Assembly (NCBI GenBank): GCA_036476895.1 | Contig: JAZGCJ010000206.1 | Span: forward strand, 1 to 29,041 | From: Thermodesulfobacteriota bacterium | GTDB taxonomy: Bacteria > Desulfobacterota_D > UBA1144 > Nemesobacterales > JAZGCJ01 | DNA: 29,041 nt | Direction: 5' to 3' | The notes under the pieces: generated by a model | Seen by the model: the letters and a program-made list of their open reading frames with translations, nothing else | What the model was told of the DNA's origin: nothing | Database searches by the model: none | Program-made: the position numbers and the translations under genes | In this document: positions 1-29,041 of the stretch, in pieces | Position numbering within the stretch: the stretch's first letter is position 1 | Layout: the number at the start of each line of letters is the position of its first letter

Positions 1-91
1 GTTTGGAATCATGTATCCAAGGAAAATATTCCAATAAAGAATCTAAAACTGTCTAAAGATCGTTGGACTTCTTCAAAAGGAGGAGAATTAG

Positions 92-301
92 ATGAATAAA
101 GACGGCGACAGAGTTCTAACAGCCATAGAACATTACGTTGATCAAATTCAGTATGAGATTGAAAAGGCTCATCGAAACAAGATTCATCTTAATTATGATG
201 AGCGGTGGAATCTTCAGAGGGAGTTAAACAAACTCGCTGATCTGCTGAGTGATTATGATGAAGATGGGTCTCTATACAAGGAAGAAGAAAATGTGGAATA
301 A
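92..301 (+). CDS. hypothetical protein (69 aa)
   Basis: ORF with AAAGGAGG RBS at 77-84, 7 nt before the ATG; coding-like composition. Confidence 0.6.
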   Translation: MNKDGDRVLTAIEHYVDQIQYEIEKAHRNKIHLNYDERWNLQRELNKLADLLSDYDEDGSLYKEEENVE

Positions 302-506
302 CATTAAGCAATGGTTCTGTGGTTTAGGTGGGCACACCAGAACCACAAAATCAATAAGGACTGATGCTGAACCTGGAAAAAATAAGATATTTGCATCGGT
401 GTCTTATTGTTCGGATTGTAAGTATATCTTATTTTCATCGAACAATTTAAATCAACTACCATATGACCAACGAGATTGGTTACAGGACTTAAATTAGGAG
501 GAAATA

Positions 507-707
507 ATGGTGAACAACAGAGGTGTAGGAATCGCAACAGCATGGTTGAAAGAGAAACATCATTCTTATGTGAGAGTGACGGATATAGCAGATGATGGTA
601 AGTTCACAATTAACTTCCAGAATGAGAAGTTCGAAACAAAGAGCTTAACTTTAGATGCAAGAGAATTGATTACAAGAGCAAGACTTGAAAGCTTTATGGG
701 AGTATGA
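507..707 (+). CDS. hypothetical protein (66 aa)
   Basis: TAGGAGG RBS at 495-501; stop overlaps the next start (ATGA). Confidence 0.6.
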   Translation: MVNNRGVGIATAWLKEKHHSYVRVTDIADDGKFTINFQNEKFETKSLTLDARELITRARLESFMGV

Positions 708-1141
708 TCATATATGTTAAATCAGATGAGAGGTTAATGTTTATTACTCCAATACTCATAGATACCATAACAAAGAAAGAATATAACGTATCGAAGATTA
801 CTCACAGTGATCCTCGTGCTGGCCTTAATTCTATAAGCATTACGTTAGAATGGCCTGATCCTCTGACCTGGAAGAAGGAAAGTAAAAAGGGTAGAATCTA
901 CCGATTGAAGGATAAAGATTCAAAGAAGTTTGATGAGTTCGTTCAATTGGTAGGTCATTCAGGATTACCCAATGGGTTGAGTAGTTATTTTCAGGTGGTA
1001 AATAATCTTATCGCAATGGAGCAAGCACATAAATATGGTAAAAAGAATCGGAAGGTTTTATATACACAAAAGAAAAGGGCTAAAAAATCCATACGAAATA
1101 AGAGACGAAGCAAAACAGAAAGTTCTGTGGAGAGGACATGA
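704..1141 (+). CDS. hypothetical protein with strongly basic C-terminus (KKNRKVLYTQKKRAKKSIRNKRRSK)
   Basis: ATGA coupling with the upstream gene; lysine/arginine-rich tail suggests nucleic-acid binding. Confidence 0.55.
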   Translation: MIIYVKSDERLMFITPILIDTITKKEYNVSKITHSDPRAGLNSISITLEWPDPLTWKKESKKGRIYRLKDKDSKKFDEFVQLVGHSGLPNGLSSYFQVVNNLIAMEQAHKYGKKNRKVLYTQKKRAKKSIRNKRRSKTESSVERT

Positions 1142-1340
1142 TCTTGAACGGGCGACAGAGGTTCTTAATGCCGTTCATAGGGATTTAACAAAGAGGCAGG
1201 CGAATGATCCACAAGTTTTGATATATGAACATATGAATGGGATAAGAAAATTGTCAAAGAAAAAGCTAAGGAAGTTGACAATCAAAGCATATAACAATTT
1301 GGAGGCAATCGATAAACTAGACGATTGGGGATTACTATAA
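1035..1340 (+). CDS. small protein of the C-terminal NNLEAID-tag family (…KAYNNLEAIDKLDDWGLL)
   Basis: ORF ends with the conserved module. The start is ambiguous: ATG at 1035 overlaps the upstream gene by about 100 nt; an alternative TTG at 1143 follows a GGAGAGGA RBS. Confidence 0.5.
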   Translation: MVKRIGRFYIHKRKGLKNPYEIRDEAKQKVLWRGHDLERATEVLNAVHRDLTKRQANDPQVLIYEHMNGIRKLSKKKLRKLTIKAYNNLEAIDKLDDWGLL

Positions 1341-1738
1341 TGGATGCGATGATTGATTTAAAGACTCGGAAACTGTATTACGTTCAAGCAGACTTTACTG
1401 CTGGTCAAGAAAAAGATTGGTTGAATATAAAATTAATTGGCATACCTAGTGAGCCTGGAAAAACTCCTTCGATGGATTTACTTTTAGGGCATCCATGTGT
1501 GGTGAAATTAGATGGCTATAACCATCATTATCATGTCGATAATCCATTATATGAGCAATCCAGTAATGGGCAAATGTTGTTTTATGGAGTGATGCTGGAT
1601 AAGTTATCATTATTAACCGGAACAGTTTTACGACTTGTTCCAGCATCTAATTTAGAACTGATGGCAGCATTGCATGGAGAAATATCAGAAAAGATTGAAG
1701 CATTCAAAGAATATGAAAAGGAAGCACAAATGCCATGA
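1340..1738 (+). CDS. hypothetical protein (~132 aa)
   Basis: TAATG stop/start overlap with the previous gene; an in-frame ATG at 1325 is also possible. Confidence 0.55.
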   Translation: MDAMIDLKTRKLYYVQADFTAGQEKDWLNIKLIGIPSEPGKTPSMDLLLGHPCVVKLDGYNHHYHVDNPLYEQSSNGQMLFYGVMLDKLSLLTGTVLRLVPASNLELMAALHGEISEKIEAFKEYEKEAQMP

Positions 1739-2229
1739 GAATAACATTAAAGGGTAAAGGAAAAGAATTAGAAGTAAGAACTGTACTGGATGGTGTGGGG
1801 GTGAGTATCTTTGGAACTGAAGCTTGGTTATATGGTAAAAATAAAACTATTCTACCATATCTTATGCATTATATACAAGGATATATTACTAAGGATGAAT
1901 TGAGTAATGTTTTGATTCATCATTATGGTTTAGAGAATTTGCACGTCACATCATTAATGGGAACAATAGATGAGCACGAACAAGACTGGAAAAAGTGGGC
2001 AAAAAATCCTCATCTCTGGTATGCTTACTATCATAAGGATATTGATGACCAAACGAAAGAGGTAACAATACGTCCAGCACAGGAAGATGATATGCCTCAA
2101 AACTATTCATCAGATTTAGAATCAGAGGATAAATTTTCAATGTACAAAAAAATGTTACAAGAATCACAGGAAACAAACAGAAATCTTGCAAGCATTCAAA
2201 GCAAATTGCAGACTTGGAGTCCAAGATGA
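1735..2229 (+). CDS. hypothetical protein (164 aa)
   Basis: ATGA overlap with the upstream stop; long ORF. Confidence 0.6.
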   Translation: MRITLKGKGKELEVRTVLDGVGVSIFGTEAWLYGKNKTILPYLMHYIQGYITKDELSNVLIHHYGLENLHVTSLMGTIDEHEQDWKKWAKNPHLWYAYYHKDIDDQTKEVTIRPAQEDDMPQNYSSDLESEDKFSMYKKMLQESQETNRNLASIQSKLQTWSPR

Positions 2230-2615
2230 GTGATAGACTAACATGTTGGGAAGGATTAACAATTTGTCGGTGTACGGCAAGTCAGGGCGGTTCAATTGCT
2301 CCTAATTCATGCGAACCAGAAGGACATATCGGTGTGATTTTAATGGATTGGTCGCCATTTCGTCCCACACAAACACCAAAATCTGTTACCTCTAAAGATA
2401 AAAAGATGGATGCATTCAGTTGTCAGTGTACTGACGAAGCTAAGGTTCTTCGGAACATCCATAATAAACTGGAAAGGATGTATTGGTACAGTAAAACGAC
2501 ACAGGAAGAAGTTGAGCAGGTTAAAAAAGTTCTTATCGAAGTCTGGTGGTTGGATAATTTGAAGCTGGTAGAAATCTTTGAGGCATACGATTTAAACGTG
2601 GAGATTAAAAAATGA
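2226..2615 (+). CDS. Cys-rich hypothetical protein with degenerate C-terminal tag (…WWLDNLKLVEIFEAYDL…)
   Basis: ATGA overlap at 2226; several Cys/His (CWEG…CRC…C…C…CQC) suggest metal binding. Confidence 0.55.
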   Translation: MSDRLTCWEGLTICRCTASQGGSIAPNSCEPEGHIGVILMDWSPFRPTQTPKSVTSKDKKMDAFSCQCTDEAKVLRNIHNKLERMYWYSKTTQEEVEQVKKVLIEVWWLDNLKLVEIFEAYDLNVEIKK

Positions 2616-3172
2616 TGTACTTTACATCAGATACACACTTCGATCATTTCAATATCATCCGGTACTGTAATCGTCCATTCAAAACAACTGAAGAAATGAA
2701 TGAGGCTATAATTAAGAATTGGAATGAGAGGATAAAGTCGAACGATACGGTCTATCACCTTGGAGACTTTGCGTTTGCTGGGAAAGAACGAATGGCAGAG
2801 ATTGGAGCAAGGCTCAACGGTAAGAAGTATTTGAAGATGGGGAATCATGACAAAGGACGGAAGCGATTGCTGGGAGCAGGATTCAAGTCTATAATACGGC
2901 CTGAATCTCAAACTGTGATGAGTTTGAGTGGAATTCATGTTAGGTTGTCACATTATCCCTATCGATATAAGTTTGAAGACGGGCAACAAAGAGATTTTCC
3001 CGCAGCACCAGAAGATGAGGGAATGATATTGTTATGTGGTCATGTGCATGAGAAGTGGAAGCTGAAGAACCGGATGCTAAATGTCGGTGTGGATGTGTGG
3101 GATTTCAAACCAGTCTCAGAAGATGAGATTATAGATTACATTCAAAAGAATATCTTAAAGGGGAAAAAATGA
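2612..3172 (+). CDS. calcineurin-like metallophosphoesterase (MPP superfamily)
   Basis: Motifs D-x-H (SDTHFDH), GD (HLGDFAF), GNHD and GHVH in canonical order and spacing. Confidence 0.8.
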   Translation: MMYFTSDTHFDHFNIIRYCNRPFKTTEEMNEAIIKNWNERIKSNDTVYHLGDFAFAGKERMAEIGARLNGKKYLKMGNHDKGRKRLLGAGFKSIIRPESQTVMSLSGIHVRLSHYPYRYKFEDGQQRDFPAAPEDEGMILLCGHVHEKWKLKNRMLNVGVDVWDFKPVSEDEIIDYIQKNILKGKK

Positions 3173-3444
3173 AACGAATACAGGTAACTACGAGAATGGA
3201 TGAAGCAGTCCTAAAGATGGTTGATGGAAACGTAGGAGCTACAACTGTGGTAGGACAGATCATGAAGAAGCTCCCACAAGATTGGATTATTCAATTAGCG
3301 TTTCTAGACGACCAAGAAATCTATGGTCCTGACATTTGGATTTGTTACAAGAACGTATGTGATTATGATCTTGATAAATTTATAGACGAGAATAAACACA
3401 ATAAGCTTAAAGGTTTGTTAGCGGAGTATAAGAAGCAGAAATAA
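3169..3444 (+). CDS. hypothetical protein (91 aa)
   Basis: ATGA coupling; GGGGAAAAAATG RBS. Confidence 0.6.
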   Translation: MKRIQVTTRMDEAVLKMVDGNVGATTVVGQIMKKLPQDWIIQLAFLDDQEIYGPDIWICYKNVCDYDLDKFIDENKHNKLKGLLAEYKKQK

Positions 3445-3474
3445 GCAGTAAATACAACTAAGGAGAAGGTAATA

Positions 3475-3675
3475 ATGAAGGGTACAGTAAAGTGGTTCAA
3501 CAAAAGTAAAGGATACGGGTTCATTACCAAAGAAGGCGGAGGCGATGTATTTTTACATTTCTCTGCAATTCAAGGTGACGGATACAAAGAAGTCCGAGAA
3601 GGTGAAGAAGTGGAGTTCGATATAGAGACAGGAGAGAAAGGCGAGAAAGCAACAAACGTAAAAAGACAGTCATAA
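3475..3675 (+). CDS. cspA: cold-shock protein, CspA family (CSD/OB-fold, RNP1/RNP2 motifs KGYGFI / VFLHFS)
   Basis: [17 protein letters not shown]…DVFLHFSAI… is near-canonical CspA; AAGGAGAAGG RBS. Confidence 0.9.
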
Positions 3676-3980
3676 GTTATCAACACGTATCAGTAGTTAA
3701 TACGGTAGCATAAGTTACTGTTGTGTTTGTATTACAGCCCCTAGTCGCATTAAGGGAGGAATTACAAGTACTATGGTGGGTAACGTCACAATCATGCTAT
3801 TTGTATAGTAGAGTAGAAGCAAGGCTGTATTATACTACTAATGCTATAGCATAAGTTTACGCACTTAATGTGTCATAACTGATACATTGGAGTAATTCAT
3901 GCGATAGGGAAACTATGTTGCATACTAGACAATTGTCTGGAAAGGTAGCCAACTTCCCGAAAATTTTGTATTATATAAGT
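3671..3980. promoter_or_regulatory. 330-nt non-coding region with iteron-like repeats and an extended -10 promoter in front of the AAA+ gene
   Basis: 11-mer TAGCATAAGTT at 3706-3716 and 3847-3857 plus GTCATAAGTT at 3669-3678; TGTATTATA (TG-n-TATTAT) at about 3967-3976, roughly 35 nt before the ATG. Confidence 0.4.
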
Positions 3981-4010
3981 GGGACTAACTAAAAAAAAAC
4001 TGGAGGCAGT

Positions 4011-5399
4011 ATGAAATTAGATTCGAAACGAAATAAGGTGAAGATGAAAGACTTAACCAAAGACGACTTAATCGATATAGAAAGGTGGGGATTTTGGCAT
4101 AGGTCATATCAATCACATTTCTTTCAGAACTTCTTAGACGTGAGACATGTGGAGGAGGTTGACTTCAGTTCTCATGTGGCACCCCATGCGGAAGGATTAT
4201 CAATTCGATTTATCCTTGAAGAATTCTTTAAGACGAAAAAGATCAAGGTTGAAAAGATAGTCAACATCGGTAACGATAGTGATTATGCCCCAAGAGTCTC
4301 AAACATTGAATATGAGAATGGAAAGTTTCGTAGTTGCTTGTTAATTGGGCAGTACATGTTGGATATTAATAAAGAGAAATATCTTTTATCGGTGGATACA
4401 TTATCTCAGGGGTTCATGGACTTTGTTTTCGTTGCACGAAAAGAAGCAAAGATTAAGGCGAAAGACCTAACAACGGACTTGACCACCTATGCTTCTTCTC
4501 ATAATTATCTGAAAGGCAAGAAGATTGATGGAGACTTAACGCTGATTGATTTGAAACGAAAGTATGGGTGGGATGATTTAATCTTAGATAAGTACACAAA
4601 TAAAGAATTACAGACTAATCTTATGAATCTGATTGATAATGTAGAAGTGTATGAGAAGAATAATCTTCCTCTCAAAAGAGGATTGATTATATCAGGAGAG
4701 CCAGGAACAGGAAAGAGTTTACTCGGAAAGATTCTGTGTCACAAGACTGACTGGACATTCATATGGGTGACACCGAAGAATTTTCATGATATTGAAAGTG
4801 TATCGAACATCATGAAAACGGCACGCATGTTAGGACCCACCATCTTATTTCTCGAAGACATTGATTTGTATGGTAAACATAGAGACCAGAATGCATTGGC
4901 TTCTTTGTTGGGGGAACTTATGAATCAGCTAGATGGAATCGAGGATAATAATTATGTCGTGACAATTGCTACGACAAATAATCAAGATGCCTTAGAGAAA
5001 GCGTTAATCAATAGACCTGGCAGGTTTGATAAGGTTATTAGATTTAACAGCCCGACGAATAAGTGCCGAGAACAAATGTTCAAAACTTTCATTGGTCATT
5101 TACGAATGGATGCGGATATTGATATGGAAGAATTGATAGACCGGACGGATAGATTGACAGGGGCACAGGTTAAAGAGGTTGTAAATCAAGCTGTTCTGCA
5201 AGCCATTGATTTTAAGTCATATGATGAGAACAAGATTCTAACGCTAAAGAAAAAGCATTTCGAGATTGCATTAAATCAGACCCGTAATAAAGACTTTAAG
5301 GCTGCGGTAGGGTTTGGGCTTGGGATAAATGGAAATGGACAAGATAATGCTGAAGTACAACCAACATATACTGAACCACCAATGGAGACGGGACCGTAA
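4011..5399 (+). CDS. AAA+ ATPase (classical AAA clade) with an unassigned 230-aa N-terminal domain
   Basis: Walker A GEPGTGKS, Walker B ILFLEDID, second region of homology TTNNQDALEKALINRPGRFD, C-terminal helical lid; GGAGG RBS. Confidence 0.9.
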   Translation: MKLDSKRNKVKMKDLTKDDLIDIERWGFWHRSYQSHFFQNFLDVRHVEEVDFSSHVAPHAEGLSIRFILEEFFKTKKIKVEKIVNIGNDSDYAPRVSNIEYENGKFRSCLLIGQYMLDINKEKYLLSVDTLSQGFMDFVFVARKEAKIKAKDLTTDLTTYASSHNYLKGKKIDGDLTLIDLKRKYGWDDLILDKYTNKELQTNLMNLIDNVEVYEKNNLPLKRGLIISGEPGTGKSLLGKILCHKTDWTFIWVTPKNFHDIESVSNIMKTARMLGPTILFLEDIDLYGKHRDQNALASLLGELMNQLDGIEDNNYVVTIATTNNQDALEKALINRPGRFDKVIRFNSPTNKCREQMFKTFIGHLRMDADIDMEELIDRTDRLTGAQVKEVVNQAVLQAIDFKSYDENKILTLKKKHFEIALNQTRNKDFKAAVGFGLGINGNGQDNAEVQPTYTEPPMETGP

Positions 5400-5548
5400 T
5401 GGCCCAAACACCACGACACGTAGATCAAGATACTTTAGATAAAATGAATAAAGAGTGGTACCATAAAGGTTGGTTGAATGGCCTTATAATTGGTGCTGCG
5501 ATTGCAACCATTATTGCTCTTGGTATAGTAATGGTGGCGATACTCTAA
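5399..5548 (+). CDS. small membrane protein (49 aa, one TM helix LIIGAAIATIIALGIVMVAIL)
   Basis: TAATG overlap with the AAA+ stop; absent from the ORF track only because it is under 60 aa. Confidence 0.4.
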   Translation: MAQTPRHVDQDTLDKMNKEWYHKGWLNGLIIGAAIATIIALGIVMVAIL

Positions 5549-5552
5549 GAAG

Positions 5553-5753
5553 ATGAGAATGAAACACACATTAATCGCATTGTTATTGTTATTCACAGCA
5601 GTTGTTCGCATTCCAATGAAAGGTACACACACGTACAAAGATATTGTGGAAGTGCATGTGTTTCCTAATGCGTATCATTATCGATTAACATTGACGGATG
5701 GACGTACAGTCTATGTTCCTATGTTGTGGACAATCATTGAAGAAAACAAATGA
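5553..5753 (+). CDS. small protein with N-terminal signal/TM segment (MRMKHTLIALLLLFTAVV)
   Basis: ORF with hydrophobic N-terminus; ATGA overlap with the next gene. Confidence 0.5.
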   Translation: MRMKHTLIALLLLFTAVVRIPMKGTHTYKDIVEVHVFPNAYHYRLTLTDGRTVYVPMLWTIIEENK

Positions 5754-5968
5754 GTGAGAAGATAGGATTTACAGAACAGTTCAAAATTGAGGAGATTGAA
5801 TATTTCAATCTTCAGGTTCAACAACCTCCCAAAATTTGTGTTAAATGTGGTGTTAATTTAAGCATAATTGATGGATGGATTGATATCAAAGGTACTGGTT
5901 TCTGTGGAGAGTGTGTTAAAAAAGTTTTCATGATCAATACAGACGGAGGAAAAGATGCGAACAGCTAA
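5750..5968 (+). CDS. zinc-ribbon small protein (CVKCG…CGEC)
   Basis: Two CxxC pairs about 25 aa apart. Confidence 0.55.
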   Translation: MSEKIGFTEQFKIEEIEYFNLQVQQPPKICVKCGVNLSIIDGWIDIKGTGFCGECVKKVFMINTDGGKDANS

Positions 5969-6203
5969 AGAATGTTATATGTGGTATGCAGACTTTCAAG
6001 AGACTAGGATAAAGATGGATTTGTTATTACTACGTCTACAGATGGCTGCTGGGACGAAAGCAGATTTTATGAAAGTGACTGAGGAATTAGCGAAGACAGT
6101 AGAAAAAATTTACCGAGATGTTTACGATAAGGTAGAAGATAAATGGTTAAAACAATACGGGGTTGGACGTAGGAAAAAAGAAACAAAGTTGGAGGTATTA
6201 TGA
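5955..6203 (+). CDS. hypothetical protein (82 aa)
   Basis: Overlapping ORF in an operon-like array. Confidence 0.5.
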   Translation: MRTAKECYMWYADFQETRIKMDLLLLRLQMAAGTKADFMKVTEELAKTVEKIYRDVYDKVEDKWLKQYGVGRRKKETKLEVL

Positions 6204-6490
6204 AATCATCAGTAGATTGGGAGAAAGAAAAGGTTTTATCAGAGGATATCATTTGGTGGTCAAAGCTTGATAACAGATTTTTAATTCAAGTTAGACGATT
6301 GAGGGAAAATGAAGCAACAATGTGTATATTTGATCACGATAATGATGATGAAATGATGAGTTGTGAGCAGGTTTCACTTGCTTACGGAGCCATCTATGGT
6401 CCAGATGTAGCTGATATAGCGACATGGCAAGAAAGGGCTGTCGAAATTGTAGATCATTTCCCAAAGAAAAAAACAAAGGAAGATAAATGA
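6200..6490 (+). CDS. hypothetical protein (96 aa)
   Basis: ATGA coupling; GGAGG RBS. Confidence 0.55.
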   Translation: MKSSVDWEKEKVLSEDIIWWSKLDNRFLIQVRRLRENEATMCIFDHDNDDEMMSCEQVSLAYGAIYGPDVADIATWQERAVEIVDHFPKKKTKEDK

Positions 6491-6783
6491 AAAAGGTCTT
6501 AGAGTTACTGGAGATAAATGACGGTCTCTACATCGTACCAGAGGAGATTGCTGAGATAACAATAATTAAAGATGGTAAAGTGTTTGGTCCTCAGCATCTT
6601 GGTCATACACTTATCACACTCAAAAATGGTAACTCTCATATAGCTCCGCTTGCTCTTCTCAAACTATTTCAGAATTGGTCTATATCTGGTCAAGGCTCAG
6701 GCTTTGAAGGTGTGGATATTTACACAATCTACAAAGATGAGGAAGAGCTTAAGGCAGAGCTTAAGACAGACTCGAAGGAGTGA
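6487..6783 (+). CDS. hypothetical protein (98 aa)
   Basis: ATGA coupling. Confidence 0.55.
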   Translation: MKKVLELLEINDGLYIVPEEIAEITIIKDGKVFGPQHLGHTLITLKNGNSHIAPLALLKLFQNWSISGQGSGFEGVDIYTIYKDEEELKAELKTDSKE

Positions 6784-7265
6784 CATTTATCATAAATGTA
6801 CCTATCGAGTTTTCCATAAGACCAGATGATTATAAGACAAGGGTTCGAAGCCGAAGAGGGTTTGAATACGTTAATCATATCGATGGTTGGGATCGTTTAG
6901 ATAAGAACAGACGCAGAGCCGATTGGTATTTTGAAAGAGTTGTGAATGATTGTTTGTCGGTATGGGATCAATCCGAAGCTTTTAGACATGAGAAACAATT
7001 ACACCAAGGAAGAAAAGTTTGTAGTTGCATGGATAGTCTTACTTGTCGGTGTTTAGAACGCTTGCTATTGGTTAGAATACTTGATTATTTACAATCCCGC
7101 AAAGGTAATGGTGTAAGAGTATCTTACATTCCTTTAGTGAGAGCATGGTTCGTAGCGGAGTATGGTATTTGGCATTACGATATGAATAACTTAAAGATTA
7201 TAGAAGCATGGGACAGTTTTGAATTGGAGGAAGAATATGGCAAAGCTACGAAAGAATGTGTGTAA
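6780..7265 (+). CDS. hypothetical protein with degenerate C-terminal tag (…YDMNNLKIIEAWDSFEL…)
   Basis: ORF with GTGA start coupling and a tag-like C-terminus. Confidence 0.55.
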   Translation: MTFIINVPIEFSIRPDDYKTRVRSRRGFEYVNHIDGWDRLDKNRRRADWYFERVVNDCLSVWDQSEAFRHEKQLHQGRKVCSCMDSLTCRCLERLLLVRILDYLQSRKGNGVRVSYIPLVRAWFVAEYGIWHYDMNNLKIIEAWDSFELEEEYGKATKECV

Positions 7266-7686
7266 TCTTGGTAGACCATCAACAACCATACATGCAGTTA
7301 AACGAGATATAAATCTCAATAAATTAACAGACAATGAATTGTTTTTAACCATCATGGATAGCATAAAGGTGGGGGCTATTCATAAACTCCAAAAGGTAAA
7401 AGGTCAGAAGCGTGTTTGGGCTAACAGAGCAGTATTTTATTTAGGTAAGAATAATAAAATGATAGTGGAAAATATACTCACTACTCTTAATAGCGAGTAT
7501 CGATTAATTATTGTGGCACCTCGCAAAGGATGGGATGTACGTTTTCCAACCACAACGAAATTCAATTATTACTTAGATTGTATGTTATGGGCGTTACCTA
7601 AGTTTTATGATATAGGTGGTGACTTGAACGTTTCAGAAGGAGTTGAATATTCATATAAAAAATGTAGGAGACCAAGATCAATATGA
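7237..7686 (+). CDS. hypothetical protein (~149 aa)
   Basis: ATG at 7237 is preceded by GGAGG at 7227-7231; in frame with the longer ORF 7219-7686. Confidence 0.55.
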   Translation: MAKLRKNVCNLGRPSTTIHAVKRDINLNKLTDNELFLTIMDSIKVGAIHKLQKVKGQKRVWANRAVFYLGKNNKMIVENILTTLNSEYRLIIVAPRKGWDVRFPTTTKFNYYLDCMLWALPKFYDIGGDLNVSEGVEYSYKKCRRPRSI

Positions 7687-8381
7687 GCGAAGAGAATAAA
7701 GAAAAGAAAGAAAAGAATTGGGCAACCAAGTTAGCTGAAGATGAGGCTAAGAAAGAGGCAGATGCGGTACCAAACTGGAAGCGTGTAGTAAATGGTATTG
7801 GAAAGGTAGTTAATACAATAACGACTCAGATTAATAATGAGTTACAAAAGAAACAACAGTTGAAAGCTCTAAGACGAGACCAAGCTATAGGTTTGTTAAA
7901 GCCGACGAATCCACCCTCACCAGAACAAATCTTTAGAAAGGAAGGGGCAGGATACGATCCTGAGAATCCTATGAAGCCAGTTCAAGATGGAAATATAAAT
8001 GTTGGGAATGGTGGTAACACTATTCGATTTCAAACAGGGAATATACCAAGATTTGACATAGATGAAGAGACAGGATTCTATCGTAATGCAACGAAGGAAG
8101 GTTTTATTAAGCGACCAGCAAAGCGGATAAAAATCAAGAAGATTAGAGGTGATACAATAATAAACACTGGCTTCGATAAAGATGTTAAAGACATGGTAGG
8201 TCCTGCTGATGGAAAACTCAAAGAGGTTAAACTGAATGAGCACTATTACCAGGTGAATGTTAAATGCTTCAATTGTCAGGAAACGTATACGTTTGGGATT
8301 CCAAGAGGTACAATGGCTCAAGGGTTTCTGGCTAAACAGCCATGTAAGAAGTGTGGTGTTAAATACTTGAGAAAATACTAG
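7683..8381 (+). CDS. hypothetical protein with C-terminal zinc ribbon (CFNCQ…CKKCG)
   Basis: 232-aa ORF; ATGA coupling; TAG stop. Confidence 0.6.
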   Translation: MSEENKEKKEKNWATKLAEDEAKKEADAVPNWKRVVNGIGKVVNTITTQINNELQKKQQLKALRRDQAIGLLKPTNPPSPEQIFRKEGAGYDPENPMKPVQDGNINVGNGGNTIRFQTGNIPRFDIDEETGFYRNATKEGFIKRPAKRIKIKKIRGDTIINTGFDKDVKDMVGPADGKLKEVKLNEHYYQVNVKCFNCQETYTFGIPRGTMAQGFLAKQPCKKCGVKYLRKY

Positions 8382-8389
8382 GAGAAAGG

Positions 8390-8686
8390 ATGAACAACTT
8401 CTATAAATTAGCAACATTAGTAAAAAGTAAACAACAAAAGATTAAACCTACAGGATATCCTAAGATTGAACCCTTAAAGACTTTTTGCAACACGTGTGGC
8501 TCTCCGATGTTGAAAAAAACATTTATTCGGTTCAAAGGATATAGTACGATATCGGGGAAAGCTCATTATAAAGAAGTAAGTCAAGATATATGTTCGTTGA
8601 CTAGGGTAACTTTTTTTAAGCTACCTTTCATTTTAGCTGATCGGAAAGTGTTTGGATATGCTAACGGACATGATGATTATTTATGA
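8390..8686 (+). CDS. hypothetical protein (98 aa)
   Basis: GGAGAAAGG RBS; stop overlaps the next start. Confidence 0.5.
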   Translation: MNNFYKLATLVKSKQQKIKPTGYPKIEPLKTFCNTCGSPMLKKTFIRFKGYSTISGKAHYKEVSQDICSLTRVTFFKLPFILADRKVFGYANGHDDYL

Positions 8687-9033
8687 GATTAAAGAAACAT
8701 CCAAAGATCATAGTCAAAACAATTAACAAAGGATTTCAAAAAGATATCAAGGCTACGTTTGATTTTAATGATGGGATGATACCAAAAGCTCAGGATATTG
8801 TATCATTAGGTGGAGCTACTAAGAAATGGATTGAATTTGCAAAGTGGAAAAAGAAACCAGAGATGACTCGCAAAGATGGTGAGACGTTTATAAAAGCATG
8901 GAAGAATGGATATGTATGTTATGAGGGAAGTAAGAGAAGATGGTACAAGAGTACAATTAAAAAACATCTCTTGAATGAAATGATAGATAATCTTGAAGCT
9001 ATAGATTTATTGAGAGAGAATGATTTGTTATGA
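8683..9033 (+). CDS. NNLEAID-tag family protein (…KKHLLNEMIDNLEAIDLLRENDLL)
   Basis: Conserved C-terminal module; first of three tandem family members. Confidence 0.6.
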   Translation: MRLKKHPKIIVKTINKGFQKDIKATFDFNDGMIPKAQDIVSLGGATKKWIEFAKWKKKPEMTRKDGETFIKAWKNGYVCYEGSKRRWYKSTIKKHLLNEMIDNLEAIDLLRENDLL

Positions 9034-9320
9034 AGAAACTATCAACAACGGATTTAGTAAAGTCCATAACGGTACTCCGCTCAACCGCAGTTCGAAAAGG
9101 TGATATAGTGCTGTTAAGTAATGGTACATCGTGTATTATTACAGGTGATGGAATGACACGAAAACAAATCAAGACTTATTTATCCATGATGAAAAAGGAT
9201 TTAGATAGGAAACGATCTTATGTGGTTCCTAAGAATGTGAGAAAGTATGTTATTAAACACGCAGCAAATAATTTAGACGCAATTGACTTATTGGAGAAAT
9301 ATGGATTCTTACAAATTTAA
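9030..9320 (+). CDS. NNLEAID-tag family protein (…RKYVIKHAANNLDAIDLLEKYGFLQI)
   Basis: Conserved C-terminal module; ATGA coupling. Confidence 0.6.
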   Translation: MKKLSTTDLVKSITVLRSTAVRKGDIVLLSNGTSCIITGDGMTRKQIKTYLSMMKKDLDRKRSYVVPKNVRKYVIKHAANNLDAIDLLEKYGFLQI

Positions 9321-9717
9321 TAACAACACGATGATTTATATTAATGGTCTCTTACAGTTGGAAGGTAAGACAAACGATTACATGATTTATGATGGGATGG
9401 TACTATTTACATCTCAATTGAACGAAAATGATGTGGTTCAAAAAGTAACTATAGGTGGGAAGATAACTATGAATAAGGGTGGAAAATATGGTTCTCTATT
9501 GAAAGAAACTTTTAAAGGCTCAGAGTTTATGAGTAACCAACTAGAATCAATCGTTAAGAACTATGCTCGGTATCGACAGTTTTATTCTCCACAACAAATA
9601 AAGGATATGATTATTAAATTTGGGGTAAACAATTTGAAAATCATTGATACGCTAAAGCGTATAAATTTACTTTATACGCCTAAGCGTATAAAACGTAAGA
9701 GAGCGAAAACACGTTGA
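9283..9717 (+). CDS. NNLEAID-tag family protein (…IKFGVNNLKIIDTLKRINLL) with basic tail
   Basis: Conserved module; the true start may be the ATG at 9331. Confidence 0.5.
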   Translation: MTYWRNMDSYKFNNNTMIYINGLLQLEGKTNDYMIYDGMVLFTSQLNENDVVQKVTIGGKITMNKGGKYGSLLKETFKGSEFMSNQLESIVKNYARYRQFYSPQQIKDMIIKFGVNNLKIIDTLKRINLLYTPKRIKRKRAKTR

Positions 9718-9739
9718 TTTATGGGTGTAAAGAAAAGAC

Positions 9740-9767
9740 TTGATAAAAGACTACATTCTGTTATACT
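9740..9767 (+). promoter_or_regulatory. sigma70/sigA-type promoter TTGATA-16-TATACT
   Basis: -35 at 9740-9745, -10 at 9762-9767, in the only gap of this gene array. Confidence 0.5.
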
Positions 9768-9840
9768 GATTAATCGGAAAGCATTAAAAGAGAATTACAA
9801 AATGTCCTGTAATAAACATAAAGGAAAGAGGGTGAAGAAA

Positions 9841-9975
9841 TGATGGAATTATTGATGGTTCTATTTACGATATCTCTCACGGTAGCAGCAGGGGCAACTG
9901 GTATTCTTATTGCTGCAACAAATCTTCAAGGGTATTGGCACCTGCCGTGGGGACGTTTGGACTTTATTCCATATT
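9841..9975 (+). CDS. small membrane protein (44 aa, one TM helix)
   Basis: AAGGAAAGAGGG RBS; hydrophobic core LFTISLTVAAGATGILIAA. Confidence 0.35.
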
Positions 9976-10055
9976 GATATACCTATTATGAGAACTCAGA
10001 AAAGAATGAAAGGTCTATCAGGATTTTTGTTGGTAATAGTGTTATTCATGCAACC

Positions 10056-10319
10056 ATGAAAACAGGTATGACTCCAGATGGAATATTTGATTATTATGCA
10101 ATGGTTATAGAAGGTATTGGGGATCACTACAAACTGGCTCCAGGAAGAGGTGCTGATATCTTAGCAATAAATAAAGCTATAAATCGCTTAGGAGCAGGTA
10201 GTGTGGGGACTAAGAATCCAATCACGATAGATACTCAGTTGCATGAAGAATTTAAAAAGTTGATAGGGCAAATCGATAATCTTAAATACACAGAGAGAAT
10301 AGGAAACGAACAGAAATGA
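10056..10319 (+). CDS. hypothetical protein (87 aa)
   Basis: ORF; ATGA coupling downstream. Confidence 0.55.
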   Translation: MKTGMTPDGIFDYYAMVIEGIGDHYKLAPGRGADILAINKAINRLGAGSVGTKNPITIDTQLHEEFKKLIGQIDNLKYTERIGNEQK

Positions 10320-10522
10320 AGAAGCTAAGATTTTTCATCTTCGGGGCAGTCCTTAGCACAATACTAAGCAACGATTTTAACATCATGTTGCTTGATCCAA
10401 CATGGTGGATTGTAGTGGCGTTTGGATTTGTAGTTTATGCACTTATAGAATATACTCTCATTACGCCAGCAATAAAGGATTTCATAGCTTTCATGAAAAA
10501 AAGACAAAGGGGAAAGAAATGA
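10316..10522 (+). CDS. small integral membrane protein (two TM helices)
   Basis: FIFGAVLSTILS and WWIVVAFGFVVYALIEYTLI hydrophobic segments. Confidence 0.55.
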   Translation: MKKLRFFIFGAVLSTILSNDFNIMLLDPTWWIVVAFGFVVYALIEYTLITPAIKDFIAFMKKRQRGKK

Positions 10523-10866
10523 ATAAGAGAGGATGGACATTAATTGAAACCATGATCATGGTAGCAATCATCGGAATAGTGTTAGCAGTTATTATTCCGA
10601 AGGTGTTTCCAGATAAGAAGGCACAACTGGAAAGACAACAACAAGAACAAAGACTGGAAAAGGAAAAGGTTCGTACCGAGGAAAACAAGACAAATGCGGA
10701 CTACATTGTAACTCTAATGCAGGGAACACAAAAACTTCAAATCTATCATGTTACACGGTATGACTTTGAAGATGAAGGTCGTATAAGATTAACAATGTTC
10801 TCTGGTCCTGATAAACTATTAGTAATTCCCACAGGACATTATGTAGAGATTGAGGAGACACAATGA
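10519..10866 (+). CDS. type IV pilin / pseudopilin-like protein (class III prepilin signal)
   Basis: N-terminus MNKRG|WTLIETMIMVAIIGIVLAVIIP: short basic leader, Gly at -1, Glu at +5, about 20-aa hydrophobic helix (prepilin-peptidase substrate signature); ATGA coupling. Confidence 0.6.
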   Translation: MNKRGWTLIETMIMVAIIGIVLAVIIPKVFPDKKAQLERQQQEQRLEKEKVRTEENKTNADYIVTLMQGTQKLQIYHVTRYDFEDEGRIRLTMFSGPDKLLVIPTGHYVEIEETQ

Positions 10867-11192
10867 AAGAGCGACATATGTGGTTCGTCCTGATAGCATT
10901 AGTTATTGGGGCGTTAGTATTCGTTACGTCAGGGTGTTGTAAGAAAACTACAACAGAGGGTAAGACTTTAATCGACGGAACAACCGCTACAACAACCACC
11001 ACGACGCAAGGTAGTAAATATGTGAACACACGGAAGAAAAGTGGGGGGCGGTTAGAAACCGTTCATAATCAGCGTTGGTACAAAGTCTTTCGAGTTAAAG
11101 TACCTGATGGGTGGATTGTGATTTATGATGGAGCAGAGGGTGCTGGGTTGGTGGTTTATTCTGATCCCGAACATCAGTGGATATTGGATTAG
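10863..11192 (+). CDS. putative lipoprotein with Thr-rich linker
   Basis: Signal peptide MKERHMWFVLIALVIGALVFVTSGC with lipobox-like VTSGC, then TTTTTTQ linker. Confidence 0.5.
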   Translation: MKERHMWFVLIALVIGALVFVTSGCCKKTTTEGKTLIDGTTATTTTTTQGSKYVNTRKKSGGRLETVHNQRWYKVFRVKVPDGWIVIYDGAEGAGLVVYSDPEHQWILD

Positions 11193-11392
11193 AGAACTTT
11201 ATAATGCTAAAAAATAGCCATACCTTATCAGCAATAGAAAAGAACGAAATCATGACTTATCTGAAAGCTAATCCAACAGATCAAGAAGCGATTCCAGATT
11301 TGATGAAGAAATACAATTGTACTGAAACAACGATTACATGCCTTGTTATTGAGGATATGGGGTTAGACCTTGCGAAAGAAGAAAATAAATAA
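11177..11392 (+). CDS. hypothetical protein (71 aa)
   Basis: ORF in operon array. Confidence 0.5.
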   Translation: MDIGLENFIMLKNSHTLSAIEKNEIMTYLKANPTDQEAIPDLMKKYNCTETTITCLVIEDMGLDLAKEENK

Positions 11393-11642
11393 CGATAATA
11401 ATTTTGTCCGACTCTGGAAGTTCGTTCAGAGTCTCTTTTCTCCTGTTACCAGAGCAGTATATGGGTATGAACGAGAATCTATTGAGGAGTTGGTGCGTGC
11501 CTTAGAACACCAATATCAAGGGTTTACAAAAGTAAATCCTATACCTCCCTGGATGGTTGATCTGTTAAAAGAAAAGAAGAAAGGTAAACGAAAAGGGGGC
11601 AGTTCCGGTGAAACTGGCATTAGACATTCATGGAGTGATTGA
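11370..11642 (+). CDS. hypothetical protein (90 aa)
   Basis: ORF; overlaps both neighbours. Confidence 0.45.
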   Translation: MRKKKINNDNNFVRLWKFVQSLFSPVTRAVYGYERESIEELVRALEHQYQGFTKVNPIPPWMVDLLKEKKKGKRKGGSSGETGIRHSWSD

Positions 11643-11997
11643 TAAAAGACCAAAATTTTATGCAGCATTGTGTCAAGCTCTTGTGACTGGTGGAATTGAA
11701 GTTCATATCCTTACCGGAACACATTTAGAACATGGTATCTATAAGGAACTTAAGAAGTACGGATTTAAAGAGGGAGTTCATTACACCCATCTGTTTTCAA
11801 TTGCAGATTATCACAAAGAGAGAGGAACAAAAATGTGGGGAGATTTACAGAACCCTTGGATGGAAGACCAGCCGTAGAATAGAACCAAAGGTGATTATTG
11901 TGAACGAGAAAAGGTTGACCTGTGTATAGATGATAAGTGGGACTATCTGGATTACTTCTCAACTCCAATCGCAATATATAGGGACAGTGGAAAATAA
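11608..11997 (+). pseudogene. HAD-superfamily (NT5C-like 5'-nucleotidase type) hydrolase interrupted by an in-frame TAG at 11875-11877
   Basis: GTG start after AAGGGGG. N-terminal part has motif I-like LDIHGVID and motif II ILTGT. The same frame continues after the TAG with …VDLCIDDKWDYLDYF… (HAD motif IV DD). TAG is used as a true stop by other genes here (ends at 8381, 17799, 28312). Confidence 0.5.
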
Positions 11998-12272
11998 TGA
12001 GTGATTGTAAATGTTCAGAACAAATAGCTCGACTGCGGATTAGGTTACGAATCCTCGAACGCTATATGGCCGAACTCATGTTGAAGAGAGATCGTCAGCA
12101 GTTACGAGATGGGGTGCCGGACGAATATAAAGAGTGGCCGTTAGATTCGTGTGAAGACTGTCATCATATACGGCAGGAACATGCCTACAATCTCTATCAT
12201 TGTCAGCGTAGGAAAGATGATGAACGATGTAAATGTAATGAGTTTATCTTTCAGGAGGTTCCGGCGGAATGA
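11997..12272 (+). CDS. Cys/His-rich small protein (putative zinc binding)
   Basis: CKC…CEDCHH…HCQ…CKC pattern; ATGA coupling. Confidence 0.5.
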   Translation: MSDCKCSEQIARLRIRLRILERYMAELMLKRDRQQLRDGVPDEYKEWPLDSCEDCHHIRQEHAYNLYHCQRRKDDERCKCNEFIFQEVPAE

Positions 12273-12787
12273 TGGATATAATCTTTGGGGCGGGTTTAGC
12301 GTCTGCGGTCTTCATATTATTTCTTTTTATTTGGACGGGCCTTTTAGACAAAGAGATTAAGCCTTTTTTACTACACAGATTTTTCTATCCGAAACTACCG
12401 TTTAAGTTTCCATATCGATATGCATTAGCGAAATGGGAGAGAGCAGAGTTTCATACGAAGAACCAATGTAGAGAAATTACGATAAAAGGTAAGGTCGCCA
12501 CTTGGTTTGGTATCTTAGAAGTTGGAGTTAAGGAGAATGGGTTATGGGGCTATACAATTTTTCTATTAAAAGGTGTTGGGACAAAAGAAGGATTTGTTCT
12601 TGAACCCGACACTGATTTAATTCGGTTGCTAAATGAGGGGAAAGACTTTTCAAGGATTTTTAAAGAGCACGAAATTGAATTACACATGGAATCGGATTTA
12701 GGGACCAAGATGAAAGAGTTAGAAACTAAAATCAATAACTTGAAAGTGATTGAGAGGATAACAGATGAAGCTGATAGAAACTCCTGA
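12269..12787 (+). CDS. hypothetical protein with N-terminal TM helix and degenerate tag (…KINNLKVIERITDEADRNS)
   Basis: 172-aa ORF. Confidence 0.55.
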   Translation: MMDIIFGAGLASAVFILFLFIWTGLLDKEIKPFLLHRFFYPKLPFKFPYRYALAKWERAEFHTKNQCREITIKGKVATWFGILEVGVKENGLWGYTIFLLKGVGTKEGFVLEPDTDLIRLLNEGKDFSRIFKEHEIELHMESDLGTKMKELETKINNLKVIERITDEADRNS

Positions 12788-13160
12788 GATTGAGTATGAG
12801 GAGCAAGAAGTACAATATAACGGAGAACATCCTTATGTTAAGGATTTGGTGTCAAATGAACGGCATCCAGTCACAGCACATACGCATGAATTGGTGTGGA
12901 GGGTGTGGCCTGTAACAGACAGTCGGTTATACAAGTTGAAATACTGGGGATCAATAGAGCGGGAACTGATAGCTTTTGAAAACCAGCATCAACCACCGTT
13001 TTTTATTTATTTAGGAGCAGACTTTAAAATCCCTTATTTATCTTTAGCTGATCCGTCCTTGCCATCGTTGAGTAATTTAGAATTGGTGGAATACATTGGA
13101 CAGAAAAGGATTGAATATGAAGAGTTTTTAGTTAGACTTAAGACTGGACAAAAGCGGTAA
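12765..13160 (+). CDS. hypothetical protein with degenerate tag (…SLSNLELVEYIGQKR…)
   Basis: 131-aa ORF. Confidence 0.5.
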   Translation: MKLIETPEIEYEEQEVQYNGEHPYVKDLVSNERHPVTAHTHELVWRVWPVTDSRLYKLKYWGSIERELIAFENQHQPPFFIYLGADFKIPYLSLADPSLPSLSNLELVEYIGQKRIEYEEFLVRLKTGQKR

Positions 13161-13173
13161 AATCTTGTATAAT
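13145..13173 (+). promoter_or_regulatory. strong sigma70/sigA promoter TGGACA-17-TG-TATAAT
   Basis: -35 TGGACA at 13145-13150; extended -10 TGTATAAT at 13166-13173 with perfect hexamer; 33 nt before the gene at 13206. Confidence 0.6.
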
Positions 13174-13205
13174 AAGAGTGTAGGTATTCAACCAGGAACG
13201 GGGAT

Positions 13206-13640
13206 ATGATTATGGATACTTTTGACGAACACGAACACAAAGCTTTATTAACTGATGTTGTTAGCGGGATTGCATTTGAGGTTGAATTAAAGAGAACGCA
13301 TCGCATTGATCTAGCTATGTCAATGAGACATGATGGTTTGTATGAGGTCAAATTGAAAGAACCTATGTTAGCAAAACAGGCATTCTTTTTGATAGATCGT
13401 CCATTTGTATTTAAGGTGTGGGATATGTTAAGTAGTCATGAGGTTCCCGTTATCGATGATTTTGTTGTGACAGATATTAATTCAGAGCTATTAACAAATA
13501 TTGCACTGGATAAACATCGTCCCTATTTGAGGGAAATTATTTTGCGAAAGATAAACAATTTACAAGTAGTTGACTTAACTGAGAAGTTCAAAGAGAAAGA
13601 CAGAAAGACCAAACTAAAAATGAAACAAAAGGAGAAATAA
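13206..13640 (+). CDS. hypothetical protein with degenerate tag (…RKINNLQVVDLTEKF…) and Lys-rich tail
   Basis: 144-aa ORF downstream of the strong promoter. Confidence 0.55.
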   Translation: MIMDTFDEHEHKALLTDVVSGIAFEVELKRTHRIDLAMSMRHDGLYEVKLKEPMLAKQAFFLIDRPFVFKVWDMLSSHEVPVIDDFVVTDINSELLTNIALDKHRPYLREIILRKINNLQVVDLTEKFKEKDRKTKLKMKQKEK

Positions 13641-13642
13641 AC

Positions 13643-14542
13643 ATGCCGTTCCTACTAGCGACGATAGCATTAATCGTAGGCTTGGGACTCAAGTATGGAT
13701 TGAAGAGAGGGTTTGATGGAAAAGCCTTCTCTCGTGACTTGGTTCTATTTGGGTTTATTGCCTTCGGTGTAGCTGGTGTCATTAAAGCAATCACAATCGT
13801 GGATGCGGGACACCGAGTAGTAGTGTTTGATAGAATATCAGGTGTTAAACCGGATGCCTTGGGAGAAGGATTTCATCTCATTATTCCAGGTATTCAAGAT
13901 GCATTCGCATTTGATGTTCGAACACAGAAAGTAAACATTAAAGAAAATGCAGCGTCAAAAGATATGCAAGATGTTACAACCGAGCTTGCAATTCAATATC
14001 ATCCAGTCGCATCAGCGATGCCAATCTTATATCAACAGTTTGGTATTGGATATGTTGATAAGATCGTTCCACCTGCTGTTCAAGAATCATTGAAAGCGGT
14101 TACGGCCCTTTATACGGCTGAGGAACTTATCACGAGACGTGCTGAGGTTAAAGTTGCATTACACACAGCCTTGAAGTTAAAATTAGCTGAATCAAATCTA
14201 ATGTTGGTAGATGTGTTTATTACCGACTTCAAGTTCTCCAGTGCGTTTGCAAAGGCTATTGAGAACAAGCAGGTTCAGGAGCAAAAAGCTCTGGAAGCTC
14301 AGAGAAAATTGGAAGAAGTTAAATTCCAAGCTGATCAGAAGATTGCTCAAGCTAAAGCTGAAGCTGAATCTCTTAGACTTCAAAAGTCACAAATCACTCC
14401 GAATCTATTGAAACTTCGAGAAATCGAAGTTAGAGCTAAAGCCATTGAGAAATGGAATGGTGTTCAACCACGAGTTGTTATTTCCGGTCAGGGTGGAAGT
14501 GGACTCTTGTTGAATCTTGGTGGATTAGGTACAGGAAAATAA
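13643..14542 (+). CDS. SPFH/band-7 domain membrane protein (prohibitin/HflK/C-like)
   Basis: N-terminal TM segments, band-7 core (GHRVVVFDR…, …LIIPGIQDAF…DVRTQKV…), then Ala/Glu/Gln/Lys-rich coiled coil (QEQKALEAQRKLEE…AQAKAEAE) typical of prohibitins. Confidence 0.9.
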   Translation: MPFLLATIALIVGLGLKYGLKRGFDGKAFSRDLVLFGFIAFGVAGVIKAITIVDAGHRVVVFDRISGVKPDALGEGFHLIIPGIQDAFAFDVRTQKVNIKENAASKDMQDVTTELAIQYHPVASAMPILYQQFGIGYVDKIVPPAVQESLKAVTALYTAEELITRRAEVKVALHTALKLKLAESNLMLVDVFITDFKFSSAFAKAIENKQVQEQKALEAQRKLEEVKFQADQKIAQAKAEAESLRLQKSQITPNLLKLREIEVRAKAIEKWNGVQPRVVISGQGGSGLLLNLGGLGTGK

Positions 14543-14698
14543 ATTCAGTAAGAGTTTGGGGTGATCTCAGGATTACCAAAAACCCCACAATTTATGGAAC
14601 CAAAGACAATTAAAATACCAGTTGAATATCCACAGGAGATGGCTGATCGTCTTAGAGATGATGAACCTATCTACGATGAAGACTATATAGGGGGCAGT

Positions 14699-14871
14699 GA
14701 TGATTAAAAGTTTTATCTGTGGTGTATTATTATCAATGGTCTGCTGGATTACTTTGCTTATACTGTTTCCTATCTTAAGTGGATTGGGTATACTAATTGC
14801 TGGTGGATTGAGTTGTTTATTCGTATTTCTGTTCGAAATTCACAGGTTAAAACAGAGGGAACAAAATGATT
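14699..14871 (+). CDS. small two-TM membrane protein (57 aa) downstream of the SPFH gene
   Basis: ATG at 14699; hydrophobic CGVLLSMVCWITLLILFPILSGLGILIAGGLSCLFVFLF; ATGA coupling to the next gene at 14866. Confidence 0.4.
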
Positions 14872-15333
14872 AAGACAATAACAAAATATGTTGATCCGAT
14901 TTCAGGTCAAGAGTTCAAAACCAAAGAACACGCCAAAGCATCTGAGAAGCGTTCTCGTGATATTATGACAACCTTCGCTTTTTATAAAGAACCGAAAGAT
15001 CCGGGGTGTCAGTTTAGTAATGGGGAGTTCTGTATTCAGAGAGATAAAGAGTTTTACAACTGTTTAGTTGATGGTCTAATCAAAATGGTTAAGAAGTACG
15101 AGAAGTGGGTTTATAGTGAGTACAAAAAGAAACTCGGTGTAATGAAAAGAGAACATATACAAGGGTACAGCTTGCTTGGACGTTATCTTGATGATGGAGA
15201 TTCAGACCTTTATAAGTGGTGGGGAATTCAGGCTAATGTTTGTCCTAAATGTTTCAGAGAATATGGTCAACTTTATTATGCAAATAACTGCAAGCATAAC
15301 AACAGTATTGTAACAAGGACAATGAGGAACTGA
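14866..15333 (+). CDS. hypothetical protein (155 aa)
   Basis: GGGAACAAAATG RBS; Cys residues (CPKC…C) at the C-terminus. Confidence 0.55.
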   Translation: MIKTITKYVDPISGQEFKTKEHAKASEKRSRDIMTTFAFYKEPKDPGCQFSNGEFCIQRDKEFYNCLVDGLIKMVKKYEKWVYSEYKKKLGVMKREHIQGYSLLGRYLDDGDSDLYKWWGIQANVCPKCFREYGQLYYANNCKHNNSIVTRTMRN

Positions 15334-15337
15334 AAGT

Positions 15338-15565
15338 ATGAATGAGGCAGATCAAGCTTTGCGAAAGAGAGTGGGGACAATTAAGGATTTTTGGTTAGGG
15401 GACAATATGGACTGGCAGAAAGAATTGGGTAAAACTGATAAACTATTCGCAAAATTTATTCAAGAAGATTTGAAGGTGTTATTTAAGGCGTTGGATCATT
15501 ACGCAGTTGGTGAGCAAGAATTAAAAGATGAGATCGAGTATTTACGGAAAAAACGTGGACGATAA
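15338..15565 (+). CDS. hypothetical protein (75 aa)
   Basis: ORF in array. Confidence 0.55.
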   Translation: MNEADQALRKRVGTIKDFWLGDNMDWQKELGKTDKLFAKFIQEDLKVLFKALDHYAVGEQELKDEIEYLRKKRGR

Positions 15566-16172
15566 CTCTGAAAGATTTTTACAGTTCGTGAAGGGCGGTT
15601 GTAAAGACAGCAAGATTAATCTTGTTCTTAGTCCCGAAAGACAGGTAGAGACGGAAGGGATTAAATGCAATGGTTATTTTGACCACACTGATAAAATATT
15701 GACCGTTGCAACAGGACAGTCGTTTGATGCCTGGTTTAAGATTTTGGTTCATGAGTTTAGTCATATGAGACAGTGGATTGAGCAATGTAAAGCCTGGACG
15801 GAATCAGAAAAAGATGGGGATGCAAATGATACAATGGATAAGTGGTTGAATAGTACCGTTAATTTATCCAAGAAAAACAAGAATAAATTTGTTAACCGAG
15901 CCAGAGACTTGGAGTTGGACTGTGATAAAAGAGCATTAAACTGGATTCGGGCCTTTAAGTTACCTATTAATGAACGAGATTATATTAAACGAGCCAATGC
16001 ATATATTTACTTCTACACTTACATAAAAGAGACTCGAAAATGGTACACAATAGGAAAGGAGCCGTTTAATAATTGGTTATTGGTTCTTGCAATGCCAACT
16101 CATTTTGATAATGATTACGATAATCCACCGGAGGTAATAAAGAGACTGTACCGAGGCTGCATCGGAGAGTGA
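15528..16172 (+). CDS. putative HExxH zinc metallopeptidase (SprT/ImmA-like)
   Basis: ILVHEFSHMRQW contains the HExxH motif in a helical context; start uncertain (ATG 15528 or GTG 15555). Confidence 0.45.
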   Translation: MRSSIYGKNVDDNSERFLQFVKGGCKDSKINLVLSPERQVETEGIKCNGYFDHTDKILTVATGQSFDAWFKILVHEFSHMRQWIEQCKAWTESEKDGDANDTMDKWLNSTVNLSKKNKNKFVNRARDLELDCDKRALNWIRAFKLPINERDYIKRANAYIYFYTYIKETRKWYTIGKEPFNNWLLVLAMPTHFDNDYDNPPEVIKRLYRGCIGE

Positions 16173-16290
16173 TTATACTCCAGTTCTTGTTGTGGATAGT
16201 ATGGGGAATAGGTGCAATTTATGTCCTTCTCATAGTTCAAAGTTTTCTGACTCGTGTATTTTTAAGTCTAGTTTCAGGGAGAGAAAAGAA

Positions 16291-16422
16291 ATGGTAGCAA
16301 TCGCAGTTCACATCATATTCGGTTTGATGTTGTTGTTTGCAATGAAGTCGGAAGTCAAAGCACCAGAACAACCGTCAGACCCAGTACAAGTTGAGCAATT
16401 AAATGAAAAAACTTTGCAATGA
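16291..16422 (+). CDS. small TM protein (43 aa)
   Basis: AGGGAGAG RBS before the ATG at 16291; MVAIAVHIIFGLMLLFAM hydrophobic segment. Confidence 0.35.
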   Translation: MVAIAVHIIFGLMLLFAMKSEVKAPEQPSDPVQVEQLNEKTLQ

Positions 16423-16921
16423 GTGTGGTAAAGATAAAGAGCTAAAAGATTTTCCAAATCATATAGATGGTAAATTTGGAGTTACGAAAAAATGTAAAAT
16501 TTGTACCAGAATATATAAAAAAATCTATAGAAGTCAGCCTCATATAAAGAAACAAATAAAAGATTACAATACTGCTAATAGAAAAAAAAGAAATACATAT
16601 TATAGAGAATGGAATAAAAATCCAAAAAGAAAAGAATGGATGAGAAACTATAATCGTCAGCATAAATTAAAAAAGAATTATAACTTAACGTTAGAGGACT
16701 TTAATAACATGTTAAAGAAACAACAAAATTCTTGTGCCATATGCAATAATGTATTTAAGAGTGGTGCAAGATATATTCATGTAGATCATTGTCATAAAAC
16801 AAATAAAGTTCGTGGGTTACTGTGTCCTTATTGTAATGTTGGAATTGGTAATTTTTTTGACAAACAACATTTATTAAACAAAGCAATTAAATATTTAGAT
16901 AAATCTCAAAGAGGAGTTTAA
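16403..16921 (+). CDS. HNH endonuclease, Endonuclease VII family, with N-terminal Cys-rich/basic domain
   Basis: CAICNN…HVDHCHKTNKVRGLLCPYCNVGIG matches the EndoVII signature (C-x2-C…H-x-D-H-x-H…RGLLC-x2-CN); gene body is markedly AT-rich relative to its neighbours. Confidence 0.85.
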   Translation: MKKLCNECGKDKELKDFPNHIDGKFGVTKKCKICTRIYKKIYRSQPHIKKQIKDYNTANRKKRNTYYREWNKNPKRKEWMRNYNRQHKLKKNYNLTLEDFNNMLKKQQNSCAICNNVFKSGARYIHVDHCHKTNKVRGLLCPYCNVGIGNFFDKQHLLNKAIKYLDKSQRGV

Positions 16922-16922
16922 T

Positions 16923-17540
16923 ATGAAGATCCGCCCATATATTAGTGTGGATGTTGAATCGACTGGAATCGATGTTAACAATGACAAGATTCTTCAGTTG
17001 GCTATGGTATTTGATGATGGGGTGTCTTCGCTTGACAGCTTACATACGGTATCCTTTCTTGTTAATCCTGAATCGGAAGAGTTTCATGGAAGAATACAGC
17101 CTGTTGCCTTGAGTATGAATGCTTGGATTTTTGATAGTATTGCGGGGAAAACAAAATCTAAGTATCCAGTTTATGAACCAGCAGAGGCGAGAAAGATATT
17201 CAATGCAGAGATACGAGACTTCTTCTATAAGGTTCTAAATAAAGATGCTCGAACCAAAGAAGATAAAACAAAAAAGATCATGTTTGCAGGAAAGAATCTG
17301 CAAGGCTTCGATCTTTTATTGATGAAAAGTAACGGGTACTTTACAAGTGAGAATCAGAAGTATAGAGGAACACGAGCACTGGATGTTGGACCTCTTTATT
17401 TTCCTGAGTTTGGATATGTTCCTTGTTTGGGAGAAATCAATAAAATAACTCAAGGAACCAATGAGGTGAGTCATGATGCCTTGGATGATGCGTTTGATGT
17501 GGTCATGGCAGTACGACATAAAGCGGGGATGTTTACCTAA
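16923..17540 (+). CDS. DEDDh 3'-5' exonuclease (DnaQ/oligoribonuclease-like)
   Basis: Exo I ISVDVESTG, Exo II-like region, Exo III H-x4-D (SHDALDDA); AGGAG RBS. Confidence 0.8.
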   Translation: MKIRPYISVDVESTGIDVNNDKILQLAMVFDDGVSSLDSLHTVSFLVNPESEEFHGRIQPVALSMNAWIFDSIAGKTKSKYPVYEPAEARKIFNAEIRDFFYKVLNKDARTKEDKTKKIMFAGKNLQGFDLLLMKSNGYFTSENQKYRGTRALDVGPLYFPEFGYVPCLGEINKITQGTNEVSHDALDDAFDVVMAVRHKAGMFT

Positions 17541-17616
17541 TGGATAAAATTGACGCACTATTATTTGGTCTAATATCTCTTTGTGTAATGATAGCATTGA
17601 GTGGGATATTCATCTA

Positions 17617-17799
17617 ATGGTATTCATTGTGAAGTTTATGATAGGATGGTCTATGATAGGATGGTCTATGTTGCTCTTATTATTGGCTGGTATTGCTGCA
17701 CGTAAGATGAAAGATGATCCGACAAAATTTTGGAGGGACCAAAACGATGACACCAGCGACGATAATGACGATGATAATAATGACGAAACGGATACTTAG
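17617..17799 (+). CDS. small membrane protein with poly-acidic tail (DDTSDDNDDDNNDETDT) and an internal 15-bp tandem duplication
   Basis: ATG at 17617 inside ORF 17581-17799; TM segment MIGWSMIGWSMLLLLLAGIAA; TAG stop. Confidence 0.45.
   Translation: MVFIVKFMIGWSMIGWSMLLLLLAGIAARKMKDDPTKFWRDQNDDTSDDNDDDNNDETDT
17638..17670 (+). repeat. perfect tandem duplication of a 15-mer (ATAGGATGGTCTATG x2) inside a CDS
   Basis: 17641-17655 is identical to 17656-17670; duplicates the peptide IGWSM. Confidence 0.9.
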
Positions 17800-18025
17800 A
17801 ATTTTACTAATTGCAGGTATATTTGCAGGTAGTTTTTTCGGAACATCTTTATATATAAAATCAATGTTGACACAAACTATTCATAACGAATTTAGATACC
17901 ATATAGGATCAGCACGATTCTATGCTACCAAACAAGAGTTGCTGAAGTTTATAAGTCATTATCTACATGCCGTCACATGGGCACAACGATATGAAGAGAT
18001 TACGAGGAGAGGTGGGAAACGATGA
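17779..18025 (+). CDS. membrane protein with N-terminal TM anchor (81 aa)
   Basis: ATG at 17779 (MTKRILRILLIAGIFAGSFFGTSLYI…) in frame with ORF 17714-18025. Confidence 0.4.
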
Positions 18026-18249
18026 AATACACAATAGCAGGATTCTTACTCCAAATAGCGGGATGTGGTGTAATTGTTTATGTTTCAGCTATTTCCGGCG
18101 TAGCACCAGCCTTAATCTGGATTTTGGTTGGTGGTGGGACGCTGATGGCGATTGGTGGGGCCTTCATGAGTGTAGCTCGTGACCGGAGCAATTACCTCAC
18201 TCAGCTTCAGGATGTGGCAGAAAAGTTAGAAAAAGACAAAAAACCTTAG
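18022..18249 (+). CDS. two-TM small membrane protein with charged C-terminus (holin-like topology)
   Basis: ATGA coupling; TM1 IAGFLLQIAGCGVIVYVSAI, TM2 ALIWILVGGGTLMAIGGAFM, tail …AEKLEKDKKP. Confidence 0.5.
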   Translation: MKYTIAGFLLQIAGCGVIVYVSAISGVAPALIWILVGGGTLMAIGGAFMSVARDRSNYLTQLQDVAEKLEKDKKP

Positions 18250-18310
18250 ACAAATTGATGGAAAAGTCTTATAACATAAGTAGGTGTAGTGACAACAGAT
18301 TTGCGGACAA

Positions 18311-18482
18311 AGGAAGTTCCTATAAAACTTCACTAATGGAAAAAATACTTCCCGTCCCTCTAATTTAGGTAAAGGGAGTTCCTATAACTATTTAAAGGTA
18401 GACCGCCTTCGGGCGGTCTGATATTACTCCCCACCAATTTTTAGGCAGAAAGAGTTCCTATAAAATAAGCCCTTCGGGGCTT
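18311..18482 (+). promoter_or_regulatory. three direct copies of a 17-nt motif AAAGrGAGTTCCTATAA, two followed by GC hairpins with UUCG tetraloops
   Basis: Copies end at 18327, 18388 and 18465. Hairpins AGACCGCC-TTCG-GGCGGTCT at 18400-18419 and AAGCCC-TTCG-GGGCTT at 18467-18482 have no U-tract. They sit 70-220 nt upstream of the 608-aa gene. Confidence 0.5.
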
Positions 18483-18533
18483 CTACGAAAATACTCTTCG
18501 CCTTATTTTTAAATCTAATATCGGGAGAATCAA

Positions 18534-20360
18534 ATGAAAACATTAAAATTGTTCAATGCAGTTGTTGAGAAGAAATCAGATAAGAAACATTTTGTGTCTG
18601 AAGATGGATATGTTATTGAATCGGGGGCACTTTGGGCTAAGACCCGAATTGTTAATTACTACAAGAAAGAGGCATTGAACGGTAACGACCTGAATAAGAC
18701 TTTCCATAAGTCATGGAAAAAGATTAAAGATAGTACTCGTGGAGAATTACTTGTTCATCAGATCCTTCATTATTTGACAACTTACGGTACTGGTTTTCAA
18801 ATGGAAGCTTACATTCCTAATGAGATTGTTAAACTTCCTAAAACAAAGATTGTTTTCAAAGTGATCAAAGCATACACCAAAGAAGAATTAATTAACAAAG
18901 CTTTGAGAATGTTGAAATCAGGGATTGCTCTGAAAGAAGAAACAGTCAATGATTTGTTGTCTGTTCTTGTGGATGATCTTGATTATAAATTTACAGGTGA
19001 TGAGGGGATTAAAAATAAAGAAGCTGTCGTAAAGATTGCTGATCTTTATGGTGTTATTCCTAATGACTTCATGGGCTTCTTCCGTTACATTCTTTACAGA
19101 GCCACTGAATCAACCTTGATCATTAAGAACAAACGAACCATTGAAACTGTTCAAAAGAGTTCATACAATCCTGCTGCCCAATTTAAGAAATTTGGCTTAG
19201 CTAAAGTAGCAGAACATTTCAATAGATTTAAGCCTTTATTCTTGGCATTTAAATCTAAGTGTCCAAAAGTTATAAATAAAATCTCGAAGCTTTCGAAAAC
19301 CAATCATAAACCAATGGTTCAGAATGCTTTGAATCTTGTGACTCAGCGAAAGCTTACTGTTGATGATAATCACTGGCTTGCTAACGCAACTCTTTTTGCT
19401 TTGTTTAAAGCATTGAATGCTGTTCATCTTCGTTTGAATGGGCAGAATACGTTTCTTTATAAGATTCGTAATGGAAAGTCTTACGCTAAAGAGAGTAAAG
19501 TTACTTCTGTCAATGAGCATAATTATAACTACTTAATCAAATACTTGAAGGGTAGATTTTCATTCAATGGTAAGAAGATTTTTATTCCTGAAGATGTTGT
19601 GTATGCCCTTCCTACTTCGGAGAAAATGTTTGTTGGGAATATTCCTATGGGTTCTAAGTTCTACGGTAACAAGTTGGCTGTTGGTATTTATTGGAAGAAT
19701 TCGGGAGGAGCACGAGACCTTGATTTGTCAAGTATCAATGTTGACGGTAAGGTAGGTTGGAATAGAAGTTATTATGATGAAGACCAAAACCTTATGTTCT
19801 CAGGAGATATTACAAATGCTCCTGATGGGGCTGTTGAATATCTTCACGCCAAGAAAGGTGTAGCACATCCTACAATTGTAATGAACAATGTGTACAGTTT
19901 CTCAGGATCTGATTGGGGTGAGGATACTACAGGTAAAACTTGCAAGTATAAGATCATCATTGGTCGTGGTGATAGAATTGACAGAAAGTTTATGATGAAT
20001 CCTAATAATTTGTTCATGGAAACTAATGTTGAATCAGTTCAAGAACAATCAATTATTGGCTTGTTCTTACAGGAAGGTAAAAGACAAGCATTTGTTGTTC
20101 TTAACTTCGGAGCAGGACAAGCAAGAGTTTCTGGAGGCAATGAGCATTCTGCCACTGCTCGTGTTGCATTGACTCAGGAATGGAGTAATTCATTGTCATT
20201 CAATACGATTGTGGAAGCACTAGGTGCGAAGATTGTTCAGAAAAGTAAAGACGCTGATATTGATCTTTCTTTAAATACGTTAGAAAGGGATTCGTTTATT
20301 AAAATCTTTGAATCAAAGGGAAGTAACACTACCAAACAAAAAGTATTGGTAAAAGTGTAG
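18534..20360 (+). CDS. 608-aa protein with C-terminal TerD-like domain
   Basis: GGGAGAATCAAATG RBS. Residues ~375-560 (KLAVGIYW…ARDLDLSSINVDGKV…LMFSGDITNAPDGAVEYL…PTIVMNNVYSF…IIGLFLQEGKRQAFVVLNFGAGQ) follow the TerD block order (GlgW…DlDlSa…DGkV…hSGDn…vfvv…lfgely…AvGqG) by eye; N-terminal 370 aa unassigned. Confidence 0.8.
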   Translation: MKTLKLFNAVVEKKSDKKHFVSEDGYVIESGALWAKTRIVNYYKKEALNGNDLNKTFHKSWKKIKDSTRGELLVHQILHYLTTYGTGFQMEAYIPNEIVKLPKTKIVFKVIKAYTKEELINKALRMLKSGIALKEETVNDLLSVLVDDLDYKFTGDEGIKNKEAVVKIADLYGVIPNDFMGFFRYILYRATESTLIIKNKRTIETVQKSSYNPAAQFKKFGLAKVAEHFNRFKPLFLAFKSKCPKVINKISKLSKTNHKPMVQNALNLVTQRKLTVDDNHWLANATLFALFKALNAVHLRLNGQNTFLYKIRNGKSYAKESKVTSVNEHNYNYLIKYLKGRFSFNGKKIFIPEDVVYALPTSEKMFVGNIPMGSKFYGNKLAVGIYWKNSGGARDLDLSSINVDGKVGWNRSYYDEDQNLMFSGDITNAPDGAVEYLHAKKGVAHPTIVMNNVYSFSGSDWGEDTTGKTCKYKIIIGRGDRIDRKFMMNPNNLFMETNVESVQEQSIIGLFLQEGKRQAFVVLNFGAGQARVSGGNEHSATARVALTQEWSNSLSFNTIVEALGAKIVQKSKDADIDLSLNTLERDSFIKIFESKGSNTTKQKVLVKV

Positions 20361-20383
20361 AAGTACAAAATTCAGTAATAAAG

Positions 20384-20420
20384 AATCCTGATTCATTGTC
20401 TGATGGGTCAGGATTTTTTT
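20384..20420 (+). terminator. rho-independent terminator
   Basis: AATCCTGA…TCAGGATT 8-bp stem followed by TTTTTTT, directly after the stop of the 608-aa gene. Confidence 0.7.
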
Positions 20421-20434
20421 ATGGGAGGCATAAC

Positions 20435-20611
20435 ATGGGAGTATCAACGACATTAAGTTGGGAAGAAATAAAGGAAGAGCGAATCAACGGGTATATTGAT
20501 TCTTATGATAATGGTGAGATTAATAAAGCCGAATTACGGGAAGGCATAATCGAGGTTGCGGATAATAATTTAGAAGCGATTGATATTCTTGATTTTGCTG
20601 GAGCACTGTAA
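20435..20611 (+). CDS. NNLEAID-tag family protein (…EGIIEVADNNLEAIDILDFAGAL)
   Basis: ATG at 20435 after GGGAGG (20423-20428); in frame with ORF 20396-20611, whose 5' part overlaps the terminator. Confidence 0.55.
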   Translation: MGVSTTLSWEEIKEERINGYIDSYDNGEINKAELREGIIEVADNNLEAIDILDFAGAL

Positions 20612-20613
20612 GG

Positions 20614-21345
20614 TTGACTCTTTCGGAAAGATGGCAGAAAGCTGTCCGTGATAATGGCACCAATTGGAAGTTATGGTGGATTGATATCCGGTTTGGTATT
20701 GAGGAATGGATTCTCAAAAAGACCGCTACATGGCGGATCAAGAAGTCCAAATTCTTAATCCTTGAAGGTGAACATTATTTAAATGATCATCGAGGAGATT
20801 ACAAATCCAATTGGGAGGATGTCACGGTTTTAGATCAATGGGGCTTTTGGGTTCCATATGGCTTTGGTATTTGTTCTAAAGACGCTTGGGAAGAGGAGAA
20901 CAAATTCAACCGAGAATTAGGACATCCAGAGGAACCTTGGCAAGATGTAGCGGGAGATGAAAGCTGGCTTACATATTACACAAAAGATCAGTATTTGGAA
21001 GCCAAACACTATTTTGAGCTTGGGCGGAAGCATCTTAAGAAGAAATTAGGGAAAGAGCTTTACAAGAAGGATTTGCACTTAAAACTAAAGGCAGTATGTC
21101 AGGAGTTTTTGGATGAAGAAATGATGCGAGAAGCCGAGTGGATTAAGGCAGGTAAACCGCCTTTTAAGATAAATTTCACAGATCGAGCGAAAGATGACTT
21201 TAAGGGTATTTTAGGGGAAGAGGGCGCAAAAGAATTATTTGATGAGCATGAGAAACGCAACAAAGAAATCGATGTGGAAAATCAACACAAATTGGATGAG
21301 GAAAAGAAGCGTCGGGAAGATGATGAAAAACGAGGCGAAAACTAG
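20614..21345 (+). CDS. hypothetical protein (243 aa), Trp-rich N-terminal half and KR/E-rich C-terminal helix
   Basis: Long ORF; the only in-frame start near the 5' end is TTG at 20614. Confidence 0.5.
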   Translation: MTLSERWQKAVRDNGTNWKLWWIDIRFGIEEWILKKTATWRIKKSKFLILEGEHYLNDHRGDYKSNWEDVTVLDQWGFWVPYGFGICSKDAWEEENKFNRELGHPEEPWQDVAGDESWLTYYTKDQYLEAKHYFELGRKHLKKKLGKELYKKDLHLKLKAVCQEFLDEEMMREAEWIKAGKPPFKINFTDRAKDDFKGILGEEGAKELFDEHEKRNKEIDVENQHKLDEEKKRREDDEKRGEN

Positions 21346-21360
21346 CATCAAAGAAAACTC

Positions 21361-21389
21361 TTGACAACTACTTGTATTCCTTTATACTC
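21361..21389 (+). promoter_or_regulatory. sigma70/sigA promoter TTGACA-16-TATACT
   Basis: -35 at 21361-21366, -10 at 21383-21388; followed by a 180-nt leader containing hairpin GGATC-GCAGCATAGA-GATCC. Confidence 0.6.
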
Positions 21390-21572
21390 AATATAGAGAT
21401 TTACTTAACAGATTCGGATCGCAGCATAGAGATCCTGTAAACAGTTAGATGGATCAACAAATCCTGTGGTATCTGGAACTACTAAGGGACAAATTGGTCA
21501 CCCGTCCAGAGGGGAAGCGATAACATTCTAAGTATTCGCCTGTTTACTAGCATTTTAAAAAGGGGGTGTATT

Positions 21573-21872
21573 ATGAAAATTGAAAGACATAAATTAAAAA
21601 AAGTTAAACTTAAGGATTTTGCAGAAAAACACAATCTTACATTGGTAATTTCTGAAAGACCAAAGTGGAATTGGAAAGTTGGACGCTATACTGCTCAATT
21701 CAAAAATGTTGAAGTAAAAGAGGGTAGCTTTCTTAAGAGTTTGTATGGAGATGGTGAAAACGAAGAAAATGCTGTACAAGATTATATATCAAATATTTCA
21801 GAAAGTACTTTGGTGTATGATGCTTATGGAAAAAATAGAAAAGTATTTGAAGTACCACTTTTGGTTCCGTAG
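21573..21872 (+). CDS. hypothetical protein (99 aa)
   Basis: AAAGGGGG RBS. Confidence 0.6.
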   Translation: MKIERHKLKKVKLKDFAEKHNLTLVISERPKWNWKVGRYTAQFKNVEVKEGSFLKSLYGDGENEENAVQDYISNISESTLVYDAYGKNRKVFEVPLLVP

Positions 21873-22210
21873 TACGGAGTAGTACCTTTGCGAGAAGGCC
21901 ACGGACGGGGTAGGAGGAGTAAATTCCTATATGATTGTGAAACTCATTCTTTCTTCTCACAAATTTGATAGCATAGTTTAATTTGGAAAAACACCTCTGA
22001 ACATCGGTTGATGCGGAGGAGATGGTGGTTCGAGTCCACTTGGTATCTGGATGGGTGCAAACCCGCATTCGGTTGGTCCCCGTTAAAAGACCAAGATTTT
22101 GTGGAGGTGTGGTGTACACACAGGAGTGCCGACTAGTAGGCGTGGGTGAGAACCTACTTTATGATCTCCAACTCTGGAATAGACGGTAAGAATCCGTCCC
22201 ACAGAACAAT
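21873..22210 (+). ncRNA. candidate structured non-coding RNA (unclassified)
   Basis: No ORF over 40 codons on either strand. GGGT-GCAA-ACCC GNRA hairpin (22052-22063); tRNA T-arm-like GGTGG-TTCGAGT-CCACT (22024-22040); GACGG-TAAGAAT-CCGTC (22182-22198); long-range complements TTCTCAC (21954)/GTGAGAA (22147) and GGACGGGG (21903)/CCCCGT (22078); TTCCTATA motif at 21924. Confidence 0.3.
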
Positions 22211-22225
22211 TTGAAAGGGGGCATT

Positions 22226-22645
22226 ATGATAGACCTTAAAAAAGAGTATGGGAATCGTTTCAAGATTTATCGAGACGAAAGTTATACCAAAGACGATACT
22301 GAGGAACGAAATAAATTGTGGCAATATCATGAGATTCGTGGTAAGTATGGTATTATCTATAATTACGGGGCTGATCAATTAGCGGTTTTGATTACACATG
22401 AAAGTAAGTTGCCTCGTCGATCAAATAAATCTGTGGCAAAATTTACTCGTCGTCTGTACAAAGGTTTACAACGAAAGTTTACGACATGGAAACTTATTCA
22501 AGAAGCGGAGTACGAAGGAACGTTCTTATTCCCTGAAAAAGATATTTTGACTGTTGCAAATTTTATTGAGGTTAAGCCGAAGGTTCGTTTAACGAAAGAA
22601 CATCTTGCAGCATTGCAAAAGGGTAGAGAAGCGAGGGTAAAATGA
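22226..22645 (+). CDS. hypothetical protein (139 aa)
   Basis: AAAGGGGG RBS before the ATG at 22226. Confidence 0.6.
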   Translation: MIDLKKEYGNRFKIYRDESYTKDDTEERNKLWQYHEIRGKYGIIYNYGADQLAVLITHESKLPRRSNKSVAKFTRRLYKGLQRKFTTWKLIQEAEYEGTFLFPEKDILTVANFIEVKPKVRLTKEHLAALQKGREARVK

Positions 22646-22881
22646 GTGCTAAAAATCATCCTGACGTTATTCTCCAAAAGCTTCGAGAGCATATTCAGGA
22701 TTGCCATGATTGTAAGATGGCGGTAGATATGGATTCTTATAGCCTTGCATGTGGGACAGGACAACGGATGCGAATTTATTTGGATGATGCGATAAACCTT
22801 AATGGAGAGTCAGATTCAGACACTTACTCATTTCAGACCGAGTTTATTAACGTTTTTGGATTCTGGCCGTCACGAAATTAA
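22642..22881 (+). CDS. hypothetical protein (79 aa) with CHDC…C motif
   Basis: ATGA coupling. Confidence 0.55.
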   Translation: MSAKNHPDVILQKLREHIQDCHDCKMAVDMDSYSLACGTGQRMRIYLDDAINLNGESDSDTYSFQTEFINVFGFWPSRN

Positions 22882-22933
22882 GCCTTGACAAATTTGGGAA
22901 TATCATTATCCTTATAGGATAAGGGGGCGTAAA

Positions 22934-23164
22934 ATGAGTGATCCTATTGATGTAACTTACGAAATTGGAGATGGATATGTTGGCGGATCTAGACCTCAAC
23001 ATCTTACAATTGATCCTGAAGATTTTAAAGATATGACTTATGAACAAATTCAAGACGAATTAGACAATCAAGTTCATGAAGATATGTTACAAACGATTAG
23101 TACATCGTATGATATGGCGGATATTATAAGTCAAATACAAGAAGCAAATACAAGAAGCAAATAA
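22934..23164 (+). CDS. acidic hypothetical protein (76 aa)
   Basis: AAGGGGG RBS; contains a 13-bp tandem repeat at its 3' end (23132-23165). Confidence 0.55.
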   Translation: MSDPIDVTYEIGDGYVGGSRPQHLTIDPEDFKDMTYEQIQDELDNQVHEDMLQTISTSYDMADIISQIQEANTRSK

Positions 23165-23197
23165 GTTACTGGAAATTCAGATTAATACGGGGGTAAC

Positions 23198-23476
23198 ATG
23201 GCTACAATTAAAAAGAACAAGACTGGGACGTTTGATGTAAAAGGTTTAACGAAGTTTGAGTTGTTAGGTGTGATTGCTTTAGCGAGTAAAGATACACTAT
23301 CAGCTAATGTAATGAATGCAGAAGTAACTATCTCTATTGCTGATACTGTTGATAAATATAAAGATTTGAAAGAGTTTATAGATTTTCAAAAATCTGCATC
23401 GTCATTTAGTAACTTCTTTTATTTAAAAGAGGGATTAGATAAGGCTGATGAGTATGATAAGCAAAGGGGGGCGTAA
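23198..23476 (+). CDS. hypothetical protein (92 aa)
   Basis: GGGGG RBS. Confidence 0.6.
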   Translation: MATIKKNKTGTFDVKGLTKFELLGVIALASKDTLSANVMNAEVTISIADTVDKYKDLKEFIDFQKSASSFSNFFYLKEGLDKADEYDKQRGA

Positions 23477-23477
23477 A

Positions 23478-24125
23478 ATGAAAAAGTCTATAATTGGACT
23501 CGTAGTCTTATTCTGGACTCCAGTTCTCGGCCACGCCTTGGAGACAGTCACCGTCACAGTGACGGGAGTGGTTTTGAATGAAAAGGAAAAACCGATTGAG
23601 ACACAACGTAAGTCGTTGATTGCAGCACAACATACAGCCATTGAGAATGCCATCGGAGTGTATGTAAAGGCTCACTCAAAAGTTGATAAGTCTATTTTGG
23701 TGGAGAATGTGATCAAGACGCAGACACAAGGGCGTATTAAGAATTTCAAAGTCTTATCGAGAAAGGTAGAAGGAGTTTATCATAAGACGAAGATCAAGGC
23801 GGTTGTGGTTTTAGCGGAACCGAACTTCAAAGAGGTTGAGACGTTGGAATCCAAACTGAATGGGATAATACCTCGTCGCATGTTTATGGGTCTGACGTAT
23901 GTGAATGGAAGGACACCGAATGATAGAGAAGTCCAGGCGGGGTTACAGGACCCCATGAAAGTTATGCAGAATTTCACAGTTAAATTGACAGATGAAGCAC
24001 CACACATGACTGGCTCAGAAGCAATGAAGTCGATTAGTATGCAATTTGGCTTGGATTTAACTCCATCGGAATTAGCCGACTTCACCGAGCTTTTAGATGG
24101 TTCGACGTTTGTGGGGACGGAGTAA
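23478..24125 (+). CDS. secreted protein (signal peptide MKKSIIGLVVLFWTPVLGHA)
   Basis: AAAGGGGGG RBS at 23463-23470; ATG at 23478, in frame with ORF 23448-24125. Confidence 0.6.
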   Translation: MKKSIIGLVVLFWTPVLGHALETVTVTVTGVVLNEKEKPIETQRKSLIAAQHTAIENAIGVYVKAHSKVDKSILVENVIKTQTQGRIKNFKVLSRKVEGVYHKTKIKAVVVLAEPNFKEVETLESKLNGIIPRRMFMGLTYVNGRTPNDREVQAGLQDPMKVMQNFTVKLTDEAPHMTGSEAMKSISMQFGLDLTPSELADFTELLDGSTFVGTE

Positions 24126-24127
24126 AC

Positions 24128-24292
24128 ATGGAAACAATAATAGGAATTCTTAGTCACTGGCCTAATCTTGTACTCTTGAGTATTTTAGGTGTGATTGCAT
24201 ATGGTGCTTTAATCAAGTATCTCAAACCGGAAATAACTTTTGGTCCATACGAGGCAAGAGAAAGAAAAAGAGCATTAAGAAACAAGACATGA
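24128..24292 (+). CDS. small single-TM protein (54 aa) with basic tail
   Basis: ATG 2 nt after the upstream stop; LVLLSILGVIAYGALI hydrophobic segment. Confidence 0.4.
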   Translation: METIIGILSHWPNLVLLSILGVIAYGALIKYLKPEITFGPYEARERKRALRNKT

Positions 24293-24370
24293 AATTCGTC
24301 ATGTGGTTATTAGATTTGTTTGCGGATGCACTATATAAGATAGGACATCAAAAAAAGGGGGACAAAAAAG

Positions 24371-24586
24371 ATGCTGACTGATATGAAGGGACCAACACAT
24401 TCAAATCAGATATGGAAAGATCGTGTGAAGTGTTTAAATAAATTCCATAATCATTTGAAGGTACTTGGGCATCATGTGGAAGAAATCAGAGGTCAAAAGA
24501 ATCGTACACAAGCTAGACTATTAATTAACCGATTGGTAGGAATCTTGTATCAGTTGGATGTATTAATGGATAACAGAGGTCGGTAA
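24371..24586 (+). CDS. hypothetical protein (71 aa)
   Basis: AAAGGGGGACAAAAAAGATG RBS. Confidence 0.5.
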   Translation: MLTDMKGPTHSNQIWKDRVKCLNKFHNHLKVLGHHVEEIRGQKNRTQARLLINRLVGILYQLDVLMDNRGR

Positions 24587-24595
24587 GGGGGCGGT

Positions 24596-24856
24596 ATGGA
24601 GGTACAACAAGAGACAAAAATTGCAGAATCAGCATTACGAATTGGGGAAGCATATAACGTAATTCTTCGTGAACTGATATTTTTGAAACAGTTTATGAAT
24701 TCATTAGAAATCAATGCACTGAGTCAGTTATTTGGGGGTTTTGATACCATTATGAGAGGGGTATTCATTCGAACTCATTCAGTATATAAGAAAAATGTCT
24801 GTAAAGATGAAGCTACCAGTGTTATTAAAGACTTAAATATAAGGGAGTCAGGGTGA
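24596..24856 (+). CDS. hypothetical protein (86 aa)
   Basis: AAGGGGGCGGTATG RBS. Confidence 0.5.
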   Translation: MEVQQETKIAESALRIGEAYNVILRELIFLKQFMNSLEINALSQLFGGFDTIMRGVFIRTHSVYKKNVCKDEATSVIKDLNIRESG

Positions 24857-25434
24857 CTGCGGAGCGTTGGGCTGAGTTCATAGGTTTTCAAAAAGATGAA
24901 CGTATTGGTGGAGTTAGACCGTTTTTTGTGTTACATGCACCAGACTCGGATCGAGATGGTAGTACGGTCTTTACAGAAACAGTTCAAGCATTTGGGATTC
25001 CAATTCCAGAGATACCACATTATGAACCAGAGACTTTTAAAGATTGTTGGATGCCGAAGTGTGAAGATTGTCATATCACATGGTTTTCAGTTGCTCCAGC
25101 GTGTGATCATGTAAGAGCTAATAAAGACCATCATATGGTACATTATAGGGTTCCTGTAGTAAAGAATATATCCTTTAAGCAATCACCGTCTCAAGTATGG
25201 GTACGGGATGATGAGAAGAATGAGTTAATTTTAGAAGGAACTATAATGGATGAGGGAGATACACAGCCATTGGATATGGAAGAAATTCATAAACAAGAAC
25301 CATTTGTTGAAAAAGAAGAAATAATCACAATACCAGTACCGGAACCAGAAGTATTACCAGAAATAGAAGAAGAGACAGAAGAATCAGATTTTATAAAAGA
25401 AATAAGACGAAGGTATCCGTTTCTAAGGGGCTGA
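24853..25434 (+). CDS. hypothetical protein (193 aa) with Cys/His cluster and Glu/Pro-rich acidic tail
   Basis: GTGA coupling; CWMPKCEDCH…C.H motif. Confidence 0.5.
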   Translation: MTAERWAEFIGFQKDERIGGVRPFFVLHAPDSDRDGSTVFTETVQAFGIPIPEIPHYEPETFKDCWMPKCEDCHITWFSVAPACDHVRANKDHHMVHYRVPVVKNISFKQSPSQVWVRDDEKNELILEGTIMDEGDTQPLDMEEIHKQEPFVEKEEIITIPVPEPEVLPEIEEETEESDFIKEIRRRYPFLRG

Positions 25435-25577
25435 GATGAATGAAGCGAAAATCTATTACATCAATCATAATGGAAACATTTATGGGCGATGGACAAAAGA
25501 GGAAGAAGCAAAAAACTTCGGGAAGGTTCTCACACAAGATGAGTGGGATGAGAATAAAGTAGTCGAGGTGACTAGGC

Positions 25578-25847
25578 ATGGTTAAGAAGTTATTAGTGAG
25601 GTTTGACGGATTTCAATCGGATGGATTCGGTAAGAAATTTCCTCTGTTTTCAGTATTCAAAGAACGATTGTATAAAGGAAGTGATGAGATTTGGTATACA
25701 GTTCATGAGCCAGACACAACTATAGGAGTTCGAACTTTGCGAAGTCGGTATGGTGTTAGGATACCAAATAAATTCGATGACAGGGTGAAAATAGGAACAG
25801 TTTTTGAATTAATGGTACGTGAGTCTAAAATCTCGGAGGGTGTATGA
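25578..25847 (+). CDS. hypothetical protein (89 aa)
   Basis: ORF in array. Confidence 0.5.
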   Translation: MVKKLLVRFDGFQSDGFGKKFPLFSVFKERLYKGSDEIWYTVHEPDTTIGVRTLRSRYGVRIPNKFDDRVKIGTVFELMVRESKISEGV

Positions 25848-26047
25848 AGAAATTAATAAGTATGACCGTAGATATTGAGTTCGGGCTTCCAGTTGTTTTA
25901 TTGAAAAAAGGTGATATCATAGAAGTTGAACCTCATAAGTCAATTCCTAATGCTTATCATGTTTTCTTTAACGATAAACGAACCGAAAGTGAATTATTGT
26001 TAAATGAACCCGCAATATTTGAAAGAGTTAATGAAGCAGCAGCATGA
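25844..26047 (+). CDS. hypothetical protein (67 aa)
   Basis: ATGA coupling. Confidence 0.5.
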   Translation: MKKLISMTVDIEFGLPVVLLKKGDIIEVEPHKSIPNAYHVFFNDKRTESELLLNEPAIFERVNEAAA

Positions 26048-26400
26048 GTATCAATCCGAACGTCTATCAATTAAAGGACCCCAAGACTAAAGCTATTCTT
26101 GTGGGGACACATGGTGTTGGTGGAATTCAGATTACTGTTTCTTGTTACAATAAGTTGTACGATAAGTTATCGTATGCACCCGATAACTTAATCGGAATGG
26201 TTTTTGAGGAGTCCTTGCGAGGTGAGAAATCATTTGCAAAGGTCACATCGTTTGGTAGTCATAAGTGGATGAGTAAGAGGAAAAATGAGACCTTCTCAAC
26301 TTTATGTTATGAGGCGGTCCAGTTGGAGGTGTTCAAAGATAATTTATCGACCATAGAAGCTGTTGAGGAGCATAACAAGAAATTTAAGGAGAAGAAGTGA
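26044..26400 (+). CDS. hypothetical protein (118 aa)
   Basis: ATGA coupling. Confidence 0.55.
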   Translation: MSINPNVYQLKDPKTKAILVGTHGVGGIQITVSCYNKLYDKLSYAPDNLIGMVFEESLRGEKSFAKVTSFGSHKWMSKRKNETFSTLCYEAVQLEVFKDNLSTIEAVEEHNKKFKEKK

Positions 26401-26717
26401 GGGAGATATTGCTGGCAGCATTGATAGCCGGACAATTTGGACTTGCCTCGGTATCCGAGACACCTATAACAATTGAATTATATGCAATGAATTGTCAAAA
26501 AGTTGCAGATTTTACAGCAATAACAGTTATCATTCCAGAGGATAGTTATATGATTTATCGTAGTGATAAACAAAGTCTCAAAGCCTCAACTTGGAAGTTG
26601 GAAGGAATTCAGGAAATTAGAGTTACGGCAAAGAAGAATAAATGGATTTTTGTTCGGGGGAAAGATGGTAAATTCAAAGAAGTAGAACAAAGTGTCTGCG
26701 GGACGATAATTTCATGA
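26397..26717 (+). CDS. hypothetical secreted/periplasmic protein (signal-like N-terminus)
   Basis: GTG start; MREILLAALIAGQFGLASVSE. Confidence 0.45.
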   Translation: MREILLAALIAGQFGLASVSETPITIELYAMNCQKVADFTAITVIIPEDSYMIYRSDKQSLKASTWKLEGIQEIRVTAKKNKWIFVRGKDGKFKEVEQSVCGTIIS

Positions 26718-27019
26718 GGAACAAAAAGGATTTGAAATATTGGCAGGATGTGGGGGAATTAGTTAAAGAGATTTTTCTATCGACGGAGAAGTGCTCGTGT
26801 AACTTAATCATAGAGTTGATGGAGGAAGAAGAAGATTGGGGAAAGCATCAACCCTGTCATTATTGTCAATTGATAGCGGTTATCAAACACACGTTGCTCA
26901 ATTATTATGAAAAATCCATCAAAAGGGCTGACGTTGTAGAGGTTTTGATGGAATACAACATCCAGAATTTGGAGATAATCGAGGCTATTGAAGCCGTCGA
27001 TCAGTTGAAAAAAGAGTAA
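26714..27019 (+). CDS. NNLEAID-tag family protein, Cys-containing (…MEYNIQNLEIIEAIEAVDQLKKE)
   Basis: Conserved module; ATGA coupling. Confidence 0.55.
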   Translation: MRNKKDLKYWQDVGELVKEIFLSTEKCSCNLIIELMEEEEDWGKHQPCHYCQLIAVIKHTLLNYYEKSIKRADVVEVLMEYNIQNLEIIEAIEAVDQLKKE

Positions 27020-27224
27020 CATGTTTCACCACGAATCAGGTAATTTGTAATATTATCTGATTAATATATAGGGTATTGTGACCCTACAAATAAATTAAAA
27101 AGGTATAAAAAGTGGTGAAATCCTGGACTCCGACACATAATAAGCAAGCCGATTTAGGCATCTTCGGATAAGTCCGGTCTACATATAGGTAGACCGTACT
27201 CATGCGGTTTACCACTCTCTACAT

Positions 27225-27256
27225 CCAGTTTGGTAAACCCAAAACTGGATTTTTTA
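27225..27256 (+). terminator. rho-independent terminator
   Basis: CCAGTTT…AAACTGG 7-bp stem followed by ATTTTTTAT; an 8-bp perfect hairpin CGGTCTAC-ATATAG-GTAGACCG lies at 27175-27196 just upstream. Confidence 0.55.
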
Positions 27257-27263
27257 TATTACA

Positions 27264-27336
27264 GCCCATGTAACTCAGATGGTAGAGTGCCTGTTTGAAG
27301 CACAGGTGGTCGCAAGCTCGAACCTTGCCGTGGGCA
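27264..27336 (+). tRNA. tRNA-Phe (anticodon GAA)
   Basis: Manual fold: acceptor GCCCATG/CGTGGGC, D-stem ACTC/GAGT, anticodon stem CCTGT/ACAGG, loop TTGAAGC, T-stem GCAAG/CTTGC; no encoded CCA. Confidence 0.7.
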
Positions 27337-27337
27337 C

Positions 27338-27411
27338 GCCGAATTAGTACAATGGTAGTACACGTCATTGGTAATGATGAGATATGAGTTCAATTCTCGT
27401 ATTCGGCTCCA
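27338..27411 (+). tRNA. tRNA with anticodon GGU (Thr)
   Basis: Acceptor GCCGAAT/ATTCGGC, D GTAC/GTAC, anticodon stem CGTCA/TGATG, loop TTGGTAA, T-loop TTCAATT, encoded CCA. Confidence 0.65.
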
Positions 27412-27412
27412 T

Positions 27413-27486
27413 GCCACCATAGCTCAATAGTAGAGCAATGCTTTTGTAAAGCGAAGACGAGGGAGCGTTACCTTCTGGTGGCTCCA
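27413..27486 (+). tRNA. atypical tRNA, anticodon UGU (Thr) as folded
   Basis: Perfect acceptor GCCACCA/TGGTGGC and D-arm GCTC/GAGC. Anticodon stem has one mismatch (ATGCT/AGCGA); loop TTTGTAA; T-loop AGCGTTA is non-canonical; encoded CCA. Confidence 0.45.
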
Positions 27487-27491
27487 GATTT

Positions 27492-27803
27492 ATGTTCAAC
27501 AAAATAAAGCGTTGGTATATAGACTTTTGTAAAAGACATTCAACGGCTGTGGGGATTGTCGAGTTAGAAGATTATATCATTCCTTCAGGGCATTCAGTTT
27601 TTACAAATTTGCATGGTTGGTGGACTCCACCAAATGAAGTTTTAGAGTTTTGGGCAGCAGGATGCAAATATCGATACCTCAGTGATAATTGGTGGTTTAT
27701 TGACTTAGTGTTAGCATCTAAAGAAGCGGATACGGATATTGAAAAGATAAAACAGTCGTATGAGAAAGCAATTCAAGATTTTTATCGAATCAATGCTTTG
27801 TAA
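27492..27803 (+). CDS. hypothetical protein (103 aa), Trp-rich
   Basis: ATG 6 nt after the tRNA CCA; stop abuts the next tRNA. Confidence 0.55.
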   Translation: MFNKIKRWYIDFCKRHSTAVGIVELEDYIIPSGHSVFTNLHGWWTPPNEVLEFWAAGCKYRYLSDNWWFIDLVLASKEADTDIEKIKQSYEKAIQDFYRINAL

Positions 27804-27877
27804 GCCTCAATAGTTTAATGGAAGAATTCTCGTTTCGTAATCGAGGGATGCCAGTCCGATTCTGGCTTGAGGCTCCA
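27804..27877 (+). tRNA. tRNA, anticodon CGU (Thr) as folded
   Basis: Acceptor GCCTCAA/TTGAGGC, T-arm GCCAG-TCCGATT-CTGGC, anticodon stem CTCGT/TCGAG with U:U at 31:39, loop TTCGTAA; weak D-stem; encoded CCA. Confidence 0.5.
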
Positions 27878-27970
27878 GATTTTCGTCGCCGGAGACCCTT
27901 TTCACCCTTTCGAGGTCTTGTGGACTTCAAAGGCGAAGGGTTGTCAGAAGTCTGACGGTGACACTAATTT

Positions 27971-28312
27971 ATGAATCGATTCGAAAAAGTCCGAGACTTA
28001 GTTAAAGATATAGCAGCTAGGAAATGTAACAAAATTGACGAATACAATAATTTTGTTACAACTTTTCCGACAATTATCAGCATATATGTTGAACATATGA
28101 AATTCTGTAAAGAAAAAGAAAGTCCAATCTTCACTCATCATACTGCAAGAATATCTACGAAACAAGCAAATGAGTTAAGAGAGGAGTGGAGAGATGAATT
28201 TATCAAAACGTGTAAATATCCACACTATAATTTAAACAATTTAGAAATTATTGAACTGCACGATTTATTAGTAAAGTTAAAATTTTTAGAATCAACAAAT
28301 TTGGGGCTGTAG
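27971..28312 (+). CDS. NNLEAID-tag family protein (…KYPHYNLNNLEIIELHDLLVKLKFL…)
   Basis: Conserved module; TAG stop overlaps the first bases of tRNA-Ala. Confidence 0.55.
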   Translation: MNRFEKVRDLVKDIAARKCNKIDEYNNFVTTFPTIISIYVEHMKFCKEKESPIFTHHTARISTKQANELREEWRDEFIKTCKYPHYNLNNLEIIELHDLLVKLKFLESTNLGL

Positions 28313-28379
28313 CTCAATTAGGGAGAGCACTCCGCTTGCAACGGAAAGGTTGTGGGTTCGATTCCCACTAGCTCCACCA
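28303..28379 (+). tRNA. tRNA-Ala (anticodon UGC) with G3:U70
   Basis: Acceptor GGGGCTG/TAGCTCC gives the G3:U70 alanine identity pair; anticodon loop CTTGCAA; T-arm GTGGG-TTCGATT-CCCAC; encoded CCA. Confidence 0.8.
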
Positions 28380-28384
28380 ATTTT

Positions 28385-28534
28385 ATGAAAAGACGAACAC
28401 TTGAAATCATCTTATGGATTATTTTACCCTTCTGGATGATAGCAGCAGATTATGTTGCTGTAGATGGATTTCATACGAAACTTATTATGAAGAAAGTTTC
28501 TCAAATTTATGAGACAATTAAAAGTAGGAGATAA
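28385..28534 (+). CDS. small membrane protein (49 aa)
   Basis: ATG 6 nt after the tRNA CCA; IILWIILPFWMIAADYVAV. Confidence 0.35.
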   Translation: MKRRTLEIILWIILPFWMIAADYVAVDGFHTKLIMKKVSQIYETIKSRR

Positions 28535-28675
28535 AGTTTATTCGCTATATTTCAATCAAGAGATCACAATCGTGAAGATTGTAGATGATAATAACTGGGA
28601 GTTTGAGATCCAAGGTCATATTGAGAAAGCAAAAACTCCGCTATCATATTTTGAACGAAAAGCGAAATAATTTCT

Positions 28676-28749
28676 GGTTGTATGGTGTAGTGGCAGCACG
28701 TTAGCCTGTCAAGCTAAAAGTGGGGGTCCAATTCCCCCTATGACCGCCA
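28676..28749 (+). tRNA. tRNA-Asp (anticodon GUC)
   Basis: Acceptor GGTTGTA/TATGACC, D GTGT/GCAC, anticodon stem TTAGC/GCTAA, loop CTGTCAA, T-arm GGGGG-TCCAATT-CCCCC, encoded CCA. Confidence 0.75.
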
Positions 28750-28755
28750 GATTTT

Positions 28756-29041
28756 ATGAAGAAACTTAAGAGTAAAAGTAAAAATGATTTTCAGAAACGC
28801 TTTGGCATTTCTGCCATAGCGGTTAGGAGTCGTTTACAGCGGATTTTAATTCGTCAATTATTGAAAGAGTTAGGACGATTTAAATGTTATCGATGTAAAT
28901 TATCACTAAATAATGATGATTATACCATTGATCATAAGATTCCTTGGGCATATGCTACAAATGGATTAGAACTATTTTTAGATTATAAAAATATCGCATT
29001 TTCTCATTTTAGTTGTAATGCGAAACATGCAAGAACTAATA
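28756..29041 (+). CDS. HNH endonuclease (phage homing-endonuclease-like), 3' end cut by the window edge
   Basis: ATG 7 nt after the tRNA-Asp CCA; …YTIDHKIPWAYATNGLELFLDYKNIAFSHFSCNAKHA… is an H-N-H motif; runs open to the end of the window. Confidence 0.55.
   Translation, partial: MKKLKSKSKNDFQKRFGISAIAVRSRLQRILIRQLLKELGRFKCYRCKLSLNNDDYTIDHKIPWAYATNGLELFLDYKNIAFSHFSCNAKHARTN

What the first reader, a model, noticed from the sequence alone, without database searches (positions are those of the whole stretch)
1035..28312. Paralogous family of at least 12 small proteins sharing a conserved C-terminal module (…NNLEAIDLL-x3-G-h-L) on unrelated N-terminal bodies
Eleven ORF C-termini carry the module:
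- 1035-1340 …KAYNNLEAIDKLDDWGLL
- 8683-9033 …MIDNLEAIDLLRENDLL
- 9030-9320 …HAANNLDAIDLLEKYGFLQI
- 9283-9717 …FGVNNLKIIDTLKRINLL
- 20435-20611 …VADNNLEAIDILDFAGAL
- 26714-27019 …YNIQNLEIIEAIEAVDQL
- 27971-28312 …NLNNLEIIELHDLLVKLKFL
- 12269-12787 …KINNLKVIERI (degenerate)
- 13206-13640 …KINNLQVVDLTEKF (degenerate)
- 6780-7265 …MNNLKIIEAWDSFEL (degenerate)
- 2226-2615 …LDNLKLVEIFEAYDL (degenerate)
12765-13160 (…SNLELVEYIG) is a twelfth, weaker match. A basic/hydrophobic stretch ([KR]-x-h-I-K-h) precedes the NNL core. The DNA encoding the motif differs by synonymous changes (GAGGCAATCGAT / GAAGCTATAGAT / GACGCAATTGAC / GAAGCGATTGAT), so it is conserved at protein level, not a DNA repeat. N-terminal parts are unrelated and 40-150 aa long. 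I do not recognise this module from any described family. A constant C-terminal tag on variable bodies could be a shared docking, packaging or addressing signal: for example binding one common partner (a host protein, or the AAA+ ATPase at 4011-5399), a targeting signal for injection or encapsidation, or a protease/degron tag.
Basis: seen in the sequence. Interest (0 to 1): 0.85.

Follow-up and report, generated by a model that had tools for sequence, protein, structure and literature searches.

The report
Shared three-helix domain on phage proteins
At least 16 small accessory proteins of one uncultured large phage (11 of them in this window) share a previously undescribed, roughly 50-residue helical domain, usually at the C-terminal end of otherwise unrelated sequences; it is a real lineage-restricted gene family, and its function is still only inferred.

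Summary
ORF 12765-13160 is not supported. Five more members lie in the 10 kb upstream of the window, so the contig holds at least 16.

Conservation is at protein level, not DNA. The parts N-terminal to the module show no detectable similarity to each other.

The "tag" is not a linear peptide. AlphaFold2 models it as helices 2 and 3 of a confident three-helix bundle of about 50 residues. ORF 20435-20611 is that domain alone. In one upstream member the module is internal.

No Pfam, NCBIfam, PHROG, PADLOC, PDB-sequence or fold match is significant. A profile search of 1.84 billion representative proteins found only five non-self hits. All are orthologues from closely related metagenomic phage contigs, where the D-E-F gene trio is syntenic and the module is usually more conserved than the body.

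More distant relatives that carry the same AAA+ and 608-aa genes lack the module.

Best reading: a lineage-specific protein-protein docking or assembly domain. The degron, packaging-signal and AAA+-adaptor readings are disfavoured or unsupported. Function is inferred, not shown.

The parts
1035..1340 (+). Member A, 101 aa. The module is the last 36 residues (DNA about 1230-1337): ...KKKLRKLTIKAYNNLEAIDKLDDWGLL*
   Evidence: Leave-one-out HMM 11.3 bits, 0 of 14,800 decoys. NCBI did not call this gene on the source contig. It overlaps ORF 704-1141 by 107 nt in another frame.
2226..2615 (+). Member B, 129 aa, with a Cys-rich body (CRC...CQC). Module: ...VKKVLIEVWWLDNLKLVEIFEAYDLNVEIKK*
   Evidence: Leave-one-out 7.7 bits, 2 of 14,800 decoys. 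It is in the representative library as P0003.
6780..7265 (+). Member C, 161 aa. Module: ...LVRAWFVAEYGIWHYDMNNLKIIEAWDSFELEEE..., with a 6-residue insert between helices 2 and 3
   Evidence: Leave-one-out 11.9 bits, 0 decoys. Against the orthologue L019 3249-3704, identity is 58% in the module and 39% in the body.
8683..9033 (+). Member D, 116 aa, first gene of the tandem D-E-F trio. Ends ...KSTIKKHLLNEMIDNLEAIDLLRENDLL*
   Evidence: Leave-one-out 9.7 bits, 0 decoys. Orthologues P0004 and P0006 keep the module and the stop position.
9030..9320 (+). Member E, 96 aa. Ends ...KNVRKYVIKHAANNLDAIDLLEKYGFLQI*
   Evidence: Leave-one-out 11.6 bits, 0 decoys. In the AlphaFold2 model, residues 41-96 have pLDDT 82-89 with helices H44-59, H67-77 and H81-91, while residues 1-40 are below 50. 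Orthologues: P0011 (86% identity) and P0008.
9283..9717 (+). Member F, 144 aa from the first TTG (NCBI start at 9301; the library form P0002 starts at 9358). Module ...QQIKDMIIKFGVNNLKIIDTLKRINLL, followed by a basic 14-residue tail
   Evidence: Leave-one-out 9.8 bits, 0 decoys. Orthologue P0007 keeps both module and tail.
12269..12787 (+). Member G, 172 aa, with a hydrophobic N-terminal stretch that looks like a transmembrane helix. Module variant: ...MKELETKINNLKVIERITDEADRNS*
   Evidence: Leave-one-out 12.3 bits, 0 decoys. Full-length relative at L019 7043-7516. 10056-10319 is a paralogue of its C-terminal half.
13206..13640 (+). Member I, 144 aa. Module ...RPYLREIILRKINNLQVVDLTEKF..., followed by a lysine-rich tail
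   Evidence: Leave-one-out 8.4 bits, 1 of 14,800 decoys.
20435..20611 (+). Member J, 58 aa: the domain on its own, with no body. It starts 75 nt downstream of the conserved 608-aa gene
   Evidence: Leave-one-out 14.5 bits, 0 decoys. AlphaFold2 mean pLDDT 86.7, helices H9-25, H31-41 and H45-55. It equals NCBI protein V3U54_07815.
26714..27019 (+). Member K, 101 aa, with a CxC...CxxC body. Module: ...IKRADVVEVLMEYNIQNLEIIEAIEAVDQLKKE*
   Evidence: Leave-one-out 16.4 bits, 0 decoys. Against orthologues P0005 and P0012, identity is 78-81% in the module and 35-58% in the body.
27971..28312 (+). Member L, 113 aa, lying inside the tRNA cluster. Module: ...EFIKTCKYPHYNLNNLEIIELHDLLVKLKF...
   Evidence: Leave-one-out 12.7 bits, 0 decoys. 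Its 3' end overlaps tRNA-Ala (28303-28379) by 10 nt.
12765..13160 (+). Not supported as a member
   Evidence: Leave-one-out 0.1 bits, p=0.08.
10056..10319 (+). Possible degenerate member, 87 aa (...KKLIGQIDNLKYTERIGNEQK*). Paralogue of the C-terminal half of 12269-12787
   Evidence: phmmer E about 1e-3 over 84 residues against 12269-12787. Module leave-one-out p=0.02 only.
26044..26400 (+).
   Evidence: Matches the regular expression 19 residues from the stop. The leave-one-out HMM is not significant (p=0.03).
4011..5399 (+). Listed because it was tested, not because it belongs to the family
   Evidence: Pfam AAA, E=2.8e-21. It has more than 560 homologues at E<=1e-30, most of those listed matching about 90% or more of its length. 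The loci fetched around three of them (L024-L028) contain no module.

Best explanation

Consensus: S/P-x-x-x-h-[KR]-x-h-h-h-x(3-4)-[ND]-N-L-[EK]-h-[IV]-[DE]-x-h-x(3)-[GDN]-h-L. The residue before the invariant Asn reads as the N-cap and the E/K as its capping box. The invariant Asn, the invariant acidic residue five positions later and the usually acidic helix 3 are the candidate functional surface.

The domain has been multiplied in one narrow lineage of uncultured large (jumbo-type) phages. It is joined, usually at the C-terminus, to short bodies with no detectable similarity to each other: some with zinc-finger-like Cys motifs, one with a hydrophobic N-terminal stretch, and one with no body at all.

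What is shown:
- the family exists;
- it is predicted to fold;
- its taxonomic spread is narrow;
- between orthologues the domain is usually conserved more strongly than the bodies.

What is inferred: the domain is a protein-protein docking or assembly module. It would tie the variable bodies to one common partner, either a host or phage hub protein or the other family members, during infection. The bodies would supply the individual activity or target.
For: Real family: regular-expression enrichment of 14 against 0.11 expected, with 0 on the - strand. The unbiased all-vs-all phmmer is dominated by module pairs. Leave-one-out recovers 11 window proteins at p<=1e-4 and 5 upstream proteins at p<=4e-4.

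Protein-level selection: synonymous codon variation and no DNA repeat. In most orthologue pairs the module is more conserved than the body: 78 vs 35%, 53 vs 31%, 58 vs 39%, 53 vs 41%. The stop-codon position of D-like and E-like genes is conserved in the five related assemblies fetched (L019/L020, L021, L029/L030, L031, L032).

Folded domain: J alone gives mean pLDDT 86.7 and three helices. E residues 41-96 have pLDDT 82-89 with the same three helices, while the body is below 50.

Independent module:
- Bodies show no similarity.
- One member is the domain alone.
- One upstream member has the module internally.
- One body has two CxxCxGxG motifs, with a weak DnaJ_CXXCXGXG hit at E=0.0024.

Not nucleic-acid binding: helix 3 has net charge -1 to -4 in 9 of 11 members, helix 2 ranges from -2 to +6, and whole-protein pI ranges from 4.1 to 10.1.

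Undescribed and lineage-restricted:
- No Pfam, NCBIfam, PHROG, PADLOC or PDB match, and no family is hit by more than one member.
- Only 5 non-self hits among 1.84e9 representatives.
- None in IMG/VR or in 185,579 species genomes by pattern plus tblastn.
- No hit above the best reversed-sequence decoy score (9.3 bits) in the loci of the more distant relatives, which make up most of the 396 kb of related loci scanned.
Against: - No partner has been identified, and no interaction could be computed or measured.
- The AlphaFold2 alignments are shallow (12 and 10 rows) and made largely of the paralogues themselves.
- A confident monomeric bundle is equally compatible with a purely structural role.
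- The strongest conservation (N-cap, capping box, hydrophobic positions) can be explained by folding constraints alone.
- The decoys are residue shuffles, which do not preserve helical periodicity.
- The first 38.9 kb of the source contig could not be read, so the full gene complement and any co-varying partner gene are unknown.
- The D vs P0006 pair shows no extra conservation of the module (61 vs 66%).
Confidence: 0.45

Rival explanations
1. This is a fast-diverging paralogue family with no shared partner. The genes arose by repeated duplication. The C-terminal helices are simply the most constrained structural core, and the N-terminal parts diverged beyond recognition. Each protein acts on its own, for example as a host-takeover or anti-defence factor in an arms race.
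For: - D, E and F are adjacent, overlapping genes and share about 50 alignable residues.
- 12269-12787 and 10056-10319 are paralogues over 84 residues.
- Several members (B, C, K) have Cys motifs upstream of the module.
- The conserved positions are mostly core and capping positions.
- The region is a hypervariable block of small ORFs, almost none of which has a homologue in the related loci.
Against: - Bodies range from 0 to 134 residues with no pairwise similarity.
- Bodies have visibly different make-up: two CxxCxGxG motifs, CxC...CxxC, a hydrophobic N-terminal stretch, or strand-rich predicted segments.
- One member is the bare domain, and one has the module internally.
- Between orthologues the module is usually held more tightly than the body, which suggests the module itself carries function.
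Confidence: 0.25
2. The three-helix domains are a homo- or hetero-oligomerisation module. They bind one another, so family members, for example the co-translated D-E-F trio, assemble into mixed complexes.
For: - Tandem, translationally overlapping D-E-F genes are conserved as a trio in five related assemblies.
- Many small helical bundles dimerise.
- A stand-alone domain (J) could cap or regulate such assemblies. This last point is inference.
Against: - AlphaFold2 gives a closed, confident monomeric bundle for J.
- No multimer prediction could be run.
- Helix 3 is acidic in most members, which does not favour self-association through that face.
Confidence: 0.15
3. The module is a terminal addressing signal: a C-terminal degron or adaptor tag for the phage AAA+ ATPase or a host AAA+ protease, or a signal for encapsidation or ejection.
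For: - In 8 of 11 strong-type instances (window plus relatives) the protein ends exactly 14 residues after the invariant Asn, with a Gly/Asp/Asn followed by two hydrophobic residues.
- An AAA+ gene is syntenic with module genes in the window and in L019.
Against: - The module is a folded domain, not a disordered tail.
- In window members 0 to 14 residues follow the 36-residue module, and in two upstream members 35 and 73 follow, so one is clearly internal.
- The AAA+ family, including its N-terminal region, is conserved in more than 560 homologues, and the sampled neighbourhoods of three of them lack the module.
- The module genes sit among small accessory ORFs and tRNAs, not in a recognisable structural module.
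Confidence: 0.08
4. The matches are a chance or compositional artefact: amphipathic-helix similarity in an AT-rich genome rich in N, K, I, L and E.
For: Individual "degenerate" members score only 2-7 bits against a profile built from the strong members alone.
Against: - Composition-matched shuffles almost never reach the observed scores.
- There are no matches in the - strand frames.
- Orthologues in other metagenomes conserve the module.
Confidence: 0.02

Closest known systems
J-domain (Hsp40/DnaJ) proteins, including phage-encoded ones
   Same: This is an architectural analogy. Both are small helical domains with an invariant tripeptide in the loop before the last long helix, preceded by an often basic helix. 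Both are attached to many unrelated bodies and so could recruit one hub. One upstream member even combines the module with two DnaJ-type CxxCxGxG motifs.
   Different: - There is no HPD motif; the invariant element here is N-N-L.
- Three helices are predicted rather than four.
- No Pfam DnaJ hit for any member.
- The partner is unknown.
Poxvirus ankyrin / PRANC (F-box-like) multigene families
   Same: Both are virus lineage-specific expansions in which a short constant helical domain at the C-terminus is shared by proteins with variable target-binding bodies. This rests on my own knowledge and was not tested here.
   Different: The host system is different (SCF ubiquitin ligase), the bodies there are ankyrin repeats, and there is no sequence or fold evidence of relationship. 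The comparison is only a model for how such an architecture can work.
UBA / CUE / EF-Ts-N-like three-helix bundles
   Same: Size (about 45-55 residues) and three-helix topology. Helix 3 plus tail (EAIDLLEKYGF) resembles UBA helix 1 plus the MGF loop.
   Different: - No Pfam UBA hit.
- The matching segment would be the first UBA helix, and the module ends there.
Terminal recognition peptides: ssrA-type degrons, encapsulin cargo-loading peptides, ESCRT-III MIM helices bound by the Vps4 MIT domain
   Same: A constant C-terminal element on varied proteins. Most strong members end in two hydrophobic residues.
   Different: Here the element is part of a folded domain, can be internal, and is followed by up to 73 residues in some members. 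No receptor has been identified.
TIGR04540 (CLB_0814 family) and DUF4090 / ssr1528 family
   Same: These are the only sub-threshold profile hits. J against TIGR04540: E=5e-4, 20 bits. E against DUF4090: E=0.003-0.006, 17-18 bits.
   Different: Both are below the curated cut-offs (50 and 22.7 bits). Each is hit by a single member out of 12. Neither family points to a function for this module.

Membership tests
Any Pfam-A, NCBIfam, PHROG or PADLOC family | A profile match at or above the curated or significant threshold, shared by several members | tested here: not met
   There are no hits above the cut-offs. No family is matched by more than one of 12 module sequences, even at E<=10.
Proteins of known structure (PDB) | A significant sequence or fold match | tested here: not met
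   Best results:
- Profile against PDB sequences: E=0.93.
- Foldseek PDB: E=1.2.
- Foldseek BFVD: E=0.25.
J-domain (PF00226) | An HPD tripeptide in the loop between helices II and III, plus a profile match | tested here: not met
   The loop carries N-N-L, not HPD. There is no Pfam hit. hhalign probability is 0.05%.
UBA-like (PF00627 and relatives) | A three-helix bundle with an MGF-type loop after helix 1 and a conserved helix 3, plus a profile match | tested here: not met
   There is no Pfam hit. hhalign probability is 3% or less, and only 11 columns align, to the wrong helix.
C-terminal degron (ssrA / ClpX C-motif type) | A short, unstructured motif at the extreme C-terminus | tested here: not met
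   The element is predicted to be folded. In window members 0 to 14 residues follow the module, and 35 and 73 follow in two upstream members.
Adaptor or substrate tag for the phage AAA+ ATPase (MIM-MIT-like pairing) | Co-occurrence or co-evolution of the tag with the ATPase N-domain, plus physical binding | tested here: inconclusive
   The ATPase and module genes co-occur in the window and in L019. However, the ATPase family has more than 560 homologues, most of those listed matching about 90% or more of its length, and the sampled flanks of three of them lack the module. Binding cannot be tested with these tools.
Capsid-targeting or cargo-loading peptides (T4 CTS, encapsulin CLP) | A short terminal peptide on proteins found in the capsid, with genes linked to the head module | not testable with these tools
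   No structural genes were recognised in the 40 kb examined. No virion data exist for this uncultured phage.
Helix-turn-helix DNA-binding domain | A conserved basic recognition helix, plus a profile match | tested here: not met
   The last helix is acidic (net -1 to -4 in 9 of 11 members), and the charge of helix 2 is not conserved. No HTH family reaches its Pfam cut-off; there is a single weak RHH_9 hit at E=0.05.
EF-hand | A 12-residue loop with ligands at positions 1, 3, 5 and 12 and Gly at 6, conserved in the family | tested here: not met
   Only J has a similar loop (DSYDNGEINKAE), and it has Tyr at position 3. Loop length and sequence differ in all other members. There is no Pfam hit.

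The most novel reading that the evidence does not exclude
The domain is the constant recruitment handle of a phage-encoded modular targeting system. Each variable body would bind a different host or phage target. The shared three-helix domain would deliver them all to one hub machine, such as a chaperone, an unfoldase or protease (possibly the phage's own AAA+ ATPase), or a membrane scaffold such as the SPFH protein at 13643-14542. This would be a bacterial-virus counterpart of J-domain or F-box/PRANC adaptor families. The 58-aa stand-alone domain would act as a competitor or regulator.
Probability: 0.15. Interest if true: 0.75.

Novelty: new member of a known kind. Interest (0 to 1): 0.4.

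Why it matters
About one gene in six in this 40-kb accessory region carries the same small domain, and the domain is absent from every curated family library searched here. If it is a docking handle, it marks a whole set of effectors that converge on one hub. It would also give an entry point for finding that hub: the 58-aa stand-alone domain could serve as bait. As it stands, the finding adds a well-defined new domain family, with a consensus, boundaries and a model, to the dark matter of large uncultured phages. It also illustrates how lineage-specific multigene families arise in their hypervariable regions. Its very narrow distribution limits wider impact unless a mechanism is demonstrated.

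Tried and rejected
1. My first scan of the upstream 10 kb used a regular expression that was too strict, and I wrongly noted "no members". An HMM scan corrected this to five members.

2. Megablast of 25 kb against INPHARED phages found no match. tblastn with the AAA+ found only distant matches of 30% identity or less.

3. The search for related loci:
- A3 in IMG/VR: 86 pattern matches, none confirmed.
- A3 in GTDB genomes: 70 pattern matches, none confirmed.
- AAA+ in IMG/VR: nothing.
- AAA+ alignment in JGI metagenomes: the tool picked poor patterns and returned only two distant loci.

4. The neighbourhoods of the 608-aa gene homologues (L001-L016) and of the AAA+ homologues (L024-L028) hold no module. 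Almost none of the window's small genes has a homologue there.

6. J-domain, UBA and EF-Ts N-domain resemblances were tested with hhalign and rejected. An EF-hand-like loop in J was rejected because it is not conserved. HTH was rejected on charge.

7. Weak hits to TIGR04540, DUF4090, RHH_9 and others were each made by a single member below cut-off, and I treat them as chance.

9. One literature search for comparable phage families returned nothing relevant.

Full report
**Source and setting**

The window is bases about 48,848-77,888 of NCBI contig JAZHCF010533808.1 (78,757 bp). The contig belongs to assembly GCA_044345325.1 and is labelled a Thermodesulfobacteriota MAG.

The sequence reads as phage, not bacterium:
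- About 74 ORFs sit on the + strand at 92% coding density.
- GC content is 34-40% with a constant positive GC skew.
- Most products have no match in the libraries searched.
- The recognisable genes are an AAA+ ATPase, an SPFH/Band-7 protein, endonuclease VII, a cold-shock protein and a metallophosphatase.
- There is a cluster of six or seven tRNA genes.

Homologues of its 608-aa protein and of its AAA+ ATPase lie on viral contigs of up to 207 kb. The source is therefore probably a large, jumbo-type uncultured phage.

Yes.

- A simple pattern for the core occurs 14 times in + strand frames and never in - strand frames. Residue shuffles of the proteome gave a mean of 0.11. That pattern was written after seeing the matches, so two less circular tests were added.
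Its top pairs are almost all module-bearing proteins, aligned over their last 25-50 residues.
- Second, each candidate was left out in turn, a profile was built from the others, and the omitted protein was scored against 14,800 composition-matched decoys. Eleven proteins pass at p<=1e-4.
Neither do two candidates I added, 26044-26400 and 10056-10319.
- ORF 10056-10319 is nevertheless a paralogue of the C-terminal half of 12269-12787.

The conservation is at protein level. Identical residues mostly use different codons, nucleotide identity over the module is 34-51%, and no repeat family coincides with the module. With the module removed, the bodies show no pairwise BLASTP similarity better than E=0.9.

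**The family is larger than the window**

The 10 kb upstream of the window (locus L018) holds five more members, each with p<=4e-4:
- a 70-aa protein with two CxxCxGxG motifs followed by ...FAENNLVALELITDQ...;
- a 104-aa protein;
- a 131-aa protein;
- a 134-aa protein, in which 35 residues follow the module;
- a 187-aa protein, in which 73 residues follow the module, so it is internal.

An earlier regular-expression scan of mine missed these.

The contig therefore carries at least 16 members in the 40 kb I could read. That is roughly one gene in six.

**What the module is**

Alignment of the strong members extends the similarity to about 50 residues.

- AlphaFold2 on the 58-aa protein 20435-20611, with the paralogues as alignment, gives mean pLDDT 86.7. 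It has three helices at residues 9-25, 31-41 and 45-55.
- The model of 9030-9320 shows the same three helices at residues 44-59, 67-77 and 81-91, with pLDDT 82-89. Its N-terminal 40 residues are below 50.

N-N-L-E sits at the start of helix 3. I read the first Asn as the N-cap, with Glu at N3 as a capping box; that reading is inference from the model. The conserved L, I, L and final Leu fall with helical spacing and probably form the core.

The invariant second Asn and the invariant acidic residue five positions later are the best candidates for a functional surface. Helix 3 has net negative charge in 9 of 11 window members. The charge of helix 2 ranges from -2 to +6, and whole-protein pI from 4.1 to 10.1. 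That argues against a common nucleic-acid-binding role.

In short, this is a small folded domain, usually C-terminal, once alone and once internal. It is not a linear tag.

**Is it known?**

No significant match was found anywhere.

| Search | Result |
|---|---|
| Pfam, NCBIfam, PHROGs, PADLOC | Nothing above cut-off; no family hit by more than one of 12 members, even at E<=10 |
| Profile against PDB sequences | Best E=0.93 |
| Foldseek against PDB | Best E=1.2 |
| Foldseek against BFVD | Best E=0.25 |

Resemblances I recalled were tested with hhalign and rejected. These were the J-domain, UBA and the EF-Ts N-domain, with probabilities of 0.05%, 3% and 0.4%.

**How far does it spread?**

A profile search of 1.84 billion representative proteins returned eight hits at E<=1e-3. 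Three are the window's own proteins. Five are orthologues of D, E, F and K. A word-indexed search added two more orthologues.

Their contigs are short metagenomic pieces from several samples. In them the D-E-F trio is syntenic and the stop position is conserved.

The 7.5-kb contig L019 has the gene order metallophosphatase, AAA+ (61% identical), small genes, C-like, D-like, E-like, DUF932 and G-like. It carries four modules.

Between orthologues the module is usually more conserved than the body: 78 vs 35%, 53 vs 31%, 58 vs 39% and 53 vs 41%. One pair shows no difference.

Further out, the module disappears:
- Pattern searches of IMG/VR and of 185,579 species genomes gave no confirmed relative.
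- The loci of more distant relatives, around the 608-aa gene and the AAA+ gene, make up most of the 396 kb of related sequence scanned. They contain nothing above the best reversed-sequence decoy score of 9.3 bits.

The domain is a recent, lineage-specific invention or expansion.

**How it most likely works**

Shown:
- a family with a predicted folded domain;
- purifying selection on the domain;
- attachment to dissimilar bodies;
- narrow distribution.

Inferred: the domain is a protein-protein docking or assembly module. It would link diverse small effector bodies to one partner, or to each other. I put this at about 0.45.

Rivals:
- **Divergent paralogues (about 0.25).** The proteins are ordinary paralogues whose only recognisable remnant is a structurally constrained core, each acting alone. 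The tandem D-E-F genes and the structural nature of most conserved positions favour this. The bare-domain member, the internal copy and the very different bodies argue against it.
- **Oligomerisation (about 0.15).** The domains bind one another. This overlaps with docking.
- **Terminal signal (about 0.08).** They are weakened because the element is predicted to be folded and is sometimes followed by many residues.
- **Chance (about 0.02).** This is excluded for the 11 supported window members.

**The AAA+ ATPase**

The ATPase gives no positive signal as a partner. It has more than 560 homologues at E<=1e-30. Most of those listed match about 90% or more of its length, so its N-terminal region is conserved too. 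The larger relatives I sampled place it in a DnaB, primase, RecA, AAA+, SLT, SbcCD, endonuclease VII, RNA ligase, PolA block. Their sampled surroundings have no module.

**Limits**

- The first 38.9 kb of the contig could not be read.
- The structure alignments are shallow and paralogue-based.
- No multimer prediction or experiment was possible.
- Decoys preserve composition but not helical periodicity.
- The host is unknown. The MAG label may reflect mis-binning or a host link.

**Verdict**

This is a genuine, well-delimited, undescribed small-domain family. The interpretation needs correcting from "tag" to "domain". Function is inferred only, and I score interest as moderate.

Noticed in passing
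window 27264-28749 and 21967-22048: There is a tRNA cluster interleaved with small ORFs. ARAGORN finds Phe-GAA, Thr-GGT, Thr-CGT, Ala-TGC and Asp-GTC. Rfam adds two more tRNA matches at 27413-27483 and 21967-22048. The listed ORF 27818-27955 lies across tRNA-Thr and the CyVA-1 match, so it is probably not a gene.
   Followed up: partly
window 27886-27961: A match to the Rfam CyVA-1 RNA motif (RF02965) scores 43.4 bits, just above its gathering score of 41.4. It lies between two tRNA genes.
   Followed up: no
window 18250-18533: The 284-nt intergenic region upstream of the conserved 608-aa gene holds three copies of ...AGTTCCTATAA. The full 21-nt pattern gives 3 matches against 0 expected. The second and third copies are followed by GC-rich hairpins (GACCGCCTTCGGGCGGTC and AGCCCCTTCGGGGCT-like). 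These may be phage-specific promoters or leader elements.
   Followed up: partly
window 704-1340: Module gene 1035-1340 overlaps ORF 704-1141 by 107 nt in a different frame and was not called in the NCBI annotation. The last about 35 residues of the 704-1141 product are a lysine/arginine-rich run that looks out of frame. The true arrangement of starts and stops here is unresolved.
   Followed up: partly
window 1-29041 (whole contig JAZHCF010533808.1): The contig is deposited as part of a Thermodesulfobacteriota MAG, but its content is phage-like. This is either mis-binning or a hint at the host.
   Followed up: no
window 4011-5399; loci L024-L028: The AAA+ ATPase belongs to a large family with no PHROG functional annotation, and several JGI records label it "FtsH". 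More than 560 homologues were found. In the larger relatives sampled it sits in a conserved block: DnaB, primase, RecA, an unknown of about 440 aa, AAA+, SLT, metallopeptidase, SbcC, SbcD, endonuclease VII, RNA ligase and PolA. In the window phage it is instead surrounded by small ORFans.
   Followed up: partly
window 18534-20360: The 608-aa protein has no Pfam or PHROG match, yet it is conserved at 29-60% identity across 16 IMG/VR contigs of up to 207 kb. It is a conserved core gene of this phage group with unknown function.
   Followed up: no
window 26714-27019, 2226-2615, 6780-7265; L018 708-920: Several module proteins have paired cysteine motifs upstream of the module. CxC...CxxC is conserved in the K orthologues. 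L018 708-920 has two CxxCxGxG motifs and a weak DnaJ_CXXCXGXG hit (E=0.0024). This suggests small zinc-binding bodies.
   Followed up: partly
window 13643-14542, 16403-16921, 3475-3675, 2612-3172: The recognisable accessory genes among the ORFans are an SPFH/Band-7 protein (E=5e-32), endonuclease VII (E=1e-22), a cold-shock-domain protein and a calcineurin-like phosphoesterase.
   Followed up: no

What the first reader, a model, noticed from the sequence alone, without database searches (positions are those of the whole stretch)
10316..11192. Type IV pilin/pseudopilin-like gene flanked by a two-TM protein and a Thr-rich lipoprotein
ORF 10519-10866 begins MNKRG|WTLIETMIMVAIIGIVLAVIIP, a textbook class-III prepilin signal (Gly-1, Glu+5) of type IV pilins, T2SS pseudopilins and ComG competence pilins. 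It would need the host prepilin peptidase. It is coupled upstream to a two-TM protein (10316-10522) and downstream to a lipobox-bearing secreted protein with a poly-Thr linker (10863-11192). A plausible role is interference with, or hijacking of, host type IV pilus / competence pilus / T2SS assembly, for example superinfection exclusion of pilus-dependent phages or blocking DNA uptake.
Basis: partly seen in the sequence, partly recalled or inferred. Interest (0 to 1): 0.6.

Follow-up and report, generated by a model that had tools for sequence, protein, structure and literature searches.

The report
Phage mini-pilin in envelope gene cassette
A large uncultured phage carries a small, dispensable four-gene cassette whose central protein starts with a genuine pilin-type signal and is followed by a lipoprotein; such phage "mini-pilins" are common, often sit beside phage SPFH (prohibitin-like) membrane-scaffold genes, and have no tested function.

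Summary
ORFs 10316-10522, 10519-10866 and 10863-11192 exist, overlap by ATGA, and evolve under purifying selection, as does the upstream ORF 10056-10319. The 115-aa protein has a true class III (prepilin) signal: Gly-1, Glu+5, Gly+14, Pro+22. Its Pfam N_methyl score is just below threshold only because +1 is Trp. A Trp-to-Phe change or the orthologue passes; Glu5-to-Gln removes the hit.

It is not a canonical pilin. After the hydrophobic helix come a very charged helix and a small beta domain with no recognisable pilin fold. An exhaustive search found one distant full-length homologue.

The window is a phage contig binned in a Thermodesulfobacteriota MAG. A close relative shows a deletion scar where the cassette should be, so it is accessory.

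An unexpected result is that short class-III-signal ORFs are frequent in viral contigs and lie next to SPFH/Band-7 genes far more often than chance. This includes cultured Aeromonas T4-like phage 44RR2.8t (SPFH, then mini-pilin, then lipoprotein). The window has an SPFH gene 2.8 kb downstream.

The function is unresolved. Interference with type IV filaments (superinfection exclusion) is my leading reading. An SPFH-linked envelope module and a spanin pair are live rivals.

The parts
10056..10319 (+). 87-aa soluble protein, the first gene of the translationally coupled cassette. It is a paralogue of the C-terminal part of ORF 12269-12787.
   Evidence: ATGA overlap with the next gene. Homologues in L022 (47% aa identity, dN/dS 0.28) and L021 (49%). 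No Pfam, PHROG or PADLOC hit.
10316..10522 (+). 68-aa inner-membrane protein with two hydrophobic segments and a basic C-terminal tail (KKRQRGKK).
   Evidence: Hydropathy. Orthologue P0044 in L022 is 68% identical with dN/dS 0.17. Only its first ~13 codons survive in the deletion variant L021.
10519..10866 (+). 115-aa class III (prepilin-type) signal protein, a 'mini-pilin'. Leader MNKRG is 10519-10533, with the predicted cleavage after Gly5. The hydrophobic alpha1-N helix (W+1 to P+22) is 10534-10599. A highly charged helix spans ~10600-10698. A small beta-rich C-terminal domain spans ~10699-10863.
   Evidence: profiles and in-silico mutants; AF2: helices 8-29 and 33-55, beta hairpin 59-80; best PDB hits are Geobacter-type truncated pilins; orthologue fragments; distant homologue P0009.
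10863..11192 (+). 109-aa predicted lipoprotein. The signal plus lipobox ends at Cys25 (codon 10935-10937). A variable Thr-rich linker spans ~10938-11048. A conserved beta-rich C-terminal module (RVKVPDGW...YSDPEHQW) spans ~11049-11189.
   Evidence: orthologue P0003 keeps the lipobox and C-terminal module but not the poly-Thr; all-beta C-terminus, low confidence; the module belongs to a widespread unannotated bacterial small-domain family, flotillin-adjacent in Verrucomicrobia.
11370..11642 (+). 90-aa protein that follows the lipoprotein gene in relative L001 and is lost together with the cassette in L021. It may be a fifth member.
13643..14542 (+). 299-aa SPFH/Band-7 (prohibitin-family) membrane protein. 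It is linked to the cassette by comparative genomics, not by adjacency in this window.
   Evidence: Pfam Band_7 E=5e-32; phrog_200. SPFH genes lie directly beside class-III-signal ORFs in many viral loci and in Aeromonas phage 44RR2.8t.

Best explanation
ORF 10519-10866 is a genuine phage-encoded prepilin-type protein, a mini-pilin. It is made early as part of a dispensable four-gene envelope cassette: soluble 87-aa protein, 2-TM protein, mini-pilin, outer-membrane lipoprotein.

Shown:
- It has the complete class III signal.
- That signal is the most constrained part of the protein across relatives.
- The cassette genes are coupled and under purifying selection.
- The cassette can be lost en bloc.

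Inferred mechanism:
- The protein inserts in the inner membrane through its alpha1-N helix.
- The host prepilin peptidase cuts it after Gly5.
- Because it has the pilin assembly helix (Glu5, Gly14, Pro22) but no pilin head, it enters or blocks the host type IV filament machinery (T4P or T2SS pseudopilus) as a non-productive or capping subunit.
- The co-translated lipoprotein binds its small periplasmic beta domain.
- The result is that the infected cell loses or masks pili, or blocks the secretin route. That would exclude pilus-dependent superinfecting phages or stop progeny being wasted on infected cells.
- It probably acts within a membrane patch organised by the phage SPFH protein.
For: - Class III signature: NCBIfam hits to GspH, PilA, GspG and ComGE N-termini reach E~1e-6.
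- Pfam N_methyl scores 19.9 bits for the full length, 23.4 for the first 34 aa alone, 27.5 with W+1 changed to F and 34.4 for orthologue L022. The hit is lost with E5 changed to Q.
- The best PDB hits are Geobacter-type truncated pilins, consistent with the Thermodesulfobacteriota bin.
- The signature is retained in L022 and in the 38%-identical homologue P0009 while the rest diverges.
- The cassette is accessory. L021 keeps the flanking genes and a 16-codon ORF whose first ~13 codons match the 2-TM gene, but lacks the cassette.
- Published precedent: prophage P-FimU is incorporated into the pilus and blocks tip-binding phages. PilA-like and 60-aa truncated PilA genes occur in virulent phages and are proposed to act this way (PMC12952977).
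- Short class-III-signal ORFs are widespread in viral contigs: 80 unique, median 95 aa.
Against: - No experiment and no host genome are available.
- The C-terminal part shows no pilin fold. AF2 pLDDT is 58, and no Pfam or PDB similarity extends beyond about residue 50.
- Trp at +1 is unusual: 0 of 80 viral mini-pilins have it although the search pattern allowed it.
- Pilus interference does not by itself explain the strong linkage of mini-pilins to SPFH genes.
- It also does not explain the flotillin-adjacent relatives of the lipoprotein domain.
- The same gene order fits a spanin pair.
- No other pilus, T2SS or prepilin-peptidase gene was found in the window, but only the ten largest ORFs and the cassette ORFs were searched against Pfam, plus one six-frame motif scan.
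Confidence: 0.4

Rival explanations
1. SPFH-linked envelope module. The mini-pilin and the lipoprotein are partners or clients of the phage SPFH (prohibitin/HflKC-like) scaffold, not of pili. The class III signal serves as a peptidase-trimmed, easily extractable single-helix anchor. The complex remodels or protects the inner membrane and periplasm during infection. Possible outputs are control of FtsH or translocon activity, lysis timing, or a block to incoming DNA.
For: - SPFH genes lie directly beside class-III ORFs in 7-8 of 94 viral mini-pilin loci.
- In the reverse test, all 6 class-III ORFs found in 80 viral SPFH loci are immediate same-strand neighbours of the SPFH gene. About 0.4 are expected, P~6e-5.
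- The only distant full-length homologue, P0009, is directly downstream of an SPFH gene.
- The window encodes an SPFH protein at 13643-14542.
- Cultured Aeromonas phage 44RR2.8t has SPFH (ORF098c), then a 72-aa N_methyl protein (ORF097c), then a DUF1190 protein with a lipobox (ORF096c). The mini-pilin occurs in 38 cultured phage records, 36 of them Aeromonas.
- The lipoprotein's C-terminal module has relatives encoded 4 nt after, or overlapping, flotillin genes. One sits in an NfeD-flotillin-X operon.
- Unprocessed prepilins are known to associate with SecY and trigger SecY/YidC degradation (PMC8546353).
Against: - In this window the SPFH gene is 2.8 kb away with about 8 genes between.
- L021 keeps the SPFH gene but has lost the cassette, so the SPFH protein does not need it.
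- Most viral SPFH loci (74 of 80) and most mini-pilin loci have no such neighbour. The two cultured SPFH phages I inspected have none.
- There is no NfeD-domain similarity.
- The flotillin linkage of the lipoprotein module is confined to one bacterial clade.
- No mechanism is known that links SPFH proteins to class III signals (literature searches).
Confidence: 0.27
2. Lysis genes. ORF 10519-10866 is an i-spanin (N-terminal membrane anchor plus periplasmic helix) and ORF 10863-11192 is its outer-membrane lipoprotein o-spanin, in the T4-like 'separated' arrangement. The upstream 2-TM protein would be a class II holin or antiholin. The pilin-like N-terminus would then be just the anchor.
For: - The gene order, sizes and topologies match. 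T4 PseT.3 is 117 aa and PseT.2 is 83 aa, and they lie away from holin and endolysin (PMC6139136).
- There is a variable linker plus a conserved C-terminal domain in the lipoprotein, as in T4 o-spanins.
- There is a charged helix after the TM segment.
- The 68-aa 2-TM protein has a basic tail.
- A second phage-like contig (L003) also has mini-pilins followed by a lipoprotein.
Against: - A plain anchor would not keep Gly-1, Thr2, Leu3, Glu5, Gly14 and Pro22 across 38-65% identical relatives.
- 96% of two-component spanins have at least one periplasmic Cys, and a lone Cys lies near the interface. Here the mini-pilin has none. The lipoprotein has only Cys26, next to the lipidated Cys. The L001 orthologue has none.
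- There is no similarity to any spanin, holin or endolysin family, and no endolysin was recognised in the window.
- The cassette is deleted in a close relative.
- Only about 4 of 94 viral mini-pilins are followed by a lipoprotein gene.
Confidence: 0.13
3. Split-pilin mimic. The pair imitates the Geobacter-type PilA-N / PilA-C split pilin of Thermodesulfobacteriota hosts, where a truncated pilin gene is followed by a signal-peptide beta-sheet protein gene. It would form a hybrid subunit in the host filament.
For: - The best PDB matches are geopilin domain 1 proteins (9egp_A E=2.6e-5; also 7tgg and 2m7g/6vk9).
- The MAG bin is Thermodesulfobacteriota.
Against: - The lipoprotein has no detectable similarity to any solved structure, PilA-C included, or to any NCBIfam or Pfam family.
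- Its conserved domain is only about 45 aa, against 111 aa for GSU1497.
- The mini-pilin has its own beta domain.
- The N-terminal similarity is generic to type IVa pilins.
- Host assignment from binning is weak.
Confidence: 0.05

Closest known systems
Phage-encoded pilins: P-FimU of F10-like Pseudomonas prophages, and the PilA-like or 60-aa truncated PilA proteins of virulent phages (Sztanko et al., Cell Rep 2026, PMC12952977); PHROG 3433 'pilin'
   Same: A phage gene with a class III signal peptide. The proposed or demonstrated role is superinfection exclusion through the host type IV pilus. The truncated forms also lack a head domain. The window protein hits phrog_3433 over its N-terminus (E=8e-5).
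   Different: P-FimU has a full minor-pilin fold, complements fimU and is encoded by a prophage. The window protein has no pilin head, has an unrelated beta domain after a charged helix, has Trp at +1, sits in a large virulent-type phage, and is coupled to a 2-TM protein and a lipoprotein.
Aeromonas T4-like phage 44RR2.8t/31/25 module ORF098c (SPFH) - ORF097c (72-aa N_methyl protein) - ORF096c (DUF1190 protein with a lipobox), between tk and rI (Nolan et al. 2006, PMC1524935; NC_005135)
   Same: A virulent large phage. A short class-III-signal protein is immediately followed by a lipoprotein gene, with an SPFH gene in the same region, all in a hyperplastic region of small genes.
   Different: There is no sequence similarity beyond the signal peptide, and the lipoprotein belongs to a different family (DUF1190). 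There the SPFH gene is directly adjacent; here it is 2.8 kb away. That module also has no tested function.
Two-component spanins of the T4 type (PseT.3 / PseT.2)
   Same: A small N-terminally anchored periplasmic protein gene is followed by a small outer-membrane lipoprotein gene. The sizes are similar, the location is away from other lysis genes, and the lipoprotein has a variable linker.
   Different: The pilin-type signal is conserved. The usual periplasmic cysteines are missing. There is no homology to spanins. The cassette is dispensable in a relative.
Type II secretion pseudopilins (GspG/GspH) and competence minor pilins (ComGE). NCBI names this protein 'type II secretion system protein'.
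   Same: The N-terminal 45 residues align with GspH, GspG and ComGE profiles at E~1e-6, including the IPK motif after Pro22. The small size is like ComGE and GspI.
   Different: Scores are far below every family cutoff (28 bits against 49-400). The similarity is to the shared N-terminal helix only. No T2SS or Com genes were found nearby among the ORFs searched.
Geobacter truncated pilin PilA-N ('geopilin domain 1') with the adjacent PilA-C gene
   Same: It is the best solved-structure match. A short pilin gene is followed by a gene for a signal-peptide beta protein. It is from the same phylum as the MAG bin.
   Different: The partner proteins are unrelated, and the window protein carries its own extra domain.
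SPFH-NfeD operons (stomatin/flotillin with a small membrane partner that has a C-terminal beta domain)
   Same: An SPFH gene is paired with a small membrane-anchored protein ending in a small beta domain. L200 shows NfeD, then flotillin, then a relative of the lipoprotein module.
   Different: No NfeD (PF01957) similarity in the mini-pilin or the lipoprotein. The class III signal is not a feature of NfeD proteins.

Membership tests
Prepilin-type (class III signal peptide) proteins: Pfam PF07963 N_methyl / TIGR02532 | Short basic leader ending in Gly at -1 | tested here: met
   MNKR-G, a 5-residue leader. Conserved in L022 (MNKKG) and P0009 (MNKKG).
Prepilin-type (class III signal peptide) proteins: Pfam PF07963 N_methyl / TIGR02532 | Glu at +5 within G|xTLIE | tested here: met
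   The sequence is G|WTLIE. An in-silico E5Q change removes the N_methyl hit altogether.
Prepilin-type (class III signal peptide) proteins: Pfam PF07963 N_methyl / TIGR02532 | About 20-residue hydrophobic alpha1-N helix with the type IVa kink residues Gly14 and Pro22 | tested here: met
   The mature N-terminus is WTLIETMIMVAIIG14IVLAVIIP22. AF2 gives a helix at 8-29 with block pLDDT 84-94. Gly14 and Pro22 are conserved in L022 and P0009.
Prepilin-type (class III signal peptide) proteins: Pfam PF07963 N_methyl / TIGR02532 | Score at or above the curated family threshold | tested here: inconclusive
   Full length scores 19.9 bits against GA 21.2, and TIGR02532 scores 15.4 against 16.3. The first 34 aa alone score 23.4, the W+1F version 27.5, orthologue L022 34.4 and P0009 30.9.
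Prepilin-type (class III signal peptide) proteins: Pfam PF07963 N_methyl / TIGR02532 | Phe (or Met) at +1 as the methylated residue | tested here: not met
   Residue +1 is Trp. The orthologue L022 has Phe. 0 of 80 viral mini-pilins have Trp although the search pattern allowed it. P0007 also has G|W. That +1 substitutions are tolerated by PilD is from my own knowledge (Strom & Lory 1991) and was not tested.
Prepilin-type (class III signal peptide) proteins: Pfam PF07963 N_methyl / TIGR02532 | Cleavage and N-methylation by a prepilin peptidase | not testable with these tools
   This needs expression in PilD+ and PilD- hosts. No prepilin peptidase gene was found among the window ORFs searched.
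Type IV pilins / pseudopilins proper (structural subunits) | Amphipathic alpha1-C packed on a C-terminal antiparallel beta-sheet head domain | tested here: not met
   Residues 28-60 are almost entirely charged or polar. AF2 pLDDT is below 60 after residue 40. No Pfam, NCBIfam or PDB similarity extends beyond about residue 50.
Type IV pilins / pseudopilins proper (structural subunits) | Encoded with, or dependent on, assembly genes (PilB/GspE ATPase, PilC/GspF platform, secretin) | tested here: not met
   No such gene was found among the ORFs searched. The only ATPase is a generic AAA+ protein. Host genes cannot be examined.
Two-component spanins | i-spanin with an N-terminal TMD, followed by an o-spanin gene with a lipobox | tested here: met
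   The genes overlap by 4 nt.
Two-component spanins | At least one periplasmic Cys near the interaction site, for an intermolecular disulfide (507 of 528 systems) | tested here: not met
   The mini-pilin has 0 Cys. The lipoprotein has only Cys26, adjacent to the lipidated Cys25. Orthologue P0003 has none.
Two-component spanins | Sequence similarity to a known spanin family, or linkage to holin and endolysin genes | tested here: not met
   No PHROG or Pfam spanin, holin or endolysin hit. The cassette is deleted in L021.
Two-component spanins | Complements an Rz/Rz1 lysis defect | not testable with these tools
   An experiment is required.
SPFH partner proteins (NfeD-like) | Gene adjacent to an SPFH gene | tested here: inconclusive
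   In the window the gap is 2.8 kb. Homologue P0009 is adjacent. Many other viral mini-pilins are adjacent.
SPFH partner proteins (NfeD-like) | NfeD C-terminal OB-fold domain (PF01957) | tested here: not met
   No hit even at E<=1.

The most novel reading that the evidence does not exclude
SPFH protein, class-III-signal mini-pilin and lipoprotein form a previously unrecognised, widespread phage envelope system. It is present from Aeromonas T4-like phages to this uncultured phage. In it the prepilin signal is used not to build a pilus but as a peptidase-processed, extractable anchor for a periplasmic complex assembled inside an SPFH membrane microdomain. The complex would control a step such as superinfection exclusion, translocon or FtsH activity, or lysis timing.
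Probability: 0.25. Interest if true: 0.75.

Novelty: new variant of a known kind. Interest (0 to 1): 0.5.

Why it matters
Phage genes that imitate pilus subunits have only just been shown to work, as receptor-masking defences (P-FimU). This case extends the picture in two ways.

- Virulent-type phages carry stripped-down mini-pilins. These keep only the assembly helix and add unrelated small domains and partner proteins.
- These genes are non-randomly tied to phage SPFH scaffold genes, which are themselves common in phages (382 and 740 cultured phage records in two searches) and have no known function there.

The same arrangement exists in cultured Aeromonas T4-like phages. The question of what mini-pilins and phage SPFH proteins do is therefore directly testable by knockouts and PilD-dependence assays. 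For annotation, the NCBI name 'type II secretion system protein' is misleading for this phage gene.

Tried and rejected
Searches that found nothing:
- Megablast and tblastn of the region and of the protein against cultured phages found no match.
- Exact-protein contig look-up found nothing on record.
- The search for related loci with the mini-pilin found no relative in viral, genome or metagenome collections.
- The word-indexed homology search found only the protein itself.
- The exhaustive phmmer search found one credible full-length relative, P0009. All other hits match the N-terminus only.

Predictions and scans that gave no usable answer:
- AF2 models of the mini-pilin (pLDDT 58) and the lipoprotein (pLDDT 49) were too poor for fold searches, so none were run.
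- PADLOC gave no hit for any cassette protein or for the SPFH protein.
- The promoter/terminator scan was no better than shuffles and defined no operon ends.

Specific ideas tested and dropped:
- The Geobacter PilA-C analogy: the lipoprotein has no similarity to any solved structure.
- NfeD analogy: no PF01957 hit.
- The 2-TM protein is not similar to the 2-TM protein upstream of the SPFH gene in L100.
- Bacterial relatives of the lipoprotein module have no class-III ORF nearby.
- 'Mini-pilin followed by lipoprotein' is not a general rule: about 4 of 94 loci.
- Two cultured SPFH phages (Burkholderia CSP3, Pseudomonas SYP) have no mini-pilin beside the SPFH gene.
- A chance transmembrane helix was rejected, given 0 motif matches in 300 shuffles, the dependence of the profile hit on Glu5, and conservation of the signature in relatives.
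Full report
**What is there**

The window is an all-plus-strand array of small ORFs with five tRNA genes at 27.2-28.7 kb. It has no nucleotide match to cultured phages. It does carry phage-type genes:
- a phosphoesterase (phrog_547);
- an SPFH protein (phrog_200);
- an AAA+ ATPase;
- a 608-aa protein shared with Synechococcus phages S-CRM01 and S-CBWM1, phage Phass-1 and 16 IMG/VR contigs.

NCBI holds it as a 29,041-nt contig of a Thermodesulfobacteriota MAG. The same proteins also occur on a 78,757-nt contig. I read it as part of a large phage genome whose host assignment rests only on binning.

**The observation**

The three ORFs are exactly as described.
- ORF 10519-10866 begins MNKRG|WTLIETMIMVAIIGIVLAVIIP.
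- ORF 10316-10522 has two hydrophobic segments and a basic tail.
- ORF 10863-11192 has a lipobox ending at Cys25.

The start and stop codons overlap as ATGA at 10316, 10519 and 10863. The cassette therefore has four coupled genes, including 10056-10319.

Three short metagenomic contigs carry relatives:
- L022 has the 87-aa gene, the 2-TM gene and the start of the mini-pilin.
- L001 has the end of the mini-pilin, the lipoprotein gene and a homologue of 11370-11642.
- L021 is a deletion variant.

Pairwise dN/dS is 0.17-0.37 for all four genes, and the ATGA overlaps are kept. The genes are real.

**Is the N-terminus a prepilin signal or just a TM helix?**

It is the only such motif in six frames of the window, and none appears in 300 shuffles. 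NCBIfam models for GspH, Myxococcus PilA, GspG and ComGE match residues 2-48 at E~1e-6. Four PHROGs, one of them named 'pilin', match the same stretch.

Pfam N_methyl gives 19.9 bits against a threshold of 21.2. Controls explain the shortfall:
- the first 34 residues alone score 23.4;
- changing Trp+1 to Phe gives 27.5;
- the orthologue in L022 (MNKKG|FTLVELMIIVSIVGILLSVAIPKIFPDKE) scores 34.4;
- changing Glu5 to Gln removes the hit.

Gly-1, Thr2, Leu3, Glu5, Gly14 and Pro22 are kept in L022 and in the 38%-identical P0009, while most other positions vary. The best solved-structure matches are the truncated 'geopilin domain 1' pilins of Geobacter relatives. I conclude that the class III signal is genuine and under specific selection.

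**It is not an ordinary pilin**

After Pro22 comes a stretch of about 30 almost wholly charged residues, then about 55 residues predicted as beta strands. AF2 confidence is low beyond residue 40. No profile or PDB similarity reaches past residue 50.

An exhaustive phmmer search of 1.84 billion representatives found only one other protein aligned along the whole length: P0009, from forest soil. Trp at +1 is rare: 0 of 80 unique viral mini-pilins have it, although the search pattern allowed it.

**The lipoprotein**

The signal, the lipobox and a C-terminal module (RVKVPDGW...YSDPEHQW) are conserved in the orthologue P0003. The Thr-rich linker is not.

The module belongs to a broad, unannotated bacterial family ('AKVPGGW...FYPDPxHxW'), found in 27 genome loci across five phyla. 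In the verrucomicrobial loci L213, L214, L216 and L220, and in the unassigned metagenome contig L200, the gene starts 4 nt after, or overlaps, a flotillin gene. L200 reads NfeD-like, then flotillin, then this module.

**The cassette is dispensable**

L021 has an SPFH protein in the same 90% identity cluster as the window's and 85% DNA identity there. In L021 the 87-aa gene is followed by 'MKKLRFWILVAITGPG*'. The first ~13 codons of this ORF match the start of the 2-TM gene. Directly after it comes the gene that in L001 lies downstream of the lipoprotein and the g90 homologue.

The 2-TM gene, the mini-pilin, the lipoprotein and g90 were therefore lost en bloc. One caveat applies: L021 also shows apparent frameshifts, so it may be a poor assembly or a decaying variant.

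**An unexpected link to SPFH genes**

A DNA-pattern scan of IMG/VR for K-G-[F/W/L/C]-T-L-[I/V]-E-x-M-I returned 97 stretches. Of these, 94 begin an ORF with a class III signal. There are 80 unique proteins with a median length of 95 aa, and 42 are 100 aa or shorter.

- In 7-8 of these loci an SPFH/Band-7 gene is the immediate neighbour.
- In the reverse test, among the 80 best of 366 viral SPFH loci, six have a class-III ORF within 3 kb. All six are the immediate same-strand neighbour of the SPFH gene. The expectation is about 0.4, P~6e-5, even using a background rate inflated by this very lineage.
- P0009 lies directly downstream of an SPFH gene.
- The window has an SPFH gene at 13643-14542.

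One of the viral loci (L116) is identical to Aeromonas T4-like phage 44RR2.8t. There ORF098c (SPFH), ORF097c (a 72-aa N_methyl protein) and ORF096c (a DUF1190 protein with a lipobox) lie in a row between tk and rI. The two Pfam hits were tabulated in 2006 without comment (PMC1524935). The mini-pilin is present in 38 cultured phage records, 36 of them Aeromonas.

I found no paper linking SPFH proteins to pilins or phage pilin-like genes. The searchable library is incomplete, so this is not proof of novelty.

**Mechanism**

Three readings remain.

(a) Interference with type IV filaments. A subunit with the assembly helix but no head could cap, poison or mask host pili or the T2SS pseudopilus. 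That would give superinfection exclusion.
- It has a direct precedent in P-FimU, and in the PilA-like and truncated PilA genes of virulent phages (PMC12952977).
- It explains why the signal is so constrained.
- It fits an accessory cassette of small envelope proteins.

(b) An SPFH-linked envelope module. This is the only reading that explains the adjacency statistics and the flotillin-linked relatives of the lipoprotein module. However, it has no known mechanism, the genes are not adjacent here, and L021 keeps the SPFH gene without the cassette. Unprocessed prepilins are known to bind SecY and trigger SecY/YidC degradation (PMC8546353), which offers one conceivable route.

(c) A T4-like i-spanin/o-spanin pair with a holin-like 2-TM protein. 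The topology and sizes fit. Four things argue against it:
- the conserved pilin signature;
- the absence of the periplasmic cysteines seen in 96% of spanins;
- the lack of any lysis-gene similarity;
- the deletion variant.

I put (a) at 0.40, (b) at 0.27, (c) at 0.13 and a Geobacter-style split-pilin mimic at 0.05. The rest goes to something not considered. Readings (a) and (b) are not exclusive.

**Comparison and novelty**

The protein meets the sequence definition of a prepilin-type signal protein but fails the structural definition of a pilin or pseudopilin. The NCBI name 'type II secretion system protein' overstates what is known.

Phage pilin-like genes are a known kind. This one is a new variant:
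- a head-less mini-pilin with a private C-terminal domain;
- coupled to a 2-TM protein and a lipoprotein;
- in a virulent-type phage.

The SPFH association is the more interesting lead, and it can be tested in cultured Aeromonas phages.

Noticed in passing
window 13643-14542; viral loci L033/L120, L043, L080, L092, L100, L114, L116, L146, L164, L175, L180, L182; L002: Short class-III-signal ('mini-pilin') ORFs lie immediately beside SPFH/Band-7 genes in many unrelated viral contigs. Tested both ways, P~6e-5. The window itself encodes an SPFH protein 2.8 kb from its mini-pilin.
   Followed up: partly
L231 (Aeromonas phage 44RR2.8t NC_005135, record 52.7-56.2 kb) = L116: A cultured T4-like phage has SPFH (ORF098c), then a 72-aa N_methyl protein (ORF097c), then a DUF1190 protein with a lipobox (ORF096c), and further on a YgiC-like glutathionylspermidine synthase (ORF093c), all between tk and rI. 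The mini-pilin is in 38 cultured phage records, and this SPFH family is in 740. This is a tractable system for experiments.
   Followed up: partly
L021 positions ~370-430 (JGI contig Ga0247389_10054483): A deletion scar. The first ~13 codons of the 2-TM gene are followed by a stop and then the gene that lies downstream of the cassette in L001. L021 also shows apparent frameshifts in two neighbouring genes.
   Followed up: yes
window 11049-11189; L200 4631-4891; L202-L228: The C-terminal module of the lipoprotein belongs to a widespread, unannotated bacterial small-domain family ('AKVPGGW...FYPDPxHxW', proteins of 55-150 aa, five phyla). It follows a flotillin gene in Verrucomicrobia and in an NfeD-flotillin operon (L200).
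   Followed up: partly
L023-L119 (IMG/VR): Several recurring families of viral mini-pilins have small Cys-containing C-termini, for example '...NGMTEIRCIDGYRFV', '...CISQGGKWSEGIQYGR' and '...GERTGVVxKLSxKG'. Many others have a charged helix right after the hydrophobic helix, as in the window protein.
   Followed up: no
L003 759-2183 (Logan contig ERR12084952_269620): A phage-like contig with NAD-salvage genes has four genes in a row: a TM protein, a mini-pilin with KKA|FTLVE, a mini-pilin with KKG|WTLVE (Trp at +1, as in the window) and a lipoprotein. The first two share a Cys/His C-terminal domain.
   Followed up: no
window 10056-10319 and 12269-12787: The 87-aa first gene of the cassette is paralogous to the C-terminal part of the 172-aa TM protein 2 kb downstream. 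Both match the same L021 ORF.
   Followed up: no
window 18534-20360; L005-L020: A 608-aa protein with no family hit is conserved (29-60% identity) in 16 viral contigs and in Synechococcus phages S-CRM01 and S-CBWM1 and gut phage Phass-1. In L013 it is directly followed by an 86-aa mini-pilin. In L008 it is followed, two genes on, by a degenerate pilin-like ORF (GFTLNG, no Glu5), then TM proteins and an SPFH gene.
   Followed up: partly
window 4011-5399: A 462-aa AAA+ ATPase whose best PADLOC match is IetA (E=2e-21), the ATPase of the Ietswaart defence system, here inside a phage contig.
   Followed up: no
window 27264-28749: A cluster of five tRNA genes (Phe-GAA, Thr-GGT, Thr-CGT, Ala-TGC, Asp-GTC) interspersed with small ORFs, typical of large virulent phages.
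   Followed up: no

What the first reader, a model, noticed from the sequence alone, without database searches (positions are those of the whole stretch)
18311..18530. Triplicated 17-nt motif AAAGrGAGTTCCTATAA with UUCG-tetraloop GC hairpins in front of the only isolated transcription unit
Three near-identical copies lie 62 and 76 nt apart in one orientation in the 280-nt gap before the 608-aa gene. The motif does not resemble the sigma70-type promoters found elsewhere in the window (13145, 21361, 9740). Copies 2 and 3 are each followed within 10 nt by a perfect GC-rich hairpin with a UUCG tetraloop and no U-tract. A fourth, weaker TTCCTATA occurs at 21924 just upstream of the putative ncRNA region. 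Candidate interpretations: a phage-specific (middle/late or phage-RNAP) promoter triplet with 5' stabilising hairpins, a regulator binding array, or replication-origin iterons.
Basis: seen in the sequence. Interest (0 to 1): 0.6.

Follow-up and report, generated by a model that had tools for sequence, protein, structure and literature searches.

The report
Tandem protein-linked RNA modules, not promoters
The three repeats are copies of a previously uncatalogued folded RNA module found only beside one uncharacterised 600-residue protein gene in phages and Bacteroidota, often grafted onto a tRNA-like RNA, so it most likely forms an RNA-protein pair resembling Ro60 and Y RNA.

Summary
Three same-strand copies of ..RGAGTTCCTATAA lie at 18309, 18371 and 18447, and nowhere else in the window.

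They are not promoters or iterons. Each copy is the 5' core of a 55-75-nt structured RNA unit:
- helix P1, then an A-N-A bulge;
- helix P2, with a purine-only 5' strand;
- an invariant G-UUCCU-AU junction;
- (A/U)UA, the P2 return strand, C, and the P1 return strand.

P1 and P2 covary strongly. A covariance model built from 30 units finds about 60 units in related phage contigs. It finds 213 more in 80 Bacteroidota genomes. Every hit is on the gene's strand and next to a homologue of the 608-aa ORF.

In relatives the same module replaces the anticodon loop of a tRNA-like RNA, in two circular permutations. One permutation matches the order of bacterial Y RNA (YrlA) and gives sub-threshold YrlA hits.

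The protein has a helical N-domain and a TerD-fold C-domain. It matches no Pfam family and shows no Ro60/TROVE similarity.

Best reading (inferred): these are binding sites for the downstream protein. The leader copies would act as an autoregulatory mimic of its tRNA-like partner RNA. No Rfam family and no paper found here describes it.

The parts
18303..18359 (+). Unit 1 of the RNA module. P1 is 18305-18308 (GGAC) with 18354-18357 (GUCC). The AAA bulge is 18309-18311. P2 is 18312-18316 (GGAAG) with 18348-18352 (CUUCC). The invariant UUCCUAU is 18317-18323. There is no stable P3; UCC 18318-18320 may pair with GGA 18338-18340.
   Evidence: Covariance model R1 scores it 58.8 bits, E 3.5e-14. It is a seed sequence, so it matches by construction. 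The minimum-energy fold reproduces P1 and P2, z -2.6.
18365..18438 (+). Unit 2. P1 is 18368-18370 (GGU) with 18433-18435 (ACC). The AAA bulge is 18371-18373. P2 is 18374-18378 (GGGAG) with 18427-18431 (CUCCC). UUCCUAU is 18379-18385. P3 is the UUCG-capped hairpin 18399-18420. By sequence this unit resembles the nearly invariant gene-proximal unit of Bacteroidota (AUAGGUAAAAGGAG...CUCCUCACUUA).
   Evidence: R1 scores it 36.4 bits, E 2.4e-7, and it was not in the seed alignment. The fold reproduces P1, P2 and P3, z -4.4. Comparison with Bacteroidota leaders.
18441..18505 (+). Unit 3. P1 is 18443-18446 (AGGC) with 18500-18503 (GCCU). The AGA bulge is 18447-18449. P2 is 18450-18454 (AAGAG) with 18494-18498 (CUCUU). 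UUCCUAU is 18455-18461. P3 is the UUCG-capped hairpin 18467-18482. The unit is followed by UUAUUUUUAAAU.
   Evidence: R1 scores it 43.5 bits, E 1.6e-9, and it was not in the seed. The fold reproduces P1, P2 and P3, z -3.2.
18506..18533 (+). A/U-rich spacer carrying a Shine-Dalgarno-like GGGAGAA (18523-18529), 4 nt before the ATG.
   Evidence: Read directly from the sequence.
18534..20360 (+). 608-aa ORF, the gene to which the RNA module is strictly linked and its presumed protein partner. Residues up to about 345 are helical, with a conserved but low-confidence stretch at 47-107. The C-terminal domain (from about residue 345) has the TerD fold.

Best explanation
The gap holds three tandem copies of a structured RNA module, transcribed with, and in the same direction as, the 608-aa gene.

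**Fold of one copy.** P1 (3-6 bp), a 3-nt A-N-A bulge opposite a single C, then P2 (5 bp, 5' strand RRRRG). Next comes an asymmetric junction, with the invariant UUCCU-A-U-W-A-A on the 5' side and (A/U)UA on the 3' side. A variable P3 closes the unit.

**Same module elsewhere.** Next to homologous genes the same module replaces the anticodon loop of a tRNA-like RNA.

**Proposed mechanism (inferred).** The junction and bulge form the binding site for the protein encoded just downstream. That protein has a helical N-domain and a TerD-fold C-domain.
- The tRNA-like RNAs are its stable partners. The pair works like Ro60 with YrlA, and the minimal units correspond to YrlB.
- The copies in the mRNA leader mimic that partner. 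Excess protein would bind its own leader and lower its own expression.
- The route could be blocking the A/U-rich initiation region. Alternatively, binding could stabilise P1/P2 in front of the U-run so that transcription stops.

**Shown:** the fold, its conservation, its strict linkage to the gene, and the tRNA-like grafts.
**Inferred:** binding by this protein, and the feedback.
For: **Structure**
- In 30 minimal units, 93.9% of P1/P2 cells pair, against 70% in shuffles and 41-57% when the partner columns are slid. There are 89 double-change cells against 26, and 10 of 11 pairs show compensatory changes.
- An independent set from Bacteroidota, not used to build the model, gives 95.7% paired against 79% in shuffles and 43-64% when slid.
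- One P1 pair is G-U in 75 of 121 sequences. On the opposite strand that would be an A-C mismatch, so the + strand is the folded strand.
- A test free of pairing-based selection: 36 of 43 GTTCCT sites upstream of homologues have their own UA+P2' partner. When 5' strands are swapped between sites the mean is 15.9 and the maximum 21.
- Each window unit folds into P1/P2/P3 on its own.

**Linkage to the gene**
- The model finds the units beside the gene in 15 of 16 IMG/VR loci, always on the gene's strand.
- It finds 213 hits in 80 Bacteroidota loci. All are on the + strand and within about 410 nt upstream, and regex counting gives 1-4 units per gene.
- A DNA-pattern scan of 2.9 million viral contigs, blind to the protein, returned 6 loci. 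Five carry the gene next to the units and the sixth is cut off at that point.
- Units can also lie downstream of the gene (L025, L001 5825, L003). That fits a partner RNA better than a pure 5'-UTR switch.

**tRNA-like grafts**
- In L001 3615-3732 and L015 9854-9970, a T-arm, a closed acceptor stem and a D-arm sit inside P3. This is the YrlA order, and Rfam YrlA scores 35.9 bits there, E 3e-6.
- The permuted form is a tRNA-like RNA with an open acceptor stem and the module in the anticodon-loop position. It is seen in L004, L007, L009 and L022. ARAGORN calls an intron-bearing tRNA-like at the same place, just upstream of the units, in about 55 of the 80 Bacteroidota loci; the module was seen in every one of those that was read.

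**Precedent and other support**
- Ro60 with YrlA (tRNA-like) and YrlB (minimal) is encoded near the gene on the same strand (PMC4201824). Phage Ro60 with Y-like RNAs is known (PMC12135203).
- The heptamer after UUCCU varies with protein clade: AU in most, UU or GU in S-CRM01, S-CBWM1 and Phass-1, AA in L008/L010. An interface that co-evolves with the protein would behave this way.
- The gene-proximal unit in Bacteroidota is nearly invariant. It is followed by a U-run: mean 5.7 T in 9 nt, against 3.7 for distal units.
Against: - No experiment and no direct computation shows that the protein binds RNA.
- The protein has no recognisable RNA-binding domain. The TerD fold is known for Ca2+ binding, not RNA binding.
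- No transcription data exist, so it is not known whether the units stay in the mRNA or are cut out.
- No promoter consensus was found in the window's gap.
- No tRNA-like carrier of the module was found in the 29-kb window itself.
- Strict linkage to one gene is also what a dedicated riboswitch for an orphan transporter or enzyme would show.
Confidence: 0.58

Rival explanations
1. Tandem riboswitch. Each unit is an aptamer for a small molecule or ion, and the 608-aa protein handles that ligand. The TerD domain would hint at Ca2+ or a nucleoside-like compound. Several aptamers in series would give a steep response.
For: - About 16 nearly invariant nucleotides are concentrated in a bulge and an internal loop between covarying helices.
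- In Bacteroidota there are 1-4 copies, always in the 5' leader, and the last ends about 8-20 nt before the ATG.
- A U-run follows the proximal unit, as in terminator-type expression platforms.
Against: - The module is linked to a single protein family in every one of more than 100 loci. Known riboswitch classes usually control several gene families.
- Units also lie downstream of the gene, in L025, L003 and L001 5825.
- The same module is built into tRNA-like RNAs in two permutations. A cis switch has no use for that.
- Core positions 6-7 vary with protein clade.
- No Rfam riboswitch family matches.
Confidence: 0.15
2. Free-standing small RNAs that act in trans on something other than the neighbouring protein. 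For example, the exposed UUCCU could pair with AGGAA-type ribosome-binding regions. Alternatively, the tRNA-like bodies could act as decoys for host tRNA-targeting nucleases or tRNA enzymes. The gene linkage would then reflect shared regulation only.
For: - The gene and units sit inside or beside tRNA arrays in S-CRM01, S-CBWM1, many IMG/VR contigs and Pontimicrobium.
- The tRNA-like scaffolds could be matured by RNase P and other tRNA enzymes, as shown for YrlA (PMC4201824).
- UUCCUAU formally has the pattern of an anticodon loop (Y-U-NNN-R-N). This is my own reading of the sequence.
Against: - The one-to-one linkage with the protein gene holds across phyla and across phage and cell genomes. 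Co-regulation alone does not explain it well.
- UUCCU is partly engaged in local pairing in many units, as UCC with GGA.
- No target was identified.
Confidence: 0.12
3. A module like a type III toxin-antitoxin. An array of RNA repeats upstream of a protein gene is processed into units that neutralise the protein, as ToxI does for ToxN.
For: - Same-strand tandem RNA repeats lie directly upstream of a protein gene.
- The module occurs in phages and at varied chromosomal sites with no conserved neighbours.
Against: - The repeats are not near-identical. Only the core is conserved and the stems differ.
- No terminator separates the array from the gene.
- The protein is 600 aa, has a TerD fold, and matches no ToxN, AbiF or any PADLOC model.
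- tRNA-like grafts are unknown in type III systems.
Confidence: 0.07
4. One reading: a triplet of phage-specific promoters, a DNA operator array, or replication-origin iterons.
For: - Three direct repeats lie in an intergenic gap in front of a gene.
- The core contains TATAA.
Against: - The motif occurs nowhere else in the window or in the related contigs except at this gene.
- It occurs in Bacteroidota chromosomes in front of the same gene, so it is not a phage promoter class.
- Compensatory changes and strand-specific G-U pairs in the flanks show an RNA fold.
- Several relatives have an ordinary TTGACA..TATAAT promoter upstream of the first unit: L015, L017 and L018.
Confidence: 0.02

Closest known systems
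Bacterial and phage Y RNAs (YrlA and YrlB, Rfam RF02553) with Ro60/Rsr
   Same: - The RNA is modular: a protein-binding bulged stem joined to a tRNA-like domain (T-arm, closed acceptor stem, D-arm) at the position of the anticodon stem.
- Minimal RNAs lacking the tRNA-like part sit alongside it, as YrlB does.
- The RNAs are encoded within a few hundred nt of the protein gene on the same strand, in both bacteria and phages.
- The conserved single-stranded core GUUCCUA shares 5 of 7 positions with the metazoan Ro60 contact GGUCCGA (my own comparison with PMC4201824).
- Units that contain a tRNA body give sub-threshold YrlA hits.
   Different: - The bacterial Ro-binding motif GNCGAAN0-1G is absent.
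- The commonest tRNA-like form is circularly permuted relative to YrlA, with an open acceptor end and the protein arm closed by a loop.
- The units form arrays of 1-4 in the mRNA leader.
- All hits score below the YrlA gathering score.
Autoregulatory mRNA leaders that mimic the protein's RNA substrate (ribosomal-protein leaders; the E. coli thrS operator, which mimics tRNA-Thr anticodon arms; T4 gene 32 and gene 43 operators)
   Same: Copies of the same module found in a stable, tRNA-like RNA are repeated in the 5' leader of the protein's own gene, close to the start codon. What these known systems do is from my own background knowledge.
   Different: Neither binding nor repression has been shown here. 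Up to four copies is unusual. The partner protein and RNA belong to no described family.
Type III toxin-antitoxin RNA arrays (ToxI/ToxN)
   Same: Same-strand tandem RNA repeats lie directly upstream of a protein gene, in phages and on chromosomes.
   Different: The repeat units are diverged and covary, rather than being identical. There is no intervening terminator. The protein fold and size are unrelated, and the units carry tRNA-like grafts.
Tandem riboswitch aptamers
   Same: A compact conserved junction sits between covarying helices, repeated in series in a 5' leader.
   Different: The module is linked to one protein family only. It also occurs downstream of the gene and inside tRNA-like scaffolds. 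No ligand is known and no Rfam family matches.

Membership tests
YrlA / Y RNA (Rfam RF02553) | Reaches the Rfam gathering score (69 bits) | tested here: not met
   The three window units give no YrlA hit even at E<=10. Relatives with a tRNA body score 35.9, 34.4 and 31.1 bits.
YrlA / Y RNA (Rfam RF02553) | Encoded next to a Ro60/Rsr (TROVE + vWA) gene | tested here: not met
   [not shown]
YrlA / Y RNA (Rfam RF02553) | GNCGAAN0-1G (bacteria) or GGUCCGA (metazoa) in the 5' strand of the protein-binding stem (PMC4201824) | tested here: not met
   The conserved core is G-UUCCU-AU in 61-62 of 62 units. No GNCGAA occurs in 18303-18505.
YrlA / Y RNA (Rfam RF02553) | tRNA-like domain (T-arm, acceptor-like stem, D-arm) attached to the protein-binding stem | tested here: inconclusive
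   Met in relatives: L001 3615-3732, L015 9854-9970, and the permuted forms in L004, L007, L009, L022. ARAGORN also calls an intron-bearing tRNA-like at the same place in about 55 Bacteroidota loci. Not met by the three units in the window, which carry only short or UUCG hairpins.
Sigma-70-type or phage-specific promoter | The motif recurs in front of several transcription units of the same genome, with no need for base-paired flanks | tested here: not met
   It occurs only at this gene, in the window and in all relatives. The flanks covary as RNA helices. The promoter scan finds no consensus site in the gap.
Replication-origin iterons / DNA operator array | Repeats conserved as double-stranded sequence, with no strand-specific pairing | tested here: not met
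   Only the core is conserved. The flanks change with compensation, and G-U pairs are tolerated on the + strand only.
Type III toxin-antitoxin (ToxIN-like) | Near-identical tandem repeats, a terminator, then a small ToxN/AbiQ-type endoribonuclease | tested here: not met
   The units differ in their stems. No terminator-like site lies between the array and the gene. The protein matches no PADLOC model and has a TerD fold.
Riboswitch (any Rfam class) | Match to a described aptamer family; ligand-dependent folding | tested here: not met
   There is no Rfam match above chance in the window units or in the Bacteroidota leaders. Ligand binding itself cannot be tested with these tools.
Intrinsic terminator | GC-rich hairpin followed directly by a U-run | tested here: not met
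   Neither UUCG hairpin has a U-run on the + strand. The U-run after unit 3 follows the P1 return strand, not a simple hairpin.

The most novel reading that the evidence does not exclude
This is a previously undescribed class of ribonucleoprotein, widespread in Bacteroidota and in large tRNA-rich phages, including cyanophages S-CRM01 and S-CBWM1. A helical-plus-TerD protein unrelated to Ro60 has independently acquired Y-RNA-like partners. These partners are tRNA-like RNAs whose anticodon loop is replaced by a dedicated binding module. The protein also controls itself through an array of the same module in its mRNA leader. Its position inside phage tRNA arrays would point to a role in tRNA or RNA surveillance, or in countering host attacks on tRNA.
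Probability: 0.45. Interest if true: 0.85.

Novelty: new variant of a known kind. Interest (0 to 1): 0.72.

Why it matters
If the reading is right, the window holds one example of a large, unannotated RNA-protein system.

- **Scale.** More than 2,300 protein homologues were found, and 270 species-representative genomes encode a relative. Hundreds of RNA units have clear covariation. None is covered by Rfam 15, Pfam, PHROGs or NCBIfam.
- **Convergence.** It would be a second, independent case of a protein tied to tRNA-mimicking RNAs, after Ro60 and Y RNA. It comes with natural circular permutations of the RNA, which are useful for working out which parts matter.
- **A handle on phage tRNA arrays.** It gives a first clue to a conserved 'hypothetical protein' that sits inside the tRNA arrays of cyanophages and gut phages.
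- **Annotation.** The tRNA-like carriers are likely to be missed or miscalled as intron-bearing or pseudo tRNAs. With introns allowed, ARAGORN assigns them inconsistent anticodons.

Tried and rejected
**Searches that led nowhere**
- Near-identity DNA search of the region against 50,697 phage records: no match.
- Pfam, PHROGs, NCBIfam and PADLOC on the 608-aa ORF and on 40 relatives: nothing.
- PDB sequence and profile searches: nothing.
- Foldseek against PDB: nothing below E 0.01.
- The afdb50 fold library was not available.
- Rfam on the window units: only chance-level hits (cyano-S1 at 20.7 bits, PhotoRC-I and others). The cyano-S1 alignment spans two adjacent units and rests on UUCCU, so I treat it as coincidence.
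- No neighbouring window ORF is conserved beside the gene in the other loci (tblastn).
- Literature searches found no description of this motif or protein: permuted tRNA plus phage, UUCCUAU, S-CRM01, tRNA array plus structured RNA, TerD plus RNA binding, Bacteroidetes RNA motif, tRNA-like plus Flavobacteria.

**Ideas considered and dropped**
- A self-cleaving ribozyme (hammerhead, twister, pistol, hatchet, HDV-like/theta or hairpin): no Rfam hit and none of the conserved cores by eye.
- A true tRNA intron: the flanks of the insert do not rebuild a 7-nt anticodon loop, and ARAGORN's forced anticodons are inconsistent across orthologous loci.
- A kink-turn at the A-N-A bulge: Watson-Crick pairs follow the bulge, not G-A pairs.
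- A T-loop reading of GUUCCUAU: it lacks the required A58 equivalent.
- A triple helix between UUCCU and the purine strand of P2: UUCCU is invariant while P2 varies.

**Not a member**
- The tRNA-like at window 21967-22048, with ATTCCTATA at 21924, could in principle be a large degenerate unit. It gets no model hit, and folding of 21908-22176 is not significant, z -1.6.
Full report
**1. The observation**

The + strand between the ORF ending at 18249 and the 608-aa ORF (18534-20360) carries three copies of the motif. They are AAAGGAAGTTCCTATAA (18309-18325), AAAGGGAGTTCCTATAA (18371-18387) and AGAAAGAGTTCCTATAA (18447-18463). With three mismatches allowed, these are the only matches in the window on either strand. 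The expectation is 0.30, and 1 of 100 shuffles reached three. The exact decamer GTTCCTATAA occurs only there.

The two GC hairpins with UUCG loops are real (18399-18420 and 18467-18482). So the finding is confirmed as a description. The only corrections are that the first hairpin starts 13 nt after its motif rather than within 10 nt, and that the repeat unit is much longer than 17 nt.

**2. The gene behind the repeats**

The 608-aa ORF matches nothing in Pfam, PHROGs, NCBIfam or PADLOC. Forty relatives scanned one by one also match nothing. It does have many homologues, at least 2,357 at E<=1e-5, all unnamed.

Among cultured phages the homologues are:
- g174 of cyanophage S-CRM01;
- gp22 of S-CBWM1;
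- a protein of gut phage Phass-1.

In the two cyanophages the gene sits in the middle of the tRNA gene array. In Phass-1 it sits beside a tRNA-Ser and a tmRNA. A scan of IMG/VR gave 16 more loci at 29-60% identity, many of them also in tRNA arrays.

**3. The motif travels with the gene**

In nearly all of these loci, TTCCTAT recurs two to four times just upstream of the homologue, on the same strand, even at about 30% protein identity. GTTCCT is about 20 times denser in the 520 nt upstream of the gene than elsewhere in the same loci: 5.4 against 0.28 per kb per strand.

A scan of 2.9 million viral contigs for two AGTTCCTATAA copies 50-80 nt apart used no protein information. It returned six loci. 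Five carry the gene next to the repeats and the sixth is truncated at that point. In one of them (L025) the units lie downstream of the gene.

A general phage promoter would not be distributed like this.

**4. It is a folded RNA unit**

Lining up the copies shows that the conserved core is flanked by sequences that differ between copies but stay complementary:

5'-P1 (e.g. AGGC) - A-N-A - P2 (RRRRG) - UUCCU-A-U-W-A-A - variable region - (A/U)UA - P2' (CYYYY) - C - P1' (GCCU)-3'

Window examples of P2 are GGAAG/CUUCC, GGGAG/CUCCC and AAGAG/CUCUU. Examples of P1 are GGAC/GUCC, GGU/ACC and AGGC/GCCU.

*Covariation in the seed set.* In an alignment of 30 minimal units, 93.9% of the P1/P2 cells form standard pairs. 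This compares with 70% in shuffles and 41-57% when the partner columns are slid. Ten of 11 pairs show changes on both sides.

*A test free of selection bias.* I had selected those units partly by pairing, so I ran a second test. All GTTCCT sites upstream of homologues were taken by sequence alone. Of these, 36 of 43 have their own UA+P2' partner within 200 nt. When the 5' strands are swapped between sites, the mean is 15.9 and the maximum 21.

*The covariance model.* A model built from the 30 units (R1) scores window unit 1, a seed sequence, at 58.8 bits (18303-18359). It also finds the two window units that were not in the seed, at 36.4 bits (18365-18438) and 43.5 bits (18441-18505). It finds nothing else in the window, including at 21924. 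It also recovers many non-seed units in the other loci. Every hit below E 0.5 is on the gene's strand and beside the gene.

*Single-sequence folds.* Each window unit folds on its own into P1, P2 and P3, with z-scores of -2.6 to -4.4.

Other loci carry unrelated hairpins at the same place, with their own compensatory sequences, or none at all.

**5. Not only phages**

A scan of one genome per species (185,579 genomes) found relatives of the protein in 270. The best 80 are all Bacteroidota: Chryseobacterium, Flavobacterium, Tenacibaculum, Kordia, Pedobacter, Chitinophagales, Cyclobacteriaceae and others.

On these 80 loci (513 kb, both strands) the model gives 213 hits at E<=0.01. All are on the + strand and within about 410 nt upstream of the gene. 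Regex counting gives one to four tandem units per gene. The last unit ends about 8-20 nt before the ATG.

This independent set again shows 95.7% pairing with compensatory changes. One P1 pair is G-U in 75 of 121 sequences. That would be an A-C mismatch on the other strand, so the folded strand is the transcript of the + strand.

The gene-proximal unit is almost invariant (AUAGGUAAAAGGAG-UUCCUAU...UA-CUCCU-C-ACUUA). It is followed by a U-run: mean 5.7 T in 9 nt, against 3.7 for the other units. Window unit 2 resembles this type.

**6. The tRNA connection**

In several loci the variable region of a unit holds a T-arm, a closed acceptor stem and a D-arm. This is a tRNA body entered through its anticodon stem. 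Examples are L001 3615-3732 in S-CRM01 and L015 9854-9970. Others hold only a T-arm plus acceptor minihelix (L008, L010, L001 3883-3968).

In other loci the arrangement is circularly permuted:
- acceptor 5' strand, D-arm, anticodon-stem 5' strand;
- AUUA, P2', C, P1', a loop, P1, A-N-A, P2, UUCCUAU;
- anticodon-stem 3' strand, T-arm, acceptor 3' strand.

The result is an RNA shaped like a tRNA whose anticodon loop is replaced by the module (L004, L007, L009, L022; the L009 and L022 folds are). The L009 copy even encodes CCA after the discriminator base (read from the sequence).

With introns allowed, ARAGORN calls such an RNA directly upstream of the unit array in about 55 of the 80 Bacteroidota loci. 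The 'anticodons' it assigns are inconsistent, as expected if there is none. Rfam's tRNA model also matches them with a long insert.

**7. What this resembles**

The only Rfam family that responds is YrlA, the bacterial Y RNA. It scores 35.9 bits on the S-CRM01 unit (gathering score 69), and 34.4 and 31.1 bits in two Bacteroidota loci.

YrlA is a bulged stem that binds Ro60, joined to a tRNA-like domain in the same T-arm, acceptor, D-arm order. It is encoded within 4 kb of the Ro60 gene on the same strand, together with a shorter YrlB that lacks the tRNA part. It occurs in bacteria and phages (PMC4201824). A phage Ro60 with two Y-like RNAs has been characterised (PMC12135203).

The architecture and genomic logic here are the same. 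Membership, however, fails on every defining feature that could be tested:
- The score is below threshold, and there is no hit at all on the window units.
- There is no GNCGAAN0-1G. The core is G-UUCCU-AU in 61-62 of 62 units.
- The neighbouring protein is not Ro60.

**8. The protein**

The AlphaFold2 model (mean pLDDT 78) is helical up to about residue 345. Within that part, residues 47-107 are conserved but modelled with low confidence. The rest is a beta-sandwich.

- Foldseek against PDB and the sequence searches of PDB find nothing.
- BFVD gives full-length matches (E 1e-18 to 1e-12) to unnamed proteins of other large phages: Campylobacter virus IBB35, Lactobacillus phage LpeD, and one annotated as 'tellurium resistant like'. 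The fold family is therefore wider than BLAST shows.

**9. Mechanism**

*Shown:*
- a covarying RNA fold with about 16 fixed nucleotides in a bulge and a junction;
- arrays of it in the leader of one gene family;
- the same module grafted into tRNA-like RNAs.

*Inferred:* the module is the binding site of the protein encoded next to it. The tRNA-like RNAs would be the stable partners. The leader copies would be mimics through which excess protein lowers its own synthesis. This could work by occupying the A/U-rich initiation region, or by stabilising P1/P2 ahead of the U-run so that transcription terminates.

*Arguments for protein binding rather than a small ligand:*
- strict one-to-one linkage with a single protein family in more than 100 loci;
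- units that lie downstream of the gene;
- the tRNA-like grafts;
- core positions 6-7 that change with protein clade.

*Arguments against:* there is no evidence that the protein binds RNA, and no expression data. I put this reading at about 0.58. The rivals are a tandem riboswitch at 0.15, trans-acting small RNAs or decoys at 0.12, a type III toxin-antitoxin-like array at 0.07, and promoters or iterons at 0.02.

**10. Novelty**

Rfam 15 has no family for the unit. The protein libraries have none for the protein. Seven full-text literature searches found no description. That library misses many subscription papers, so prior description cannot be excluded.

I rate it a new variant of a known kind. 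It appears to work like Ro60 with Y RNA, or like an autoregulatory leader, but with an unrelated protein and a different RNA core.

**11. Limits**

- Whether the window is a phage is inferred from gene content: many small same-strand ORFs, endonuclease VII, and a tRNA cluster with CyVA-1. The identical protein is deposited under a Thermodesulfobacteriota MAG, on a 78.8-kb contig.
- No tRNA-like carrier of the module was found within the 29 kb.
- E-values from R1 are rough, because the model's calibration was shortened.

Noticed in passing
window 21924-22048: A tRNA-like element at 21967-22048 scores 42.4 bits with Rfam tRNA but is missed by ARAGORN. It has an 18-nt hairpin (CAUC-GGUU-GAUG) where the anticodon loop should be. 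ATTCCTATA lies 40 nt upstream at 21924. Model R1 does not hit it, and folding of 21908-22176 is not significant (z -1.6).
   Followed up: partly
window 27264-28749: A tRNA cluster lies here. ARAGORN calls five tRNAs and Rfam adds a sixth at 27413-27483. A CyVA-1 RNA sits between them at 27886-27961, at 43.4 bits, just above the gathering score of 41.4.
   Followed up: no
window 4011-5399: A 462-aa AAA+ ATPase. Its best specific matches are the anti-phage ATPase IetA/IteA (PADLOC 2e-21; NCBIfam IteA 2e-18, below its cut-off). This is odd for what looks like a phage genome.
   Followed up: no
L003 (Phage Phass-1) 7140-8052: Five or six motif units (7140-7606) lie about 1.3 kb downstream of the homologous gene. 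They are followed directly by a tmRNA gene (7614-8052, 77.9 bits).
   Followed up: partly
L064 (Pontimicrobium sp. chromosome) 22-2500 and 4383-4514: More than 20 tRNA genes are packed into 2 kb directly upstream of the tRNA-like carrier, the units and the gene, on a bacterial chromosome. A further permuted tRNA-like element downstream of the gene gives a sub-threshold YrlA hit (34.4 bits) but has no clear UUCCU core.
   Followed up: partly
L028-L107, about 10-70 nt upstream of the gene start: The gene-proximal unit in Bacteroidota is nearly invariant. Its P2 reads AAGGAG/CUCCU, which resembles a Shine-Dalgarno/anti-Shine-Dalgarno pair. It is followed by a U-run. In all units the 5' strand of P2 is almost purely purine.
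   Followed up: partly
window 18534-18570 and homologues: The first 8-10 codons of the protein (MKTLKLFNA) are conserved even among homologues at about 30% identity. This could reflect protein function or an RNA-level constraint near the start codon.
   Followed up: no
window 21361-21570: A good TTGACA-N17-TATACT promoter-like site at about 21361 precedes roughly 180 nt with no ORF, before the ORF at 21573. No Rfam family matched it.
   Followed up: no

Follow-up and report, generated by a model that had tools for sequence, protein, structure and literature searches.

The closest described counterpart of the system presented here is the bacterial Ro60/Y RNA system, in which the protein Rsr, the tRNA-like Y RNA YrlA, and RtcB are encoded in one operon (PMC4201824; PMC7790460). 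The window, as we call the whole stretch of 29,041 nucleotides that was analyzed, carries a phage gene (18534..20360, forward strand) that invites comparison with this operon and with two other groups of proteins. One belongs to RNA-repair systems centered on SPFH/Band-7 proteins and supplied with a tRNA-like RNA, which Burroughs and Aravind reportedly described in 2016. The other is the TerD family. We take TerD domains (2KXT) to be non-catalytic modules that bind Ca2+ or other ligands, and their Ca2+-binding loop to be of the GDN(R/L)TGEGDGDDE type, as in the 2KXT work, together with a DxDxS motif. No description of the present system was found in the literature on TerD, tRNA-like RNAs, RtcB, WYL, and Bacteroidota RNA motifs, where the 2016 paper is represented by its abstract.

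A two-domain protein preceded by three structured RNAs

The gene specifies a protein of 608 residues with a pI of 9.6, and a Shine-Dalgarno-like GGGAGA (18523..18528, same strand) can be read directly from the sequence 5 nt 5′ of the ATG. Residues 1–345 (18534..19568) form an alpha-helical domain that is strongly basic (60 K+R vs. 31 D+E, pI 9.8) and has no relative among solved structures; its invariant residues include Y80, G85, N161, E163, K233, N248, and R312. A linker with a PTSEK motif, of which P360, E363, and K364 are invariant, leads to a beta-sandwich of the TerD fold (approximately residues 375–530; linker and sandwich, 19569..20138), where W387, D395, D397, W409, G424, D425, and E435 are invariant. 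The remainder (residues 536–608; 20139..20357) is a helical tail with a conserved D-[IV]-D-L-S...L-x-K-D motif, the final 13 residues being disordered. The family comprises about 1,500 clusters at 50% identity, none of them annotated, and the two-domain architecture is constant across 1,541 clusters. The query has no match in Pfam, NCBIfam, PADLOC, or PHROGs, and 35 diverse members of the family have none in Pfam or PHROGs. Neither the query sequence by itself nor two profiles retrieved anything meaningful from the PDB sequences.

A first-pass annotation of this DNA had noted a TerD-like C-terminus, a triple motif upstream of the gene, and a strong terminator beyond it, and all three are real. 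The terminator-like hairpin, AAUCCUGA...UCAGGAUU followed by U7 (20380..20421, forward strand), has a folding energy of −20.6 kcal/mol (z = −5.07), which none of 200 shuffles equals, and hairpins of this kind are frequent across the protein family. The triple motif had been taken to indicate high, regulated expression. It consists instead of three copies of a structured RNA module of about 60 nt (18302–18508), a conserved and covarying element that is the specific companion of the family.

The module starts with a helix, P1, followed by an asymmetric loop of AAA opposite a bulged C, a second helix, P2, an internal loop, and a variable distal loop. P2 ends in invariant G-C and U-A pairs, and the internal loop has an invariant UCCUAU in one strand and a U in the other; the unpaired core (AAA / UCCUAU / U / bulged C) is invariant. 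All three copies lie on the forward strand and were assigned with cmsearch and from their minimum free energy folds. In copy 1 (18302..18362; 61.1 bits, E 5.7e-14), the fold gives both helices, P1 being GGAC/GUCC and P2 GGAAGU/ACUUCC, with UCCUAUA and a 24-nt loop inside. Copy 2 (18368..18435; 32.3 bits, E 1.1e-6) has P1 GGU/ACC and P2 GGGAGU/ACUCCC, and its variable loop holds a UUCG-capped hairpin, AGACCGCC/GGCGGUCU. A hairpin with the same cap, AAGCCC/GGGCUU, is found in copy 3 (18440..18508; 45.5 bits, E 5.1e-10), where P1 is AGGC/GCCU and P2 AAGAGU/ACUCUU; this P1 is followed by a U-run and ends 29 nt 5′ of the start codon. A candidate fourth module at about 21923 (TTCCTATA) was not significant (9.8 bits, E = 0.6). 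The window also contains a tRNA-like element (21967–22048), which is without the module.

The covariation of the module across loci establishes that the structure is real. When 38 diverse units were compared, 96% of the cells paired, and there were 128 double-sided changes against 41 ± 5 in shuffled controls and 7–24 when the register was slid. A covariance-model alignment of 123 distinct units gave 280 against 90 ± 18. A tRNA-like RNA found in 41 loci has the module, circularly permuted, where its anticodon would be, and the bulged C and an A-rich linker are positioned as the topology requires; no such chimera was seen in the window. Some units elsewhere contain mimics of the T-arm inside the variable loop. 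In an Rfam search at E ≤ 10, no family matched the upstream element. The best score, that of cyano-S1, was 20.7 bits (E = 0.097), below the gathering score of 39.9, and at the gathering threshold eleven related loci yielded only tRNAs and one Flavo-1.

Several other roles for these sequences were tried and rejected. Kissing between the loops of neighboring units (UUGGA vs. UUCCA) was not borne out: the longest complementary run averaged 4.28, whereas shuffling the partners gave 4.47 and shuffling the sequences 4.36. Nor are the loops complementary to the co-located tRNAs, as guides would be (6.50 vs. 6.48 for shuffled loops). A general phage promoter was considered for GTTCCTATAA, which within the 29-kb window is found at this locus only. 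A sigma-70 scan of 18250–18533 gave no promoter, and the −7 box of the conserved Bacteroidota promoter, TAnnTTTG, occurs at no consistent position 5′ of the RNA arrays.

Coupling of the RNA module to the gene

The module and the gene are coupled almost exclusively, in both directions and in a strand-specific manner. Covariance models found 367 copies (154 + 213) in 1.95 Mb of related loci, all on the strand of the gene and nearly all directly upstream or downstream of a homolog. By nhmmer, units are upstream in 97 of the 99 loci whose homolog has at least 50% identity, and they still lie beside homologs as distant as about 28%. The last unit ends 16–30 nt from the start codon. A search that started from the RNA led to the gene beside three of three viral matches and beside 55 of the 58 metagenomic ones that could be tested; the strand was shared in 64/64. 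The units are not simply a 5′ leader, because in several lineages they occur downstream of the gene, as in nine loci that include cyanophage S-CRM01; one of these (L068) has five units in an ORF-free 3′ region of 1.1 kb and none upstream.

The surroundings of the pair are also conserved, and the gene is not the stand-alone unit that it had first been taken for: it keeps company with its own RNAs and, in addition, with RNA-repair genes in bacteria or tRNA arrays in phages. Clustering of all flanking ORFs from 157 loci brought out RtcB, WYL, RlaP, HopJ, R2K, and Rnl1. Of 82 bacterial loci, 54 have RtcB on the strand of the gene, and the RNAs fill the interval between the end of RtcB and the start of the gene (median, 428 nt); RtcB is absent from the window. 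Other recurrent neighbors are RlaP, Rnl1, and a divergent WYL regulator, which are found, among other places, in 14 of 34 non-Chryseobacterium loci and in 10 phage loci. All tRNAs in the loci (400/400) are co-oriented with the gene; their density in phage loci is 3.3 per 10 kb, and in S-CRM01 the homolog (g174) is located within a tRNA cluster. An SPFH gene is present in the window (13643–14542), 4 kb from the gene, and is not conserved beside homologs. NAMPT, PRS, and nicotinamidase genes are found near the Phass-1 homolog, and PnuC and NadR near the Zobellia homolog; a link to NAD salvage was dropped when this pattern did not recur in the neighbor clustering.

Since the module accompanies the family nearly wherever the latter is found, and does so beside RNA-repair genes or tRNA clusters, the two probably make up a new RNA–protein particle for damaged tRNA or RNA. 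We prefer the view that the gene encodes the protein subunit of an uncharacterized ribonucleoprotein and that the upstream elements are its cognate small RNAs, and we put the probability of this reading at about 0.55. Each RNA would consist of a recognition module that is fixed and a distal loop that varies freely, and the module could be grafted, in permuted form, to the anticodon end of an RNA resembling tRNA. Binding of the module by the protein is suggested by the basicity of the N-terminal domain and by co-inheritance; it would most likely involve both that domain and the TerD-fold one. The particle would most likely serve the response to tRNA or RNA damage, perhaps as a scaffold or decoy that unites the tRNA-like RNA with repair enzymes, or perhaps by blocking anticodon nucleases. 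In this phage, the RNAs and the mRNA are probably parts of one transcript that ends at the terminator past the gene. Only 29 nt separate the end of the last module from the start codon, so that its binding by the protein could also exert feedback on translation.

The same position next to the start codon could also belong to a cis-regulatory leader made of tandem modules and acting as a riboswitch or attenuator. Each module would respond to a ligand or to an RNA signal of the cell (e.g., the ends of damaged RNA or a metabolite) and would govern read-through or translation of the gene without being bound by the protein. The 5′ location in nearly all close homologs agrees with such a leader, the invariant unpaired core is reminiscent of a ligand pocket, and tandem aptamers have precedent. 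A U-run usually follows P1, which leaves attenuation possible for upstream copies, although such AU-rich stems would make weak terminators. We nevertheless regard a leader as doubtful. The units are not confined to a 5′ UTR with an expression platform: they are only or also downstream in several lineages, their number per locus varies from 1 to 5, and in bacteria they are placed between RtcB and the gene much as Y RNAs are between rsr and rtcB. The chimera weighs against a leader as well, because a permuted copy in a tRNA-like scaffold makes no sense as an expression platform.

If the modules and the chimera were substrates or specificity handles rather than stable partners, the protein could be an enzyme that processes, modifies, or heals the ends of RNA. 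RNA-repair systems typically pair ligases with end-modifying enzymes, and the very high conservation of the sequence, with about 60% identity across Bacteroidota and phages, would suit an enzyme, as would the invariance over 27–100% identity of N161, E163, K233, N248, R312, E363, K364, D395, D397, D425, and E435. We consider it improbable, given that neither family libraries nor fold comparison matched the protein to any catalytic family or fold and that TerD domains are known as binding modules rather than catalytic ones (2KXT).

The mobile contexts of the module (phages and tRNA arrays), the U-runs, and the variable copy number might also be expected of generic elements for RNA processing, termination, or insulation, or of selfish repeats that hitchhike and have no functional relation to the protein. 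This is very unlikely when nearly all copies in some 2 Mb of flanking DNA are beside the gene, when scans that start from the RNA return almost exclusively its neighborhood, and when the core has stayed unchanged while the protein diverged to 28% identity. There are, moreover, no copies at all on the minus strand, unlike what is found with REP or MITE elements.

The TerD fold and the Ter system

The C-terminal region of about 190 residues adopts the TerD fold, and to that extent the first-pass annotation was right; membership in the TerD family or in a Ter system, which it also implied, found no support. The query does not match PF02342 at E ≤ 10, none of 35 members (27–100% identity) does so at E ≤ 1, and a family profile run against the PDB sequences retrieved no TerD chain at E ≤ 10. 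With hhalign against TerZ/A/D/E, a single alignment was obtained, of residues 380–530 with TerD 21–179 in the expected motif register, at E = 0.12 and with a TerD side of four sequences only. Sequence and profile comparisons thus give no significant match to the family (PF02342; TerD/TerE/TerZ/TerA; 2KXT, 2QZ7). The protein departs from that family in other ways too: its sandwich is fused to a basic helical domain of 345 residues, the whole protein is basic, and in place of a Ter operon it has RNAs coupled to it.

The acidic Ca-site residues had been described as partly missing, and the Ca2+-binding cluster is indeed mostly gone. The DxDxS motif (D395, D397) and G424-D425 are invariant at positions like those of the TerD Ca site. 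The acidic loop is for the most part replaced by SGDITNAPxGAxE, so that ITNAPxGAxE stands where the TerD cluster would be and E435 is the sole invariant residue there. Relatives with the same layout, a helical N-terminus and a TerD-like C-terminus, are found among large phage proteins: BFVD A0A8S5LVH0, H6SUA9 of Campylobacter virus IBB35, and A0A291I9M6 of Lactobacillus phage LpeD. Foldseek aligns them over the full length with E of 1e-18 to 1e-11, but they have only 10–15% identity, were missed by sequence searches, and are likewise uncharacterized.

A Ter-type stress protein, that is, a TerD sensor of Ca2+ or metabolites in pathways akin to tellurite or phage resistance, would reduce the repeats to mere promoter or operator elements. 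The fold, the retention of D395, D397, D425, and E435, and the annotation of one viral relative (A0A8S5LVH0) as "putative tellurium resistant like protein" point that way. We find this reading hard to credit, and the context has already largely refuted it. TerB, TerC, TerY/vWA, PRTase, and HAD are absent from the conserved neighbors when all flanking ORFs of the 157 loci are clustered; with 0 of 157 loci having conserved ter neighbors, the connection to tellurite resistance and nucleoside-like signaling drawn in the first pass is without evidence here. The Pfam TerD match is lacking and the GEGDGDDE-type cluster is lost. The repeats are strand-specific and covary as RNA helices, which DNA operators would not do. 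The pI of 9.6 also contrasts with classical TerD proteins, which are generally described as acidic. That the protein is a virion structural (capsid) protein, for which only its size and isolation speak, as the first pass had noted while recognizing nothing capsid-like, is extremely unlikely: the helical domain and TerD sandwich match neither HK97 nor jelly-roll folds, and many Bacteroidota carry homologs on their chromosomes within RtcB operons that no phage genes surround.

Comparison with Ro60/Y RNA and other RNA-repair systems

We extend the preferred ribonucleoprotein reading more tentatively, at somewhat short of even odds, to a widespread and unrecognized class in Bacteroidota and large phages. 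Here a TerD-fold domain and a new basic helical domain would bind a portable, permutable module carried on tandem mini-RNAs and on the anticodon end of a tRNA mimic. In bacteria, the particle would be a non-TROVE counterpart of Ro60/Y RNA in tRNA repair by RtcB and Rnl1; in phages, carried along with tRNA arrays, it would be a counter-measure against host defenses that cleave tRNA.

If true, a family of about 1,500 clusters that is without annotation in Pfam, NCBIfam, PHROGs, and PADLOC would gain a description, and TerD-fold domains, whose biochemistry is obscure, would gain a concrete molecular partner and their first RNA-linked role. The module would constitute a new family of structured RNAs, with hundreds of copies that share an invariant core, and would offer a rare natural case of an RNA circularly permuted onto a tRNA scaffold. 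The reading would also be relevant to the presence of tRNA arrays in large phages and to the means by which such phages withstand anticodon-nuclease defenses. Cultured systems that have the family include cyanophage S-CRM01 (g174) and strains of Chryseobacterium, Flavobacterium, and Zobellia.

The SPFH/Band-7 systems, judged by how they are generally described, are alike in concept, combining a non-enzymatic scaffold with a tRNA-like non-coding RNA in ligase-containing repair neighborhoods; they differ in that no SPFH gene is among the conserved neighbors of the present family. The likeness to Ro60 (Rsr) and its Y RNAs, as exemplified by rsr-yrlBA-rtcBA of Salmonella, extends further. In both, a protein of about 550–600 residues is encoded beside at least one small structured RNA of the same orientation; the RNAs of both combine a conserved helix/bulge module (putatively protein-binding here) with variable "effector" parts, and one RNA mimics tRNA in its acceptor, D, and T arms. 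An RtcB operon with a dedicated regulator and an occurrence in phages are common to the two. The parts themselves are unrelated. Ro60/Rsr is made of TROVE (a HEAT-repeat ring) and vWA domains, which the present protein does not have. The Ro-binding motif, GGUCCGA / GNCGAAN0-1G (PMC4201824), is not in the module, whose core is of the AAA / UCCUAU / U / bulged C type, and the module matches none of the Y RNA models of Rfam. The present system is best read as a functional analog, a Ro60/Y-RNA-like but non-homologous particle. If this is true, the combination of a scaffold protein and a tRNA-mimicking RNA within an RNA-repair operon would have arisen at least twice from unrelated parts, and such convergence would argue that function demands this architecture, as opposed to its being an accident of history.

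The gene, its protein family and the TerD comparison

The open reading frame that the first-pass annotation placed at 18534-20360 is found at exactly these positions on the plus strand, with an ATG start and 608 codons. The protein has no significant match, and no TerD match, in Pfam, PHROGs, NCBIfam or PADLOC. The database copy of the identical protein is a hypothetical protein on a 78.8-kb contig labeled 'Thermodesulfobacteriota MAG'. A word-indexed search returned more than 2,357 relatives, of which the best 120 (58-71% identity, 581-681 aa) have no Pfam domain and are all named only 'hypothetical'. An exhaustive profile search gave 1,541 clusters at 50% identity, 1,058 of them with E<=1e-30, and the full-length architecture is the same in nearly all. 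Members are encoded in Bacteroidota chromosomes (Chryseobacterium, Flavobacterium, Tenacibaculum, Aquimarina, Kordia, Pedobacter, Zobellia, Marivirga, Chitinophagales and others) and in many large phage contigs, up to 673 kb. Three cultured or named phages have a homolog: Synechococcus phages S-CRM01 (g174) and S-CBWM1, and Phass-1. Residues invariant at 27-100% identity are Y80, G85, P95, A132, T137, N161, E163, K233, N248, R312, P360, E363, K364, G368, P371, W387, D395, D397, W409, G424, D425, E435 and P490.

Since the closest protein relatives come from Bacteroidota and phage contigs, the contig is probably mis-binned. In the window, all ORFs lie on one strand, many of them small, and the GC content is 32-41%; with this gene order, the endonuclease VII and the tRNAs, it looks like a large phage. 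On the gene's strand and upstream of it are a calcineurin-like phosphoesterase (2612-3172), an AAA+ ATPase (4011-5399), an SPFH/Band-7 protein (13643-14542), an endonuclease VII (16403-16921) and a weakly matching RNase T/DEDD-like exonuclease (16923-17540). The literature links both SPFH proteins and phosphoesterases with RNA repair systems; none of these five window genes is kept beside homologs of the gene. The window's RNA genes comprise a CyVA-1 RNA (Rfam RF02965; 27886-27961; 43.4 bits vs. a gathering score of 41.4) and seven genes for tRNAs or tRNA-like RNAs. Six of these seven form a plus-strand cluster co-oriented with the gene (27264-28749: Phe, Thr, an Rfam-only call at 27413-27483, Thr, Ala, Asp).

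The C-terminus had been likened to TerD. The fold assignment was right, as was the remark that acidic calcium-site residues are partly missing: most of the acidic Ca2+ loop has gone. That the protein belongs to the TerD family or to a Ter system is not established. Alignment by hhalign to authentic TerZ/A/D/E from a real ter operon falls in the expected register, but at no better than E=0.12. PF02342 matches 0 of 35 diverse members, a PDB search with a diverse family profile returned no TerD chain, and the conserved neighbors that emerge from clustering the flanking ORFs of the loci include neither ter genes nor an SPFH gene. The helical N-terminal domain (345 residues) is strongly basic (60 K+R vs. 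31 D+E, pI 9.8); it has no significant structural neighbor, and Ro60/TROVE is not among its matches.

The strong terminator that had been proposed is borne out by a hairpin at 20380-20421 (-20.6 kcal/mol, z = -5.1) followed by U7. A hairpin with a T-run stands 3′ of 55 of 117 distinct homologs, vs. 3 of 117 control windows. A promoter search upstream of the gene identified none.

A structured RNA module coupled to the gene

Three copies of an upstream motif had been noted, and they are real; each, however, is a structured RNA with covarying complementary arms rather than a simple sequence motif. Exactly three copies of GTTCCTATAA are present in the window, each inside the 284-nt spacer 5′ of the gene (units at 18302-18362, 18368-18435 and 18440-18508, plus strand), and the same core, in 2-5 repeats at 55-80 nt spacing, precedes homologs from unrelated bacteria and phages. 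Two complementary arm pairs (helices P1 and P2) flank each copy; the arm sequence varies while complementarity stays. Among the TCCTAT sites that precede homologs, 300 of 322 have at least 9 of 10 pairs. In an alignment of 38 diverse units, 96% of cells are paired (72% shuffled, 36-54% with the register slid), a percentage inflated because units were picked for good pairing. The covariation and slide controls are independent of that selection: double-sided changes number 128 (41±5 shuffled, 7-24 slid), and compensatory change is seen in 10 of 12 pairs. Among 123 distinct units aligned by covariance model, the count is 280 vs. 90±18 shuffled and <=48 slid.

The unpaired core is essentially invariant. 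An A-A-A linker joins P1 and P2, a bulged C separates P2 from P1, and the loop, closed by G-C and U-A pairs, has UCCUAU (usually then A) on its 5′ side and U on its 3′ side. The distal loop varies freely in both sequence and length (10-90 nt), and a hairpin is often inserted in it; units 2 and 3 of the window are examples. The three window units score 61, 32 and 45 bits, and their helices also form when they are folded by MFE without constraints. No family in Rfam 15 matches the module.

RNA and gene are found together from either side. Starting from the protein, the covariance model gave 367 hits, every one on the gene's strand: 154 come from 0.92 Mb of phage loci together with the window, and 213 from bacterial loci (1.03 Mb), where all of them lie within about 400 nt 5′ of the gene. 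The sequence-only nhmmer search found 268 hits, all on the plus strand and just one away from the gene, with units upstream in 97 of the 99 loci whose homolog has at least 50% identity. Homologs down to about 28% identity are still accompanied by units. In two phage contigs (L011 and L012; homologs of 59% and 56% identity) no module adjoins the gene; L011 has an AT-rich spacer of ~60 nt between the preceding CDS and the gene. Starting from the RNA, the pattern of one module variant matched three viral contigs, with the gene adjoining the match in all three, and that of another matched 61 metagenomic loci, 55 with the gene; the metagenomic module instances share the gene's strand in 64 of 64 cases. 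Three of the six gene-less loci have <90 nt remaining for inspection. The others (L181, L189 and L207, contigs of 1.0-1.5 kb) have an exact module match and 900-1,380 nt downstream with no detectable family gene; the gene and the array may be far apart in these loci, or modules may now and then exist without the gene.

In L027, L032, L041, L042, L068, L071 and S-CRM01, units directly follow the gene or stand both 5′ and 3′ of it. In S-CRM01 (L001, NC_015569), four copies (5512-5878 and 7824-7881) flank g174 inside a tRNA cluster; the annotated minus-strand CDS g173c (5788-5934 of the locus), which overlaps two of them, is probably a spurious ORF call. The main rival explanation is that the modules form a tandem cis-regulatory leader, a reading weakened by these downstream units.

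RNA-repair genes, tRNAs and tRNA-like chimeras

All flanking ORFs were clustered and the clusters then identified with Pfam. The conserved neighbors are the RNA ligase RtcB (E=7e-35), the 'RNA repair pathway' nucleotidyltransferase RlaP (E=6e-19), the T4-type RNA ligase Rnl1 (E=2e-12), an HTH-WYL-WCX regulator, an R2K ATP-grasp protein (20 loci) and HopJ (41 loci, adjoining the WYL regulator). The bacterial locus L088 exemplifies HopJ (3629-3961) and R2K (9662-10393). Usually the WYL regulator and HopJ stand on the minus strand, followed on the plus strand by RtcB, about 430 nt of RNA genes and the gene; RtcB, where present, is co-oriented with the gene in 54 of 54 loci. Chryseobacterium shows the tightest linkage (47 of 48 loci). 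Outside this genus, 14 of 34 bacterial loci also have a ligase or RlaP, and these represent at least six named genera (Flavobacterium, Aquimarina, Tenacibaculum, Kordia, Marivirga and Soonwooa); the same holds for 10 phage loci. The ligase varies between RtcB and Rnl1. NAD-salvage genes lie just 5′ of the homolog in two unrelated genomes, Phass-1 (L002, 893-3995: nicotinamidase, PRPP synthase, NAMPT) and Zobellia (L004, 7854-9471: PnuC and NadR-like), and did not recur in the neighbor clustering.

All 400 tRNA genes across 157 loci are co-oriented with the gene, and their density in phage loci is 3.3 per 10 kb; the S-CRM01 homolog itself lies within a tRNA cluster. Arrays of 6-19 tRNAs abut the gene in eight marine Flavobacteriaceae chromosomes and resemble phage-type arrays or mobile 'tRNA array units'. 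These arrays (L089, L091, L102, L108, L114, L118, L120 and L148) are compact, co-oriented, made of different tRNA genes and adjoin the gene and its RNAs.

A tRNA-like element of 109-126 nt lies 5′ of the units in Chryseobacterium and in several phages. It is found by the Rfam tRNA model, missed by ARAGORN, and has acceptor, D and T arms with a circularly permuted module at the anticodon position (41 loci). The permuted order is P2-3′, C, P1 with a small closing loop, A(A/G)A(U/C), P2-5′, UCCU. Other Flavobacteriaceae have a T-arm mimic inside the variable loop of a normal unit. This is a second mode of joining the module with tRNA-like features; in L091, L102, L110, L132 and L148, the variable loop of the middle upstream unit holds the mimic, CUGGUUCGAUUCCAG, and after it another small hairpin. 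As the recognition module works on either end of different scaffolds, it is better explained as a protein-binding handle than as an aptamer coupled to an expression platform.

The window has a tRNA-like element at 21967-22048 (plus strand; 42 bits with the Rfam tRNA model, no ARAGORN call) in an ORF-free stretch (21880-22210). An 18-nt insert containing a hairpin replaces its anticodon loop, so the element is not decodable. A partial AAAUUCCUAUAUG just 5′ of it (about 21920-21932) is not significant as a module (E=0.6), and an FMN-riboswitch match in the GC-rich 160 nt 3′ of it is weak and below threshold (E=0.097).

A leader or a ribonucleoprotein

The permuted chimera also weakens the leader reading, which keeps some plausibility for the upstream copies. 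If the last unit, 29 nt from the ATG, mediated autoregulation, this would be compatible with a leader and with a ribonucleoprotein alike. We favor the ribonucleoprotein; that the protein binds the RNA, by what surface and to what end, we infer. Phages would then carry the ribonucleoprotein locus along with their tRNA arrays.

Neither the protein family nor the RNA is described in Rfam 15, Pfam, NCBIfam, PHROGs or PADLOC, or in the full-text literature covered, which extends to papers on jumbo-phage comparative genomics, release-factor evolution, RlaP, YrlA and the RtcR operon, but not to the key RNA-repair survey of Burroughs and Aravind (2016). A scaffold protein with a tRNA-like non-coding RNA in RNA repair is a known kind of system; the present one would be a variant whose parts, as far as can be told, are new. 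[quoted passage not shown] The layout here is parallel (a gene with its RNAs, a tRNA-like RNA and RtcB). Protein and RNA themselves are not homologous to those of that operon: the protein is not of the TROVE/vWA type, and the core of the RNA is unlike the Ro-binding motif. We thus read the locus as a non-homologous analogue of Ro60/Y RNA, a ribonucleoprotein that would act in the handling of tRNA or RNA damage.

Follow-up and report, generated by a model that had tools for sequence, protein, structure and literature searches.

What is carried by the gap at 21873-22225, between the stop codon of a 99-aa open reading frame (ORF) and the start codon (ATG) at 22226? The window, which is the whole 29,041-nt stretch of DNA that was analysed, is phage-like, with small genes that all lie on the plus strand and tRNA genes interspersed among them. 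The Thermodesulfobacteriota bin label of the source DNA is doubtful: a conserved 608-aa protein, whose gene lies ~1.5 kb before the gap, has homologs on contigs from Bacteroidota isolates and in the cultured cyanophages S-CRM01 and S-CBWM1. A first-pass annotation had described the gap as the longest in the genome, free of ORFs on either strand and a candidate novel non-coding RNA. The gap is indeed the longest of the spacers without tRNA genes, but one ORF-poor region, the tRNA-holding 27020-27491, is longer, and it is the only one. Plausible ORFs are likewise absent, although the gap contains mechanical ORFs of 38-55 aa and is overlapped by one of 128 aa on the minus strand. The 55-aa ORF is frame-shifted by a 2-nt indel in L003, a related locus that carries the whole gap, and the substitutions in the part shared by the two sequences are all amino-acid-changing. 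The small ORFs are not preserved in L003, the sole full homolog, and the gap is non-coding. At the level of sequence it is a conserved, structured non-coding RNA locus. Folded as a whole, it does no better than shuffled sequence (z -0.53). The features discussed below are listed in Table 1.

Table 1. Features of the gap and its borders, with positions counted from the first nucleotide of the window.
Feature	Position	Strand	Description
99-aa ORF	21573-21872		Directly 5' of the gap
Conserved segment	21873..21900	+	Right after the 99-aa stop; small hairpins CCGUAGUACGG and CCUU-UGCGAG-AAGG
TAGG-N9-TTCCTATA motif copy	21911..21931	+	Lineage-wide motif
Pyrimidine-rich block CTTTCTTCTCACAAATTT	21949..21966	+	Abuts the tRNA-like element
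tRNA-derived element	21967..22048	+	Rfam RF00005, 42.4 bits, model positions 1-71
16-nt "anticodon loop" GAACAUCGGUUGAUGC	21999..22014	+	9 nt longer than normal
Module B	22049..22096	+	Hairpins B1 and B2, then GAUUUU
Module C	22097..22206	+	110-nt multi-branch fold; closing stem UUUUGUGG/CCACAGAA, 8 bp
RBS AAAGGGGG and start codon, 139-aa gene	22214..22228	+	

The check proposed in the first-pass annotation, an Rfam scan, matched the tRNA family RF00005 over the full length of the model, with a score of 42.4 bits against a threshold of 29 and an E value of 5.7e-6 in the window. The annotation had noted a T-arm look-alike without a complete cloverleaf; the T arm is there (GGUGG-UUCGAGU-CCACU, 22024-22040), but the full-model match contradicts the second part of the statement. 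The acceptor stem (GAUAGCA/UGGUAUC) has one G.G mismatch, the D arm is kept, and the discriminator is U. All of the bases required for the tertiary fold are present (U8, A14, G18G19, A21, G53, U54U55C56, A58 and C61) and are unchanged in L003. CCA is not encoded, the element ending in UAUCU followed by GGA; five of the six other tRNAs in the window encode it. A search for the nearest tRNA, aimed at the ancestry of the element, returned only generic similarity of ~70%.

Where a loop of 7 nt is normal, the anticodon stem (CCUCU/GGAGG) encloses 16, and the Rfam alignment places 18 nt at the anticodon loop against 9 in the model. The 16 nt are 100% identical in L003 and are predicted to fold as an extension of the stem, composed of a G-C pair, an AA bulge, the helix CAUC/GAUG and a GGUU tetraloop. 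The isolated anticodon arm folds at -10.5 kcal/mol, and the cloverleaf with the extension (-20.1 kcal/mol) lies within 1.5 kcal/mol of the minimum free energy structure (-21.6 kcal/mol). Since the 16-nt loop is closed into a stem extension, the predicted structure has no 7-nt loop and no readable anticodon; with a closed 10-bp-equivalent arm in place of the anticodon loop, the element would thus be unable to decode. By these alignments and folds, the core of the gap is a tRNA-like RNA without an anticodon. This bears out the "tRNA-like" option of the first-pass annotation and removes the core from its "novel" category, because RF00005 is matched above threshold; the lack of an Rfam hit, which the annotation had listed among its refuting outcomes, thus does not apply here. 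Only the two modules downstream, B and C, match no described family. With about even confidence, we favor the reading that the region comprises a tRNA-derived, non-decoding RNA, probably processed by RNase P, together with a structured leader.

Comparison with L003 revealed a mosaic of conservation along the region (97%, 70%, 90-100% and 50-93%). Positions 21862-21891 are 97% identical and the following 60 nt, over the motif and spacer, 70%; identity rises to 93.9% in the tRNA-like element, 92.5% in module B and 95.2% in module C, and is 75.8% in the coding sequence. The substitutions that fall in stems all keep pairing (A7G, G68U, ACCC to ACCU and CCUAC to CCCAC), with A-U replaced by G.U, G.G by G.U and G.U by G-C, and the other differences sit in loops. 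In L003, G68U repairs the acceptor G.G mismatch to G.U. Covariation support is minimal, given that no two-sided compensatory change separates the window from L003 and that there is one full homolog. The high identity to L003 could come in part from recent exchange between phages.

The same comparison bears on another reading, in which a tRNA pseudogene decays within a neutral spacer, its identity to L003 marks a recent recombination tract and modules B and C are chance folds. We consider this unlikely. A single tract does not account for the mosaic profile, and decay does not account for differences that are confined to loops or preserve pairs, or for tertiary-fold bases that are all intact. 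Module B has the same 35-nt core in the window, in L003 and in a third context, the loci L002 and L008, where the flanking protein is only 79% identical, and module C reaches a z value of about -3 in both copies. The acceptor mismatch and the unencoded CCA are nonetheless what a pseudogene would show, a single homolog holds the full region, and module B is no more stable than its shuffles (z about -0.5). tRNA remnants at varied stages of decay do occur upstream of the 608-aa gene in S-CRM01 and in L026, which retains only the 3' half of an insert-bearing tRNA, and S-CBWM1 has annotated tRNA pseudogenes nearby.

Module B consists of the hairpin B1 (GGGU-GCAA-ACCC, 22053-22064), whose GNRA loop the first-pass annotation had recognized one base away, and the hairpin B2 (UUGGUC-CCCGUUAAAA-GACCAA, 22073-22094). 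Loop variants GCAA, GAAA and GUAAAA were observed. A model of this module (R2) matched only the window, L003, L002 and L008; in L002 and L008, module B stands alone directly before the RBS of a different gene, encoding 71 aa. L008, a near-duplicate of L002, was the sole match in a metagenome scan with module B. Module C has a cloverleaf-like connectivity and contains five hairpins: GUGUG-GUGUA-CACAC, GCC..GGC, GUGGG-UGAGAA-CCUAC, UCCA..UGGA and GACGG-UAAGAAU-CCGUC, the last being the 5-bp/7-nt hairpin noted at 22182-22198 by the earlier annotation. Its fold is more stable than those of shuffled sequences both in the window (z -3.15) and in L003 (z -2.81), with an identical minimum free energy architecture, and the changes between the two copies are limited to one loop and one G.U/G-C switch. 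The corresponding model (R1) matched only the window and L003. Across ~380 kb of DNA from related phages, R1 and R2 detected neither of the two modules. IMG/VR scans with the 139-aa protein and with 24-mers from the T arm/acceptor and the anticodon arm and a 21-mer from module C gave no matches. A 22-mer from module B did hit three IMG/VR contigs, inside coding sequence of unrelated small viruses, and a genome scan with the anticodon arm returned a single 20-mer in a Bradyrhizobium contig; we regard both results as chance. At the DNA level, positions 21400-22700 were unmatched among GenBank phages, and a search for relatives of the 99-aa upstream protein returned only the protein itself. Modules B and C may thus be considered candidate new RNA elements of narrow distribution, with one full-length homolog (L003) supporting the pair.

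Other options raised for the gap fared less well. ARAGORN in tmRNA mode found nothing in the gap or in L003 and no Rfam tmRNA match was obtained, a tmRNA being detected in a relative by the same Rfam scan. A ribozyme or group I remnant has no Rfam support: the insert in the anticodon arm is 9 nt long, where a group I intron with its core would take about 200 nt or more, no intron family was matched at E <= 10, and the other matches within this limit are at chance level. The best match to a riboswitch or known leader was FMN, with 17.5 bits against a threshold of 66.2. Of the long-range pairings proposed across the gap, TTCTCAC/GTGAGAA is not conserved, its 3' partner being a hairpin loop that varies between the window (UGAGAA) and L003 (AUUAAA); the other two are compatible with the L003 sequence through G.U pairs but compete with local helices.

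A structured 5' leader is the remaining option for modules B and C and is best viewed as a candidate. In a broader alternative, the whole region would act only in cis, as an attenuator or translational operator in the 5' leader of the 139-aa gene, and the tRNA-like fold would serve as a sensor or protein-binding platform. The arrangement invites this idea: the region ends 8 nt before the RBS, module B lies directly before another gene's RBS in L002/L008, module C includes a terminator-like hairpin with a U-rich tail (22142-22157), and base pairing is conceivable between CCCC in the B2 loop and GGGG in the RBS. However, the predicted folds leave the RBS free, the Rfam scan gave no riboswitch or leader family, and the 139-aa gene occurs without these features, in L001 without the tRNA-like element, B or C and in L002/L008 without the tRNA-like element directly upstream. 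An exclusively cis-acting region is therefore improbable in our assessment. The 139-aa protein has only three relatives (78-81% identity), and its structure model (pLDDT 56) is too uncertain for a structure search. L001 and L026-L029, closer relatives by flanking genes, lack the element entirely.

Upstream of the tRNA-like element, the first-pass annotation had likened a TTCCTATA motif at 21924 to copies ahead of the 608-aa gene, and the grouping holds. TAGG-N9-TTCCTATA occurs exactly three times in the window, at 18366, 18442 and 21911, where 0.21 matches are expected by chance, and the first two copies precede the 608-aa gene. L003 has AGTTCTTATAA at this position. We compared sixteen IMG/VR loci, four further contigs and the two cultured cyanophages that encode the 608-aa protein, which has more than 2,300 homologs. 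In almost all of these relatives, two to four tandem sense copies of ...GGCA-N6-AGTTCCTAT(A/T)A occur within ~400 nt upstream of the 608-aa gene. The block ATACTYCCCGCC sits 20-35 nt after each copy, and pairing between it and the purine half of the following copy is possible; the pyrimidine-rich block of the gap is a diverged version of it, with CTTACTTCTCCAAATTT as its L003 counterpart. The motif is a candidate promoter or a candidate protein- or RNA-recognition unit. A promoter is plausible, since the motif ends in a TATAA-like sequence and is repeated in tandem shortly before a start codon; this reading is weakened by S-CRM01, in which the TATAA part is not conserved and only GTTCCT and the ACTTC block are kept. 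The 608-aa protein itself had no Pfam, PHROG or PDB match. Its BFVD matches were confined to phage proteins that are uncharacterised and have a TerD-like domain at the C terminus, and these matches gave no link to tRNA. The TerD-like 608-aa gene always lies within a tRNA cluster.

Several of the relatives encode tRNAs with an insert in the anticodon arm. Those of L015, L013 and L010 score 58.3, 50.2 and 49.3 bits, respectively, in Rfam, and their anticodon stems close 48-52 nt containing the GGCA-N6-AGTTCCTAT(A/T)A unit; in related large phages such motif-bearing inserts measure 25-45 nt. The insert-bearing tRNA of L015 encodes CCA. In S-CRM01, a Synechococcus phage, an element missing from the annotation combines a perfect D arm with an acceptor stem that is paired, and it scores 31.2 bits with R3, a model built from the insert-bearing tRNAs of the relatives. 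R3 scores the gap element at 28.1 bits and ranks it among true tRNAs; the tRNA body alone is matched, the unit ACTTTTCGC...GGCA...AGTTCCTATAA of the model being absent from the 16-nt loop. The gap element and those of the relatives share an expanded anticodon arm and a position 33-38 nt after a TTCCTATA-type motif (34 nt from the motif end to the tRNA-like 5' end in the window, 33 in L003, 35 in L015 and 38 in L013). They differ in that the relatives have a motif-containing 25-45-nt insert and lie upstream of the 608-aa gene, whereas the gap element has a 9-nt insert without the motif and lies 1.6 kb downstream of the gene. From the insert-bearing tRNAs near the motif in relatives and the shared 33-38 nt spacing, the gap element is assigned, as far as sequence comparison can tell, to a recurring design in which a tRNA body with an altered anticodon arm has the motif adjacent to it. 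Neither short inserts in phage tRNAs nor the motif came up in literature searches, and the insert-bearing tRNA-like elements of L015, L013, L010 and S-CRM01 are first described here.

Inserts at this arm raise the alternative of a working tRNA-Ile (GAU) from which a 9-nt intervening sequence is removed, for example by an endonuclease together with a phage RNA ligase and polynucleotide kinase. With introns allowed, ARAGORN calls exactly this tRNA in both the window and L003, the high-quality tRNAs of relatives carry their 25-45-nt inserts at the same arm (with CCA encoded in L015), and L029 encodes a PNKP-type domain. The ARAGORN call is, however, a mechanical fit that gives no evidence of splicing, including its choice of 31/32 as the intron position, and its calls in relatives yield implausible anticodons (AUC and AUU). 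A bulge-helix-bulge is absent, the arm having a 2-3-nt bulge, a 4-bp helix and then a closing 4-nt loop, and symmetric cuts would give an 8-nt loop; a self-splicing intron would also have to be much longer than 9 nt, and the Rfam scan gave no intron family. The deduced tRNA would moreover have G37, U73 as the discriminator and A4-U69, which do not fit the identity rules of bacterial tRNA-Ile. Altogether, a spliced tRNA is very unlikely.

A DNA-level element, such as an attachment or recombination site or an origin overlapping the tRNA-like sequence with the motif as a protein-binding site, is highly improbable: tRNA genes are frequent integrase targets, the motif is present as direct repeats, and one 608-aa homolog lies on a 923-kb contig that could be an integrated element, but no recombinase was found adjoining the gap, the motif copies are all in sense orientation just upstream of a start codon, attP normally holds only the 3' part of a tRNA and here a whole, conserved cloverleaf is kept, and the genome resembles a region of a large, tRNA-rich phage, with cyanomyoviruses as its cultured relatives.

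For the tRNA-derived, non-decoding RNA with a structured leader, we propose the following course of events. The regulatory unit formed by TAGG-N9-TTCCTATA and the pyrimidine block, used in tandem before the 608-aa gene elsewhere, would start the locus, and transcription of the plus strand, from the motif or by read-through, would include modules B and C and the downstream gene. RNase P would cut at 21967 and a 3' endonuclease near 22048, releasing a stable, non-decoding tRNA mimic to which CCA would be added post-transcriptionally, while B and C would be left as a compact 5' leader of the 139-aa mRNA. We infer that the released RNA may act as a decoy for tRNA-binding factors, as a scaffold, as a stabiliser or as a protector of mRNA ends. 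The element appears to keep all that is needed for the tRNA L-shape and for recognition by tRNA-processing enzymes. Elsewhere in the window, ORFs come immediately after the tRNAs, with start codons within 5-7 nt, which suggests that tRNA-mRNA co-transcripts are normal in this phage. The proposed processing fits this spacing, the RNase P RNA encoded by some relatives and the tmRNA of a relative, and the intact determinants of the L-shape.

Comparison with known systems places the gap element apart from each of them. Canonical phage tRNA genes (RF00005) likewise have a full cloverleaf, the T loop UUCGAGU and GG in the D loop and reside in tRNA-rich phage genomes; the gap element differs in its closed 16-nt loop, in having no anticodon and no encoded CCA, and in not being called by ARAGORN in default mode. 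The "tRNA-OTHER" pseudogenes of S-CBWM1 are also defective-looking tRNAs beside a 608-aa homolog in a phage tRNA cluster, but have normal lengths of 71 and 87 nt. The T4 stable RNAs "species 1 and 2" were detected experimentally in a tRNA gene cluster and are co-processed with the tRNAs; they resemble the gap RNAs as small structured RNAs of unknown function co-located with phage tRNAs, but are detected transcripts, whereas the gap RNAs are predictions for which no sequence relation is expected. The Y RNA-like tRNA mimic YrlA is permuted: both of its termini leave the fold on the anticodon side, and its acceptor end is closed. The gap element, which like YrlA would be a non-decoding RNA mimicking the tRNA shape, has the acceptor end open and the anticodon end closed. 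Y RNA-like mimics, which are partners of Ro/TROVE proteins, have been mentioned for jumbo phages (PMC7824862). No Ro protein was found among the proteins scanned, and no Rfam family but tRNA matched in the gap. The CyVA-1 RNA (RF02965) has a copy in the window at 27886-27961 (43.4 bits) and no match in the gap at E <= 10; as a small structured RNA right after a tRNA in phage genomes it is comparable to the RNAs of the gap, but its fold is a three-way junction of 77 nt, compared with 110 nt and five hairpins in module C.

The usual view of phage tRNA genes is that they assist codon usage or serve to bypass host defences that cleave tRNAs. A conserved non-decoding RNA of tRNA shape would point to another use of the fold, such as a decoy, a scaffold that confers stability or a signal for processing. 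In related phages, tRNAs that are otherwise excellent bear a conserved unit within the anticodon arm, and standard annotation misses or mislabels these genes: default tRNA finders skip such elements, and the intron mode gives misleading isotype names. A wider proposal, possible though not likely, is that this phage group uses tRNA bodies as scaffolds that display a functional insert instead of an anticodon loop. The gap would then hold two scaffolds, the element at 21967-22048 and module C, with tRNA-like processing and stabilisation, serving as regulators or decoys tied to the TerD-like 608-aa gene. R3 aligns module C end to end, with helix boundaries that agree and an insert of 45 nt (46 nt in the model), at the marginal score of 14.7 bits (window-wide E 0.07); a site in coding sequence reaches 13.9 bits. 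The interest would be greater if the scaffold idea were true across the phage family, and with S-CRM01 in culture it is directly testable. The group in question spans uncultured relatives to the cultured S-CRM01. The insert takes the form of a conserved ACTTCC...GGAAGTTCCTATAA hairpin unit in the relatives and of a short hairpin in the gap.

In most of the related loci that share the 608-aa protein (L010-L029), the AGTTCCTATAA motif array found ahead of the 608-aa gene in the window is retained 5' of the homologous gene, down to ~30% protein identity. Each array copy in the window is followed by a hairpin, capped by a UUCG loop in two of the three cases, and by a block, ATACTYCCCGCC, which is able to form base pairs with the purine half of the copy that comes after it. 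Directly 5' of the 608-aa homolog, several relatives carry tRNA genes or tRNA remnants in which the anticodon arm holds a 25-45-nt insert containing a AGTTCCTATAA unit; the two such elements of the cultured cyanophage S-CRM01 are without annotation in its GenBank record. A tRNA-Thr(UGU)-like element in another relative, L017, is interrupted at the same position in the loop by a 12-nt insert, which also folds as a small hairpin (AAGUU-GC-AACUU); the element scores under the Rfam threshold. The motif core GAAGTTCCTATA(A/T), for example at window positions 18314-18325, appears nearly identical to the FRT half-site bound by Flp recombinase (GAAGTTCCTATAC/TTC), a resemblance that is probably coincidental because every motif copy here is a direct repeat.

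Coordinates of features in the window and in related loci
Feature	Locus	Coordinates	Detail
608-aa gene	window	18534-20360	
608-aa homolog	L030 (S-CRM01)	5977-7818	
608-aa homolog	L031 (S-CBWM1)	5980-7836	
Tandem array of ...AGTTCCTATAA, ahead of 608-aa gene	window	18302-18463	3 copies (18315, 18377, 18453)
Predicted sigma-70-type promoter	window	21361-21388	TTGACA-16-TATACT, near-consensus, 11/12
tRNA, apparent anticodon UGU	window	27413-27483	Rfam, 50.4 bits
CyVA-1 RNA (RF02965)	window	27886-27961	43.4 bits, slightly over its threshold
Insert-bearing tRNA gene/remnant	L010	1523-1635	
Insert-bearing tRNA gene/remnant	L013	9777-9893	
Insert-bearing tRNA gene/remnant	L015	9799-9916	
Insert-bearing tRNA gene/remnant	L026	6578-6684	
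Insert-bearing tRNA genes/remnants, two	L030 (S-CRM01)	5685-5794; 5579-5670	
tRNA-Thr(UGU)-like element, 12-nt insert	L017	20869-20955	ARAGORN intron mode
RNase P RNA, bacterial-type	L021	3696-3992	148.8 bits
tmRNA	L014	6392-6823	71.5 bits

More than 2,300 homologs are known for the 608-aa protein, for which neither Pfam nor PDB gave a match; comparison with predicted viral structures indicated a TerD-like C-terminal domain. In the cultured cyanophages and several metagenomic relatives, the homolog lies within a tRNA gene cluster. These homologs suggest that the 'Thermodesulfobacteriota' label of the contig is a binning artefact. The RNase P RNA and tmRNA genes adjoin tRNA clusters of the related phages that carry them.

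At three places in the window (27484-27494, 28380-28388 and 28747-28758), an ORF starts 5-7 nt past the terminal CCA of a tRNA (CCA-GATTTT-ATG) and lacks a Shine-Dalgarno sequence. This arrangement suggests tRNA-mRNA co-transcripts, the processing of which would leave mRNAs with almost no leader. Module B, an element of the gene-free gap, has a tail (CCAAGATTTTGTG) similar to this junction. The tRNA with the apparent UGU anticodon has an unusual T loop, AGCGUUA, and was not called by ARAGORN. The CyVA-1 RNA begins 8 nt 3' of tRNA-Thr(CGU).

The candidate sigma-70-type promoter sits in the 227-nt spacer 5' of the 99-aa gene that directly precedes the gap. Two near-duplicate contigs carrying module B, apparently without a tRNA-like element before it, L002 (1-50) and L008 (1-50), come from separate collections (ENA and JGI) and start at almost the same base, ~45 nt 5' of module B, which hints at an assembly break there, arising from a repeat or strain variation.
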